From positions 1-64,000 of the forward strand of contig MCFE01000114.1 in assembly GCA_002104905.1 (NCBI GenBank): a stretch of 64,000 nucleotides of DNA, written 5' to 3'. Made by a program: the position numbers and the translations under genes. This document shows, piece after piece, positions 1-64,000 of this stretch. Each line of letters opens with the position of its first letter. The first letter of the stretch is position 1. This DNA comes from Basidiobolus meristosporus CBS 931.73. Taxonomy: Eukaryota > Fungi > Basidiobolomycota. A model generated the notes under the pieces. It made no database searches. It saw only the letters and a program-made list of their open reading frames with translations, and had not been told where the DNA came from.

Positions 1-333
1 ATTCAAATGACATTCTTATACTTGTTACTTGTGATTAGCTTTTTACGTGCACACACCTGTATCATTATCAGAACTGCGGGCACTAATATTAGATATTTGC
101 TTGCGTACTAAAATATGAACCCTCAGTCTTGAGTGATGCTGCCCTCCACCGAAAAGTTGGATATTAGAGAGAATATATAGGCTACATGGTAGTATCTGGT
201 AGTGTTACCGAATTGATCTCGGTAACACAAATATTCGAGATGGTCAGACTGCTCAGTGACTGTTAGCATTGTGATATCTCCTCTCAAGGTTGCTGCAATC
301 ATTTTTATGCAAGCTTTAGAAACATTATAAAAG

Positions 334-379
334 TGGTGAGGGTGGGGTTCGAACGCACGCCTCCGAAGAGACTGCGACC
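334..379 (-). pseudogene. 3' half of a tRNA-Leu-like gene (anticodon 3' strand, long variable arm, T arm, acceptor 3' strand); 5' half absent
   Basis: The minus strand reads GGTCGCAGTCTCTTCGGAGGCGTGCGTTCGAACCCCACCCTCACCA, which resembles the 3' half of eukaryotic tRNA-Leu(CAG) with a GTTCGAAC B box. No matching D arm or 5' acceptor strand lies upstream, and the T stem has a mismatch. Confidence 0.6.
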
Positions 380-971
380 GGCCTACTACCCCGTCGAATC
401 CACTGCTGTTGGTTATGAAATGACCAATGCACAAATCTAGGAGATATTGCCTAGTAATGAATTCAACCCGAGAAAAGGGCTACTTTATACGGGACAAACT
501 AGACTGGTTTCAGTTTTGGAACGTGATCATATGAGCACTTGCGCAAGTGGAAAAATATAATCTATATGTAACAAAGGTGAGCCTTCAGCTTGGACCAACA
601 CAAGTAAATACGCAATTTCAAAATAGTGTTAGAACATACACTATGTACATAATCCAAGAATGTGATACGGTTGCTCATAATTGGATGACTTTTCTTTACG
701 ATATCGTAGTCAGTCAGGTGCATGTACCTAAAATACAAAAATGTTAGAAATTAAGCGTATTTCGAGCACACCGGCTTGACAGACTAAACATCCAGGTGGA
801 TTACCAAAGGGGATTTCCAATTTAATATAGAGTCGCCAGTACCTGCATATTGTATGGCTTACAAACTTAGTGATTGGTAGTGGTGGGAACCAAGAAGGTC
901 GGCCGGGACTACACATAAACGAATATAAAGCCCAAAGAGGAGTGTTCATTCAGGAAACACTCAATAACAAA

Positions 972-1475
972 ACGCTTTTCAGAAATATCCTCTTAGCCAG
1001 TGCTTTGGTGGTCTCCATGCTTGCATCCTCTTTTGCCGCTCCTCTTGACCGCAACCAGCCCGGTATTACGGCAACCCCCGAGTATGTGGAGCTATATAAA
1101 GATGTAAAGGCGTGTAGTGAAGAGTTTCCATCTTCACTCAAGACCATTCCCGCTGGTAAGGAATTAAGGTTCGCGGAATGTGTGAAGATGATCCAGGAGT
1201 TTACTCAAAGCCTGGGAACACCGAGCAATAGCGTGGTAAAGCGTGCTCTTGACGCGACTAATGGGGTGGATGTATTTTTCGATGCCCTGGATCGCCTTGA
1301 GAAGACAGCAAAAAGCTGGAAGAACTCAAATCTAGTCTGTGGGGTTACTAAGCAAGAAGGCGGCAAGGATATTTGCGACTGTACCAAAGGTTACTGCTGG
1401 AGAAGAGTAAGTTGGCATGAAATTTCTTGTACAGAAACAGTAACTTGCAAGGAATTTAGTGCCATGGTGGAGTAG
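972..1475 (+). CDS. Secreted cysteine-containing protein of unknown function; apparent start codon is ACG (972) or start-loss allele
   Basis: Open frame 870-1475. A signal-peptide-like LFRNILLASALVVSMLASSFA begins right after the in-frame AAA-ACG at 972. TATAAA at 924-929. Cys-rich C-terminus CDCTKGYCW...C...C. Confidence 0.6.
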   Translation, partial: TLFRNILLASALVVSMLASSFAAPLDRNQPGITATPEYVELYKDVKACSEEFPSSLKTIPAGKELRFAECVKMIQEFTQSLGTPSNSVVKRALDATNGVDVFFDALDRLEKTAKSWKNSNLVCGVTKQEGGKDICDCTKGYCWRRVSWHEISCTETVTCKEFSAMVE

Positions 1476-2026
1476 GGATTATCTCGTTTGGTATTGGATA
1501 TGCAGCACCCTCGCAAAGTGCACCAGAGTGGTGTTACATCACAATATTCAAAGGTAGTATATAGATATCATTCAGTAAGTTTGCACCCTTACTAAAGTTA
1601 AAGTCTTTTTGCAGTGGCTCCGAATATCAGAAATGTACCAAGGACTCAGACTGTGTTTTTGACAAAACTAGTTGCGCCAAGAACTACAGTGCCATCTTCC
1701 AAGCATCCCTATTCCCAACGTCTGCTTTCTCTTTTTTCAGTGTCTAATGCTAGCTCTATACTATAAAGGACTGACTAAGGATGCATAGCACTTGGTTGAT
1801 ATTAAATGCTGATTACTGTCTCGCTTACGAGAATCACTAGCTAGGCATAAGGTTTGGGGTCATTTTTTAAGTAGCAACTGGCGAGGCAACCAGGCTAAAT
1901 CAATCTAGCTTGCATGTTTGGGAAGCAGTGTTATGCACATTGTTAATGAGGTACTCGTTGGATCATTGAGTCAGAGAAAAGCTTCAAATGGTTTATTTCG
2001 ACCACAAAAAAAACAACACTTCAGAA

Positions 2027-3647
2027 TTAGCAAGCACCTAGGTCAGTCCACACATTCTGACTGTTATTTCCGGGGGTATCATTCTGGGTCCACCATTTTG
2101 CCTGCCAGATATGGCCATTGTAGGTTACCTTCTGTGCTCCGTTGTACGCCTGTGATGATTTCCAGGCATCAACTCCACTGCAGACACCAGTTCCTGGGGT
2201 AGGGGTACCAGAGGGAGCAGAAGTGGTAGTGGGTTTAGTAGCCGAAGAACTGGTTGTAGGCTTTGTAGCTGAAGAGGTAGTGGAGCTGCTGGGGGTTGTA
2301 GTGGTCGCTGTCACAGGCGGCTGAGTGGTATTTGGCTGACGAACAACCTGAATGGCATTCAAAAGCTCATCATTAGAGTCATTTGTCATATCCCAAAACA
2401 TGACCCCGCGGTATCCCTGCTGCTTGGAATATTCGGCCTTAACCTTCAACGACTGAGGGTCATCGTAAGATATGTACATCTTATTGCTTGAGCCGAATAG
2501 CCAGGGGGTCTGCGTTACATTATCCCAGTAACGATTCCAGCCGCTGATGGGACTGGATGGTCCATTCTTGAGAATCTCACTGCGAAGGTACTTCCATGCC
2601 CAAAGCCCACCGTAGACGGACCCTTCGTTACAAAAAGCATTTGGCTCGTTGGAATCTGATGGGTCTCCTTTAGGCACGGTGGGTGACTTGGAAACGTATT
2701 GGTTGGATGGGTTCGAGTTCATGTCCACAATAGCGGTCAGTGATCGGCCATAAAATGGCAGGCCCATCACCAGCTTGTTGGCTGGCCATTTGGCATTTAG
2801 CCAGGCCTTCGAAGCTTGGCGGAATGAAAATGGGTCTCCGCCTTTGGTATCATAGTCAAATGGAGCGTTGGGGCCAGTGGTGGCAGACCAGCCACCATTG
2901 ATGTCGTATGCCATAACGTTAATAAAGTCAAAGTAGGGGGCAAATGCCGAGACATCGTTGAGTGGATTGCCTCCAGGTCCATCAAAAGGTTGAACCCTGA
3001 CAGCCGCAGTTATAAGCTTGTGCTCGGTAGGGAATTCCTTGTCAAGCGCGGCACGTAATTCTTTTAGGAGTGTCAGGTAATTCGCGGAATCTGCAGCATC
3101 GTACACATTGCACACGGCTCCTTCTCTGGCTGGGTATTCCCAGTCAATGTCAATTCCATCCAAGTCCCATCCGTCCGGAGTTTGTCCTTCAGGCTTCGTG
3201 TTTTTGCGAACAAAAACGAGGGCATTATTGATGAATTTCTGGCGAAGAAGTGGATCGCGAGCTACGAGCGAGAACGTCTGACTTCCTGTCCAACCGCCTA
3301 TTGAAATTTGCACCTTGACGCCTTTGGGGGTAGCTAGTTGCTTTAATTGACGAATGGCGGTACCGTCATAATCCGCGTCGATAAAGATATTCGTAGGGTC
3401 GTCTTTCTTCGTCAAGACACCGAAGCCTTTGAAAAATAGTGAGTGGTAGAAAATGGCTGCTACCCTACAGCCGAATAGACTTACCGTAATTGATGTGAGT
3501 GACCTTGTCATAGCTGAGCTGACTGGGCTGAACATTCCCCCAAGGAACATAGTATCCAACAATCACCTTATCATCCGCGGCTAGCGCCGATGGGGAAAGA
3601 ATGATGGTAACGGAGAGAGCGGAAAGAAGAAACCCAGTGAACTTCAT
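2027..3647 (-). CDS. Secreted GH18 chitinase with Ser/Thr/Pro linker and C-terminal CBM5/12-type chitin-binding module; exons 3647-3485 and 3426-2027
   Basis: Signal peptide MKFTGFLLSAL; SIGGW motif; catalytic DGIDIDWEYP; MAYD; WDM; C-terminal AWKSSQAYNGAQKVTYNGHIWQAKWWTQ. A 58-bp GTAAGT..AG intron (3484-3427) joins INYG/FGVL in frame. Confidence 0.93.
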
Positions 3648-5945
3648 GATGTTGTTGCTATTTTCGAAAGCTCAGATGGATTCTTATACTTTCTGTTGAA
3701 GTGAAGATACAGGACAGAGCGAGAGGTGGAGGTACAGAAAAGCTGGCAAGCAGCAAGAATACCAGATGTTAATTATTCCAAATAAAGGAGATCGCTGATG
3801 ATCCCGTTGCACACCCACTCATGAAACAGTCTCTTTTACAATATTTAGTCTAGCACAAACAAGACGACTCACCTTCATCTACATAACTAAATTCCCTCAC
3901 TCGCAATACATATGTATATACCTACCTTGAACCGCTATGCGATACTAACCTCTATTCCCATTTTGCCCTGTCCTTGAAGAACTACAAACAAGGAGTACTA
4001 CATCAACAGGTAGGCTTTACTTGGAGTGTCAAGCTGATACCGGGCCAGAATGAGCCAGCCTATATATAGCTAAATTTGGCATTCACGCCAGTTTATTTGT
4101 AGGACAAGGGAAGCAGTTTGGACGTAAGTGCGGTTTAATATTGTATCTTTCCGATGCCCAAAGTAGAAACCTGTCTTGTCAATGAATAAGTGTGCACCCC
4201 ACTTTCTTCCGGTAGTCCCAAACCGCTCCATCAAATTTGAGTAACAATGACGAAGTGATTGGCGTACGTATGATACTGGGACAATTCCCGATAGGACCCA
4301 GGTCAAGAAGGTGAAGGTGACAAAATAGGGCGCGAGAATTATGGCCTCGTACGTATGTAGATGGGTGCGGGCGCAGATGAAGAGAAGCAGACATTATGCT
4401 AGATAAGATACACTTGGATTTACTGTAGGCATTGAACGGATTTCTCACTACACAGCGGATGTAGTGAGATAAAAAACGATTGGTGTGAATTTTAGCCTAG
4501 ATGCTAAATTAATGTGAAACTACACAATTGAATGATTGAGTATGGCAATGATCGCTACAGTATGACCCTCCTTCGCCTTATGCATACAACCTGTACCATG
4601 CCTGTTGATATCACTGTTGAATCTAATTAGCAAGTGTTCTGAGCAACCGCGTTGGGCGTCGAAATATCGCTTTCACAACAGAAATATCCAAGATATGATT
4701 GCTCTGTAACCCAACACTAAATCGAAATCACTAAGCTTCAAAATGAATACTATGGAGGATGTGTTGAGCAATAGCTATAAACAACAAACGGGTCGATAAA
4801 TCAGAAACATCTATAAATACGTTGTTCAATTGCGAACAGCATCTCTCTCCTCTGTCGCTGCTTCATTGACTAAAGCAAATTCGTGGCCTCTATTGGTTTT
4901 GACGATGTCAACCATTCTGTTCATAGGTACCCAGTCAATGAATATCCAGCCAGAATTGGAAAAGAGCATAGTAAGTGGCAGGGTTTGTATATTGGTTTAT
5001 TGTATGATATTCCACAACTCTAACCGTCGAGGAAACTATTGAATCTTAAACCACAGAGACAATGAATAAATTACTAACCTACATTGCTGGATCAGAAATA
5101 ACAATACTGTTGTGCATGGCAAAGATGGAATGTGATGGAGATTTAACTAGATTTTGGGCTAAATGGAAATACTGGTGAACATCAATGTCACAAGTATAAA
5201 TATCCAAAATAGCAATTGTTCGGGCTGTACCATTTACTACAACTAACTGCCAAGGAAAATCGGTCAATGATTGAGCTGGTGTCACAAATAGCACGTTGTA
5301 GACCACTGATCAGAGAGGAATTCAGCCTATTCTAAATTGGGTTAGGTTTGCGTGTTGAAGCTTTTGAAACCTGCTTCCTTTGGGTGGATTTTACAGTCAA
5401 CCAGGACTGTCACCAACGTGGGAATCTTGATTTGATTAAATACTGCTACTAGAAAGCGTGGAGCCTTTGGTGTTATTACAAAGTCGCAAAGCATATTGCA
5501 TAGTCATTGTGTTTTTGAAGCCTTCCATGTATAATGGCTTTCCTTCACTCTCCCCTTATGTTATTAGTGCATTTGTATCTAACTATTAATCAAGCCAAGC
5601 TTGTTTTGACCTAAGGACTACCTTCGTAATTCCAGTTACTTGAATACATCTTGCTAACATATTCAGCCCGCTCAACTACTGTAACATGACTGTTGCTGCA
5701 GACGTCTTGGCTCCCAGGCTCGAAGACAGTGATGGAAGGAACTTTGGGTTTGCTTTAAACTATCCATCTATGTGTGTTTCCGGCAGAGGAAGCCCTGATT
5801 AGTGAATTTCCCGACCACACTATGTGATAGTCTGTCAGCTGACCGTAGCAAGCATCGGCCCAAACAGTAAGCTGCCCAAACGTGGTATGACCCGCAGTGT
5901 TGTTCTAACTACTGCTATTATCCATCTATTAAATTACCTTTACTA

Positions 5946-7697
5946 ATGTATCTTATATATCCTGAATCACAAAAAGTAGTCATGGCGCGTAACCCTAACC
6001 CTGATATTGATCTTGCCCATCAATATTCACTCAAATATCTCAAAAATTGGAATTTGAAGCTGAAACTTTGGATATGCCTCCAAAACCTCAACAGGAGCCT
6101 ACTACATCTGAAAAGAAGGCTCTCAATTGCTTTGGTGAGTCTGCCAAGATACACTTGCCAACTGTGGAAACAAAGGAACTATCAAGAGATAATGAAGAAC
6201 TGGCACACTCTGAAAGCTTACTTTTCTGTTCAAATGCACTTGGAGTACTGAGATTACTCCAATGGAAGATATGCTGGACTAGCACAGGACTCCTTTTCCT
6301 CCAGCACTCTCTTCTTCCTAGTTTCTCATTAGGCTTGCCCCCCCTATCTGCTTCATCAACATGAAATGTTTCTATTACTGCTTGGATATTCCTTCTCCTC
6401 CACCTTCAATATCTGCCAGTCCACTCTCTTTGCCACTAAAAAGTACTTCTTCACCAGACTGTATTTCTGCTACTGCTCTCCCAGTTACCAGCACTTCTAC
6501 TGATGCATTGCACTAAAGATTCCTTGCAATTGTGAAGAGAATCTCTGATTCAGAAGCTGTTGTTACTATTTTGACTACTGAAAATAAGAGACTCAATGAC
6601 CAATGCCAAAAGCTTATGAATGAAGCCATCACTGTCTTGAAAACTGCCCAAAATACCATGCTAAAAGCTTCTTCACAGCACTAATATCTTTCCATTGCTG
6701 CCCTGCCTTAGCCTGCTGTTTCTATTCATGAGCATAATCATATGCCACAGAAAAGTTACTTTGGTTTGCTGCAAAACAACTGGATAGCAAATTCTGCTCT
6801 TCCTAAAGAATCTGCTTCTGCTGACATGTTCCAGATCATTGCACCTCCTGCCCCAGCTTCTGTCTTGTCACCTGCACCAGCTGCCTGTACTGCTAGAAAT
6901 ACTGCCACTTTAACCCTGACCTATGCAGGTATGGGTCTATTAAGGATCATAAACACATCCAGCTCCAATACTAATCTGCAAGATTCCTCAGGCAAAGCTT
7001 CAACTAATATCCCAAACCCCTCTCAGACTACTGCTGCAGTCCCAATACAATCAGGAAGTGCATAGTAGCCCCCAGTTGACCTACTACTTGCTTCTACCTG
7101 GACTGTCAAGTCCCCAAAGCCAGTGCCCTGGACCACCATATCCAATATCAGGAAAGCACCTAAGGCCTGTATTATTAAGCTCTCTAGAATAGCCAGCCTG
7201 GACTGGTGAAAGGGGAAGATTTTAGAAGTTATCTTGAACCAAAACATTGCTGATCATGCTGCTGCCTTTGTGCAAAAAGAACCTTGACTGGCTGAAGTCT
7301 GATTTCAAGATAGTCACCACTTAATCTGAAAACTCTGACTCACTGCTATTTGACAAGCCCCTAGTTTATGTTGTCATCATGTCTTTGCTTACTGCAATTA
7401 AGTGACAAGCTCCCAGCTATGATGCGACCTACTTGCTCAAGGATCAAGCAATACCAAGTCTGTCTGACTGTCTGAAAATTGTTACTTGACAATATCCACT
7501 TCCAGCCATCAAGAGTAGCACTTGAGAGACTTCTTTAAAGGTTGTACTACTTTGTCTGATTAATTTCAAGCTACCTTCTACACTGTTAACAAGCTTTTGT
7601 TGCTTCTCTACTACTAGAAAAATAATACCTCTGCTATCTGCTTCATCTCCTCTGTCATAAATAATCCTTAGCACTGTGTCCAGTGCTCTGCTGTGTT
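5946..7697. mobile_element. Decayed transposon-like sequence, family not assignable
   Basis: Almost no CpG over about 1.7 kb, fragmented stop-interrupted plus-strand ORFs, and a solo LTR inserted at its right end. Confidence 0.35.
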
Positions 7698-7702
7698 ACT
7701 CC

Positions 7703-8050
7703 TGTTGCAATATTCTGAGGAGTATTGGAAGTGATGTGGAGAACTAGAGGAATTACATGTTATTTGCTTAAAATTTATTGATCAAATGTATGGTATTTAC
7801 ACTTTTGATAAAGTAGAGCAAACAAACGTGTAAAGTTTGTTAAGGAAAGTCCCAAGAATATGTTTGCAAAGCTTGGGGGCTTTTGGACAACTTTGAGAAA
7901 GATTATAATCTGGGTACCTGACAACTTTGTGAAAATATTCTAAGTAAATTGCAACAAGAAATTTGGTCAGGACAGAATGCTAGTCAAAGAATAAGATCTA
8001 TGTGACTAAGTTAGCATGAATATTTAGGTGATAACTTAATAATTACAACA
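7703..8050 (-). mobile_element. Solo LTR (348 bp) of the Copia family seen at 58-60 kb
   Basis: Ends TGTTGCAA...TTACAACA, flanked by a perfect 5-bp direct repeat ACTCC (7698-7702 and 8051-8055). Shares internal blocks (tattggaagtgat.tggagaac, gtcccaaga, ctgggtacctga, aatattctaagtaaat, gtgactaagtt) with 59314-59662 and 60260-60608. Confidence 0.8.
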
Positions 8051-8059
8051 ACTCCAAGT

Positions 8060-8763
8060 CTCCCCCCAGGAAGAAAATGATGTGTGCTGGAGGGTTCAGT
8101 GACACTAAAAATCTATATTGAAACCAATCATATTGCTTGGAGAACTCAACACTCCCCATTCTGCAACAAGTCAAATATAACCGTAAGAATGAAGCCAAAG
8201 TCTACATCTCCATTGAACCCCTCAAGGAGATCCATCTACAGTTGTAGGGTGCTCAAGCTGTGGACAGATGTTAAGTAGATCTAAACTGCTGCTGCTGCTG
8301 CTCTCTACTTTGCAAGTGAAGTCAAGCCCTATTCTGAGGCCAAGTTGGGATCTTTCAGAGCTATTAATCACCCATTATAGTCCCTCACTATGCATTCTGT
8401 TATGGAGAAGAAGCTGTCAAGACTCATTGTTCTCTCCAACAATGCAACCAAAAGTCCAAAGATGGGCTTTGGGCACCATCATATTCTTCTTGATGTAAGC
8501 ATTATTAGCTGTGACAACCTGCTTCTAAGAGACCGGGATAGGTGAAAAGTTGATGGCTGTAAAGAACTCAATGGAAGTATGGTATGTAGCACTATCACAG
8601 TGAGCTCCAGATATGATTTGCTATTCATTGAAGCATTTATTTGAATGCTTACCTGCTTGTCTGATTGGTATATTTTGATGCGCATTTGAACATGCATATA
8701 TGATGGTTGCGGCAGGACTAACATTGTCATTTCTTTAAACTTGGCTAGAAACATATCCAACAA
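8060..8763 (-). mobile_element. Possible decayed retrotransposon gag-like fragment
   Basis: CpG-free and stop-riddled. One frame gives YDGAQSPSLDFWL, reminiscent of a gag capsid FDG...W motif. Weak. Confidence 0.25.
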
Positions 8764-9527
8764 ATTGCTCGTACTTTTGACGGTTTACTATTTGATAAGT
8801 AGCAATCGGAAATTTACCATTTTTGGAAAACTTGGTGGTACGGATTTGTACTGATGTTGTGAGAGGTGTTTGGGGGTCTTTTGGATAACTATTTATAAGC
8901 TCACGCCATTTCTAGGATAATGACCAAGCGTGATATATGAGTAGCTGGAGGTAGCAACCACAGGCAAATTTTTGAAAGTCTCAAACAGGGTTGAAGATGT
9001 CATATGAAGTAACCAAGAATGTGAGTCACTGTTGGCACTATGGTAATGTTAAGTAACTAAAGAGTTGAAATGGTAGCTCGCATAATATCATTTAAATTGA
9101 TGATAACAATTAAATATACTTTTGATGATTTTAATCAACTTTCCTTAGAATATTCGAGACTGATTGCATTGCCTACGCCTTGTACGTCGAAATTAGAAAA
9201 TTTTATAGACTCTGTATCAGCAACCCTATTTAATTCTAACCTAAATGCTGTGGATCTGGTTCACGTTTTGATAAAGGCAAACACGTGTGACTTCCAGCCG
9301 TACAAAATTAACGTAATCCATGACGTTCCAGCAAATCACCTTACTAAACAGAGCATGTTCCTGTTTCACATATCCCGATGTGAGAATGTGGATTAAATTG
9401 TCATGATTGACGTACACAGGAGCAATCATCCGTCCTCCTGAATCGAGCAATTCTTCAATGCTCCCGATGGTAAGAAAATGCGCTAGAAGTACTTAAGGAG
9501 CCGTTAGACCCCACCATTAGAGCAAAC

Positions 9528-10136
9528 ATGAAATCCTTCATCCATACCCTAACCACCATTGTCGCCGCGATCGGAGTTACCGGGGCGCTGTCAGTGTGTC
9601 CATCGCCACCGCCATCATATAACCTTGATGTCACTAAATACCAAGGAAAATGGTACGAAATCGGAACAACGTGGACAGTCTACAACACGTTCGAGAAAGA
9701 TTGCAAATGCGTTACTGCCAACTACACGCTACAGGAAAATGGAACCGTTCAGGTCAACAACACATGCGTGAACACCAACACCAACATCCCCAAGTCCATT
9801 ATTGGCACGGCCCAGCAGACAGACCCACAAAACAATCCGGGTTACCTCAACGTCACTTTTCCTTCTAGCGAGCAGAGCTGGCTTAGCAGGTTGATGGACC
9901 GTCTGGATTTGGGGCCCAACTATATGGTGATAAACATCTGGGGTGACTATGAGATCGCCTTTGTAGGCTCCACTTGCAAATCAGCATTCTGGATTCTCGC
10001 TCGTCAACCCGTGTTGGATGAATCCAAGTACCAAGAGGTAGTAGAATACGCAAGTGGATTGGGTTACAACTTCAAACTATTCGATTTTAAGAAAACTATT
10101 CAAGGGGGTGATAACTGCCAAGACCAATCATCTTAA
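9528..10136 (+). CDS. Secreted lipocalin (ApoD/Blc-like), intronless, 202 aa
   Basis: Signal peptide; SCR1 DVTKYQGKWYEIG; CVTANYTL; NYMVI...DYE; SCR3 FWILARQP; C-terminal NC. Confidence 0.88.
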   Translation: MKSFIHTLTTIVAAIGVTGALSVCPSPPPSYNLDVTKYQGKWYEIGTTWTVYNTFEKDCKCVTANYTLQENGTVQVNNTCVNTNTNIPKSIIGTAQQTDPQNNPGYLNVTFPSSEQSWLSRLMDRLDLGPNYMVINIWGDYEIAFVGSTCKSAFWILARQPVLDESKYQEVVEYASGLGYNFKLFDFKKTIQGGDNCQDQSS

Positions 10137-11475
10137 ACACAAATGAATTGTATATTTAATGAATCCCAATAAACACCATAGCTAAACAAATGGACATTAA
10201 CTCCCATTGCCTAATGCTCAGATTTATTATGACTGCACCGTTGAATGATCATGGAAACCTCGAGATATTGGAAAACTGCCTAGGGTGGGTAGGATAACTC
10301 CCGGGGTGAATTGGTTCTAGCATTCTTGCTACCACGAAAGCAATCCGTCCAAGTACAAAGATTGAGTGAGCCTATTTCAAGTAAATCGCAATGTCTGGCT
10401 CAGCAGCCCGAGTACCAACTCAGAGGAATTTTGGCTTGACATCCTTTTCCTAACTCACCCTAAATTAAAAAAATTGATTTCATAGACCAGGAATCTTAGT
10501 GCAACAAGTAGTATTCAATGAATAAGTAGCAGTCATCTTTATATGGGCCCAGCCATGGGAATGAAGTATTGGGCTGAAACCTGGTTAGATATTCAAGACT
10601 CCTATCCCCTGTACATTCAAAACTTACTACTTTGCAATAAATATTATCAATGTAGTAGATCTCAACTCTCTTTGTATTCAACAGCTCCTGTGGGGTTTTT
10701 CCTTGAGTCAATACTAAAACAAGCAATATCTCAAAGATTAACAATGCAGGTAATGCATACTTTAAAGGATTATTCACTACTGCATTCAGGTCAAGATTGA
10801 GATTTTAATAATAGGAGGATAGAGCGGGTGACAATTCACCCATTTGTGAAGTTGGGATAAGACTAAGATTATTGTTGTTAATGCTTACTCTAACCTGGAC
10901 TAGGGGCAAAACAGAATGTCCGGAGTGCTTAGGGTAAGGGCTAAACATTGTAGGGTTGAATAGTGACCAATGCGCAATGATTTTTCTTTTTTGGAAATAT
11001 TAGTCTCAGATCATACATACATCTTTAGTTAGGCTTCAATCGGCCAAATTTCATATGGTACTAATTATAAACAATTATTTCAACCTATTCTAACCTTTGC
11101 TACAACACCTAAACCCAGATCCTTATCACGGTTTAGTTGAGATAGCAAAATTTGCCCATAAACTTGCAAAAACTTCAGATACTTGCCACACAAGAACCCA
11201 AGATCTACCAAACAACGAATCAACCAGATGGAAGAGCAAAGAAAGTACTGTAAATATCATTTGGTTTTTCACAAAACGATCAAGTCCAAGTCAGAGCTTT
11301 CCTCTCGATTACATGTTTAGTTTATGAAGTACAACGATAAATATAAATGCTCTAGTGACTACTTCTATCATACGGTCCTCTTCAAGACCCAAGTTCACTT
11401 TTGGCCCTAATGCTTAACAGATGTTCTATCGGATCCAGAATACTTATCACCTTCTAGTTTGTTGTATGCGTCGCC

Positions 11476-12855
11476 TCAGAGATCTCGAGCCACGCGAAAG
11501 CCCCACATGTTTGACCTTGCTTGACTGTTCAAATAGGCATTGCGATACCTGGATCTAACGTTGTAGGCGTTATATAGCCATGCGCCACCACGAAGTACAG
11601 GAAAATTAGCAATACCGTCTGCTGACCATTCACTCCCGTCAGTCACCGCATTGGTGTAATTATAGTGCCAGGGATCAGTTACCCATTCTCTAGCATTTGC
11701 CGCCATATCGTGTAAGCCAAAAGCATTGGGCTTAAAGGAACCCACAGAAGCTGTGAACGCGTGGCCATCAGAGCAAGGAAAACCGATAGACGATACTCCA
11801 GTTGCGTTTAAAGTGGTGTAATCCAAAACATTTTCGTAGTCACAGGCCAGTTCCAATTCGTCACCCCAATAGTGTACCGTGTTGGATCCAGCTCTTAAGG
11901 CATACTCAAACTCGGATTCGTACGGCAGTCGGTAATTTTTTCCGGTCTTTGCGGATAGCCAACCAGTGTATGCCAGAGCATCCTCTTTTCGGACACATAA
12001 TACCGGCTCATCTCCCCTCTGTTCCACTCCAAACAAAGGGTCCAGGTAGGAAAGATGGTCAAAGAACTGGAGTGTACTGCCATTTGTAGTATAGCCGGTG
12101 CTAAGACAGCCTTTAGGAAAACGGTATCCAGTTTCGTTCACAAAGGCAGAGAAGTCATCTCGTGTTACTTCGTACGTGCTCAGAGCAAACGGTTTCAGAA
12201 TGTTGACAGTATGCTGAGGTGATTCGTAGCGAAGCGATGCAGTAGGAGCGTTTGTGTCATGTATCTCCTGGGCCGATACACCCATCACATATGAACCAGC
12301 CGGGACGACAGTTAATTGAGGGCAAAAAGAATCGGTGCAATCGACGAACTTGGTGCCAGGTGGAGTTAGTACGCTACTGTCATAGTTCGAATCAGTAGCT
12401 TTGGCGGGAGCGGAAAGCGGGGGCGGAGGAGAGGCCACCAAGGACCGAATGTCGTCTACAGTTCTCTTCCAGACTTTAAAAAATTCCACAAGCAGTGCAG
12501 GCCGTTCAATGCTTCTACCCACAGGATCATAATCAGAAGCGTTACATCGGTGGCCAATGAAGTCGAGGGTGAATCTCAGATCCGATAATTTCTCCGTCAC
12601 TTCACTGGTAAGGTAACTTTGTGCGTCTTGGTATTTGAGATCATTGATCTGGGGGTCGTTGATTACCACGCTTAACTTGGAAATAGCATTGTCCACCAAG
12701 GGGATCAGGGAAAAATGTGGCTCTGCGCAGTTCCCTTGGCCATCCCAGGATATGGAAGAGGCCAGGTTACTTAAAGATGTTTGAAGCTCCGAATACCCCG
12801 ACAAGATGGTGATATCCTGAGCCGCAACCAAAGTCAATAGTAATAGGTACCACAT
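11476..12855 (-). CDS. Secreted protein with an unknown N-terminal region and a C-terminal FGE-sulfatase (SUMF1/PvdO-like) domain, intronless
   Basis: Likely start MWYLLLLTLVAAQ at 12855. Motifs FVDC..CPQLTVVPAGSYVMG, YEVTRDDF, PVLCV, YRLPYESEFEYALRAG, PNAFGLHDMAANAREW, RGGAW, GFRVARD. Confidence 0.88.
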   Translation of the reverse strand: MWYLLLLTLVAAQDITILSGYSELQTSLSNLASSISWDGQGNCAEPHFSLIPLVDNAISKLSVVINDPQINDLKYQDAQSYLTSEVTEKLSDLRFTLDFIGHRCNASDYDPVGRSIERPALLVEFFKVWKRTVDDIRSLVASPPPPLSAPAKATDSNYDSSVLTPPGTKFVDCTDSFCPQLTVVPAGSYVMGVSAQEIHDTNAPTASLRYESPQHTVNILKPFALSTYEVTRDDFSAFVNETGYRFPKGCLSTGYTTNGSTLQFFDHLSYLDPLFGVEQRGDEPVLCVRKEDALAYTGWLSAKTGKNYRLPYESEFEYALRAGSNTVHYWGDELELACDYENVLDYTTLNATGVSSIGFPCSDGHAFTASVGSFKPNAFGLHDMAANAREWVTDPWHYNYTNAVTDGSEWSADGIANFPVLRGGAWLYNAYNVRSRYRNAYLNSQARSNMWGFRVARDL

Positions 12856-14017
12856 ACTAAATATTAATATGCCACAAAGGAGTGAATCTGCCCACTTTAT
12901 ACTTCCCAAACATCCGAGAAAATGGCGCAAGTATGATAATCGTAATCAACGTGAAGAGACGCTTCAATGGGCTGAATGTAGCACCACCTATGACAACCTC
13001 AATTAATGCAAAGGCGCACTTCTATGGGTTGAATGTAGCGCCACCTGTGGTGACTTGTGAAGGTGACGACTTTGGTTTCATTGATAATTCGACATGTGCA
13101 GACTCTGAGTGGGTAAAAGGAAAAGAACCTTAGGCCAATGATCTTATCAGCATAAACCGTCAATATCAACAAGAAATTCATCATTACGATAAGGTGATTA
13201 ATCTTGCTTAAAATATTTAGTTTAAACTGTTAATTTGACATCCAGCTAGTTCACAGCATTGATTATAAACCATACATCGACCACCTAGATTATTTGCAAT
13301 GCTCAGCACAAAATGCATAGTATGGAATATTCCAGGTGCTCGATGAAATTTTTTTCAATATCTAATAGGGAAAAGAAAGCGAAAGATTTGATTGGATCAA
13401 AAGATTGTATGATATCCTAAATTGATGGCATTGTCCCTAGGATTTAGCCAATTTCCGACATTTCGCATTCAGAAATAAGTTTAGTTTAGACACAGAAATC
13501 CAATTCTTTATGTTATTGCCAAGAGGAGCTAATAATATTTCGGTTTCCAAACTAGTGAGACACCGCTTAAAGCCACTACAATACCTTTAGACCAGGGACC
13601 TTGATAGTAGGTGAACTGAAATGGCCAACCAAACTCGTCGTCCCAAACCCTCAACTAAATCCAAAATAGGCAAGGGTCGATGACATTGATTACTACAGGT
13701 AGTCATGGTAACTAGCCAGTCCGCATGGCCGATGGACATGCGTACCTGGTTTTATGTATCTGATTAGCATAAAAAAGGGAAATCAAAGACTGTTACTTGC
13801 ATTGATCAGTAAATGCCCTGTCGAAGTTATTTATAACTTGAGCAAGCACCATGAACAACCTGACTCTACGGCATTTTAGGCATATCTTGTTCTATTCATA
13901 GATTAAATGCTAGTCACCAGGCTTGGAAGACGGAAAGCAATACACCCATCCAAGTATAAATATGAGCTTGTGAGACTAGAGCAGTACCATCAATATACGC
14001 CTACCACAATACTCAAG

Positions 14018-14464
14018 ATGAAATCTTTCTTTGCCTGCATTCTAGCCGCTGTCGCTGCCCAAGTTTCTGCTGCCCCAACTGGTGCTAACGTTTGCAGCGG
14101 GTGGTCGGTATCACCTTTGGAGACCGCTGGTGATTCAAAATCCACTTTTGCTTCAGGTCAGAAGGTTACTCTCAAGTGGGACACTCTTCACTCTCAGATT
14201 GAGCACATCAGTGAGGTTGGGCTCTTCAGTGCCGAAAACCAGGAGTTCCTCCACATTCAATACAGTGACTATCCTGGAATTTCCGCTAAAGCCGGAGAAT
14301 TGACTTTTGAACTCTCGGTTCCCCTTTGCTTGCAAAAGGAAGGAAAGTATTATCTTGGAGTATACGGCAGTACCGCTGGTGAGGACAGTAACTGCTCCCT
14401 CAACACCGAGTCATTTGAATTGACCGCTGACCCCAACGGTGATTATTCCGTCTGTAAAATGTAA
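14018..14464 (+). CDS. Small secreted protein (148 aa), probably all-beta; function unknown
   Basis: ATG at 14018 in CAAGATG context, TATAAATA about 65 bp upstream, signal peptide MKSFFACILAAVAAQVSA, four Cys in the mature part, gene-like codon usage. Confidence 0.75.
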   Translation: MKSFFACILAAVAAQVSAAPTGANVCSGWSVSPLETAGDSKSTFASGQKVTLKWDTLHSQIEHISEVGLFSAENQEFLHIQYSDYPGISAKAGELTFELSVPLCLQKEGKYYLGVYGSTAGEDSNCSLNTESFELTADPNGDYSVCKM

Positions 14465-14711
14465 AACCAAATGTGGGTTGTTGATCCTTTCTCACATCTG
14501 TAAACGATAATTGCACCACTTGTATGCTAAGGACATACAAGAGACTATAACTACGTAGTTCAGAATTTTCAGGAAAAATTTATTAAAGAGCTATTTGAAT
14601 ATGCATTTCAGCACTATGCTTTTTATAATTTATTCTTGTTATCGAATACGTTTATTAATTGGAGGTTGAACTACACTTGCAATAGTAGATTGAATTCTTA
14701 TCAATCGTCAC

Positions 14712-15967
14712 TTACTGATTTGAGTTGAATACCAAGAGGTTAGGAGTGGTGTCATCCAATCCGGAGATGGTGTCCTGAGTGGCCTGGTTCTGAAGGGCTG
14801 AGTAGACATCAGCTGGACTGTTCAAGCCTCCTTGGGACAAATACAAGGCGGCAACGCCGGCAACATGGGGGCTGGCCATACTGGTGCCGGAGATCTTCTT
14901 GGAGGCGTTGGTACCTCCAATCCAGGAGGAAGTGATGTCTTGGCCTGGGGCAAGGACCTTTACACACTCGCCATAGTTGCTGAAACTGGCCAAAGAGTCG
15001 GAGATAGTGGTGGCGCCAACAGCAAATGCTTGAGCGGCATTGGCAGGGGAAACATTGCAGGCATCTTGGCTCTCATTACCTGCAGCAACAATGAAGGTGA
15101 CGCCAGCCTGGACAGCAGCGTTGACTGCTTGCTTCAACGCCTCACTGTTACCTCCACCAAGTGACATGTTGGCAACACTCTTGCGGCCACTCTTCTTGGC
15201 TTGCTCAGCGACCCAGTTGACTCCAGAGATGACCCCGGAGGTAGTGCCACTTCCACTGCCACTCAGCACCTTGACTCCGATGAGCTTGGCCTTCTTGGCC
15301 ACACCATAGGTGTTACCACCAACAGTGCCTGACACATGGGTACCGTGACCGTTGAGATCATCAGTAGCCTCGCCAGTGATGAAGCTCACGGGGAGGGTAG
15401 CTCTGCCACTGAACTCGGTGTGCTTGACATTGATACCAGTATCGATGATGTACACATCAACTCCTTCACCAGCTGAGTCGGGGTAGTTGTAGGGAGCACT
15501 GGTGTCACGGGTGCGCTGAGAGATTCTCGGAAGACCCCAGCTTGGAGGGTTGGTCTGGACACCGGAGATGGTGAACACTTGCTCAGCCTCGACATACTCG
15601 ACATCCCCATGAGCCTTGAGCTCGGTGACCAAGCCTTGGCTGAGGGTACCGGCGTAGGCGTTGAAGCTTTCCAGGGAGAACTTGCTCTTGAGCTCGTTCT
15701 TCAGTCCGTTGTTACCACTGCGGCCACGGTTATACTGGTCAAGCTTGGTCTTCAAGAACTGGTCAACTGCGATATCATGCAATGCCAAGGGTTAGAGTGC
15801 ATGCCAGGATTGAAGATCATTTCAACAATACCTTTGTTGGGGTCAGCATCCTGCTTGATCTTGACGATGTACTTGTTGGAGACATCCACGATCTGAGCCT
15901 CAGCCAACTGAGCAGTCAGGAGAATAGCCACAAGGAAGCCTAATGTGAAGGTGCGGAAGCTGACCAT
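14712..15967 (-). CDS. Subtilisin-like serine protease (S8A, signal + I9 propeptide), copy 1, subtype A, 396 aa; exons 15967-15832 and 15766-14712
   Basis: Triad motifs IIDTG, NGHGTH, SGTSMASPH; AAGN oxyanion hole; PPSWGL; 65-bp GT-AG intron with CTAAC. Confidence 0.96.
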
Positions 15968-16598
15968 ACTTGCAGAGGGAGTATTGAAAATGCTGTCCGA
16001 TGTGTCTTCAGGGGAGGCATTTTATAGTTGTCTGAAACTCGAGTTCTCTACCTTTTCAAGTGAGAACCAGCCATCCGTTAATTCACCAAAATCAGCACTC
16101 AATGTCTTGGTGACACACACTTGGGCTACAATATGTAAACAGACCGATGGATTCCCTGTTCCCATGAATAATTATGTTCACTGGTTCTTAATATTACTTA
16201 TACTTATTATAGTGGAAGATGCCTATATGTTTCCTAATATTCGGAGCGTAGTTAGTGACCCCCAACGATTTCACCGCGTCACTATTGATGATAAGGAACA
16301 TGCAGATCGTATCCATATATCCAAAAGGGGTGAGAAAAAATATTATTAGATATAATGCCATGTGATGGTTTGTGCGACACAAATTTTGTCCCTTCTCTAT
16401 CAGACATAACATTAGACAGTTTGAATTTCGGAAAATTGGGCAATATACTATCTCGACTTAGTTTGAGTTTTTGTAGTACATCTCCAGTTGCAAAGGCATT
16501 TTATCAAGAATCAAAGTAGAAAACGCTCCCGCAATGGAAACGTAAAACAATTTATTGAAATTGGTTCATTTAGGGATAATCCTACATTGTGTGTCAAG

Positions 16599-17854
16599 TT
16601 ATTGGTTTGAGTTGAATATCAAGAGGTTAGAAGTGGTGTTATCCAATCCGGAGATGGTGTCCTGAGTGGCCTGGTTCTGAAGGGCTGAGTAGACATCAGC
16701 TGGACTGTTCAAGCCTCCTTGGGACAAATACAAGGCAGCAACGCCGGCAACATGGGGGCTGGCCATACTGGTGCCGGAGATCTTCTTGGAGGCGTTGGTA
16801 CCTCCAATCCAGGAGGAAGTGATGTCTTGGCCTGGGGCAAGGACCTTTACACACTCGCCATAGTTGCTGAAACTGGCCAAAGAGTCGGAGATAGTGGTGG
16901 CGCCAACAGCAAATGCTTGAGCGGCATTGGCAGGGGAAACATTGCAGGCATCTTGGCTCTCATTACCTGCAGCAACAATGAAGGTGACGCCAGCCTGGAC
17001 AGCAGCGTTGACTGCTTGCTTCAATGCCTCACTGTTACCTCCACCAAGTGACATGTTGGCAACACTCTTGCGGCCACTCTTCTTGGCTTGCTCGGCAACC
17101 CAGTTGACTCCAGAGATGACCCCGGAGGTGGTGCCGCTTCCACTGCCACTCAGCACCTTGACTCCGATGAGCTTGGCCTTCTTGGCCACGCCATAGGTGT
17201 TGCCACCAACAGTGCCTGACACATGGGTACCGTGACCGTTGAGATCATCAGTAGCCTCGCCAGTGATGAAGCTCACGGGGAGGGTAGCTCTGCCACTGAA
17301 CTCGGTGTGCTTGACATTGATACCAGTATCGATGATGTACACATCAACTCCTTCACCAGCCGAGTCGGGGTAGTTGTAGGGAGCACTGGTGTCACGGGTG
17401 CGCTGAGAGATTCTTGGAAGACCCCAGCTTGGAGGGTTGGTCTGGACACCGGAGATGGTGAACACTTGCTCAGCCTCGACATACTCGACATCTCCATGAG
17501 CCTTGAGCTCGGTGACCAAGCCTTGGCTGAGGGTACCGGCGTAGGCATTGAAGCTTTCCAGGGAGAACTTGCTCTTGAGCTCGTTCTTCAGTCCGTTGTT
17601 ACCACTGCGGCCACGGTTATACTGGTCAAGCTTGGTCTTCAAGAACTGGTCAACTGCGATATCATGCAATGCCAAGGGTTAGAGTGCATGCCAGGATTGA
17701 AGATCATTTCAACAATACCTTTGTTGGGGTCAGCATCCTGCTTGATCTTGACGATGTACTTGTTGGAGACATCCACGATCTGAGCCTCAGCCAACTGAGC
17801 AGTCAGGAGAATAGCCACAAGGGAGCCCAAGGCGAAGGGGCGGAAATTGACCAT
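16599..17854 (-). CDS. S8A subtilisin copy 2, subtype A; exons 17854-17719 and 17653-16599
   Basis: Same motifs; 65-bp intron identical to that of copy 1. Confidence 0.96.
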
Positions 17855-18230
17855 GATATGGTGATTTTCTGGAAGTACAGTTTTTGCTGCCTTATCGGAT
17901 GTTAGCTGGGCACGCTTTATACTCTTTCTCATGCTGCTCATATCAGTTTTAATCTCTCATCGAAGATGCAACAGAAATTAACCGGTGGCAAACTTGAATG
18001 TGGTTTTTGGAAACTCACCCGAATATCATAGTTCGATTTGATAAGAATCAGCGGTGGACGCGGAGATGTTCACATTACCAAGTAAATTCCTGCGATTGTT
18101 GTTAGATAGATCAGCTCAAAGGTCAACATATAATGTGATGTATCATCCTTTTCTGGACATTCGGAGACATCCGTTGGGAAACAAGTTCTCATCTATTAAC
18201 GATATTTGTTGTATTGATTTTGACGATCAC

Positions 18231-18246
18231 TTCCATATATCTGGAA
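18231..18246. promoter_or_regulatory. TTCC-N8-GGAA dyad upstream of copy 2
   Basis: ttccatatatctggaa, about 380 bp upstream of the ATG; recurs upstream of other copies. Confidence 0.45.
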
Positions 18247-18959
18247 TGGTCGTGTGAAGGCATTACTCGCTATATTGTCAATTGATGTGCAGCCCATTGT
18301 TCTTCCACATGGTTCAAACTGTTCATATTCATACCGGAGGGCTCGCCCAGTTGAGTCCTGCGTTAAGTGGTAGCACCATCGACCACCAATAAAGCGCCTA
18401 ATCCAACCTGTACTCTGATGTACTTTCCAGAAAAGATACGGACTACAAGATCATATTTATGAGTTATCAGTACTGCAAATAACTTGTGTGCTTCGTATTT
18501 ATATATATGGATTTTATAGCAAGTGAGTGGTTATTTACGATTACTACGTAGAATTGTAACGATACAAGAATAGCAATTGTAGACAGCCATCCTAAACCTT
18601 GAACACGTTGGCAAACGTATATCAAAAAGGTGTGATACTGCTGACGTGAACTTCCAGTTACGCTTCAGTTGGTATGTATGCTACAGTATGAATCCCAATC
18701 CTTTTCAGGTACTTGAAATTTCGAGTACTAGATAGTTTTGGAGCAGTGTTGGAGATACCTATAGAAGCACATATCCAGTAATGATTCCGCAGGTTTTCTC
18801 ACAGTTATATTCTCCCAAGCTCCTTAGCACTTCGGTTATACTATTATACCATGAGTACTCAACGCTATAAAAGGAATTCTGAATTGTAAGCGGAAGAGTT
18901 GCCCGAAAAGCTATTAGTACTTGAAACCAAAATAATGCTGTATAATTTCCATTCATGGT

Positions 18960-19570
18960 ACTCATTAGTTCACAAGGTTTGCTACCTCCTCAATTTTGTC
19001 GAGATGATGGTGTTCCCAGTTTAGCCATTAATGTGGTATCTATAACACGGCCTTGAATCAAAGCGTAGCGTGGACTTGTGCATACCTTCTTGTAACATGT
19101 ACGAAACACCAACACCGGCAACATGTGAACTTGCCATATTAGTATTGGAAATCCTGTTGGGTGAGTTGATACTTGTCCCGGGGCCAGGATTTTTACATAC
19201 TAGTCACGGTTACTGAAGCTAGCCAAAGAGTTAGAGGGGGTAGTGGTCCAAGCAACGAATATCATTCGTGGGCAGCATTAGTGGGCGAGGCATCTTGGTT
19301 CTCGATACTACGAGCAACAATGAAGGTAACATCAGCCTAGTCGGCTACATTGCTGGCCTGTTTAAATGCCTCACTATTGCCACTTCATAGCGGTATACTT
19401 GAGGCAATCTAGTGACTGCCCTATTTAACTTGACAGCAACACGCTTGACCCCAAAAATAGCTGGGGATATGGGATCATTTTCACAGTCGCACCATATCTT
19501 GAGCTGAGTGAACATACAATAGGTGTCTGTGAAGACAAGTTTCAATAACACTTCAATGACGGTTATACCG
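18960..19570 (-). pseudogene. Heavily decayed subtilisin relic 1 (approximate limits)
   Basis: Recognisable homologous blocks such as gcaacaatgaaggtaac, aatgcctcactattgccac, ttactgaagctagcc and caacatgtgaacttgccatatt; stops and frameshifts. Confidence 0.75.
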
Positions 19571-19789
19571 CTCATGCTTGGTCCTCAGGGATGGGTAAAT
19601 TCTATCAGTAGGAAAATATCGGATTTAAGTTCATGATTCCATTAAAATAATAATCCTTCTTGATTACAACATGATACTGGCGCGTTGCAGATTATCTTCC
19701 GTTCTATACATGTAACTGTCATGTATCACAAGCCTAACAAAACGTTATCCACAAATATATGAATGTGTATTACCAGCTAACCTATGCCT

Positions 19790-20470
19790 GTTTCTTGATT
19801 AGACTTGGAAGCTAGCAGCAGCAGCAATCTAGTCGTCGCGGTCTTGATCCGACATAAACCTCTTTGTGACGAGTATCAAGTGGCAACATAGGTAACTTGT
19901 AGACTAGCCAGGCTAGTATGAGATGCGGTACATTGCCCAGGAGCTAATATTTTCGCACATTTGCCATAGTTGCTGAAGTTGGTTAAAGGTACAGAGATAG
20001 CAACTTTTGCTCCGGTAGCGAATGCCTGAGCAGTAACGGCAGGGAAGATTACATAGGCACTTGACCCACATTATCAGCAACAACAATGAGAGTGAGTGAC
20101 ACCGTTGGAAGACAGAATTGGCCGTTTGCTTCGAAGTCTCACTGTTACCTTCACCAGGTGACTATTGGCAATGATTTTGTGCCTACTCTTCTTGGCTTGC
20201 TTCATAGCTCAGTTTATCCGGTTTTAGCCATTTATTCCTTGATTTCACTTCAAGGCGCTCATAAAACTGTTCACTTCATGTATTCTTCTACAGCCCATTA
20301 TATGCTGAAGCTGAAGTGTCAGTTAATGACGACTTAACTTCATATACTATCCCTTGTTTGCAATATAAGTGCTAAGCTGACGGAAGATTGCTCGTCATGC
20401 GCTATCCAATTTTCAACTGCTGCATCATATCAGCATCTCATCAATGGTTCGTTCTTGACCTTTTTCGAAT
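19790..20470 (-). pseudogene. Heavily decayed subtilisin relic 2 (approximate limits)
   Basis: Blocks ttgccatagttgctgaag, cactgttaccttcacc, ctcttcttggcttgc and gcgaatgcctgagc match the intact copies; the frame is disrupted. Confidence 0.8.
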
Positions 20471-20928
20471 GAAACCACTCCTGATTCCTTTTGGTGCGAC
20501 ATACAAATCAGGTAATTAACAGATAACGAGAAGCCATGGCCCTAGTATCATCCGAGTTCCCAATATTCATCCTTCCGTATTACCGGATTGACCATTCGAA
20601 AATAAGTTGGTGATAATATCACCTGATGAGAGATATATATGACGCACGATCCCAGTACCTGGTATGGAATATAAAAATCGGTAAATAAATTCACCAATTC
20701 CACCGGAATGCAGTCTTATGTGCTAAGAGTTCATGAGTGATTATCATATTCCAGCCACACATTAGAATAATAATGACGACATTTCGTAGCGCGCTGAATA
20801 CGTATATCTCTGATAGTAAAGTGGCAATTAAGTGATTATTATCACAAGCGTCATAAATACTCTCGAGCGGTAAGCGACATCAAATTCAAAATTTATTACA
20901 GTTCCAGCACACTTATCACCTGCTATTA

Positions 20929-22183
20929 TTATTGATTTGAGTTAAAGACCAAGAGGTTAGGAGTCGTTCCTTTCAATCCAGTAATCGCATTCTTGGTGGC
21001 TTTAGATTGAAGGGCTGAGTAGACTTCAGCCGGACTGTTCAAACCTCCTTGGGACAAATACAGTGCTGCAACGCCGGCAACATGGGGGCTGGCCATACTG
21101 GTGCCGGAGATCTTGTTCGATGCGTTGGTGCTTCCAATCCAGGCTGATGTGATATCCTGGCCTGGGGCCAAGATTTTCACACACTTGCCATAGTTGCTGA
21201 AGCTGGCTGAGGTGTCGGAGATGGTGGTGGCCCCAACAGCAAATGCTTGATCAGCATTGGCAGGGGTGACATTGCAGGCATCTTGGCTTTCATTACCTGC
21301 AGCAACAATGAAGGTGACACCGGCTTGGACAGCAGCGTTGACTGCTTGCTTCAACGCCTCACTGTTACCTCCACCAAGTGACATGTTAGCAACGCTCTTG
21401 CGGCCACTCTTCTTGGCTTGCTCAGCAACCCAGTTGACTCCAGAGATGACCCCGGAGGTAGTACCACTTCCACTGCCACTCAGCACCTTGACTCCGATGA
21501 GCTTGGCCTTCTTGGCCACACCATAGGTGTTACCACCAACAGTGCCTGACACGTGGGTACCGTGACCGTTGAGATCATCAGTAGCCTCGCCAGTGATGAA
21601 GCTCACGGGGAGGGTAGCTCTGCCACTGAACTCGGTGTGCTTGACATTGATACCAGTATCGATGATGTACACATCAACTCCTTCACCAGCTGAGTCGGGG
21701 TAGTTGTAGGGGGCACTGGTGTCACGGGTGCGCTGAGAGATTCTCGGAAGACCCCAGCTTGGAGGGTTGGTCTGGACACCGGAGATGGTGAACACTTGCT
21801 CAGCCTCGACATACTCGACATCTCCATGAGCCTTGAGCTCGGTGACCAAGCCTTGGCTGAGGGTACCGGCATATGCGCTGAAGTTCTTCAGAGAGAACTT
21901 GCTCTTGAGCTCATTCTTCAGTCCATTGTTACCGCTGCGGCCACGGTTATATTGATCAAGCTTGGTCTTCAAGAACTGGTCAACTAAATCACAATGCACA
22001 CCTTAGTTTCAATCTACGACGTTTGAAGGCTATTTTACGGCTTATACCTTTGTTAGAATCAGCACCCTCCTTGATTTTCACGATGTACTTGTTGGAAACA
22101 TCAACAATCTGAGCTTCAGTTAACTGGACTGTTAAGAGAATGGCGACCAAGGAGCCCAAAGTGAAAGAGCGGAAATTGACCAT
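20929..22183 (-). CDS. S8A subtilisin copy 3, subtype B; exons 22183-22048 and 21983-20929
   Basis: Intact triad; 64-bp intron. Confidence 0.96.
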
Positions 22184-23077
22184 GATAAGTGAGAGAGTTT
22201 GCAGTTCGATGCTTTTGTGTAGGCTGCTCATGTGCATTATATAGTCGCTCGTCTGCCATCACAACACTCTCAGGCATTCTGGTGGACTTGACAGAGAGTT
22301 CGTATCCGGTTACTCAGCAGAATTTCAGGTTTACCCTCGATAGCAACGGTGTCGTTAATTCACACGGAATCACGCAATTGTGAAGGTATCCACAGTGGTG
22401 TGAAGAAAAAATATATAGCATTTAGAATAATCAACTGCTTAATAGAAATCCAAGTCCACAGAATCGATTTTAATCCAAACACTCGGAGTAATTCTTCTTC
22501 TGGACCAAGTGAAACCAAATTGATGATCATCCCCATTTACTTGGAAAAAGCATGCGCTCATTCAGACGGACATGCACTCATTTGATATTCTCAAGTCACG
22601 TATCTCAATGAATTTGGAACATGGATTGGTATTTACTAGGATATATGTGCTATGCCATATGAAACTAGAACATGTACTTCCATCCTGACTAATTTAGTTT
22701 ACTTTAACCAATGGTCAATTGGCCAAGGATATTTGTGGTATAGTACCCGATCGTGCAGGTTCAAGCTCAGCATGGAGCAGCCCCATGCTATATTCACTAA
22801 TTCAAGACGTCACTTAAATGGCATTCTAAGGAAATCTGACATACATAAAATAATTACTAATCCCGTGACACCACTGTAATTCATTGGACTTAATCACAAA
22901 CGATTACTGCTACGGGAAAGATGCTGAAGACTCTGTTACATGTCAAATAGGGTTCACGTTTACTGTAATATCGATTGTAATGCAAAATCGAGCTAACTTC
23001 GTTGTAGGTTTGAGCAGCAAGTAACATATAAAATTGAAAATTTATTACAGTTCTGTCACACTTGACATCTGCTATTA

Positions 23078-24339
23078 TTATTGATTTGAGTTAAAGACCA
23101 AGAGGTTAGGAGTCGTTCCTTTCAATCCAGTAATCGCATTCTTGGTGGCCTTCGATTGAAGGGCTGAGTAGACTTCGGCTGGGCTGTTCAATCCCCCTTG
23201 GGACAAATACAGTGCTGCAACACCAGCAACATGGGGGCTGGCCATACTGGTGCCGGAGATCTTGTTCGATGCGTTGGTGCTTCCAATCCAGGCTGATGTG
23301 ATATCCTGGCCTGGGGCCAGGATCTTCACACACTTGCCATAGTTGCTGAAGCTGGCCGAGGTGTCGGAGATGGTGGTAGCTCCAACGGCGAATGCTTGAT
23401 CGGCATTGGCAGGGGTGACATTGCAGGCATCTTGGCTCTCATTACCTGCAGCAACAATGAAGGTGACACCGGCTTGGACAGCAGCGTTGACTGCTTGCTT
23501 CAATGCCTCACTGTTACCTCCACCAAGTGACATGTTAGCAACACTCTTGCGGCCACTCTTCTTGGCTTGCTCGGCAACCCAGTTGACTCCAGAGATGACC
23601 CCGGAGGTGGTGCCGCTTCCACTGCCACTCAGCACCTTGACTCCGATGAGCTTGGCCTTCTTGGCCACACCATAGGTGTTGCCACCAACAGTGCCTGACA
23701 CATGGGTACCGTGACCGTTCAGATCATCAGTAGCCTCGCCAGTGATGAAGCTCACGGGGAGGGTAGCTCTGCCACTGAACTCGGTGTGCTTGACATTGAT
23801 ACCAGTATCGATGATGTACACATCAACTCCTTCACCAGCTGAGTCGGGGTAGTTGTAGGGGGCACTGGTGTCACGGGTGCGCTGAGAGATTCTTGGGAGA
23901 CCCCAGCTTGGAGGGTTGGTCTGGACACCGGAGATGGTGAACACTTGCTCAGCCTCGACATACTCGACATCTCCATGAGCCTTGAGCTCGGTGACCAAGC
24001 CTTGGCTGAGGGTGCCGGCATATGCGTTGAAGTTCTTCAGAGAGAACTTGCTCTTGAGCTCGTTCTTCAGTCCGTTGTTACCACTGCGGCCACGGTTATA
24101 CTGGTCAAGTTTAGTCTTCAAGAATTGGTCAACTGTATTATGCAATGGTATTCATCGGTTACTGCTACTGTATGCATTCATGAGGTGAGTTGATAAGTAT
24201 TACCTTTGTTGGAATCGGCACCTTCCTTGATCTTGACGATGTACTTGTTGGAGACATCCACGATTTGGGCCTCGGTCAACTGAGCAGTTAAGAGAATGGC
24301 AACCAAGGATCCCAGGGTGAAAGTGCGGAAGTTGACCAT
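23078..24339 (-). CDS. S8A subtilisin copy 4, subtype B; exons 24339-24204 and 24132-23078
   Basis: Intact triad; 71-bp intron. Confidence 0.96.
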
Positions 24340-24674
24340 GATATAGTGAATGCGTCAGTAGATGATAATACACTTCAAAGGGTAGTTGCTCCCTATTTAT
24401 AGCTTCATGGATGAGCAATACAGCCATAATAATACACTCGTATTTCTAAATCGGAATGCGGGGTTACTGGTTACTCTCAAGTACGTGGATGATGATCTTG
24501 GGAATCTCCTCACCATAGATTATCCATAGCATTGGCTAATGGATATCTCGATACGATGTACTACGTTTCCCTCATAATTCAACCTCATTGGGAAACTGAC
24601 ATGTTTACCTGTTCTTTACTATTGGGTTGTTCACTGGGCTTGTCGAGGCCACCAACCGAACGCCTGCTGATCCT

Positions 24675-24690
24675 TTCCATATTTTGGGAA
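24675..24690. promoter_or_regulatory. TTCC-N8-GGAA dyad upstream of copy 4
   Basis: ttccatattttgggaa, about 336 bp upstream. Confidence 0.5.
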
Positions 24691-25039
24691 TGGTAATGGT
24701 ATTCTCACCTTGATTAGTACCACACCATGAGAAATCTCTAATCTTATGGATGCATGGTACATTTCAATTGGAATTTCCATTATGGGTACTCTTTGTTTCT
24801 AAGGAACTGGAACCGCTCAATATTCCGGAACGCTATCTTCATATGTTATAACTCGCAAAATATTCTTAGCTACAACAAAAGTCTTGGACGCTATTATTGT
24901 CTGCTAGGGGTATATCAAATTCTCGAATTAACTTTATGGAAATCTCATTTTTACTGAACTCTAAAGTCACTATCAATACTTCATTTCTCTTTCATCTTAT
25001 TTACAACAGGATGTCTTGAAACGATCCGTACATACGAAT

Positions 25040-25640
25040 TTACTGGTTGGAGTTAAACACCGAGAGTGTAGCAGCAGTACCATTCAGTCCAGTAATGGCG
25101 TTCTCGGTGGCCTTAGATTGGAGCGCTGCGCATACCGCAGCTGGGCTCTTCAAACTCCCTCGGGATAAACACAAAGCGGCAACGCCAGCTAAATAGGGAC
25201 TGGTCACACTGGTGCCGGAGACCGTGCTCGATGCGTAGATGCTTCCAACACAGGTTGATGTGACATCCTGACCTGGGGCCAAGATCTTCACACACTTGCC
25301 ATGGTTACTGAAACTAGCCACCAATATAGGCGTGAAAACTCTTGAATGAGAACTTGTTCTTAAACTCACACAAACGCAGTTCTTTTTTACACTGCGACGT
25401 CGATTGTATCGATCGAGTTTAGACTTCAGGAATTGATTAAATGTATTATTGGTGAGAAAGTGAGGTAATGCGGCCGTACTAATTCCAGATGACTTCCGTG
25501 TTGCCATTGTTGGAATCCGCATCTTCCTTGACCTTGACGATGTGCTTGTCAGAGACATCCATAATTTGAGCATCGGCCAGTTGAATAATTGAAAGAGCGG
25601 TCATGAGAGAGCTAAGCGCAACTATACGGAAATAAACCAT
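25040..25640 (-). pseudogene. Subtilisin relic 3 with a large internal deletion
   Basis: Retains a degenerate exon 1 (MVYFRIV...DADSN), QFLKSKLDRYNRRRS and the C-terminal part (ASFSNHGKCVKILAPGQD...VFNSNQ). The region holding the catalytic Asp and His is missing, and the Ser motif has decayed to SGTSVTSPYLAG. Confidence 0.88.
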
Positions 25641-26586
25641 TGTATAGAGTATGGTATCCGAGGCGAATGGAGTTCTATCGAAAATAACTCCTTTATCTTA
25701 GCCATACCTTATAGCCTCTAATCAGTGTAAGTATTTAGGAAGCTCATATAAAAGTAATTTGGCATCGAGATTAATAAAAAAATCACTAAACTGAGAGGGT
25801 CGAAGGTTTTGAAGTATCCTAGTACCCTGGCAGGTTTTACAGTCTCTTCTCACCAATGAAATGACATCTGGTCTGAGAAACATACTTCGTGATGATGAAA
25901 TCAGTGGTTTCATACAAATTTAGTACGGACTAAACAACAACTAGAAACTACGATATCACTATCATATCATATATTTATCCCTTCCAAGCACTCAGCATAA
26001 GTGTGAGAACATCGCAGGAACCTTCAGGCTTGTTTATACACATTGTCCGAAGTCATCTGATAGTGGAATCGAGGTATAGTCTAATAGTCTCAATTGTGAT
26101 GTAATGATTTTTACGAAGGCCCTGGTCTACGATGCAATCCATTTAGACAAAGCGGTGTCGTGACCCCTGACCATAACACAAGGAGTAACATGCCTGACAT
26201 CTGGTATGAGAATAAATCCATTGAATGGCAGTCCATTAGGTGCGCGAACGTGAGTGCAATTTATTTTCCGAATTTTAACCTAGTTGTTGTATATAGTTAG
26301 GATTTACCCAAAGGTTGTAGCACAGGTTTCTCAATAGATTTGATACCACAACCCATCCTTGATTTATCCGAGACCATATACGGGAATGGGGATTGTCTAA
26401 ATGAAGCCTAACTCCATCCAATTTCATCAGCACCCACCTCATACCATTTGCTACACAGAATTCCCAGTAACAACTCCATATGAAACTTACGGAATAATTT
26501 ATTTGAAGGATGTACAAAATATTCCCGGCAATCGCTCACTACTGACCAGAGCCAAAGAGTAGAAGGTTGAGGGTGTATATAAATGT

Positions 26587-27845
26587 TCATTGGTTGGAGT
26601 TAAACACCAAGAGGTTGGGGGTAGTGCCCTTCAATCCAGTAATGGCGTTCTTCGTGGCCTTCGATTGAAGGGCTGAGTAGACTTCAGCTGGGCTGTTCAA
26701 TCCCCCTTGGGACAAATACAGTGCTGCAACACCAGCAACATGGGGGCTGGCCATACTGGTTCCCGAGATCTTGTTCGATGCATTGGTGCTTCCAATCCAG
26801 GCTGATGTGATGTCCTGGCCTGGAGCCAAGATCTTCACACACTTGCCATAGTTGCTGAAGCTGGCCGAGGTGTCAGAGATGGTGGTAGCACCAACCGCGA
26901 ATGCTTGATCGGCATTGGCAGGGGTGACATTGCAGGCATCTTGGCTCTCATTACCTGCAGCAACAATGAAGGTGACGCCAGCCTGGACAGCAGCGTTGAC
27001 TGCTTGCTTCAATGCCTCACTGTTACCTCCACCAAGTGACATGTTAGCAACGCTCTTGCGGCCACTCTTCTTGGCTTGCTCAGCAACCCAGTTGACTCCA
27101 GAGATGACCCCGGAGGTGGTGCCACTTCCACTGCCACTCAGCACCTTGACTCCGATGAGCTTGGCCTTCTTGGCCACACCATAGGTATTGCCACCAACAG
27201 TGCCTGACACATGGGTGCCGTGACCGTTGAGATCATCAGTAGCCTCGCCAGTGATGAAGCTCACGGGGAGGGTAGCTCTGCCACTGAACTCGGTGTGCTT
27301 GACATTGATACCAGTATCGATGATGTACACATCAACTCCTTCACCAGCTGAGTCGGGGTAGTTGTAGGGAGCACTGGTGTCACGGCTGCGCTGAGAGATT
27401 CTTGGAAGACCCCAGCTTGGAGGGTTGGTCTGGACACCGGAGATGGTGAACACTTGCTCAGCCTCGACATACTCGACATCCCCATGAGCCTTGAGCTCGG
27501 TGACCAAAGCCTTGGCTGAGGGTGCCGGCATATGCGTTGAAGTTCTTCAGAGAGAATTTGCTCTTGAGCTCGTTCTTCAGTTCCGTTGTTACCACTGCGG
27601 CCACGGTTATACTGGTCAAGCTTGGTCTTCAAGAATTGATCAACTACATTGGATACGCCTTTAGTCTCTACAGCTTACTATGTGCGATACCGCTATTTGG
27701 TTTCTTTACCTTTGTTGGAATCAGCACCCTCCTTGATCTTGACAATGTACTTGTTGGAAACATCTACGATTTGAGCTTCTGTCAATTGAGCAACCAGTAG
27801 AATTGCAACCAGGGAACCCAGAGTGAAAAAGCGGAAAGTAACCAT
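26587..27845 (-). pseudogene. S8A subtilisin copy 5, subtype B, with two 1-bp insertions in the propeptide (pseudogene or sequencing error); exons 27845-27710 and 27643-26587
   Basis: Extra T near 27581 (cagttccg vs cagtccg) and extra A near 27508 (gaccaaagcc vs gaccaagcc); catalytic domain intact; 66-bp intron. Confidence 0.8.
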
Positions 27846-28214
27846 GATACCACCAAATAATTGTTGATGCGAAGCTTAACACCACCTTAAGCGCTATGGG
27901 CCTTAAATATGTGCCGACTTCGCGACTAGTTGAAGTGCCGTTTCTTCATATTATCCGATATGGTAAACGATCCAATACAAACGGGCTAACTTGAAATTAC
28001 TGCTCAGGGAATTTCCTGGCTCCATGAGATATAGTTCATTGATTAGCCTAGCATTTGCGGTATATCTTTGTGTTATGTTACATTTTCCTCACTCCAATTT
28101 GTCTGCCACTCGGTATGTTTTGCAATTTCTGGGTCGTATGAGACAAACACCACAACAAACCAGTTTACACCCAAAATATAAACAGAATGCACTACTATAC
28201 TCGTTGCCGATCTA

Positions 28215-28230
28215 TACCAATTTTCCGGAA
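28215..28230. promoter_or_regulatory. Variant dyad (TACC-N8-GGAA) upstream of copy 5
   Basis: taccaattttccggaa preceded by tgccgatc, as in copies 10 and 12; about 370 bp upstream. Confidence 0.4.
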
Positions 28231-28594
28231 TTGGCACGAATAAATCTTCCATCGGTTATTCTGCCGCCTATTTACTCATCCTTTCGTACTACACTAGTTG
28301 TCTAGGGTACATAATCAAAGCGATTAGTCGTCATCATTGGTTACACGCAGCTTATACACTACGATAGCAGTAATATGACTAGGCAATTGAGCTTATTAGG
28401 ATTCATTGTGGTGTGATCGTCGTCTACAGATGCTTCCCAAGCTATTTCACCACTGTTATTGTATACAGTAAATTTGCACTTTCTTAGAGTTGTAAAATCA
28501 ATCTTTCAATGTCACGGAAGGTAGACATCGAAAAAATTTCAGTGATTTATTTAACATAACTGTTCCATTTGAAATATATACCATTTTTGACTGC

Positions 28595-29859
28595 TTATTG
28601 GTTGGAATTGAACACCAAAAGATTGGGGGTGGTGCCCTTCAGTCCTGTAATCGCATTCTTGGTGGCCTTCGATTGAAGGGCTGAGTAGACTTCAGCTGGG
28701 CTGTTCAGTCCCCCTTGGGACAAATACAGTGCTGCAACACCAGCAACATGGGGGCTGGCCATACTGGTTCCCGAGATCTTGTTCGATGCATTGGTGCTTC
28801 CAATCCAGGCTGATGTGATATCCTGGCCTGGGGCCAAGATCTTCACACACTTGCCATAGTTGCTGAAGCTGGCCGAGGTGTCGGAGATGGTGGTGGCACC
28901 GACAGCGAATGCTTGATCGGCATTGGCAGGGGTGACATTGCAGGCATCTTGGCTCTCATTACCTGCAGCAACAATGAAGGTGACGCCAGCCTGGACAGCA
29001 GCGTTGACTGCTTGCTTCAATGCCTCACTGTTGCCTCCACCAAGCGACATGTTAGCAACGCTCTTGCGGCCACTCTTCTTGGCTTGCTCGGCAACCCAGT
29101 TGACTCCAGAGATGACCCCGGAGGTAGTGCCACTTCCACTGCCACTCAGTACCTTGACTCCGATGAGCTTGGCCTTCTTGGCGACGCCATAGGTGTTGCC
29201 ACCAACAGTGCCTGACACGTGGGTACCGTGACCGTTGAGATCATCAGTAGCCTCGCCAGTGATGAAGCTCACGGGGAGGGTAGCTCTGCCACTGAACTCG
29301 GTGTGCTTGACATTGATACCAGTATCGATGATGTACACATCAACTCCTTCACCAGCTGAGTCGGGGTAGTTGTAGGGAGCACTGGTGTCACGGGTGCGCT
29401 GAGAGATTCTTGGAAGACCCCAGCTTGGAGGGTTGGTCTGGACACCGGAGATGGTGAACACTTGCTCAGCCTCGACATACTCGACATCTCCATGAGCCTT
29501 GAGCTCGGTGACCAAGCCTTGGCTGAGGGTGCCGGCGTAGGCGTTGAAGTCTTCCAGGGAGAACTTGCTCTTGAGCTCGTTCTTCATTCCATTGTTACCA
29601 CTGCGGCCACGGTTATACTGGTCAAGCTTGGTCTTCAAGAATTGGTCCACTGTGAATGATAGATGTTCATTGTGGTCAGATTTATTTTACAACATCAGCG
29701 CCCACAAAACACTACGGGTTTACCTTTGTTGGAGTCAGCTCCTTCTTTGATTTTGACGATATACTTGTTGGAGACATCTACGATTTGAGCCTCGGTCAAT
29801 TGGACAGTCAAGAGAATAGCAACCAGAGAGCCCAAGGTGAAAGTGCGAAAGCTGACCAT
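28595..29859 (-). CDS. S8A subtilisin copy 6, subtype B; exons 29859-29724 and 29649-28595
   Basis: Intact triad; 74-bp intron. Confidence 0.96.
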
Positions 29860-30601
29860 AGAGTAAAGAAAGTGATTGAAATTGTTGCATTCCCTGGTAT
29901 CCAACCACGCCTTTTTATGGAAAAATAGAAACCAACGTTGAAGCGGTGCGTTACACTTGATTAGTGTAATGAGTGAACACACATAGCCTACGAACTAATT
30001 ATCGAAATGGCGGTCATATGAGCAGATGGTTTGTCCGACGTATATCTGGTATAATTTCTCATATCCACGGGAGCTCAATTACAACAGTGCAAACGGTCAA
30101 TCTAGATGGTAAAGGATAGCATGGGTGTTCTTCTTGATAACCAGCCGGCTTTATCTTGCTGAGTAGTTTTTTTGTACGAATGGGAAATATCCGGAGGCAT
30201 ATCGCTACCGATTTTGGTCATATCTGTAATCCAGGTCTGCGGTGATAGATACTTCAAGTGGGCAGATTAGAAATACTGTAGCACGATGTAACTTGCCAAA
30301 ATCAAATTCAGTGATGTAGAAAATTAGGATGTCATCACAACCCGCTTGAAATCTTGGGTATTATACCCATATGCCATTCAAGAGCCATGCTGGAAACTAG
30401 GTAGTATTCGATGAATGATTGCGAAGGCGGCGATTACCTCCAAATCTATATGTCGGGCTAACCACTTCAAATCCGAAATGTTTTGCTATTCCATGATGAT
30501 CGAGCAGACAGGATGGAAATCAACACGCTTATATATAAATTGATGTAGCTACTTTATTTTACTTGTTTCCAATTCGTTACCAAACTGTCGTTAGTTTCAA
30601 T

Positions 30602-31866
30602 TCATTGGTTTGAGTTGAACACCAAAAGGTTGGGGGTGGTGCCCTTCAATCCTGTAATCGCATTCTTGGTAGCCTTCGATTGAAGGGCTGAGTAGACCTC
30701 AGCTGGGCTGTTCAATCCCCCTTGGGACAAATACAGTGCTGCAACACCAGCAACATGGGGGCTGGCCATACTGGTGCCCGAGATCTTGTTCGATGCATTG
30801 GTGCTTCCAATCCAGGCTGATGTGATATCCTGGCCTGGGGCCAAGATCTTCACACACTTGCCATAGTTGCTGAAGCTTGCCGAGGTGTCGGAGATGGTGG
30901 TGGCACCAACAGCGAATGCTTGATCGGCATTGGCAGGGGTGACATTGCAGGCATCTTGGCTCTCATTACCTGCAGCAACAATGAAGGTGACACCGGCTTG
31001 GACAGCAGCGTTGACTGCTTGCTTCAATGCCTCACTGTTACCTCCGCCAAGCGACATGTTAGCAACGCTCTTGCGGCCACTCTTCTTGGCTTGCTCAGCA
31101 ACCCAGTTGACTCCAGAGATGACCCCGGAGGTGGTGCCACTTCCACTGCCACTCAGCACCTTGACTCCGATGAGCTTGGCCTTCTTGGCCACCCCATAGG
31201 TGTTGCCACCAACAGTGCCTGACACGTGGGTGCCGTGACCGTTGAGATCATCAGTAGCCTCGCCAGTGATGAAGCTCACGGGGAGGGTAGCTCTGCCACT
31301 GAACTCGGTGTGCTTGACATTGATACCAGTATCGATGATGTACACATCAACTCCTTCACCAGCTGAGTCGGGGTAGTTGTAGGGGGCACTGGTGTCACGG
31401 GTGCGCTGAGAGATTCTTGGAAGACCCCAGCTTGGAGGGTTGGTCTGGACACCGGAGATGGTGAACACTTGCTCAGCCTCGACATACTCGACATCCCCAT
31501 GAGCCTTGAGCTCGGTGACCAAGCCTTGGCTGAGGGTGCCGGCGTATGCGTTGAAGTTCTTCAGAGAGAACTTGCTCTTGAGCTCGTTCTTCAGTCCGTT
31601 GTTACCACTGCGGCCACGGTTATACTGGTCAAGCTTGGTCTTCAAGAATTGGTCCACTGTGAATGATAGATGTTAGTTGTGGTCAGATTTATATTACTAC
31701 ATCAGCGCCCACAAAATATCACGGGTTTACCTTTGTTGGAATCGGCACCTTCCTTGATCTTGACGATGTACTTGTTGGAGACATCCACGATTTGGGCCTC
31801 GGTCAACTGAGCAGTCAAGAGAATGGCAACCAAGGATCCCAGGGTGAAAGTGCGGAAGTTGACCAT
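30602..31866 (-). CDS. S8A subtilisin copy 7, subtype B; exons 31866-31731 and 31656-30602
   Basis: Intact triad; 74-bp intron resembling that of copy 6. Confidence 0.96.
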
Positions 31867-32698
31867 GATATAGTGAATGCGTCAGTAGATGATAATACAC
31901 TTCAAAGGGTAGTTGCTCCCTATTTATAGTTTCATGGATGAGCAATACAGCCATAATAATACACTCGTATTTCTAAATCGGAATGCGGGGTTACTGGTTA
32001 CTCTAGAGTATGTGGATGATGATCTTGGGAATCTCCTCACCATAGATTATCCTTAGCATTGGCCAATGGATATCTCGATAAGATGCACTACATTTCTCTC
32101 GTGATCGAACCTCTTTGGTATTCGGAACTCTCACGAAAAAGGGCGAATCAGTTAAGAGTTGCTCTCCAACTTGGTAATACCAGGAAACTACCATGGCCAC
32201 AAATTCTAGACTATTGTGTAGTTGGCTGGATTTCACGTTGCTCCTGACTAATAGTCCTTTTAATTATTCAATAGTTCGGGAATGATGCTCTCAACTTGAC
32301 TCTTAGCACAATTTCTGGTATTTGTACCTCGTTTGTAATAGTTACCAAGTTGGAGCCATTGCGGTATGCAAGATTCGACATTATTTTCTCACGTAATATC
32401 CACATTCAGGGTAACATTATCAACAACTAGACGACGTGATCGTAGCGAAGAACAGCCTAACGGATTCAAACTGAAACATTCAATACCACGATCTTTTTTC
32501 GATGGTTAAGTTTTACAGAGTTCTTGATTCAAATTTTTTTAAACGAGTTCCAAATATCAACCAACTATAACCATACCACTTAAGTATGCTAATATTTGCT
32601 TGATTGCACTGCACCAAGGAAATATCGATTTTTATAAAATTTTTAACTTGGTATTTATTTGAGCAAAATCCTTCTCAAAATGTTTCCTACATTCGCAC

Positions 32699-33966
32699 CT
32701 ACTGATTGGAGTTGAACACCAAAAGGTTAGGGGTAGTACCCTTCAATCCAGTAATCGCATTCTTGGTGGCCTTCGATTGAAGGGCTGAGTAGACCTCAGC
32801 TGGGCTGTTCAATCCCCCTTGGGACAAATACAGTGCTGCAACACCAGCAACATGGGGGCTGGCCATACTGGTTCCCGAGATCTTGTTCGATGCATTGGTG
32901 CTTCCAATCCAGGCTGATGTGATGTCCTGGCCTGGAGCCAAGATCTTCACACACTTGCCATAGTTGCTGAAGCTGGCCGAGGTGTCGGAGATGGTGGTAG
33001 CACCAACCGCGAATGCTTGATCGGCATTGGCAGGGGTGACATTGCAGGCATCTTGACTCTCATTACCTGCAGCAACAATGAAGGTGACGCCAGCCTGGAC
33101 AGCAGCGTTGACTGCTTGCTTCAATGCCTCGCTATTACCTCCGCCAAGCGACATGTTAGCAACGCTCTTGCGGCCACTCTTCTTGGCTTGCTCGGCAACC
33201 CAGTTGACTCCAGAGATGACCCCGGAGGTGGTGCCGCTTCCACTGCCACTCAGCACCTTGACTCCGATGAGCTTGGCCTTCTTGGCCACACCATAGGTGT
33301 TGCCACCAACAGTGCCTGACACGTGGGTACCGTGACCGTTGAGATCATCAGTAGCCTCGCCAGTGATGAAGCTCACGGGGAGGGTAGCTCTGCCACTGAA
33401 CTCGGTGTGCTTGACATTGATACCAGTATCGATGATGTACACATCAACTCCTTCACCAGCTGAGTCGGGGTAGTTGTAGGGGGCACTGGTGTCACGGGTG
33501 CGCTGAGAGATTCTTGGAAGACCCCAGCTTGGAGGGTTGGTCTGGACACCGGAGATGGTGAACACTTGCTCAGCCTCGACATACTCGACATCCCCATGAG
33601 CCTTGAGCTCGGTGACCAAGCCTTGGCTGAGGGTGCCGGCATATGCGTTGAAGTTCTTTAGAGAGAACTTGCTCTTGAGCTCGTTCTTCAGTCCGTTGTT
33701 GCCACTACGCCCGCGGTTGTATTGGTCAAGCTTGGTCTTCAAGAACTGATCCACTATAAAAGATGATGGTAATCATTGATGAGTCGCATTATCCTATAAT
33801 ATCAGCGCTACCTAGGCACAACAAGCATACCTTTGTTGGAGTCAGCGCCTTCCTTGATCTTGACGATGTACTTGTTTGAGACATCCACGCTTTGAGCCTC
33901 GGTCAACTGAGCAGTCAGGAGAATGGCAACCAAAGAGCCCAGGGTGAAAGTGCGGAAGTTGACCAT
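32699..33966 (-). CDS. S8A subtilisin copy 8, subtype B; exons 33966-33831 and 33753-32699
   Basis: Intact triad; 77-bp intron. Confidence 0.96.
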
Positions 33967-34372
33967 GATAAAATAGATGATGCAATGAGTGATGATACAT
34001 TGCAAAGCGCGGTTGCCCAGTTTTATAGCTTCATGGGTGATCAATCCAGCGATGGTCTTACATATTCACCTTGCCTGATTCACCAACAAGATCAATAGTT
34101 ACTGGAGAGCACGTAGATGATAGTCTTGGGAATTTTCCCACCACGAATTATCTACTAAATTGGCTAATGTACCTCGCATCGCGACGCGATGTACTACATC
34201 CCTCACATGATCAAACTTCCTTGATCCTCGGAACTCACCCAAGAAATAGCGAATCAGTCAGAGGTGCCCGTCCGTTTTGAAAATCCCGGGAAACTAGTAT
34301 CATCACCTGTTCTTGACAAACATGTAGTTAACCGAGCACCTTGACAAATCTCACTAAGCAACTGTAGATCCT

Positions 34373-34388
34373 TTCCATTTTTCGGGAA
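34373..34388. promoter_or_regulatory. TTCC-N8-GGAA dyad upstream of copy 8
   Basis: ttccatttttcgggaa, about 407 bp upstream. Confidence 0.5.
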
Positions 34389-34795
34389 TTGTAATAGTAC
34401 TCGCAGTTTTATTACTATATCGTCATGGGAAACCATGGCCGGTTTTTATTGTCATGGATTTGGGAATATTGCGATATGCAACTTTCAACGATAGCTTCTT
34501 ACGCAAGATAAAGTGGTATGTAATTGGGCTTATCCACAGTCGGACACATCCAAGTCTCATGTAACATTAATCTTCCATTCCAAAATCTTGACTGTATCGA
34601 TCACCTTCGCAGGATTGGATTTTATCTAAATATCTCTTTTACACTCTCGTAAAACGTATTAGCAAAGCTATTGCGGATTGGCCCACTGTGATACTTACCT
34701 GCGATAATTCGTCTTGTTCTCTTAACGGATTTTTAGAATATTTTCACCATAGTATTTATTTGAATCATTTCTGAAAACATTGCGCAAAATCAAGT

Positions 34796-36063
34796 TCACT
34801 GGTTTGAGTTGAACACCAAAAGGTTGGGGGTGGTGCCCTTCAGCCCTGTAATCGCATTCTTGGTGGCCTTCGATTGAAGGGCTGAGTAGACTTCAGCTGG
34901 GCTGTTCAGTCCCCCTTGGGACAAATACAGTGCTGCAACACCAGCAACATGGGGGCTGGCCATACTGGTGCCGGAGATCTTGTTCGATGCATTGGTGCTT
35001 CCAATCCAGGCTGAGGTGATGTCCTGGCCTGGGGCCAAGATCTTCACACACTTGCCATAGTTGCTGAAGCTGGCCGAGGTGTCGGAGATGGTGGTAGCTC
35101 CAACAGCGAATGCTTGATCGGCATTGGCAGGGGTGACATTGCAGGCATCTTGGCTCTCATTACCTGCAGCAACAATGAAGGTGACGCCAGCCTGGACAGC
35201 AGCGTTGACTGCTTGCTTCAATGCCTCGCTATTACCTCCGCCAAGCGACATGTTAGCAACACTCTTGCGGCCACTCTTCTTGGCTTGCTCGGCAACCCAG
35301 TTGACTCCAGAGATGACCCCGGAGGTGGTGCCGCTTCCACTGCCACTCAGTACCTTGACTCCGATGAGCTTGGCCTTCTTGGCCACGCCATAGGTGTTGC
35401 CACCAACAGTGCCTGACACATGGGTACCGTGACCGTTCAGATCATCAGTAGCCTCGCCAGTGATGAAGCTCACGGGGAGGGTAGCTCTGCCACTGAACTC
35501 GGTGTGCTTGACATTGATACCAGTATCGATGATGTACACATCAACTCCTTCACCAGCTGAGTCGGGGTAGTTGTAGGGGGCACTGGTGTCACGGGTGCGC
35601 TGAGAGATTCTTGGAAGACCCCAGCTTGGAGGGTTGGTCTGGACACCGGAGATGGTGAACACTTGCTCAGCCTCGACATACTCGACATCTCCATGAGCCT
35701 TGAGCTCGGTGACCAAGCCTTGGCTGAGGGTGCCGGCATATGCGTTGAAGTTCTTCAGAGAGAACTTGCTCTTGAGCTCGTTCTTCAGTCCATTGTTACC
35801 ACTGCGGCCACGGTTATATTGGTCAAGCTTCGTCTTCAAGAATTGGTCCACTATAAAAGACAACGATAACCATTAATTATTTGCCTCATCCTGCAATGTC
35901 AGGGCCACCTAGGGACTGCAAGCCTACCTTTGTTGGAGTCAGCGCCTTCCTTGATCTTGACGATGTACTTGTTGGAGACATCCACGATTTGAGCCTCGGT
36001 CAACTGAGCAGTCAGAAGAATGGCAACCAGGGAGCCCAAAGTGAAAGTGCGGAAATTGACCAT
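34796..36063 (-). CDS. S8A subtilisin copy 9, subtype B; exons 36063-35928 and 35850-34796
   Basis: Intact triad; 77-bp intron. Confidence 0.96.
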
Positions 36064-36819
36064 GATATTATTGATGGTTAAGGTTTGATATCTAGAATCA
36101 ACGGCTTCTTCGTCTTCTTATAGTTTTCCACACTCTGGTGTGAAGGTAGTGTGATGGTTCCCGGTAATACCCTAGTTGAGATTCTGTTGCTTGTGTTTAA
36201 GACATATCTTCAGAGTCAGTGGGAAGATTTATATGATATGGCTGATAATCGCGGTCCAAGTTACGCTAAAAAGATGGGTAATATCTGCAAGATGCCGTTA
36301 ATATCATGTTTAGTCATTGATAAGGCAAGTAACCCACCAAGCAAAAAAATCACATTCGTAACCTGTTGGAAACGAGTTATTGCCCATTATATTATTGATT
36401 ATTGTATATTTATTTACCGATCCTATCCCTCTCTCTGGAATCAGGCTCACAATTTCCCCGGATGCAATAATGTGAGCGGATGAGCGATCTGGTAATACTC
36501 CTTATATACTAGTGCTATTTTCATCATGTTAATATGACAAAATTTCTGGCCGTCGAGCATTTTCGTGGACTTTTCGTTCTCTATCCTAAAATCCGGTACA
36601 TTACCAACTGAACGTTTGATCATGCTATCACGTGATGGTTACATCAATACTTCTACAATTCTGAGAAATATTTTAGATTTAATAGTTTAACAAGTTAACG
36701 ATATGCGGCATGTATATAGTACTCAATTTGCAAATAAAATAACATTTTGGGTAATGCGCCTTTATTCTCCTTCGCTTGTGTTATGATGTGTTAGAGACCT
36801 GACGTTTGTAGTAAACCAT

Positions 36820-38087
36820 CTACTGGTTGGAGTTGAACACCAAAAGGTTGGGGGTAGTACCCTTCAGTCCTGTAATCGCATTCTTGGTAGCCTTCGATTG
36901 AAGGGCTGAGTAGACTTCAGCTGGGCTGTTCAATCCCCCTTGGGACAAATACAGCGCTGCAACACCAGCAACATGGGGGCTGGCCATACTGGTTCCCGAG
37001 ATCTTGTTCGATGCATTGGTGCTTCCAATCCAGGCTGATGTGATATCCTGGCCTGGGGCCAAGATCTTCACACACTTTCCATAGTTGCTGAAGCTGGCCG
37101 AGGTGTCGGAGATGGTGGTGGCACCAACGGCGAATGCTTGATCGGCATTGGCAGGGGTGACATTGCAGGCATCTTGGCTCTCATTACCTGCAGCAACAAT
37201 GAAGGTGACGCCAGCCTGGACAGCAGCGTTGACTGCTTGCTTCAATGCCTCACTATTACCTCCGCCAAGTGACATGTTGGCAACACTCTTGCGGCCACTC
37301 TTCTTGGCTTGCTCAGCAACCCAGTTGACTCCAGAGATGACCCCGGAGGTGGTGCCACTTCCACTGCCACTCAGCACCTTGACTCCGATGAGCTTGGCCT
37401 TCTTGGCCACACCATAGGTGTTGCCACCAACAGTGCCTGATACATGGGTGCCGTGACCGTTGAGATCATCAGTAGCCTCGCCAGTGATGAAGCTCACGGG
37501 GAGGGTGGCTCTGCCACTGAACTCGGTGTGCTTGACATTGATACCAGTATCGATGATGTACACATCAACTCCTTCACCAGCTGAGTCGGGGTAGTTGTAG
37601 GGGGCACTGGTGTCACGGGTGCGCTGAGAGATTCTCGGAAGACCCCAGCTTGGAGGGTTGGTCTGGACACCGGAGATGGTGAACACTTGCTCAGCCTCGA
37701 CATACTCGACATCTCCATGAGCCTTGAGCTCGGTGACCAAGCCTTGGCTAAGAGTACCGGCATATGCGTTGAAGTTCTTCAGAGAGAACTTGCTCTTGAG
37801 CTCGTTCTTCAGTCCGTTGTTACCAATACGACCGCGGTTATACTGGTCAAGCTTGGTCTTCAAGAATTGGTCCACTATAAAAGATAACGATAACCATCGA
37901 TTAGTCGCCTAATTCTCTGACACTAGGGCTGCCCAATCACTACAAGCATACCTTTGTTGGAATCGGCCCCTTCCTTGATCTTGACGATGTACTTGTTGGA
38001 GACATCCACGATTTGAGCCTCGGTCAACTGAGCAGTCAGAAGAATGGCAACCAGGGAACCCAAAGTGAAAGTGCGGAAATTGACCAT
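36820..38087 (-). CDS. S8A subtilisin copy 10, subtype B; exons 38087-37952 and 37874-36820
   Basis: Intact triad; 77-bp intron; propeptide variant RGRIG. Confidence 0.96.
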
Positions 38088-38484
38088 GATAAAATAGATG
38101 ATTCAATAAGTGATGATATATTGCAATGCGCAGCTGCTACGTTATATAGTTTCAAGGGTGCTCAATCCAGACGTGGTCCAAAATGTTCCTTACCTTATTA
38201 AACTGCAAGATTGCTAGGTACTTTGTAGCACAAAGGTGCTGGTCATGGGAATTTCCCCATCACGGATTAACTACTACACTGGCTAATTCGTATCTCGATA
38301 CGATGTGCTACATTTCTCACGTGATTAAATCTCTTTGATATTCAAACCCTCACAAAGAATAGCGAATCAGCATGGAATGTGGATCCTTTTCGGAATCCCT
38401 AAAGACTGGTGTGACCATCGAGTTTTGACCATTGCGTGGTCAACTGGGCTTCTCGATGCACCTGACTCAACATTTGCCGATCCT

Positions 38485-38500
38485 TTCCATATTTCCGGAA
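38485..38500. promoter_or_regulatory. TTCC-N8-GGAA dyad upstream of copy 10
   Basis: ttccatatttccggaa, about 398 bp upstream. Confidence 0.5.
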
Positions 38501-38900
38501 TGGCGATGGTGTCCATACCCTAATTACTATCTTGCAATGAGGGATTACCAAACGTCCAGTTGTATGGTGAATTACTATTACTGGAGCCCTCTGTTTCAAA
38601 TAAACTGGGATACGGCAATATGATAAAATACACCTTTGGTTTTGCTTCCCACCAAATATCCATAACCGCGGTAAAGGTCAGTAAACTATAATTATTCGCA
38701 GATGGAAACCCCTTCTTGATTTACGATTAATCTAGAAAAATTACCTTGGTTCTATTGGTGTTGACCCGGTGATACGCACACTTTCCAGTATATTCCTATT
38801 CTCTTAGTTTCATTTCCTTTCAACTTGGTGCTCATCATAAAAGGTTTAACTTGGTATTTATTTGATCATATCCTGCTCGAAACGTTGTGATCATCCAAAC

Positions 38901-40168
38901 TTACTGGTTGGAGTTGAACACCAAAAGGTTAGGGGTGGTGCCCTTCAATCCAGTAATCGCATTCTTGGTGGCCTTCGATTGAAGGGCTGAGTAGACTTCA
39001 GCTGGGCTGTTCAATCCCCCTTGGGACAAATACAGTGCTGCAACACCAGCAACATGGGGGCTGGCCATACTGGTGCCCGAGATCTTGTTCGATGCATTGG
39101 TGCTTCCAATCCAGGCTGATGTGATGTCCTGGCCTGGGGCCAAGATCTTCACACACTTGCCATAGTTGCTGAAGCTGGCCGAGGTGTCAGAGATGGTGGT
39201 AGCTCCAACGGCGAATGCTTGATCGGCATTGGCAGGGGTGACATTGCAGGCATCTTGGCTCTCATTACCTGCAGCAACAATGAAGGTGACGCCAGCCTGG
39301 ACAGCAGCGTTGACAGCCTGTTTCAATGCCTCACTGTTACCTCCACCAAGTGACATGTTGGCAACACTCTTGCGGCCACTCTTCTTGGCTTGCTCGGCAA
39401 CCCAGTTGACTCCAGAGATGACCCCGGAGGTGGTGCCGCTTCCACTGCCACTCAGCACCTTGACTCCGATGAGTTTGGCCTTCTTGGCCACACCATAGGT
39501 GTTACCACCAACAGTACCTGACACATGGGTGCCGTGACCGTTGAGATCATCAGTAGCCTCGCCAGTGATGAAGCTCACGGGGAGGGTGGCTCTGCCACTG
39601 AACTCGGTGTGCTTGACATTGATACCAGTATCGATGATGTACACATCAACTCCTTCACCAGCTGAGTCGGGGTAGTTGTAGGGGGCACTGGTGTCACGGG
39701 TGCGCTGAGAGATTCTCGGAAGACCCCAGCTTGGAGGGTTGGTCTGGACACCGGAGATGGTGAACACTTGCTCAGCCTCGACATACTCGACATCTCCATG
39801 AGCCTTGAGCTCGGTGACCAAGCCTTGGCTAAGAGTACCGGCATATGCGTTGAAGTTCTTCAGAGAGAACTTGCTCTTGAGCTCGTTCTTCAGTCCGTTG
39901 TTGCCACTACGACCGCGGTTATATTGGTCAAGCTTCGTCTTCAAGAATTGGTCCACTATAAAAGACAACGATAACCATCGATTAGTCGCCTAATTCTCTG
40001 ACACTAGGGCTGCCCAATCACTACAAGCATACCTTTGTTGGAATCGGCCCCTTCCTTGATCTTGACGATGTACTTGTTGGAGACATCCACGATTTGAGCC
40101 TCGGTCAACTGAGCAGTCAGGAGAATGGCAACCAAAGAGCCCAGAGTGAAAGTGCGGAAATTGACCAT
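38901..40168 (-). CDS. S8A subtilisin copy 11, subtype B; exons 40168-40033 and 39955-38901
   Basis: Intact triad; 77-bp intron differing from that of copy 10 at one base. Confidence 0.96.
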
Positions 40169-40566
40169 GATATAATGAATGCTTCAACGTGTGATGATAC
40201 ATTGGAAAGTGCGATTGCCCAGTTTTATAGCTTCATGAAGAATCAATCTAGCTATGTTCCACATTCATATTACCTGACTGAATCGCAGGATTGATGGTTA
40301 CATTCAAGCACGCAGATGATAGTCTTGGGAACTTCCCCGCCTCGGATTATCTACTAAATTGGCTAATGCATATCTCGATACGATGACCTACATTTCTCTC
40401 GTGATCAAACCTCATTGATATTCGGAACTCCCACGAACAACAGCGAATCAGTCTGGGGTATATGTGCATTTTCTGAGTGCCCAGAAACTAGTATGTGCAC
40501 TGGTTCTGGACTATTGCGTAGTTGACTGGACTTCTCGATGCATCTGACTAATCAGCTGCAGATTCT

Positions 40567-40582
40567 TTCCATGCTTCAGGAA
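40567..40582. promoter_or_regulatory. TTCC-N8-GGAA dyad upstream of copy 11
   Basis: ttccatgcttcaggaa, about 399 bp upstream. Confidence 0.5.
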
Positions 40583-40980
40583 TGGTAATGGTGTTCGCAA
40601 CTGGATTGTCACAAAGCCAGGAGAATTCAGGTAACTTTTGATTTGAATATAATTACTGATAAATAATCATTGATACGATATATGCAACTTGATTGAGTCG
40701 CTTTCCATATAATATTCGCAACCACGGTAACGTTATGAGCAACTCGGCTTACTCGTATTCGGGGGCGCTCAAGTCGCATGTACCACTACTTTTCCTATCT
40801 TAAATCTTGTCTATACCGACCATCTGTTGAGTTACTGAAGATTAGCCCATTGCTATGCATGCTCTTCAAATGGCCTCTTCTGTTTGTTGTATTCCGCTTT
40901 ATATTAATGATTATTATAAGAATCTCAACTTGGTATTTATTTGAATCATATCCTGCTCGAAATGTTGTGATCATCCAAAC

Positions 40981-42236
40981 TTACTGGTTGGAGTTGAACA
41001 CCAAAAGGTTGGGTGTAGTTCCCTTCAATCCAGTGATCGCATTCTTGGTAGCCTTCGATTGAAGGGCTGAGTAGACTTCAGCTGGGCTGTTCAATCCCCC
41101 TTGGGACAAATACAGTGCTGCAACACCAGCAACATGGGGGCTGGCCATACTGGTGCCCGAGATCTTGTTCGATGCGTTGGTGCTTCCAATCCAGGCTGAT
41201 GTGATATCCTGGCCTGGGGCCAAGATCTTCACACACTTGCCATAGTTGCTGAAGCTGGCTGAGGTGTCGGAGATGGTGGTAGCTCCAACCGCGAATGCTT
41301 GATCGGCATTGGCAGGGGTGACATTGCAGGCATCTTGGCTCTCATTACCTGCAGCAACAATGAAGGTGACGCCAGCCTGGACAGCAGCGTTGACAGCCTG
41401 TTTCAATGCCTCACTGTTACCTCCACCAAGTGACATGTTGGCAACACTCTTGCGGCCACTCTTCTTGGCTTGCTCGGCAACCCAGTTGACTCCAGAGATG
41501 ACCCCGGAGGTGGTGCCGCTTCCACTGCCACTCAGTACCTTGACTCCGATGAGCTTGGCCTTCTTGGCCACACCATAGGTGTTGCCACCAACAGTGCCTG
41601 ACACGTGGGTACCGTGACCGTTGAGATCATCAGTAGCCTCGCCAGTGATGAAGCTCACAGGGAGGGTAGCTCTGCCACTGAACTCGGTGTGCTTGACATT
41701 GATACCAGTATCGATGATGTACACATCAACTCCTTCACCAGCTGAGTCGGGGTAGTTGTAGGGGGCACTGGTGTCACGGGTGCGCTGAGAGATTCTCGGA
41801 AGACCCCAGCTTGGAGGGTTGGTCTGGACACCGGAGATGGTGAACACTTGCTCAGCCTCGACATACTCGACATCCCCATGAGCCTTGAGCTCGGTGACCA
41901 AGCCTTGGCTGAGGGTACCGGCATAGGCGTTGAAGTTCTTCAGAGAGAACTTGCTCTTGAGCTCGTTCTTCAGTCCATTGTTACCACTGCGGCCACGGTT
42001 ATATTGGTCAAGCTTCGTCTTCAAGAATTGATCAACTGTGAAACCAGTCAATAGAATGGGTTAGAATTGGCAATACTATCTTAGATCACTCCCACATTAC
42101 CTTTGTTGGAATCAGCACCCTGCTTGATCTTGACGATGTACTTGTTGGAGACATCAACGATTTGAGCCTCGGTCAACTGAGCAGTCAAGAGGATGGCAAC
42201 CAGGGAGCCTAAAGTGAAAGTGCGAATGTTAACCAT
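40981..42236 (-). CDS. S8A subtilisin copy 12, subtype B; exons 42236-42101 and 42035-40981
   Basis: Intact triad; 65-bp intron. Confidence 0.96.
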
Positions 42237-42634
42237 AGCGATAGTGCTGAAACGCTGTCTGTTGTCTGTTTTAGCAGTTGGCTCGTCCCTTTATATATTT
42301 GTGTTGGAACTGGAGCTCTGTTGAAAACCTGCTTCTTTTGGCATCGTGATTAACATACTGAAAACTGGTAGAACGGACTCAATCAGCATCATGACATTTT
42401 GCAATTGATAGGCTCTCTACCCATGTGCTGTAGTGTATCCAGATTATAATTATTACGATTTCTCATGAGCATAGCGAGTTTTTCTCCTGGGTGACTACGC
42501 AAATTCCTTGAATCGGGATATTCTATACCCATCCGCTTGCTATTATGGAAACGGTGCAATGTTGAACAAGTTATCTGTAATATATGGAATGGCTAGTAAT
42601 TGCGAATATCTCCCTGGGAACACTTGCCGATCCT

Positions 42635-42650
42635 TTCCATATTTCGGGAA
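42635..42650. promoter_or_regulatory. TTCC-N8-GGAA dyad upstream of copy 12
   Basis: ttccatatttcgggaa, about 399 bp upstream. Confidence 0.5.
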
Positions 42651-43029
42651 CGTAGATGTGAATATTGTAGGCACCATTCCGTCAGTTGATAAGAAATCTG
42701 TACCATTGCCAATTTGGTTGATTTGGCATATAGCAGTATATGTTAGATGGAAAGTGTTTTGTGTAGGCGGCTATACCTCGTGCGACGCGTCTACATTATG
42801 ACTTTGTGGAGTGTTTCATTTGGTAACTTGTGATAATTGTCTTGTAATTTCCAATTTTATTGGGTGGCTGCTTCTTATTAGCTCTCTTGGGCGTAGGATT
42901 TCACCATACTTTACATTCTACAGTCATTTCATTGCGTTGAGCTGCTGGCCATCTGGTTCTATAGCTAAGCGCGATTTCCACGATACTGGATGTTGGTTTT
43001 TTTTTATTATCCTACGTTTATAGTTTTCA

Positions 43030-44150
43030 TATGGAAATATACTGGTTGCATCAGAGGTTTGGAAGGCTGATGGGATCTTAGGTAACCTTGAGTTAAAGGA
43101 TGAATGGCACTTTACCTGGGAATCTCAATCATCCTTGGGAAAATACTAAGCGATACCCCCGGTTACATGTGGACTAGCTATACTAGAGCCGGAGATTTCT
43201 TCGGAAGCGATATACCTAATAATAGCAGCACCGGTAACAGAAACCATGGTACTACCAGCTCACTGAGAGGTTGTTGGATGGTCTTTGCTTAAACACTAGA
43301 GATGGTGAGCACATGCTCATCATACCGGACAATATCATGTTAGCCTAGACTTTGTTGCTTGATAATAGGCTATTCTCAACCCCCGGGGCATGCTAAATGA
43401 CACTCCAGTGTCACGGGAGTCACCTCTCCACCAGCCAAAGCTATTATGACGATATCTCCCAAGTATTCGTACCTGTATTGCGGCAAGCTTCTAGTCTTTC
43501 AGGTGCGATAAGTAACTGGGATGACTTGATTTCTATTCGGAAGCTAATACGTGAGTGGAACCTGAAGTTAATAAACCCATTGGAATCCTTGTACTGGGGT
43601 CAATCCTTTCCATATTGATGATGTGAAAACATCAGCCATGAACGTGACTCGATTCATTCCCAGGTTTGATGAGCGAACTAGTCAGTGACCAGAAAGGAAA
43701 AATGGTTTCATTCGAATGGTCTTGGACCGGTATTTTCTTTACCTAGGATTGCGTCTCTACTGTGGTACTGCTACCGGTAGTATGCATGAATCCCCAACTT
43801 ACCTCTGGATTCATCACCGTTCCAAGAATACCGTAGCAACACAATGTAGAAACCATTACCGGTGTTTCGTTTGTTTCAGAGGATTTTGTGCGGATTTTGA
43901 ATTCCATGATAAGCTGGTGAACATAACCTCACCATTTTTAACATCCTCATGAATTTTGGAACCTTGGCTGAGTGTACAATGAAAGATATTGGGAGGGGAC
44001 CTGTTCGTGAGTTTGTTTTTTGGTTAACCAGGGATTCCATAGTCATTGTCTTGAGCATGCGTGATTAAAGTCCCATTTGAACAATCAACAAGATTGCGAA
44101 TCAGTTTAGATAGTTTACCATAGTTGCAATTCGCTCTCGAGACTGTGTAC
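43030..44150 (-). pseudogene. Heavily decayed subtilisin relic 4 at the array edge (approximate limits)
   Basis: The minus strand gives ISGSSIASPHVTGGIA*Y near 43130-43200 (vs ISGTSMASPHVAGVAALY), tattgatgatgtgaaaacatc near 43613 (IIDTG region) and TLSQG..HEDV near 43940-43975. Confidence 0.7.
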
Positions 44151-44492
44151 AGTAATATGTAGGCCATTAGTGGAGGGGACATGCTGCTTCATTGTCGATT
44201 AAGGCCCATATCAAATCTACTCTCATCACTGGTCCTGCTGCGTTTGTAACTGTCGGTTGGGTATAGAACCACAACTGGTTAACTGGTGAACACTCAAGTG
44301 AGATACGAATTTTTTATTGATCTCAACGTCTAGATATAGAGTAAATGAACATATAATTTGAGCTTTTGCACTGCCAAAACGAGTGACTGAAAATTGTACA
44401 TTGTAAAATCGGGAGGTATCTGGCAAACAACAGTATTGTGAAAGCCATGGATCCACAAACTTTCACATTTCAAGACTATCCACCCTTCTCAT

Positions 44493-44832
44493 TTAAAGAG
44501 GAGTGACGGTTTTGCCAGTCTTCTTAATGGTGTTCATGATATCTTCCTGGGAAGCAGTTCCTTGAACAACAACGAGTTGTTCTTCCAAGGAGATGTCAAC
44601 TTTCTCAACACCTGGAACGGAAAGATACGTCAGTGATCAGGACGGATAAAGCAACGGCTCGAGAAATGATAGTTACCACTCAATTTGTTGAGAACTCTGT
44701 TGACGGCACCAGTGCAACCAGAGCAGGTCATACCGACTTTGAATTTGTAGATTTGCTGTGTATCAGATAAAGATCAGATAAGTGTGAAATAACTGAAGAA
44801 TTGTAGAGACGTGCACTCACCGATCCGGACAT
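44493..44832 (-). CDS. ATX1: Copper metallochaperone Atx1/ATOX1 (HMA domain); exons 44832-44821, 44755-44677, 44611-44493
   Basis: Spliced product MSGSQIYKFKVGMTCSGCTGAVNRVLNKLSGVEKVDISLEEQLVVVQGTASQEDIMNTIKKTGKTVTPL carries MTCxGC and the C-terminal KKTGK. Missed by the ORF track because of its introns. Confidence 0.92.
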
Positions 44833-45500
44833 GTTGTTGTGTTGTAGATGAACTCTAGAGAATTTGTTGGGACATCCAAGAGATACATCCGCCCGTATTT
44901 ATAGGTGATTCATTCCATTCCTTCCTCACTTCCATATATGTTCAAGTGATTATTAATATTTACCGAGGTGAGATGCGGAACCGAGGCTCCTACTGATTGG
45001 TTGACTCGCGGAAAGCCAGTGCTCTTCCATTGAGTAGTTTATGCCATTGGAAGAATTGTCGGAGGGAAAATAGCGATTGGCCAAAATGAGGACAACGTGC
45101 TATGCCGAGTTTAGAAATGAGGCTTCCATTGAAGTATTCATCCTCGAAACCCTTGACAATTGCGAGCACAATCGTGGCAATGACGACATTTCGAGGTTTG
45201 ATAAAGAGCTTGGAAACGTAAACACCTCATGCAGATCAATCAGCACCACCATTCTAAGGCTGCTTGGTCCGCAATTTCGTTTTGGAATCTAGAACTCCAA
45301 TCATTTTGATTTGCCTGATCGAAATCAACTGTCTGGATCGATCAACGGTTGATCGATTATCAATCACTACGATCAATGCACGGAATTGGTTGCAAAATTT
45401 CATTTATGTAGGATATTCAAGATAGAACTTAAATGGGGTTTACGTTGAACTATATTAACAGGATGATAATGATGGTTACAGCTAGGTTGTTTCCAACAGG

Positions 45501-45971
45501 TTACAAGAATGAATCAATGAACAACCCTAGGATGCAGGCAAGCCCAATTACCCATACAGCAGACCGGGTCGAACTGTAGTCAAAGATATAGAGGAAGGGG
45601 TAGATAGCGCGTACTGCGACAAACAGAATACAAAACACAACACCAGCCGTGGAGCTTGGGTTACCCAGATAGTGAACCAAACTGGCGATACCAAAAAAGC
45701 CGAAGGCCTCGAACGTATTATTGCTACAAGCCACCGCACGGCTTCCCCATCCGCTCTAGAAATCGATCCCAATAAAAGATTACTTTGAAGTCCTGCCGGG
45801 ATACTGGACGATACAACTTACCAGGTTGGCGTATTGTTGCCGGGGGTTGGCGTTGTCGAAGCCAGCACGGCGCTGAGCCAGTCGAACAGGGACCAAGGTT
45901 AAAAACCAGATGAGGAATACGGTGAAAATACATCCAAAGTGGATGTTCGCTTCTCTAGTTGGAAATGACAT
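45501..45971 (-). CDS. MAPEG-family membrane protein, 134 aa; exons 45971-45822 and 45755-45501
   Basis: A 66-bp GTAAGT..TAG intron joins DNANPRQQYANL/SGWGSRAVACSNNTFEAF; several hydrophobic helices follow, including RAIYPFLYI. Confidence 0.85.
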
Positions 45972-46584
45972 GGTAGGTGGGTGGGTGGGGAATGTGAAGA
46001 AAGTAGCGCGGCAGTACGTTTTAAATACACCAAACAACTTCCAAAAGCGAGCGTTTCCCTTGATTTAAGATCATGAAGTAATTATGAATTCACCGATCCC
46101 TACCTTGACTGGCTGCATTTCGTGTACTACCAACATTATGACGAGGCATCTGATTTCATCGGCTGGAATGATCGGGAGGATGAGCTATCATTAGTCACCC
46201 CGTTCGATCGCTAATCAAGCTGGGCTCATTGTTGGTTTTTTTCATCACTAAAGATGCCAAATCGTTTAGACCATTCTGGTGCGTTATGCACCGATTGCTA
46301 TACGCCCATGCATTTCTCGAAATTATCCGCCTTTGCACAAAAACCTACAGCTTGAGGGAGGGGTAGAAGCATGCAATGAAAAGGAGGGGATGTGACTGAT
46401 CTATCCCACAACGTCATATATTAAGTGGCCAGGTGGCCACGACGTGAGCCTTACTTCAACCACTCCTCCAACGTTTGCAGCGTGATTCATCTATTCCTTC
46501 ATCTAGAGGTTGGCATCGTATCGGTGGCACCATTCATGCAATTTAGCAAACTCCGGAACCAAGCCTTCACACAACAACCACCCA

Positions 46585-47596
46585 ATGGTATTAATCTTTG
46601 CGTTTCTTACGACCATCTGCTTCATACATTCTATTTACGGGATCGGCTTTCCGTACTGTCAAGGGCAATACGCAGTGAACTCTCAGAATTGCGGCCAGTT
46701 TGATTTCCGACGCTTGCCAACGGCCACCTGCGCACCTAGACCAATCCAACAAGTAGAGAACTCCGCCTCCGATGTCCCAGATATTACTCGTCGATTGATC
46801 ATATCCATCACCAATGTATTTGAGAGCTTCCAGGTCAGCTTGGACTATCCCTTCTGTAGAAACGTGAAAGATGGCCTGGGCTTCACCTGCGGCTACGCTG
46901 GCTTCACTACCGCCAATGGGGACGCCCTTGATGGTGATAGAGGAGTACCAGCGCATGTTGAACGGCTCAGAGAATCCGTTTGAGAAGTATATGGGCGAGC
47001 TGCGTCGTCTGGCCGATCCGAACGACTGTATATCCGTTAAAGGGGACGTTAGTAGACTACGCGGGTTCCCAGCGGTATGGCGGCGGGCCTCTTGCGACCC
47101 GTTGTTCAGGCGTGCCCAAGATCGGGTCGGCCATAAACGACACTTGGTGCCCGCCATGAACCTTGCCTGGGAGGTGGGCGTCCGAAGCAACCTAGGAAAG
47201 GCCATCTTCTACGACACTGCAGTTCAACATGGTCATGACGTGGACAACGGAGTCAGCTTACGAACGCTGATCAAAATGGCCGGATCCCTCAACATCACCG
47301 AAGCCGAGTATCTGGATCGCTTCTTGAAGCTCCGAAGGAAGATGCTCTGCTGCTATCCGGACACGATATGGCCCGCCACGGCTGACCGCATCAGTGACTT
47401 GACGAATCTGTTACAATCCGGGAACCTACAGTTGTCCACGCCGATTAGGCTGATAAGCTACCAGTACCAGCTAACTGGTCAAGAAAGACTGGATGTGACA
47501 TGCACGAGTGAAGCCAAAAGTCGTTTTGCCAAGTTTTATTCCTTAGAAGCATTCGCGAGTGTTGCCACGGTATGGATCATATGGTATCTGCTATAA
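46585..47596 (+). CDS. GH46 chitosanase-like protein, secreted with a hydrophobic C-terminal tail; 1-bp frameshift near 46925-46930
   Basis: Signal peptide at 46585; ITNVFES (catalytic Glu), KDGLGFTCGYAGFTTANGDAL (catalytic Asp region), then after a frame change VIEEY...FEKYMGELRRLA, FRRAQD, AIFYDTAVQHG. Confidence 0.85.
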
Positions 47597-47646
47597 TCGG
47601 TTGTAAATAAACACACATATCCACCAAACACCCCCTCGGCGTGGGG

Positions 47647-48732
47647 TCAACACAAAGTAAACGAGAAGTCCCAATATTCTATATGCTTCAACGGGTTATA
47701 CGAGTCTATCGAGAAGGAGCACAGCGGGTCCTCACGGACAGTCCCGTGGATCACATCGTTGCACTCGAACGTTGTGACCCCATCGTGTCCGATCCACACC
47801 TCGTGGGGGATGTGATGAAAGCCAAACAATCGCATCCCTCCATGGGGGACCGGGTCGTTGGCGTTGACTACGCGGAGCACCCTTGGGGTGAGTTCGCCAT
47901 CGGAGATTACCTCAAACATGAACTGGGCCATTGCTCGGTTTCCAACTCTGGGCGAGCCAAAGGTATGGAGGTAGAACTTGTCTTTGCGAAAATGCCGCAG
48001 CGCATCGCTGAGTTGAGGCACCTGTGTGTAGTTGTTCATCATAAGCTTGATGTCAAACCCGCCCAAGGTTGCCAACGCTGCCCCCTAATCAATGCGACAA
48101 GGTTACCCCACGTCAACGTCGCGAATGACCAGATGATGTTGGGCTTACCAGGGAAAGGCCAACCACCACAATCTCGTATTTCTCTGGCTCTCCATGATCG
48201 ATTGCAATGTTCAGAGCCTTCAGTAGATGCTTTCTGTAGCCAGGCTTCAGCCCCTCAAAGCTCTTCCAAAACCCCCCGTGGACCTTCATGCTAGCTTTGA
48301 TGCCGTTTTGGATGTAGGGTATCGGGATGAGGTCGAGGTCGTAAAGGATCCCTTGAAGATTTATGGTCCTAAAGACAAAGCGGTTAGCCACCTTGAAGCT
48401 CTGCCGCTCCTGGTTTCAACTAACCCTCTAAAGCCCAGAATGATCTTCTTCAGCTTCCGGTCCATGGCAACATATGACGAGCCACCTGTCATCAGATCCT
48501 TGTACTCCCCGATGAGTTCCCCATCACCAACGCAATGATAGCAACTCCAGTCAGCCACCTCGCTGCTTAAACAAGTAGCCACACCTGCATACTCTGCGTG
48601 CAAGCGCAGAACGTCGAACACGCCTTTATCGAGGTGAGGTCTATCTAAATCTTTCCAATTCTCCCCGCTTCCAATTGTTGCGCCGAGGTAAAGCAAAACA
48701 ACCAGTAGTACGTCGCAAAATTTCCCTCTCAT
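47647..48732 (-). CDS. Secreted class 3 lipase, 321 aa; exons 48732-48425, 48368-48149, 48084-47647
   Basis: Splicing yields IILGFRGT, VHGGFW, nucleophile GLSLGAA, TFGSPRVGN, RVVNANDPVP and HIEY; introns of 56 and 64 bp. Confidence 0.92.
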
Positions 48733-49577
48733 TGAGGCTTACTAGGCAGTGTAATTTACCTAGGTACTAGATATAGTGGGGCGGGCAGAAGTTCCAATAC
48801 ATCGTGTTGACGCACTGTTTCATCGGAGTCCTTGAAGTCATGAAGGCACAGGCATCGGCGGTTATTTGAATGGTGGTGTGGTTTGAAGATTGTTTAGTTT
48901 ACGGGAAAATGTCTATCTAGTATTTATCTGGATTAAGCGGCTGATGACCATGTATCTGGATTGGAGGTGGTGATCATTGTTGCTAGTTACAAACAGACGT
49001 CTCTTTTGAAACATTGTATCTGACTGTGACTTCGGTAACACACTCCACTCCAAACACGTGTTGACCAAACCATTACCCTCTTCTGGGCCATGCAGCTAAG
49101 CTTGCCCCTTGCTTACGACACGTGCGCGTACCGAATAACCAATGCACTGTGTAACAAGGACGACGGAAGCCACTTGCTTTGCACAGGATGGAAGCGTCCA
49201 CGCTGAAGGTGAAGCACCAATGCATAGAGAATTCTCCAAATTACGAATCTAACAAATGACCACAAACGAATGACTGTTGTACGGCATTCAATTCCAATTT
49301 AATCTATTCAAATATAACAATTATTAATGGGAGCTGGTTATCTGTCGAATTCCAACTAATCATTGAGTGTTGGATGCATCAGGTTTAATCTCCCTTGATC
49401 GGACCATATCAAGCAATAATAGCTTTCTTCAGCTCCTTAACTTCCTTCCTCTGCTGTACTTTTGGATTTTCGCACTTATCCTTGCGCTCGCCGTTGAGCT
49501 TTTTTGAATTACGCCAGTTTTAGTTTTGCCTCTGAACCACGCCCTTTTGTATTCCACCCGTTCCCGAAACCCCCGTC

Positions 49578-50477
49578 ATGGCTGCCAAAGTCCATAGAGA
49601 ATATAAGCTAGTTGTAGTCGGTGGTGGTGGTTAGTAATGCGGAAGCCTCTGTCATAGCCTGGCTACGCGCTCTTTACTGACTCTTTTCTACTTTCGAACA
49701 CGCCTAGGTGTTGGTAAATCCGCCCTCACGATACAATTTATCCAGTCTCACTTTGTAGACGAATATGATCCCACTATCGAAGGTGAGCGTTGTTGGAGTC
49801 TGGTAGATCCGGCGGAGACGCTAACCGCCTGGTTGAATGTTTAGATTCTTACCGTAAGCAATGCGTGATTGACGACGAGATTTCCATGCTGGATGTTCTG
49901 GATACTGCCGGTCAAGAAGAATACAAGTAAGTCCTTACCCACACCTCGGCAACGCCTGGATCTTCAGATAGTAATCAGTTTCTAGCGCCATGAGAGAGCA
50001 ATATATGCGTACAGGCGAGGGCTTTCTCCTTGTGTACAGTATCACTTCCAGGCACTCCTTTGAGGAGATCAGCACTTTCCAGCAGCAGATTTTACGCGTG
50101 AACGATGTCGATTATTTCCCTATTATCATTGTTGCGAACAAATGCGATTTAGAAAGTGAACGACAAGTATCCTCGCAAGGTTGGTTTCATCCACAATGGA
50201 GACCATTATCCCCCCTCCCCCCCCTTCACGCGCACAACTAACCTACCTCTTGATTACTATAGAGGGAAAAGACCTCGCTCGACAATTCAACTGTCCCTTC
50301 ATTGAGACATCCGCCAAGCAACGGATCAATGTTGACGAGGCTTTTTACAATATTGTCCGAGAAATCCGAAAGTTCAACCGCGATTCACAAAACGGGAACG
50401 GCATGAACGGTGGCCACCACAATAGCCACGGCGGTGAAGAATCGGGCAGTAGCGGGTGTTGCTGTATTGTGATGTAA
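49578..50477 (+). CDS. ras1: Ras GTPase; exons 49578-49629, 49708-49782, 49845-49926, 49986-50179, 50263-50477
   Basis: [34 protein letters not shown] and CAAX CIVM; four GT-AG introns all join in frame. Confidence 0.96.
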
Positions 50478-51080
50478 TGGACATGGCAAGATTGATGTAA
50501 CGCTGGATGGTTCCGTATTTTATTTAGTGTTGGAGTAGACTCGATCAAAGATCCCGGCAACCACTCCCCGGCCCAACTTAACCCAGCCTCACCACCTAGA
50601 AAAGATTAAATAGTTTCTGTAGATTTGTTCACTTTACCTTTGACTGATTTCCTTTCCTCAAACACCACTTGTTGGGATATCGCCGCCCACTTCACCAAGT
50701 TGGGTGGTTTCTGTGAATTAGACTTTGCGAACATATTCATCTCATATCTGTTGCGCCCCGCTGTGGGATTTTTTATTAACTTCTTACCAAGTAAATACAT
50801 CCACACGCAATTGCCAGATGCGCCTCATTATGCAGAAATACTACCCATCACAACACGCCGTTGTTGACCGCCCATGCGAGGCCATGCACGATTGTTGATG
50901 GTTATGGGCAGAGCAATGGGAGATGGAATGGAGAATTCCTTGGTAATCAACTTTTATTCTACTGTTTGGTATGTGGATGTTAGATTACGCGTGAGTAGCA
51001 GGGGAACTGGTTGTGTACATATGATATTGGATGGGAACAAAAGGATTGATGCAGATTATATGTATGAGGATGGGACTCGC

Positions 51081-51404
51081 TTAGGCAGTAGATTCCTTGA
51101 GGTAGGCGACGCAGTCAGCACGATCCTTAGGCTTCTTGAAACCAGCGAAGGCCATCTTGGTACCAGGGATGTACTTCTTGGGGTTCTCGAGGTAGTCGAA
51201 CAAAGTTTCCTCATCCCAGACAACAGCCTTGTTGATGTTGGCAGCGGTGAAGGTGAATCCAGGGGTGGTACCGGATTTACGTCCGAAGAGACCGTGAAGG
51301 TTAGGACCGACCTTGTGGGCACCACCTTCCTCAACGGTGTGGCATTGGGCACAACGGGTCTTGAAGAGCTTAGCTCCGGCAGTAGCGTCACCAGTGGGGG
51401 CCAT
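51081..51404 (-). CDS. CYC1: Cytochrome c
   Basis: CAQCH heme motif, [22 protein letters not shown]. Confidence 0.97.
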
Positions 51405-52199
51405 GTTTGAGTGTTAGTAGTAGTAAGAAAGGATTAACTGACTTGACTGGATGCTCCCCCGCATAATTAGAATATATACCTGAGGAAGCCCCCCATGGGA
51501 TACCCCATATTTTTCTCTTGCCTCCTGGATATGGAAGGACTCAAATTTTTCTTGAGCGCAGCTCTCATCCACCTGCATGCAAGATACGTATTTTCACGCG
51601 TCCATCCACTCGGAAAGGTAGATGGATATATTTGGGGTGCTTCCCGGCCAATCACCAGGCAGCTTTGCTCAACCTGGATTGATTTGTGACCAGAAAAGCA
51701 TGGAATGTCAAAATGGAAGTGTGTGCCACCCCAATTCCGTCGAGCTGAAAATTTTTCCTCTTCGAAGATTCACCAGCTTAGTCCCCTCCAACCCTAGCCC
51801 AGGCCCCGCCTAAGCGCTGATGTAAACAACTTACGAGTTTTGCCTAACTCCGTGCTTACCTAATTCCCTTGCTCAAAAATCCCTTTGCTGTAGGGGAGCT
51901 GGGTGAGTACATATACGGGCCCGATGTAGCCGCGCACCGATGGGTGTTGATGAAGCCCCTACAAGAGCAGCACAATGCACTTGGTTCCAATTTTGATTGC
52001 ACATCTGAGAAGCCCTCTTTGGCCGATCCCTATCTAAGTGCTGACAGCACAAGCTGACTTCCTTGATATGCTATCTGATGAACTCTCCTGCATATATGTA
52101 TGTTGAGGGAAGGAAATAAATAGACGCGGTCGAGGCACATGTTCCAACCATCTTTATTCCCACTTCTTCTCATAGATCGTTACAGTATAATAGATCAAC

Positions 52200-53279
52200 A
52201 TGAATATATCCACATTAGCCCAAAGATTTTTAATCCTCACCACCCTCCTTGCAACGTTGGTGCACGCACAAGATATCGGTGAAGGGATTGTCCTGAGCTG
52301 TGAAAAGCCGGGCGTGTTTGCTCTGACATTTGATGATGGTAAGCCAGTAGTCTGATTTGTGGGATGAGCCTTGACTGACATCTTCCATATCAGGACCTAG
52401 CCAATTTACTCCTGCACTGTTGAAAACCCTAAAAGAGAAACAAGTCACAGCTACTTTCTTTGTCTTGGGCGTGAACGTGAACGAGCCCTCCACCTCTGGC
52501 TTTCTCAAGCAAGCCTACGATGATGGCCACCAGATAGCCCTACATACCAACACCCATCCACACCTCAATAACATGACTGATGCCCAAATCAGAGAGGAGA
52601 TGACTCTTGTGGAGCAGGCAGTCCATAACGTGATTAAAGTGACTCCCAACTATATGAGGTAGGTTCCGGACTGCTCATTGGCGGGGATTACAGACGCTAA
52701 TTAACCATAATTAGGCCTCCCTATGGCGAGTGTAACGACAGCACCCGGTCAACCCTGGTGCAAATGAATTACACCATCATCAACTGGAACGTCGACTCCA
52801 ATGGTAAGCAATCACACTCCCATCTTATCGCGGCACCTAATATTCATCCGATCCTGAACCAAGATTGGCGTTACCACGGAGATCCATCGAAGTACGAGTT
52901 GGTCTACACGAACATCGAGCAGGAGCTGAACCGTGGCACCCCCACCAGCAGCTTCATCTCTCTGCAACATGACATTGAAGATTTCAGCGTAAGCATGACC
53001 GACAGGATCATTGACTTGATCCGCGGCAAGAACTACACGCTGGAGACGGTGGCTGATTGCCTAGGGAACCGGATTCCTATGTACCGAGACGCCCCAAACA
53101 ACAACAAAAAGGCCAATTCCACCCTGCCAACCACCAGCGCCTCCAGCTCCTTGGCCACCACCCCCACCGCCAGTGTTTCCGCTCCTACGGCAAGCAGGGT
53201 GTCTTCTGGCGCCAGCCGCACGCTAACAGCCGGTTGGTTCGTAGCACTTGTAGGCGGATTTACCTATGTCACGCTCTAA
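52200..53279 (+). CDS. Chitin deacetylase (CE4/NodB), secreted, Ser/Thr tail and probable GPI signal; exons 52200-52338, 52394-52658, 52715-52803, 52864-53279
   Basis: TFDDGP, HTNTHP, RPPYG, DSNDW and LQHD motifs restored by three GT-AG introns. Confidence 0.93.
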
Positions 53280-53882
53280 GCGGACCGGTTCATACCCCCG
53301 GTCAAAAAAGCACTGTGCGCCCTACTTCATACCAGTCATAGTAATAAACACTTCCACCCACTTCCACCCACGAGGTCTAGATCCATCCAAAGCGGAGCTA
53401 AGCCATGGCCCGCTCGGGAAATCTTCCAGTCGAGTCACACCTCCTTGGATTTGAATCCGACATGATACCGTTTTACTTGACTCGCCGTGTTGTGTTCTTC
53501 GTCGCCACCGGCCAGATGGATGCCAGGGAAGGCCTAGAGGGATCGATGGGTTTCATCACTCGACTCCCCCTGATACGAGGTGGGATTTGCGCCATACGCA
53601 CGCAAGCAAACAAACCCATCTTGAGACCATGTCAGGGATGGTTCCGGTTTCCCTGGGTCTAGACCCGATGGACGGAGCATTTCCCAAATTTCATACGTCA
53701 TCCGAATTAATGAAGATCCTTGGATGATTCATATTTATTTTGGGTGAAATGAGGGGGGGGGGATAATTACATACGAGACGCCCGTCGGACGTAGATGATG
53801 GGTTTCGCGCGAAAGGAGGAGTCACCGAGGAGAAAATTTCCACTCCGCACGACCACATCACATTGCACCGCATCGAACACCG

Positions 53883-54428
53883 TCAGACCAGCGTGCCACG
53901 ATTCTTCTCGAACGCCATCGCGGTGGAGAACTTCAGATACATGAAGCTTATCTTTCGAACCCGATAGTTCATGGTCTCGTACAATGCCAGCTGGCGGCGG
54001 AAGTTCTGATTGGGACACACGCATTTGCGACACTGGCGAATCCTCTCCAGTGCGTACTCGAAACGGAGCTGGTAGCGACGCATCAGATACGCCACCGCGA
54101 ACGCCGCGCTGCTGGAGATCCCCATGGAGCAGTGGAGGAGGACTGTGTTGTAGGGGGATTGGTCCAGCGCCCCACTGATAAACTCGTAGGCCTGATCAAA
54201 GTATTGCAGTATGTTTTCCTCGTCTCTGTCCAGCACCGGGATCGTCTCGTATACAAATTTGTAGGGGAAGGCTGGGGCCAGGTTCTTCCCCACCACCAAG
54301 ATATGGGTGATCTTCTGCTGCTCGAGGAACTCCACCGACCCGGCCGCTTGTCGAGTGCCGAGCCAAAGGCGGGTCGATACGTAAGATGCCAGTCGAGAGA
54401 TGTCCACATTGCCTTCCAAGGGGATCAT
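53883..54428 (-). CDS. Atypical dual-specificity phosphatase (DSPc) with P-loop HCSMGISSS; start uncertain
   Basis: LWLG...ITHILVV, VLD general-acid loop, VLLHC, AYLM, IRQCR..VCPNQNFRRQL. Confidence 0.85.
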   Translation of the reverse strand: MIPLEGNVDISRLASYVSTRLWLGTRQAAGSVEFLEQQKITHILVVGKNLAPAFPYKFVYETIPVLDRDEENILQYFDQAYEFISGALDQSPYNTVLLHCSMGISSSAAFAVAYLMRRYQLRFEYALERIRQCRKCVCPNQNFRRQLALYETMNYRVRKISFMYLKFSTAMAFEKNRGTLV

Positions 54429-54954
54429 TGCCAATACTGAAGACTTGTCTGACGGATGGGATGCCGCCAAGGACAATAAATAGTTTAGGAGAAGGCTGTG
54501 TAGAAAATCGACGCCAATTTAACTTGATTTAGGCCCCGTCTAATTGGAATCTCATCTTATTCAAGTTTCGCTAGCTTCCCGGCTGACCCCTTGGAAGACG
54601 AACCTCTTTCGTGAGCGTGTTTCCCCAAGGGTCATGGGGGTTGGCTGAGTGGTGGTGGATGTGTCGCTGGGACGGGCGGCCATTGGGCGGTCCACTGAAA
54701 TGGCGGGAACAGGAATGTGCCAGTTCAAGGGAGAAGCGGGAGTATTTCACAAGATAAATGGACAAATGAATCGGGCTGAAATAATGATGGATTCGCTTGG
54801 AATAGCTAAATCGCGATTCATCCACTGACAAGGGGCATCGCTTCATTCGTCCTCCTTTTTCATCCCGATCTGAGACAGGTTGTCTGGCGAGGGTGGGTAT
54901 AAAGGTTGGGTGAAGGCCATCCTGAAGCGAGACGAACCTTTCTTCCTGTTCACC

Positions 54955-55299
54955 ATGCTTCTAATACGGTCGCAACGCTACGCCAAGAGCCACCCCAAAC
55001 CGCTCGGTACATGCACCTACTGTCATCGGGGCCATTCGACTGATCAGTGTGCAGATGCTACTGCCGAGCTGCAGATGTACGTCGCCTCTTCCTCTCGACA
55101 CTCCCTTTACAATCAATGCGTGATGATCGACCATGGCCTGGAGGAGCATCTGGAATTCGCCCGGATCTGTGGTATGGTGGAGCGACTGAGCGCGCGACGA
55201 CTTTCCTCCCAGGTTTGTACGGGGTCTCGTAGAGTGCACCGATTTGCCCTGGACTCACCCTTCTTTTGCTGTCAGGATTACATCCCGTCGAAACGGTGA
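54955..55299 (+). CDS. Hypothetical small protein with a CX2CX3HX4C zinc-knuckle-like motif; possible 63-bp intron 55213-55275
   Basis: TATAAA near 54897, CACCATG at 54955, CTYCHRGHSTDQC, GT..CTCAC..AG intron-like segment. Confidence 0.3.
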   Translation: MLLIRSQRYAKSHPKPLGTCTYCHRGHSTDQCADATAELQMYVASSSRHSLYNQCVMIDHGLEEHLEFARICGMVERLSARRLSSQVCTGSRRVHRFALDSPFFCCQDYIPSKR

Positions 55300-58200
55300 T
55301 CCGGCGGAAATCCGGTCTTGGCAGACATCTGCGGGATGGATTATTTATTGGATACCCATCGTTACTAGGAGACTGTAAATATAAACCACACTCATTCACC
55401 GACGATGTTTCTCTCATACTCCCCCATGACCATGTATGTGTACATGTCTGTGACGACGAAATGTCTTCTCTTAATACACCCGTTTTTAATCCATACTCGA
55501 GATCGGCTTGCACCGAAGATGATTCATCAGCTAACTGTCATCATTACCAACGTACCAGCTACCGAGTCCGTCATACTTGCAGGTTGTACAATACATGTCA
55601 ACCTCCCCCGCCCTTTGGGTTCTTCCCTGCGTCGTGAGCCTTGGCACCATGTAGAGTGGCCACTAGGGGGTAGCCAATATTTCAACCCCTTCGTAGTTGA
55701 GGTGGCTTTTGGGTACTTCCTGAGGAAGGGCTTGGCCAGATTGACCAGGTGCTTCCTACTCGGGGAATAACATGCATCTAGCCTCTTTTGTCTTGACATT
55801 TGCACCATAAATGTGAATGATGTTGTGTGGATGGGTGGGCCTCCCCATCCCGGATATATATAGATGTGCAGGGTGATATGGGAGGGAGTGGTGGTGTACT
55901 ACTATGCAACTGTGGGCAAGACATTCTATTGAAATTGGCCAGCGACAATAGGCAGTCACTGTTATGGGCTTCCTTGAATTCCCAGAGAGTGGCCACGACC
56001 GGTTGGGCAGAAGTAGCTAGTGTAGAAAACCATCCGATGGGATCAATCCCCCCGATTGGTAGTGAGTCATAAGCGAACAGGTTTTGCCACTTGATAATCG
56101 CCTGTATTCATCTGGCGGTGAAGTGGGAACTTCCTGGTGTCAGCCGTCTGTTGGCAGACGGCGGTTTATCATGCAAGGGAAGAAACGGGAACGCGGCCGC
56201 CCTGTAGCTGAATCCAATATCAGAAGGGCTTCGTGGACCGATGCAGGTTTTCGTGAGGGGAATTTGGATATCTCTCCATCGCCACCAAGTGAACGTAACC
56301 TGAGTGTCACTGTTCATCACCGATATGGAATTCTCTCGAGAGTTCAGAAATTGGCCCGGAAATCGATCCACCGTTTGGTCGTGCCTTGATACGCTGTGCT
56401 GTTGGTGCAGATTGAGGTCGAAGCCAACCGAAGTCTACACCAAATATGCTTCCCTTGGTGGCACCTAGTAATGTATGACCATCCGCACATTTCGATGGGC
56501 AGGATCATTCGGCGGTGATGATGGCGCCACTAGAACCCTCGACGGCTATGGTCCGGCTCTTCTCGCAGTGGCCAGAAATGCTACCCCACCAATGCTCTCT
56601 CGGCGACGCGGTCCCGCTGAAACCCCTCCCGGATATGGACTCGAAGGGGTGGCTCGTGTGGTTCTAAAACAAACGGTTGGTAAATTTATTCCCCAATGGT
56701 CAAGAATGGTTGCCCAAGTATGCAGTGTTCTAGCGGCTTCTGACACCATGCAGAGGCGCACTGTCGTGTAGTCGACTCGCGAGATATGACTGTGGTGGGT
56801 GACCGGTTTCATGATGGTTCTACTTGGTGTCCAACCTAGCTTAACCATACCCAGCCCAGCCATCTGCTCACTGTCTTGTTTGGGATCCAGCCGGGATGTT
56901 TGACTTGGATTCAACGGATCCCACCGACGTGACCCTTTCTTCGCGAGATGAAATGTTCTCGATCACCCGTGTCATACGTGGATGTGGGATGCTTCTCCAT
57001 CGGTAAAGCTGCGGGCAACACCAGCCTTTATTGACTCACCATTCCTTCCGGGGTTCGGATTCTCTGGCCGGTGACAATTGAGTGATCCTAAGCCCAGCGG
57101 ACTGATACAACGGTTTCTCCGGGCGGAAAGGTGGGCTGCGAACAATGAGCCTCTTCGGTGGGACGAAATACATTCCGAAATCCCCCCCCACCCCGCCATA
57201 TCCCCGCCAATCTTATACGGTCCCAGGAACGAAATGAAATGTAATATCGCCAGAGGCTAATCTGGACCAGGAGCGGGATTGGGTCATTCGGAGATGAATT
57301 TGGGCGGGGGGGGGTAGAGCAGCTGCCGAAGTTAAGGACCCCGTTATCGTCGAAAAGCCCCTTCCAACTCTCCCAGTGGATCGGTTTCATCAAGCAGCGT
57401 GACAGGTATACACAGTTGGGCCCATAGGTTAACTACCAAATGCAAGGTCCATTCTGCCCATTTGGGAAACCTATCGGCTTCATATCCACCTCAACTTTTC
57501 CCTAAACCGTACATATCGGTTTCGGACCGAGTTATGAGCAATCAAGTTCGCCCATTTCCCAATCGGGCGCTCAATACTTCACCCATCGCAGTCCGGTTCC
57601 ATCCCTGAATGACTTGAATCACGGCCTCACCACAAGCGTCATCTGATGCCTTGGCCGTCAATACTCTTCATCGCTCCTCATCATCCGTTTACCTTCAATT
57701 CCTGGTCGCCATCGATTTGGAAATTCATTTCATGCTATGTCGTGATTATCGAAACCTGCGTGGATGTTGGTGAAGTGGATTGGTTGCAAGCTACACATAA
57801 CAAAGTCCGTAGGAACAGGGTGTGTATCCAGTAGCAGCTTCTCTGTGAACTCGTCTCCCATTGTCTTTGGATGCCCAACTTTGCGCGTGGCCTCACTTAA
57901 AAAATAACTGCAGATCAGGTTCAATACTCTTCTGTAGCATCAGTATATCCCCGTAACTGTGGTGATATAATCCATTGGGATTATGAATAAAGAAGATGTA
58001 TTAGTGTGGTGAAGCCTTCATATGGGACAGTGTGTACAATCCCCACATTACTTTGATATTTTGGTTGGGGCATATTGGTGAGTGTTTGTTTTCTTATCGC
58101 CACACTTGCCATACCTTATGGCTAGCCTGAACAGCCTGTTAGATGTGGTTTTTGGAAAGATCATATCCAAAGAAAATTGGAGATAGGTTTATTCCACCTG

Positions 58201-58468
58201 ATTGGATGTGGATGCTGATTGTGTCAAATACTTTGTCACTCAATATGAGGCAAAGAATGCACAAGTTGGGGCTGTTGGCTGCAGTAAACATAAAGCCCAA
58301 CAATGGAGATGGCCCCATGGATTGTACCACCTGGAATCCAAGGATCAAGTTGAGATGTTACACTGTTGTTAACATCCTGTTTACACCTAAACAATTCATT
58401 GAACATAAGAGTTTTTAAGCTTATTACCAAGTTATGAGTCATTTACTTAGGGAATAAGATGTACAATA

Positions 58469-58799
58469 TGTTGTAAAAATTTGTAATTCCACCTAAATAT
58501 TCACCTAACTTAGTCACTTAGATCATTACCTTCAAATCCTAGGGAATACTGACCCAATTCCTTGTTGGGATTTACTTAGAATACTCTCATGTTCTGGGTA
58601 AATATTCTAAGTTGTCCAAACAGACCCAAATGTTTCACACATGCTCTTGGGACCTTCCTTGACCTATTCTACAAGTTTGTAATGCCAAGACCATGTAAAT
58701 GTATAATACTACTTTTACATTCAATAAATTATTAAGTGAAAACCACATAATCTACTTGTTCTCCCAATCACTTTCAATATCTCCAAGACTCTTACAACA
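58469..58799 (+). mobile_element. Solo LTR of the same Copia family, inverted relative to the other copies
   Basis: TGTTGTAA...TTACAACA; reverse complement of 60260-60608 over most of its length; flanks CAATA/CACTA (4 of 5 match, decayed TSD). Confidence 0.8.
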
Positions 58800-59313
58800 C
58801 ACTATTGGCTGATCCTTGAAATTAGTGAAGGCCTGGACATTGTTCACATTATCAAACTCTCCAAAATGCCCTCAAACTCCACCCAGCTTCCTGGAGCCTC
58901 TCTCACAGCTTTATACTCACTAACTCTACAAAGTTGCACCACAGGTATAGATGTCTCATTGAACTCAACAAAGCTACAAGTGAATATTATGCCAATCCCT
59001 AAGCAATGATGGCTAGTGTTTTCAAGTGCAGACATTAATATATGCTCTGTCATGCCAGCTATTTCCTGGTGTTGCAATAGGCAGCATGCCAGATCCATCC
59101 AGCAATCAGTGCAGATGGCTTTCCAGGTTGGACCACATTTTTGGCCTGAGCATTGTTGAGACTTCTATCAGATTTCTGCTTAGATACTACAAGATTGCTA
59201 GCAGAATCATGCTGATGAGAGTCAGTTGCCGGCAGGATTTTCTGGTGGGGCATTTATTCAATGAGAATGCATCTGGTACCAAAAAAAAGACTTGGTCACA
59301 TATTTCTTCAAGA

Positions 59314-59662
59314 TGTTGTAAGAGTCTTGGAGATATTGGAAGTGATTTGGAGAACAAGCAAATTATGCGGTTTTCACCTAATGATTTATTGGGTGTAAAG
59401 TAGTATTTATACTTTAGCATGGTTTTGTCATAACAAACATGTAGAATAGGTTTGGGCAGGTCCCAAGAGCATGTGTACAAAGCTTGGGGCTGTTTCAACA
59501 ACTTGTCTAATTTTCATGTTCTGGGTACCTGATATTTTGGCAAAAATATTCTAAGTAAATCCCCACAAGGAATTTGTTCAACATTCTCTAGGATTTGAAG
59601 GTAATGACCTAAGTGACTAAGTTTGATGAGTGTTTAGGCAAGATTACAAATTTTTACAACAC
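59314..59662 (-). mobile_element. Copia 3' LTR (349 bp)
   Basis: On the minus strand it begins TGTTGTAA immediately after the polypurine tract GAGTGGGAG (59663-59671), which follows the RNase H stop. Confidence 0.85.
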
Positions 59663-59672
59663 TCCCACTCAG

Positions 59673-60180
59673 CTAAATGCTCATACTGACTAGTCCTAAT
59701 TTTGACCTAAGATATTTAAACTTGTCTCTAATGTATGGTTTGGTAAATATGTCTGCAATTGTTTCATCTGTAGGACAGTAAGCTAAGTTAGCTAAGTTAT
59801 TTTCTATAGCTTCACATATGAAATGGTGACTAATATCTATGTGCTTAGTTCTAGCATGAAAAGTCGGATTTCTACCTAATTGTATACATCCTTGATTATC
59901 TTGAAATACAGTAATTGGCATTTTTTGACATAAGCCTAAATCTGTAAAAAGCTTCCTTAACCACATTGCTTCTTTTGTAGCTGCACAGGCTGCCATATAC
60001 TCTGCCTCTGTGGTAGAAAGTGCTAAGGTTGCTTGCTTTCTTGAGTTCCATGAAATTGCTCCTTTACAATAACAAAAGGTGTATCCTGTGGTGGATCTTC
60101 TATATTACAAATTTTGTCCCCAATCAGCATCAGAGTATCCCACAAGATCTTGATCTGAATCCTTATAGGTGTACCTTACA
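59673..60180 (-). mobile_element. Ty1/Copia RNase H remnant with an in-frame stop
   Basis: GYSDADWGQNL*YRRSTTGYTF..AISWNSRKQATLALSTTEAEYMA..DNQG..HARTKHID..IADIFTKP. Confidence 0.92.
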
Positions 60181-60259
60181 CAGATATCAGGTGAGACATT
60201 TATTCAATGAGCATGTATCAGGTACCAAGGAAGAAACTTGGTTGCACATACTTTCAAGA

Positions 60260-60608
60260 GGTTGTAAAAGTTTTGGAGATATTGGAAGTTACTGGGAGAA
60301 CAAGTGAGTCATGTGGTTTTCACTTAATGATTTATAGAGCATAAAAGTACCATTTATGCTTTTACATGGTCTTAGTATAACCAACATGTAGAATAGGCTA
60401 AGGAGGGTCCTAAGAACATGTGTGCAAAGTTTGGAGCTGTTTGGACAACATATCCAATTTTCATGTTCTAGGTACCTGAAATTTGGTGAAAAATATTCTA
60501 AGTAAGTCCCAACAAGAAATTTGGTCAGTATTCTCTAGGACTTGAAGGAAATGATCTAAGTGACTATGTTAGGTGAATATTCAGGTGGAATTACAAATTT
60601 TTACAACA
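60260..60608 (-). mobile_element. Copia LTR upstream of the RNase H remnant (349 bp)
   Basis: Direct repeat of 59314-59662, clearly diverged; plus-strand right end TTACAACA. Confidence 0.8.
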
Positions 60609-60699
60609 TTAATGTGATATACCTTTATTTGAGCAACCTAACCAGCCAGTACATGCAATTGCCTTATTTGGCAAGAAAGTGGATGGTGTTTGGATGGCC

Positions 60700-61620
60700 T
60701 TGATGAAGACCTCTGTTGGCATTACCATGGCAGTACAGTGGCCTAAAGCTGGTCATGTATAATGCTACCATACCACAATGGGTATTCCATATATTGTACA
60801 AATCAAACAAAAACTATGGCTTCCTTAGCTTCTTGATTGCAAAGGAATAGTTGTCTCTATGTGTACATCTATCCTCAATATTCTCCAACTTTTCCTGGCT
60901 GTCCCCCATATATCAACTCATTGCACCCACAATGAATTTGAAGGTAACATTCTCAATGAGATTGGTAAATGGAAGTACTTGCAACTTAATTTTTTTTCCC
61001 AACTCCCCATGCATCTGCTCTGTAGAGACTCTAATGGTGAAGCAAGGTCCAACATACTCTGCGCATCAAGTAAGATTGAGTAGAGAATGGATGCAGTAGT
61101 GGAAGATATCTATGCATTCAATCTTATACTTGTGGCATAGCTGCTCAAATTCTGTCACACACTCCATGCATAAAAGCTGTCAATGTGTTAACTTTGCATT
61201 AGTAATATGCTTCTGGACAAATACTTCTACAATGTCAACATTTAACTCCAAATGATTCTAATGTACTCAGGGTTGAAATTGCCTCAGAATGCCACTTAAA
61301 TAAATGCACATCCAGTTCATTCAGTCTTTGCATTTGTATGGTTGAATGTATGATATATTCTGTATGTTCTCACTGTGCAAAGATGATGTACTTAGTGTTT
61401 GCTTTGGGATAGCATACTAATAATGTGTGTGAGTTGAGGAGCAAATCCCCTGGATCTCATACATTCAATAGCAATACCAACCATTGTGCCCAGAAAAGCT
61501 GGCTATCTTGCTGATGGCAGGGGCATCTCCAATGCAGAAGATAATATGGGCATTGACATGATGTTGTGCATCAACAGTTAAAACTTGGCCAATTTCACTC
61601 CATTAGAAAATCTACCACCC
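60700..61620 (-). mobile_element. Decayed CACTA/EnSpm-like transposase fragment (core 61445-61600)
   Basis: HIIFCIGDAPAISKIASFSGHNGWYCY*MYEIQG resembles the GDxPA..GHNG...CRxCxIxG motif of fungal CACTA-type transposases. Confidence 0.5.
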
Positions 61621-62277
61621 TAACTGATTTTCCCTAACTCAAACATAACTGATCCCTGTTATGGTTTATTTTATCACTTCTCAGAATCTATTTCTAGCTG
61701 TCACACCTGATCAGTTTTCATGTGGTCATTACATCCTCAACTGATCTGCTAAGCCTTTCCCAGTGATTAGTCATCTGAGATTTATCCAACCACTGAGCAG
61801 TTGCAAGACATCAGCTGATTAATGATGCAATTTTTCATTGATTGTATGCACCTATCAGCACCCCAACAGATTTCAATTAGTCCAGTCTCTTGGCACTTAC
61901 TAATGCTACTCAATCAGAAAAGTATAAATAAAGTTTACTGAACCTTTTGGTTTAGTGTGTTTCTTAACAAAATTAAGAGTTCAACAAATCCATTCTAGTT
62001 TCTACCTAAGCTTAGCATATCTAGCACTCTCAAGAGCACCAAGCCTAGCCTGCATAGCAAACTTACTCTGCTGCCTTTATAGCCCAACTCAGCTATACAT
62101 AAGATCAATATTTGATCAGAACCAATCTGCTAATATTTCTGGCACTCTTGAAAATTCCAAGATTCTACACTTAGTTATCACTTAAGTTCAGTTAACTCAT
62201 TCAAGAGTTTTATTACACTTTTATCTTGGATACAACATTTTTTTGTTGAATTCCATTACATTCAACCATATTACAAT

Positions 62278-63447
62278 ATGTCTTCAGCAGCAAGCAATCC
62301 AAATCTTTCCATGTTGGAAGAAGCCTGCAGAAATCACAAAGAACTAACTGAACAGCTTGAAAACATCATGCATGAAAGAAACACTTTGATGCTTGAGCAC
62401 TCAAAGCTTGCCAAGACAAGATCTGACAATCATTGTAGAGATGAACTTCTTGAAGTTATTTCTGGTTACCAAGATGAAATTGGAATTATTAAAGAAGCCC
62501 TGGAGAATGTTGCCATTGTAATTGACAGCATTGAAAATCCACCAAGCCTTGCTCAGCATCAGCCACCAAGAAGTCATGCCTTTGGATTCTCCAGATCTAC
62601 ATCTTGCTCCAGACCAACTGTGGTGGTTGTCCCAAGATCCTTGCCTCTTTATGCTGAAGGAGTCAATGCCAAAAAGAATCCTACTGAGTTACTTTACAAG
62701 TTTAGTCATGTCTTAGCCAAGCACCAGCTAGACCCTGACACTAATTGGGCTAGACTTCTGCCTCTCTGTCTCACAATGCAAGATGCTGACTGGGTTGAGG
62801 TGAACATTCCTTGCAATAGTGCATGGAAAGTTGCCCAGAACCTCTTTTGTGACCATTTTGAAGATCCCCTCAAGAAAGCTCATCCAAACTGCAACTTATG
62901 GAAAACTACAATGCAAAAAGGTGTATCTGTGCAACACTTCTGTGATAGATTCAAGAGACAAATGAGACTAGCTGGAGTTAGTGGTGACAATCCATTGCTT
63001 ACTTCTCATTTTCTTTCAAACTTTTCACACCAGCTACAGAGCAATATTGCTATTGTCAAAGCATGCAACACTGCATGTACCTATGACAAAATCTCAGAGA
63101 TATGTACACTTGCAATCACCATGACTGCAGCTGTTAGCCAGGCATCAGGCAACTCCATTCAAGATGCAGCAACAACCAGAAAAGAGCGCAGTCATATGAT
63201 TAAGAAGAAGTCAGCTGCTAGCAAGCATTGTGAGTGTCATGGAAGATGCTATCTTTCTACCAGTGAGTGCAAAGGCATCACCAAGCAGTCAAACAAGTCC
63301 AGAAACACATCAGAGAAGCAGCAAAACACCAAAACTGATCATCCATATGCTGATGACAAATGCTTAAATGTGGAAAGATGGGACATAGATCACCTGCCTG
63401 TCCTGAGAAGAACTCTACACCATTGGCAAAAATTACTCAGATTCTAG
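62278..63447 (+). CDS. Ty3/Gypsy Gag-like ORF (389 aa)
   Basis: NWARLLPLCL..DWV..W..F.DHF capsid-like segment and CECHG...STSEC knuckle remnant, directly upstream of the protease. Confidence 0.7.
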   Translation: MSSAASNPNLSMLEEACRNHKELTEQLENIMHERNTLMLEHSKLAKTRSDNHCRDELLEVISGYQDEIGIIKEALENVAIVIDSIENPPSLAQHQPPRSHAFGFSRSTSCSRPTVVVVPRSLPLYAEGVNAKKNPTELLYKFSHVLAKHQLDPDTNWARLLPLCLTMQDADWVEVNIPCNSAWKVAQNLFCDHFEDPLKKAHPNCNLWKTTMQKGVSVQHFCDRFKRQMRLAGVSGDNPLLTSHFLSNFSHQLQSNIAIVKACNTACTYDKISEICTLAITMTAAVSQASGNSIQDAATTRKERSHMIKKKSAASKHCECHGRCYLSTSECKGITKQSNKSRNTSEKQQNTKTDHPYADDKCLNVERWDIDHLPVLRRTLHHWQKLLRF

Positions 63448-63595
63448 ATGATCATTCAACCAATGATATGACAGGGTATGAGGAAGCATAGGAAGAACTT
63501 ACAGTTCAAGATTTTCACAACCTCTTTGAAATTCCGGCTAAAATGCAACTACCCAAGAAAAGAAGCAACCAATTGCGCAGCTAAAAGCTATAGAG

Positions 63596-63838
63596 GTGCC
63601 ACTCAAACTCAATGGCCAATCATATGTAGCACTACTGGATACTGGATCATCCAGCTCTATTGTATCATCTCATGTAGTCAAAGAACTCAATTTGGCAATA
63701 GAAAAGCAACCAGGAAAAATCATACCTGCAGCTAAGGACCTCTCAGCCCCAAGAATTGGTATCACCAACCCAATCAGCATACACTGCTATTCAATAACTA
63801 TAATCCATCAGAAGGAAGTTATTAACATTCCAGCATAG
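63596..63838 (+). pseudogene. Retroviral-type aspartic protease fragment
   Basis: LNGQSYVALLDTGSSSSIV. Confidence 0.8.
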
Positions 63839-64000
63839 TCTTTGCCTTGAAGAAGTTTCATCAGTACTTATGGGGTAACCCTTTTACCTTGTACACCAAC
63901 CACCAAGCCCTTGTCTATATCCACACTCAAAAGACTCTGACTCCAATGCTTACAAACTGGCTTAATACTCTACTTGATTAGGAATATTCAGTTATTCATT
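63838..64000 (+). pseudogene. Ty3 RNase H C-terminal fragment with a stop
   Basis: VFALKKFHQYLWGNPFTLYTNHQAL...WLNTLLD*EYSVIH. Confidence 0.85.

Follow-up and report, generated by a model that had tools for sequence, protein, structure and literature searches.

In rDNA arrays homogenisation extends to every part of the repeat unit, even the spacer, and leaves the units nearly identical, and the units of human AMY1 are young and variable in copy number. The locus analysed here, a tandem array of subtilisin genes in Basidiobolus meristosporus, shares head-to-tail units and a single product with rDNA and histone arrays, but its spacers and introns are saturated with change and the coding sequences of its main group of copies (c3-c12) are 93-97% identical. 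Like AMY1, it encodes a single secreted digestive enzyme several times over, and quantity is what selection is presumed to favour; unlike those of AMY1, its units are old.

Conversion that is restricted to coding sequence and acts together with purifying selection has been described before (PMC6993855, PMC5865164). In fungal ribosomal-protein paralogues (PMC6993855) and mammalian stress-inducible Hsp70 genes (PMC5865164), as in the present array, promoters, flanks and introns have diverged while the coding sequence is converted and the protein selected. The benefit proposed in both cases is dosage of a highly used product (PMC6993855, PMC5865164). Copy number is small in those systems (two or a few), and their genes are housekeeping or stress genes with intracellular products; the present array has 12 tandem genes for a secreted hydrolase, and only the interior of one exon is homogenised.

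The gene family itself is also known to expand. Fungal proteinase K/Pr1-type S8A expansions (PMC6169396 and PMC5371821, and in chytrids PMC3207900) have the same signal peptide-I9-S8 layout as the genes studied here and likewise represent lineage-specific multiplication in fungi that feed on animal-derived material. They are reported as diversified paralogues; in contrast, nine intact adjacent genes of the present array encode one mature enzyme. Genes of B. meristosporus were counted in 'group A' of the Entomophthoromycotina survey of Arnesen et al. 2018 (PMC6169396), from which the words 'tandem' and 'duplication' are absent, and neither that survey nor the fungal subtilase survey PMC5371821 discusses tandem arrangement, gene conversion or concerted evolution.

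An array of proteinase K-type genes

The window, by which we mean the whole 64,000-nucleotide stretch analysed (positions 1-64000 of MCFE01000114.1, from the PacBio assembly of B. meristosporus CBS 931.73), contains 12 head-to-tail two-exon S8A subtilisin genes and four decayed relics, all on the minus strand (array A; Table 1). An initial reading made from the sequence alone, hereafter the sequence-only reading, had proposed 12 full-length copies and four relics. The count and the head-to-tail order were found as proposed; one copy, c5, is frame-broken, leaving 11 of the 12 genes intact. Each copy consists of an exon 1 of 136 nt, a GT..AG intron of 64-77 nt and an exon 2 of 1055 nt, and c6-c12 are spaced regularly at 2.0-2.1 kb. 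We also confirmed that introns, spacers and stop codons (TAA in seven copies, TGA in three and TAG in two) vary among copies.

Table 1 Features of array A and its upstream head. For c1-c12 the lower coordinate is the stop codon position; relics were located by tblastn, and residue ranges are those matched.
Feature	Position	Strand	Description
c1	14712..15967	-	ORX98383 = P0001; isoform type 1; intron 65 nt; stop TAA
Homogenised exon 2 interior, example in c1 (CDS nt about 300-840; near-invariant across array A, diverged from array B)	15128..15667	-	
c2	16599..17854	-	Isoform type 1
Relic 1	19078..19396	-	Residues 246-361; decayed, in-frame stops
Relic 2	19855..20217	-	Residues 228-360, 39% identity; decayed, in-frame stops
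c3	20929..22183	-	Intact; shared mature domain; 3 replacements in signal peptide/propeptide
c4	23078..24339	-	Intact; 396-aa protein identical to c7, c9, c11
Relic 3	25043..25640	-	Internal deletion; residues 1-85 fused to 305-396; 36-71% identity
c5	26587..27845	-	ORX98387, 371-aa model; frame-broken
c6	28595..29859	-	Intact; 5 replacements, all in residues 1-81
c7	30602..31866	-	Intact; protein identical to c4
c8	32699..33966	-	Intact; 1 replacement (residue 26)
c9	34796..36063	-	Intact; protein identical to c4
c10	36820..38087	-	Intact; 1 replacement (residue 62)
c11	38901..40168	-	Intact; protein identical to c4
c12	40981..42236	-	ORX98394 = P0129; intact; 2 replacements in signal peptide/propeptide
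Relic 4	43077..43238	-	Residues 323-376, 39% identity; decayed
Small HMA gene (ATX1-like copper chaperone)	44493..44758	-	Upstream head of array A

One mature domain (about residues 115-396) is common to the nine intact copies of c3-c12. The same domain had been ascribed to all ten of these copies, which holds except for c5, where one mature-domain residue is replaced. Two breaks interrupt the frame of c5 in the propeptide region, one near 27581 and the other within 27506-27516; this copy is without a canonical TATA box, and its AATAAA is displaced downstream relative to the other copies. Either c5 is a pseudogene or its sequence contains PacBio homopolymer errors. The two remaining genes, c1 and c2, represent another isoform, with 26-30 residue differences from c3-c12. 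They are 98% identical from ATG to stop and have identical introns (100%), and their flanks are unrelated.

Profile matches identify an I9 propeptide (PF05922, E 2.7e-4) followed by an S8 domain (PF00082, E 1.5e-40), both above the gathering score. The Asp-His-Ser triad in its DTG, HGTH and GTSMA motifs, with the oxyanion Asn, occurs in 12/12 translations, and the motifs align to proteinase-K-like 2b6n. The best matches among solved structures are proteinase K relatives, with 2b6n at E 3e-84; values for 2b6n, 5wsl, 4dzt and 1ic6 range from 1e-84 to 1e-61, compared with 1e-37 for subtilisin Carlsberg and PCSK9. Judged by these closest solved relatives, the enzyme is of the proteinase K type of S8A rather than a bacillar subtilisin or a kexin. 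A hydrophobic signal-like N-terminus is visible in the translations, and the product is a putative secreted alkaline serine protease with predicted endopeptidase activity.

A second subtilisin array in the same genome (array B) is reciprocally monophyletic with array A. Arrays A, B and D fall in a clade restricted to B. meristosporus (support 98), and array A appears to be specific to this lineage. HMA-type genes are interleaved in array B; a search of array A for interleaved HMA/ATX1 genes or relics yielded only the small HMA gene in Table 1. Array A occupies the interval bounded by an FGE-sulfatase gene and this HMA gene. The HMA gene at the head of array A and those within array B point to a common HMA-subtilisin ancestral locus.

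Signals of gene conversion in the exon 2 interior

Diversity along the gene follows a U-shaped profile. Within array A (11 copies, c5 excluded) pi is about 0-0.02 at CDS nt 300-540, a segment in which arrays A and B differ by 7-12.5%. Copies within array A have a dS of 0.11-0.12 over the N-terminal part of the mature domain, as against 0.63-0.66 in comparisons of A with B. Comparison of c1/c2 with the other copies gave a dS of 0.11 in this part of the domain and of 0.75 in the C-terminal third. The PHI test was significant (p<=0.0005) and 55% of informative site pairs failed the four-gamete test. Phylogenies of different gene segments conflict, with c1 and c2 changing affinity along its length, and the affinities of introns and flanks are discordant among copies. 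For example, c7 has a 5' flank like that of c4 and an intron like that of c6, indicating that it is a mosaic. A pairwise longest-run test in the style of GENECONV detected conversion tracts in 1 of 55 pairs after Bonferroni correction (c3-c4, CDS 1120-1191). Mosaicism here is finer than such a test can resolve, and the case for conversion is accordingly built on PHI and the regional dS contrasts and not on discrete tracts. Collectively, these data show a signal of copy-to-copy gene conversion limited to the interior of exon 2.

Other sources of an invariant interior were rejected. Codon bias is only moderate (ENC 44-46; of six neighbouring ORFs, five have values of 50-60 and one of 45). GC-biased conversion is not indicated, as GC3 in the interior is 0.59-0.61, at or below that of the gene ends. 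Constraint at the nucleotide level, such as might be imposed by the antisense ORFs (89-110 aa) found in each copy, does not agree with the dS of 0.63 to array B.

We found very strong purifying selection on the protein. The sequence-only reading had suggested dN/dS as a check, and among c3-c12 omega is 0.013, with the proteins held alike. The products of c4, c7, c9 and c11 are identical despite 36-50 synonymous differences, and in the mature domain of c3-c12, 87 codons vary synonymously only and one varies in amino acid (that of c5). Between arrays omega is already low (0.02-0.04), so much of the protein identity is expected from constraint alone; by a rough estimate, about 8 replacements would be expected, compared with none in the intact copies. 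Signals outside the coding sequence persist in flanks that are otherwise unrelated: 10 of the 12 copies have a TATA box at -59 to -67, and 11 of the 12 have AATAAA 32-56 nt past the stop codon. With the moderate codon bias, these signals favour upkeep of the individual copies as functional genes. An MK-style contrast (fixed differences 30 nonsynonymous/21 synonymous, within-group at most 18/126; p 4e-10) does not show positive selection: it is in the C-terminal third, which is unconverted (dS 0.75, omega 0.12), that fixed replacements are concentrated.

Could birth and death under purifying selection suffice without conversion, as has reportedly been argued for ubiquitin and histone H4? Likeness among copies would then reflect protein constraint and some constraint on synonymous sites. 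Such a history fits exon 1, a dS far above dN, the presence of pseudogenes and relics, and the low omega between arrays. However, synonymous sites of the exon 2 interior change freely enough between arrays (dS 0.63) and are near-invariant within array A, c1/c2 switch affinity along the gene, and PHI is significant. Furthermore, two pairs have near-identical introns (99-100%; 99% in c10-c11) yet no alignable flank on either side (c1-c2) or nothing alignable downstream of the stop codon (c10-c11). We consider this account unlikely.

The array consists of old duplications

Intron similarity was assessed with a shuffle-calibrated aligner and flanks by the reach of blastn homology, which replaced noisy free-end-gap identity matrices. 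By these measures, 46 of 66 intron pairs are no more similar than shuffled sequence, and in most pairs, c1-c2 included, alignable sequence runs out 0-10 nt beyond the ATG and the stop codon. The most similar whole spacers have K of 0.43-0.65 and the others are unalignable. In the 30 pairs with unrelated introns and flanks, exon 1 has a dS of 0.87, matching that between arrays A and B (0.84). Over the whole coding sequence dS among c3-c12 is 0.12-0.38, and pairs carry 36-83 synonymous differences. We count array A as old because introns, flanks and spacers have diverged, exon 1 dS is so high and the relics have decayed; the array consists of old duplications and is not a recent amplification.

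These results also bear on the type of array. The sequence-only reading had likened it to the concerted arrays of rDNA and histones. Copies of array A are indeed closer within than between arrays, as the concept of concerted evolution entails, and homogenisation was found in the exon 2 interior; but introns, spacers and exon 1 escape it. With spacers and most introns this divergent the whole unit is not homogenised, and the rDNA/histone likeness does not stand.

A cDNA or mRNA donor has been proposed where dS is much below intron divergence, in fungal ribosomal-protein paralogues (PMC6993855). Applied here, highly expressed copies would be homogenised through their spliced transcripts, in exons only, which would leave out intron and flanks as observed. 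A spliced donor would, however, span exon 1, which is unhomogenised. The intron is kept at the same position in all copies, three intron pairs are 89-100% identical (co-converted or co-inherited), and edge effects of DNA-templated conversion in a 1-kb homologous island explain the U-shaped profile. An RNA-derived template is therefore very unlikely.

Recent dosage amplification would have produced young, near-identical units by unequal crossing-over in the fashion of yeast CUP1 or human AMY1. The sequence-only reading had proposed a gene-dosage amplification, and the regular spacing of c6-c12 and the identical mature protein agree with a recent one. A recent origin is refuted by the noncoding divergence, with introns and spacers mostly diverged to saturation, and the exon 1 dS, the synonymous differences in every pair and the decayed relics stand against it as well.

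The single-base frame breaks in c5 and in some copies of arrays B and D could be PacBio homopolymer errors, but we give almost no credence to a smaller locus inflated by misassembly of noisy long reads, since a false duplicate would be near-identical throughout, whereas each unit in this long-read assembly has its own pattern of spacer, intron and synonymous variants.

Interpretation and significance

The best reading, to which we assign a probability of roughly 0.72, is an old birth-and-death array shaped by gene conversion in the exon 2 interior and strong purifying selection. Birth and death of copies would have left the 11 intact genes, the frame-broken gene and the four relics. Conversion would work only where long unbroken homology persists, in the interior of the 1055-nt exon 2, and would weaken toward the gene ends; purifying selection on the protein would be the second force behind the uniform product. 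Together, conversion and purifying selection would allow one mature enzyme to be made from nine intact copies whose promoters, introns and 3' ends are unrelated. The product of c5, if expressed at all, would differ at one residue.

Most copies are probably expressed. The benefit may lie in high or flexibly regulated output of one extracellular protease for feeding on protein-rich material, and selection for enzyme quantity (dosage) is plausible. It is also conceivable, though doubtful, that the array serves as a regulatory fan-out, in which about eleven promoters, unrelated except for a TATA box at about -60, all drive one invariant enzyme. If so, different cues such as gut passage, dung, insect remains or tissue could each switch on the same protease, with exon 2 conversion keeping the product uniform and regulation free to diverge.

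Exact-protein look-ups for the array proteins, made in search of expression evidence, matched the GenBank scaffold only, and literature searches returned no account of this array. The sequence-only reading's description of an undescribed system was nonetheless overstated: c1-c12 were previously annotated (ORX98383-ORX98394), the family was counted in PMC6169396 and the process has been described. Array A illustrates a known process clearly and does not represent a new kind of system. It provides an unusually clear natural record of a tandem family that is uniform in product without being young. Three zones can be read in one locus, namely saturated spacers and introns, an exon 1 held by selection alone and a converted exon 2 interior, and array B serves as an internal control in the same genome.

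Basidiobolus lives as a saprobe in guts and dung and occasionally causes disease in vertebrates. The setting of an arthropod-associated fungus, invoked in the sequence-only reading, thus applies only as a loose association. One proteinase-K-type enzyme, encoded about ten times here and with further isoforms in arrays B and D, is a probable major extracellular protease of the organism, which is relevant to how Basidiobolus feeds in amphibian and reptile guts and in dung. Extracellular protease activities have been reported for clinical Basidiobolus isolates (PMC9670544), and the array enzyme may bear on them.

Gene structure and enzyme identity of array A

Gene ends at 14712, 30602, 32699, 34796 and 36820 were the same in the GenBank record of MCFE01000114.1 (B. 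meristosporus CBS 931.73, GCA_002104905.1) and in the window, indicating that the window corresponds to positions 1-64000 of this scaffold. The assembly is built from PacBio data (PMC7466969), and GenBank already annotates all 12 genes of the tandem subtilisin array, here called array A (ORX98383 to ORX98394). Each of the 12 minus-strand ORFs (314-358 aa) is exon 2 of a two-exon gene. In gene models built from the sequence, 11 copies have an exon 1 of 136 nt, a GT..AG intron of 64-77 nt and an exon 2 of 1055 nt, for a CDS of 1191 nt. The 12 copies (c1-c12) end in TAA (7), TGA (3) or TAG (2). Copy c5 has two more nucleotides than the others, and its frame is broken near 27581 and within 27506-27516. 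A tblastn search with the c8 protein recovered four relic fragments bearing stops, deletions or both. ORFs, gene models and tblastn hits together bear out the 12 copies and four relics of the sequence-only reading, and the gene models agree with the intron sizes and mixed stop codons that it reported. Antisense or alternative-frame ORFs of 89-110 aa lie inside every subtilisin copy (for example 15040-15309, plus strand); they are a by-product of the conserved coding sequence and do not point to separate genes.

The proteins match the Pfam I9 inhibitor propeptide and Peptidase_S8 families, and all 12 copies carry the DTG, HGTH and GTSMA motifs. The closest solved structures are of the proteinase-K type (2b6n, E 3e-84, then keratinase, aqualysin and proteinase K), with weaker matches to bacillar subtilisins and PCSK9 (about 1e-37). 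Judged by eye from the translations, the N-terminus looks like a putative signal peptide. Copies c4, c7, c9 and c11 encode an identical 396-aa protein. Relative to it, c8 and c10 carry one replacement each, c12 two, c3 three and c6 five, every one of them within residues 1-81 (putative signal peptide and propeptide). In the mature domain of c3-c12 (about residues 115-396), 87 codons vary only synonymously and a single codon has an amino-acid change, in c5 only. The common mature domain claimed for c3-c12 thus holds for the intact copies but not for the broken c5. Copies c1 and c2 constitute another isoform, which differs from c3-c12 at 26-30 residues.

Age of the array and homogenization within exon 2

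Several lines of evidence indicate that array A is old. From ATG to stop, c3-c12 are only 93-97% identical; the intact copies among them have a mean dS of 0.224 (0.12-0.38), a mean dN of 0.0029 and an omega of 0.013. Using a shuffle-calibrated aligner, we found that 46 of 66 intron pairs fell at or below the 99th percentile for shuffled introns. For most pairs, blastn homology ended 0-10 nt 5' of the ATG and 0-8 nt 3' of the stop, and it ended likewise near these codons in c1 and c2 despite 98% identity within the gene. Outside the coding sequence, the copies are thus mostly unrelated. The four spacers with full-length homologues (S8, S9, S11 and S12) have JC distances of 0.43-0.65 and many indels, so that introns and spacers differ as widely as first described. 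Exon 1 dS was 0.87 among 30 pairs with unrelated introns and 5' flanks and 0.84 between array A and array B, a related array used as a control, and the relics are heavily decayed. An assembly artefact is excluded because every unit is unique, and recent amplification is excluded by the noncoding divergence, the exon 1 dS and the decayed relics.

Nucleotide diversity followed a U-shaped course along the CDS in the 11 copies analysed, among them c1 and c2: it reached 0.10-0.15 over the initial 120 nt and 0.12-0.18 over the final 110 nt, but was low over most of nt 300-840 and fell to 0.000-0.019 at nt 300-540, where arrays A and B differ by 7-12.5%. Over residues 115-280, arrays A and B are separated by a dS of 0.635-0.661, against 0.124 within c3-c12 and 0.112 for c1-c2 compared with c3-c12, indicating that interior synonymous sites are free to change yet are held alike within array A. 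In the C-terminal third (residues 281-396), c1-c2 are as distant from c3-c12 (dS 0.754, dN 0.093) as array A is from array B (dS 0.875); c1 and c2 therefore switch affinity along the gene. Maximum-likelihood trees of nt 1-300, 301-840 and 841-1188 agree with this: in the interior c1 and c2 are nested within the other copies, but in the 3' part they occupy a long branch supported at 100%. Neither codon bias (ENC 44-46, moderate) nor GC-biased conversion (interior GC3 not elevated) accounts for the invariant stretch.

Within c3-c12, the PHI test gave p<=0.0005 and 55% of informative site pairs failed the four-gamete test. Noncoding affinities were discordant: c7 resembles c4 in its 5' flank but c6 in its intron, and c10 has upstream sequence in common with c4, c7, c8 and c11, while its downstream sequence matched no other copy by blastn. 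Introns are 99-100% identical in c1-c2 and in c10-c11; blastn found no alignable flank for the former pair and none downstream of the stop for the latter. In a pairwise test for long tracts only one pair was significant, and exchanges between copies thus appear short and frequent. The proposed concerted evolution therefore stands for the interior of exon 2 (dS, trees and PHI) but not for the diverged spacers and introns.

Omega in the mature domain was 0.02-0.04 between arrays, indicating strong constraint on the enzyme. At this omega, we estimate that the 87 synonymous codons should be accompanied by roughly eight codons with amino-acid variation; intact copies have none. Uniformity within the array is thus somewhat above what constraint alone predicts, an excess that fits with conversion contributing to the removal of variants. 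An MK-style table (fixed, 30 nonsynonymous and 21 synonymous; within group, at most 18 and 126; p 4e-10) does not signal adaptive divergence, as the fixed replacements sit in the C-terminal third, which is unconverted and has an omega of 0.12. In otherwise unalignable flanks, a TATA box lies 59-67 nt 5' of the ATG in 10 of the 12 copies (c5 and c6 lack a canonical one) and AATAAA lies 32-56 nt 3' of the stop in all copies except c5 (84 nt). This placement suggests that each intact copy is maintained as its own transcription unit.

Related arrays and neighbouring genes

At least three such subtilisin arrays, A, B and D, occur in B. meristosporus. With a dS of 0.116, the copies of array B are more alike than those of array A; all its introns are 73 nt long and 88-100% identical. 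One of its copies (B5) has a disrupted C-terminus and another (B7) an internal stop. Proteins of MCFE01001165.1 are identical or near-identical to those of array B (C2=B2, C4=B4, C5=B6), and this contig probably represents either a haplotig or a segmental duplication of very recent date. Several array D genes are frame-shifted or fragmented, and its flanking genes (CTP transferase, PPR) are unlike those of A and B. Given the HMA gene at the head of array A and the HMA genes in array B, the two arrays probably derive from one ancestral HMA-subtilisin locus. In a protein tree, A, B and D grouped in a clade (support 98) that is confined to B. meristosporus and has very short branches; their nearest relatives in B. 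ranarum were more diverse, in a fragmented assembly whose copies may be collapsed.

Downstream of array A are genes for an FGE-sulfatase, a lipocalin and a GH18 chitinase with CBM5/12, the first two directly downstream of c1. The GH46 family is mainly bacterial, which makes the chitosanase ORF a candidate for horizontal transfer. Chitinase and chitosanase make this a hydrolase-rich neighbourhood, fitted for material from arthropods or fungal cell walls. GC content is 0.375-0.376 at 58000-62000 and 0.40-0.52 elsewhere in the window; just past this stretch, a 389-aa ORF, in a part with GC 0.40, had no Pfam match.

Features in the window and related arrays elsewhere in the genome
Feature	Position	Strand	Remark
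GH18 chitinase, C-terminal CBM5/12 module	2027-3562	-	about 11 kb downstream of array A
Lipocalin_2 (bacterial-type lipocalin) ORF	9528-10136	+	uninterrupted
FGE-sulfatase-domain ORF	11476-12930	-	uninterrupted
Relic fragment	19078-19396	-	
Relic fragment	19855-20217	-	
Relic fragment	25043-25640	-	
Relic fragment	43077-43238	-	
HMA gene	44493-44758		single
GH46 chitosanase-domain ORF	46871-47596	+	Pfam E 5e-24; upstream of array A
389-aa ORF	62278-63447	+	
Array B	MCFE01000132.1, L002:10001-19575 and L005:1151-11252		seven copies interleaved with small HMA/ATX1-like genes
Partial array B repeat	MCFE01001165.1, L006:1-14898		14.9-kb contig, near-identical to part of B
Array D	MCFE01000143.1, L007:5014-17485		six related subtilisin genes, 84-91% identical to c8

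Relation to known systems

Protease family expansions are well documented in animal-associated fungi (PMC6169396, PMC5371821, PMC3207900). Subtilisin genes of B. meristosporus are counted in PMC6169396, in which the words "tandem" and "duplication" do not occur, and we found no description of array A in the literature. The evolutionary process is already documented: fungal ribosomal-protein paralogues, for which a cDNA donor was proposed (PMC6993855), and mammalian Hsp70 genes (PMC5865164) have both been described as combining purifying selection with conversion limited to the coding sequence. A cDNA donor fits array A poorly, since exon 1 is not homogenized, introns are kept in all copies and certain introns were co-converted or co-inherited. 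DNA-templated conversion confined to a 1-kb island of homology accounts for the diversity profile.

The likeness to rDNA or histone arrays was not upheld, as their defining feature, homogenization of the whole unit, is absent here; an analogy with CUP1 or AMY1 breaks down because the units of array A are old. Array A is instead best explained as an old birth-and-death array with conversion internal to exon 2 and strong purifying selection. As such it is a clear instance of a known process. Dosage or the use of many promoters may be a reasonable rationale for the array.
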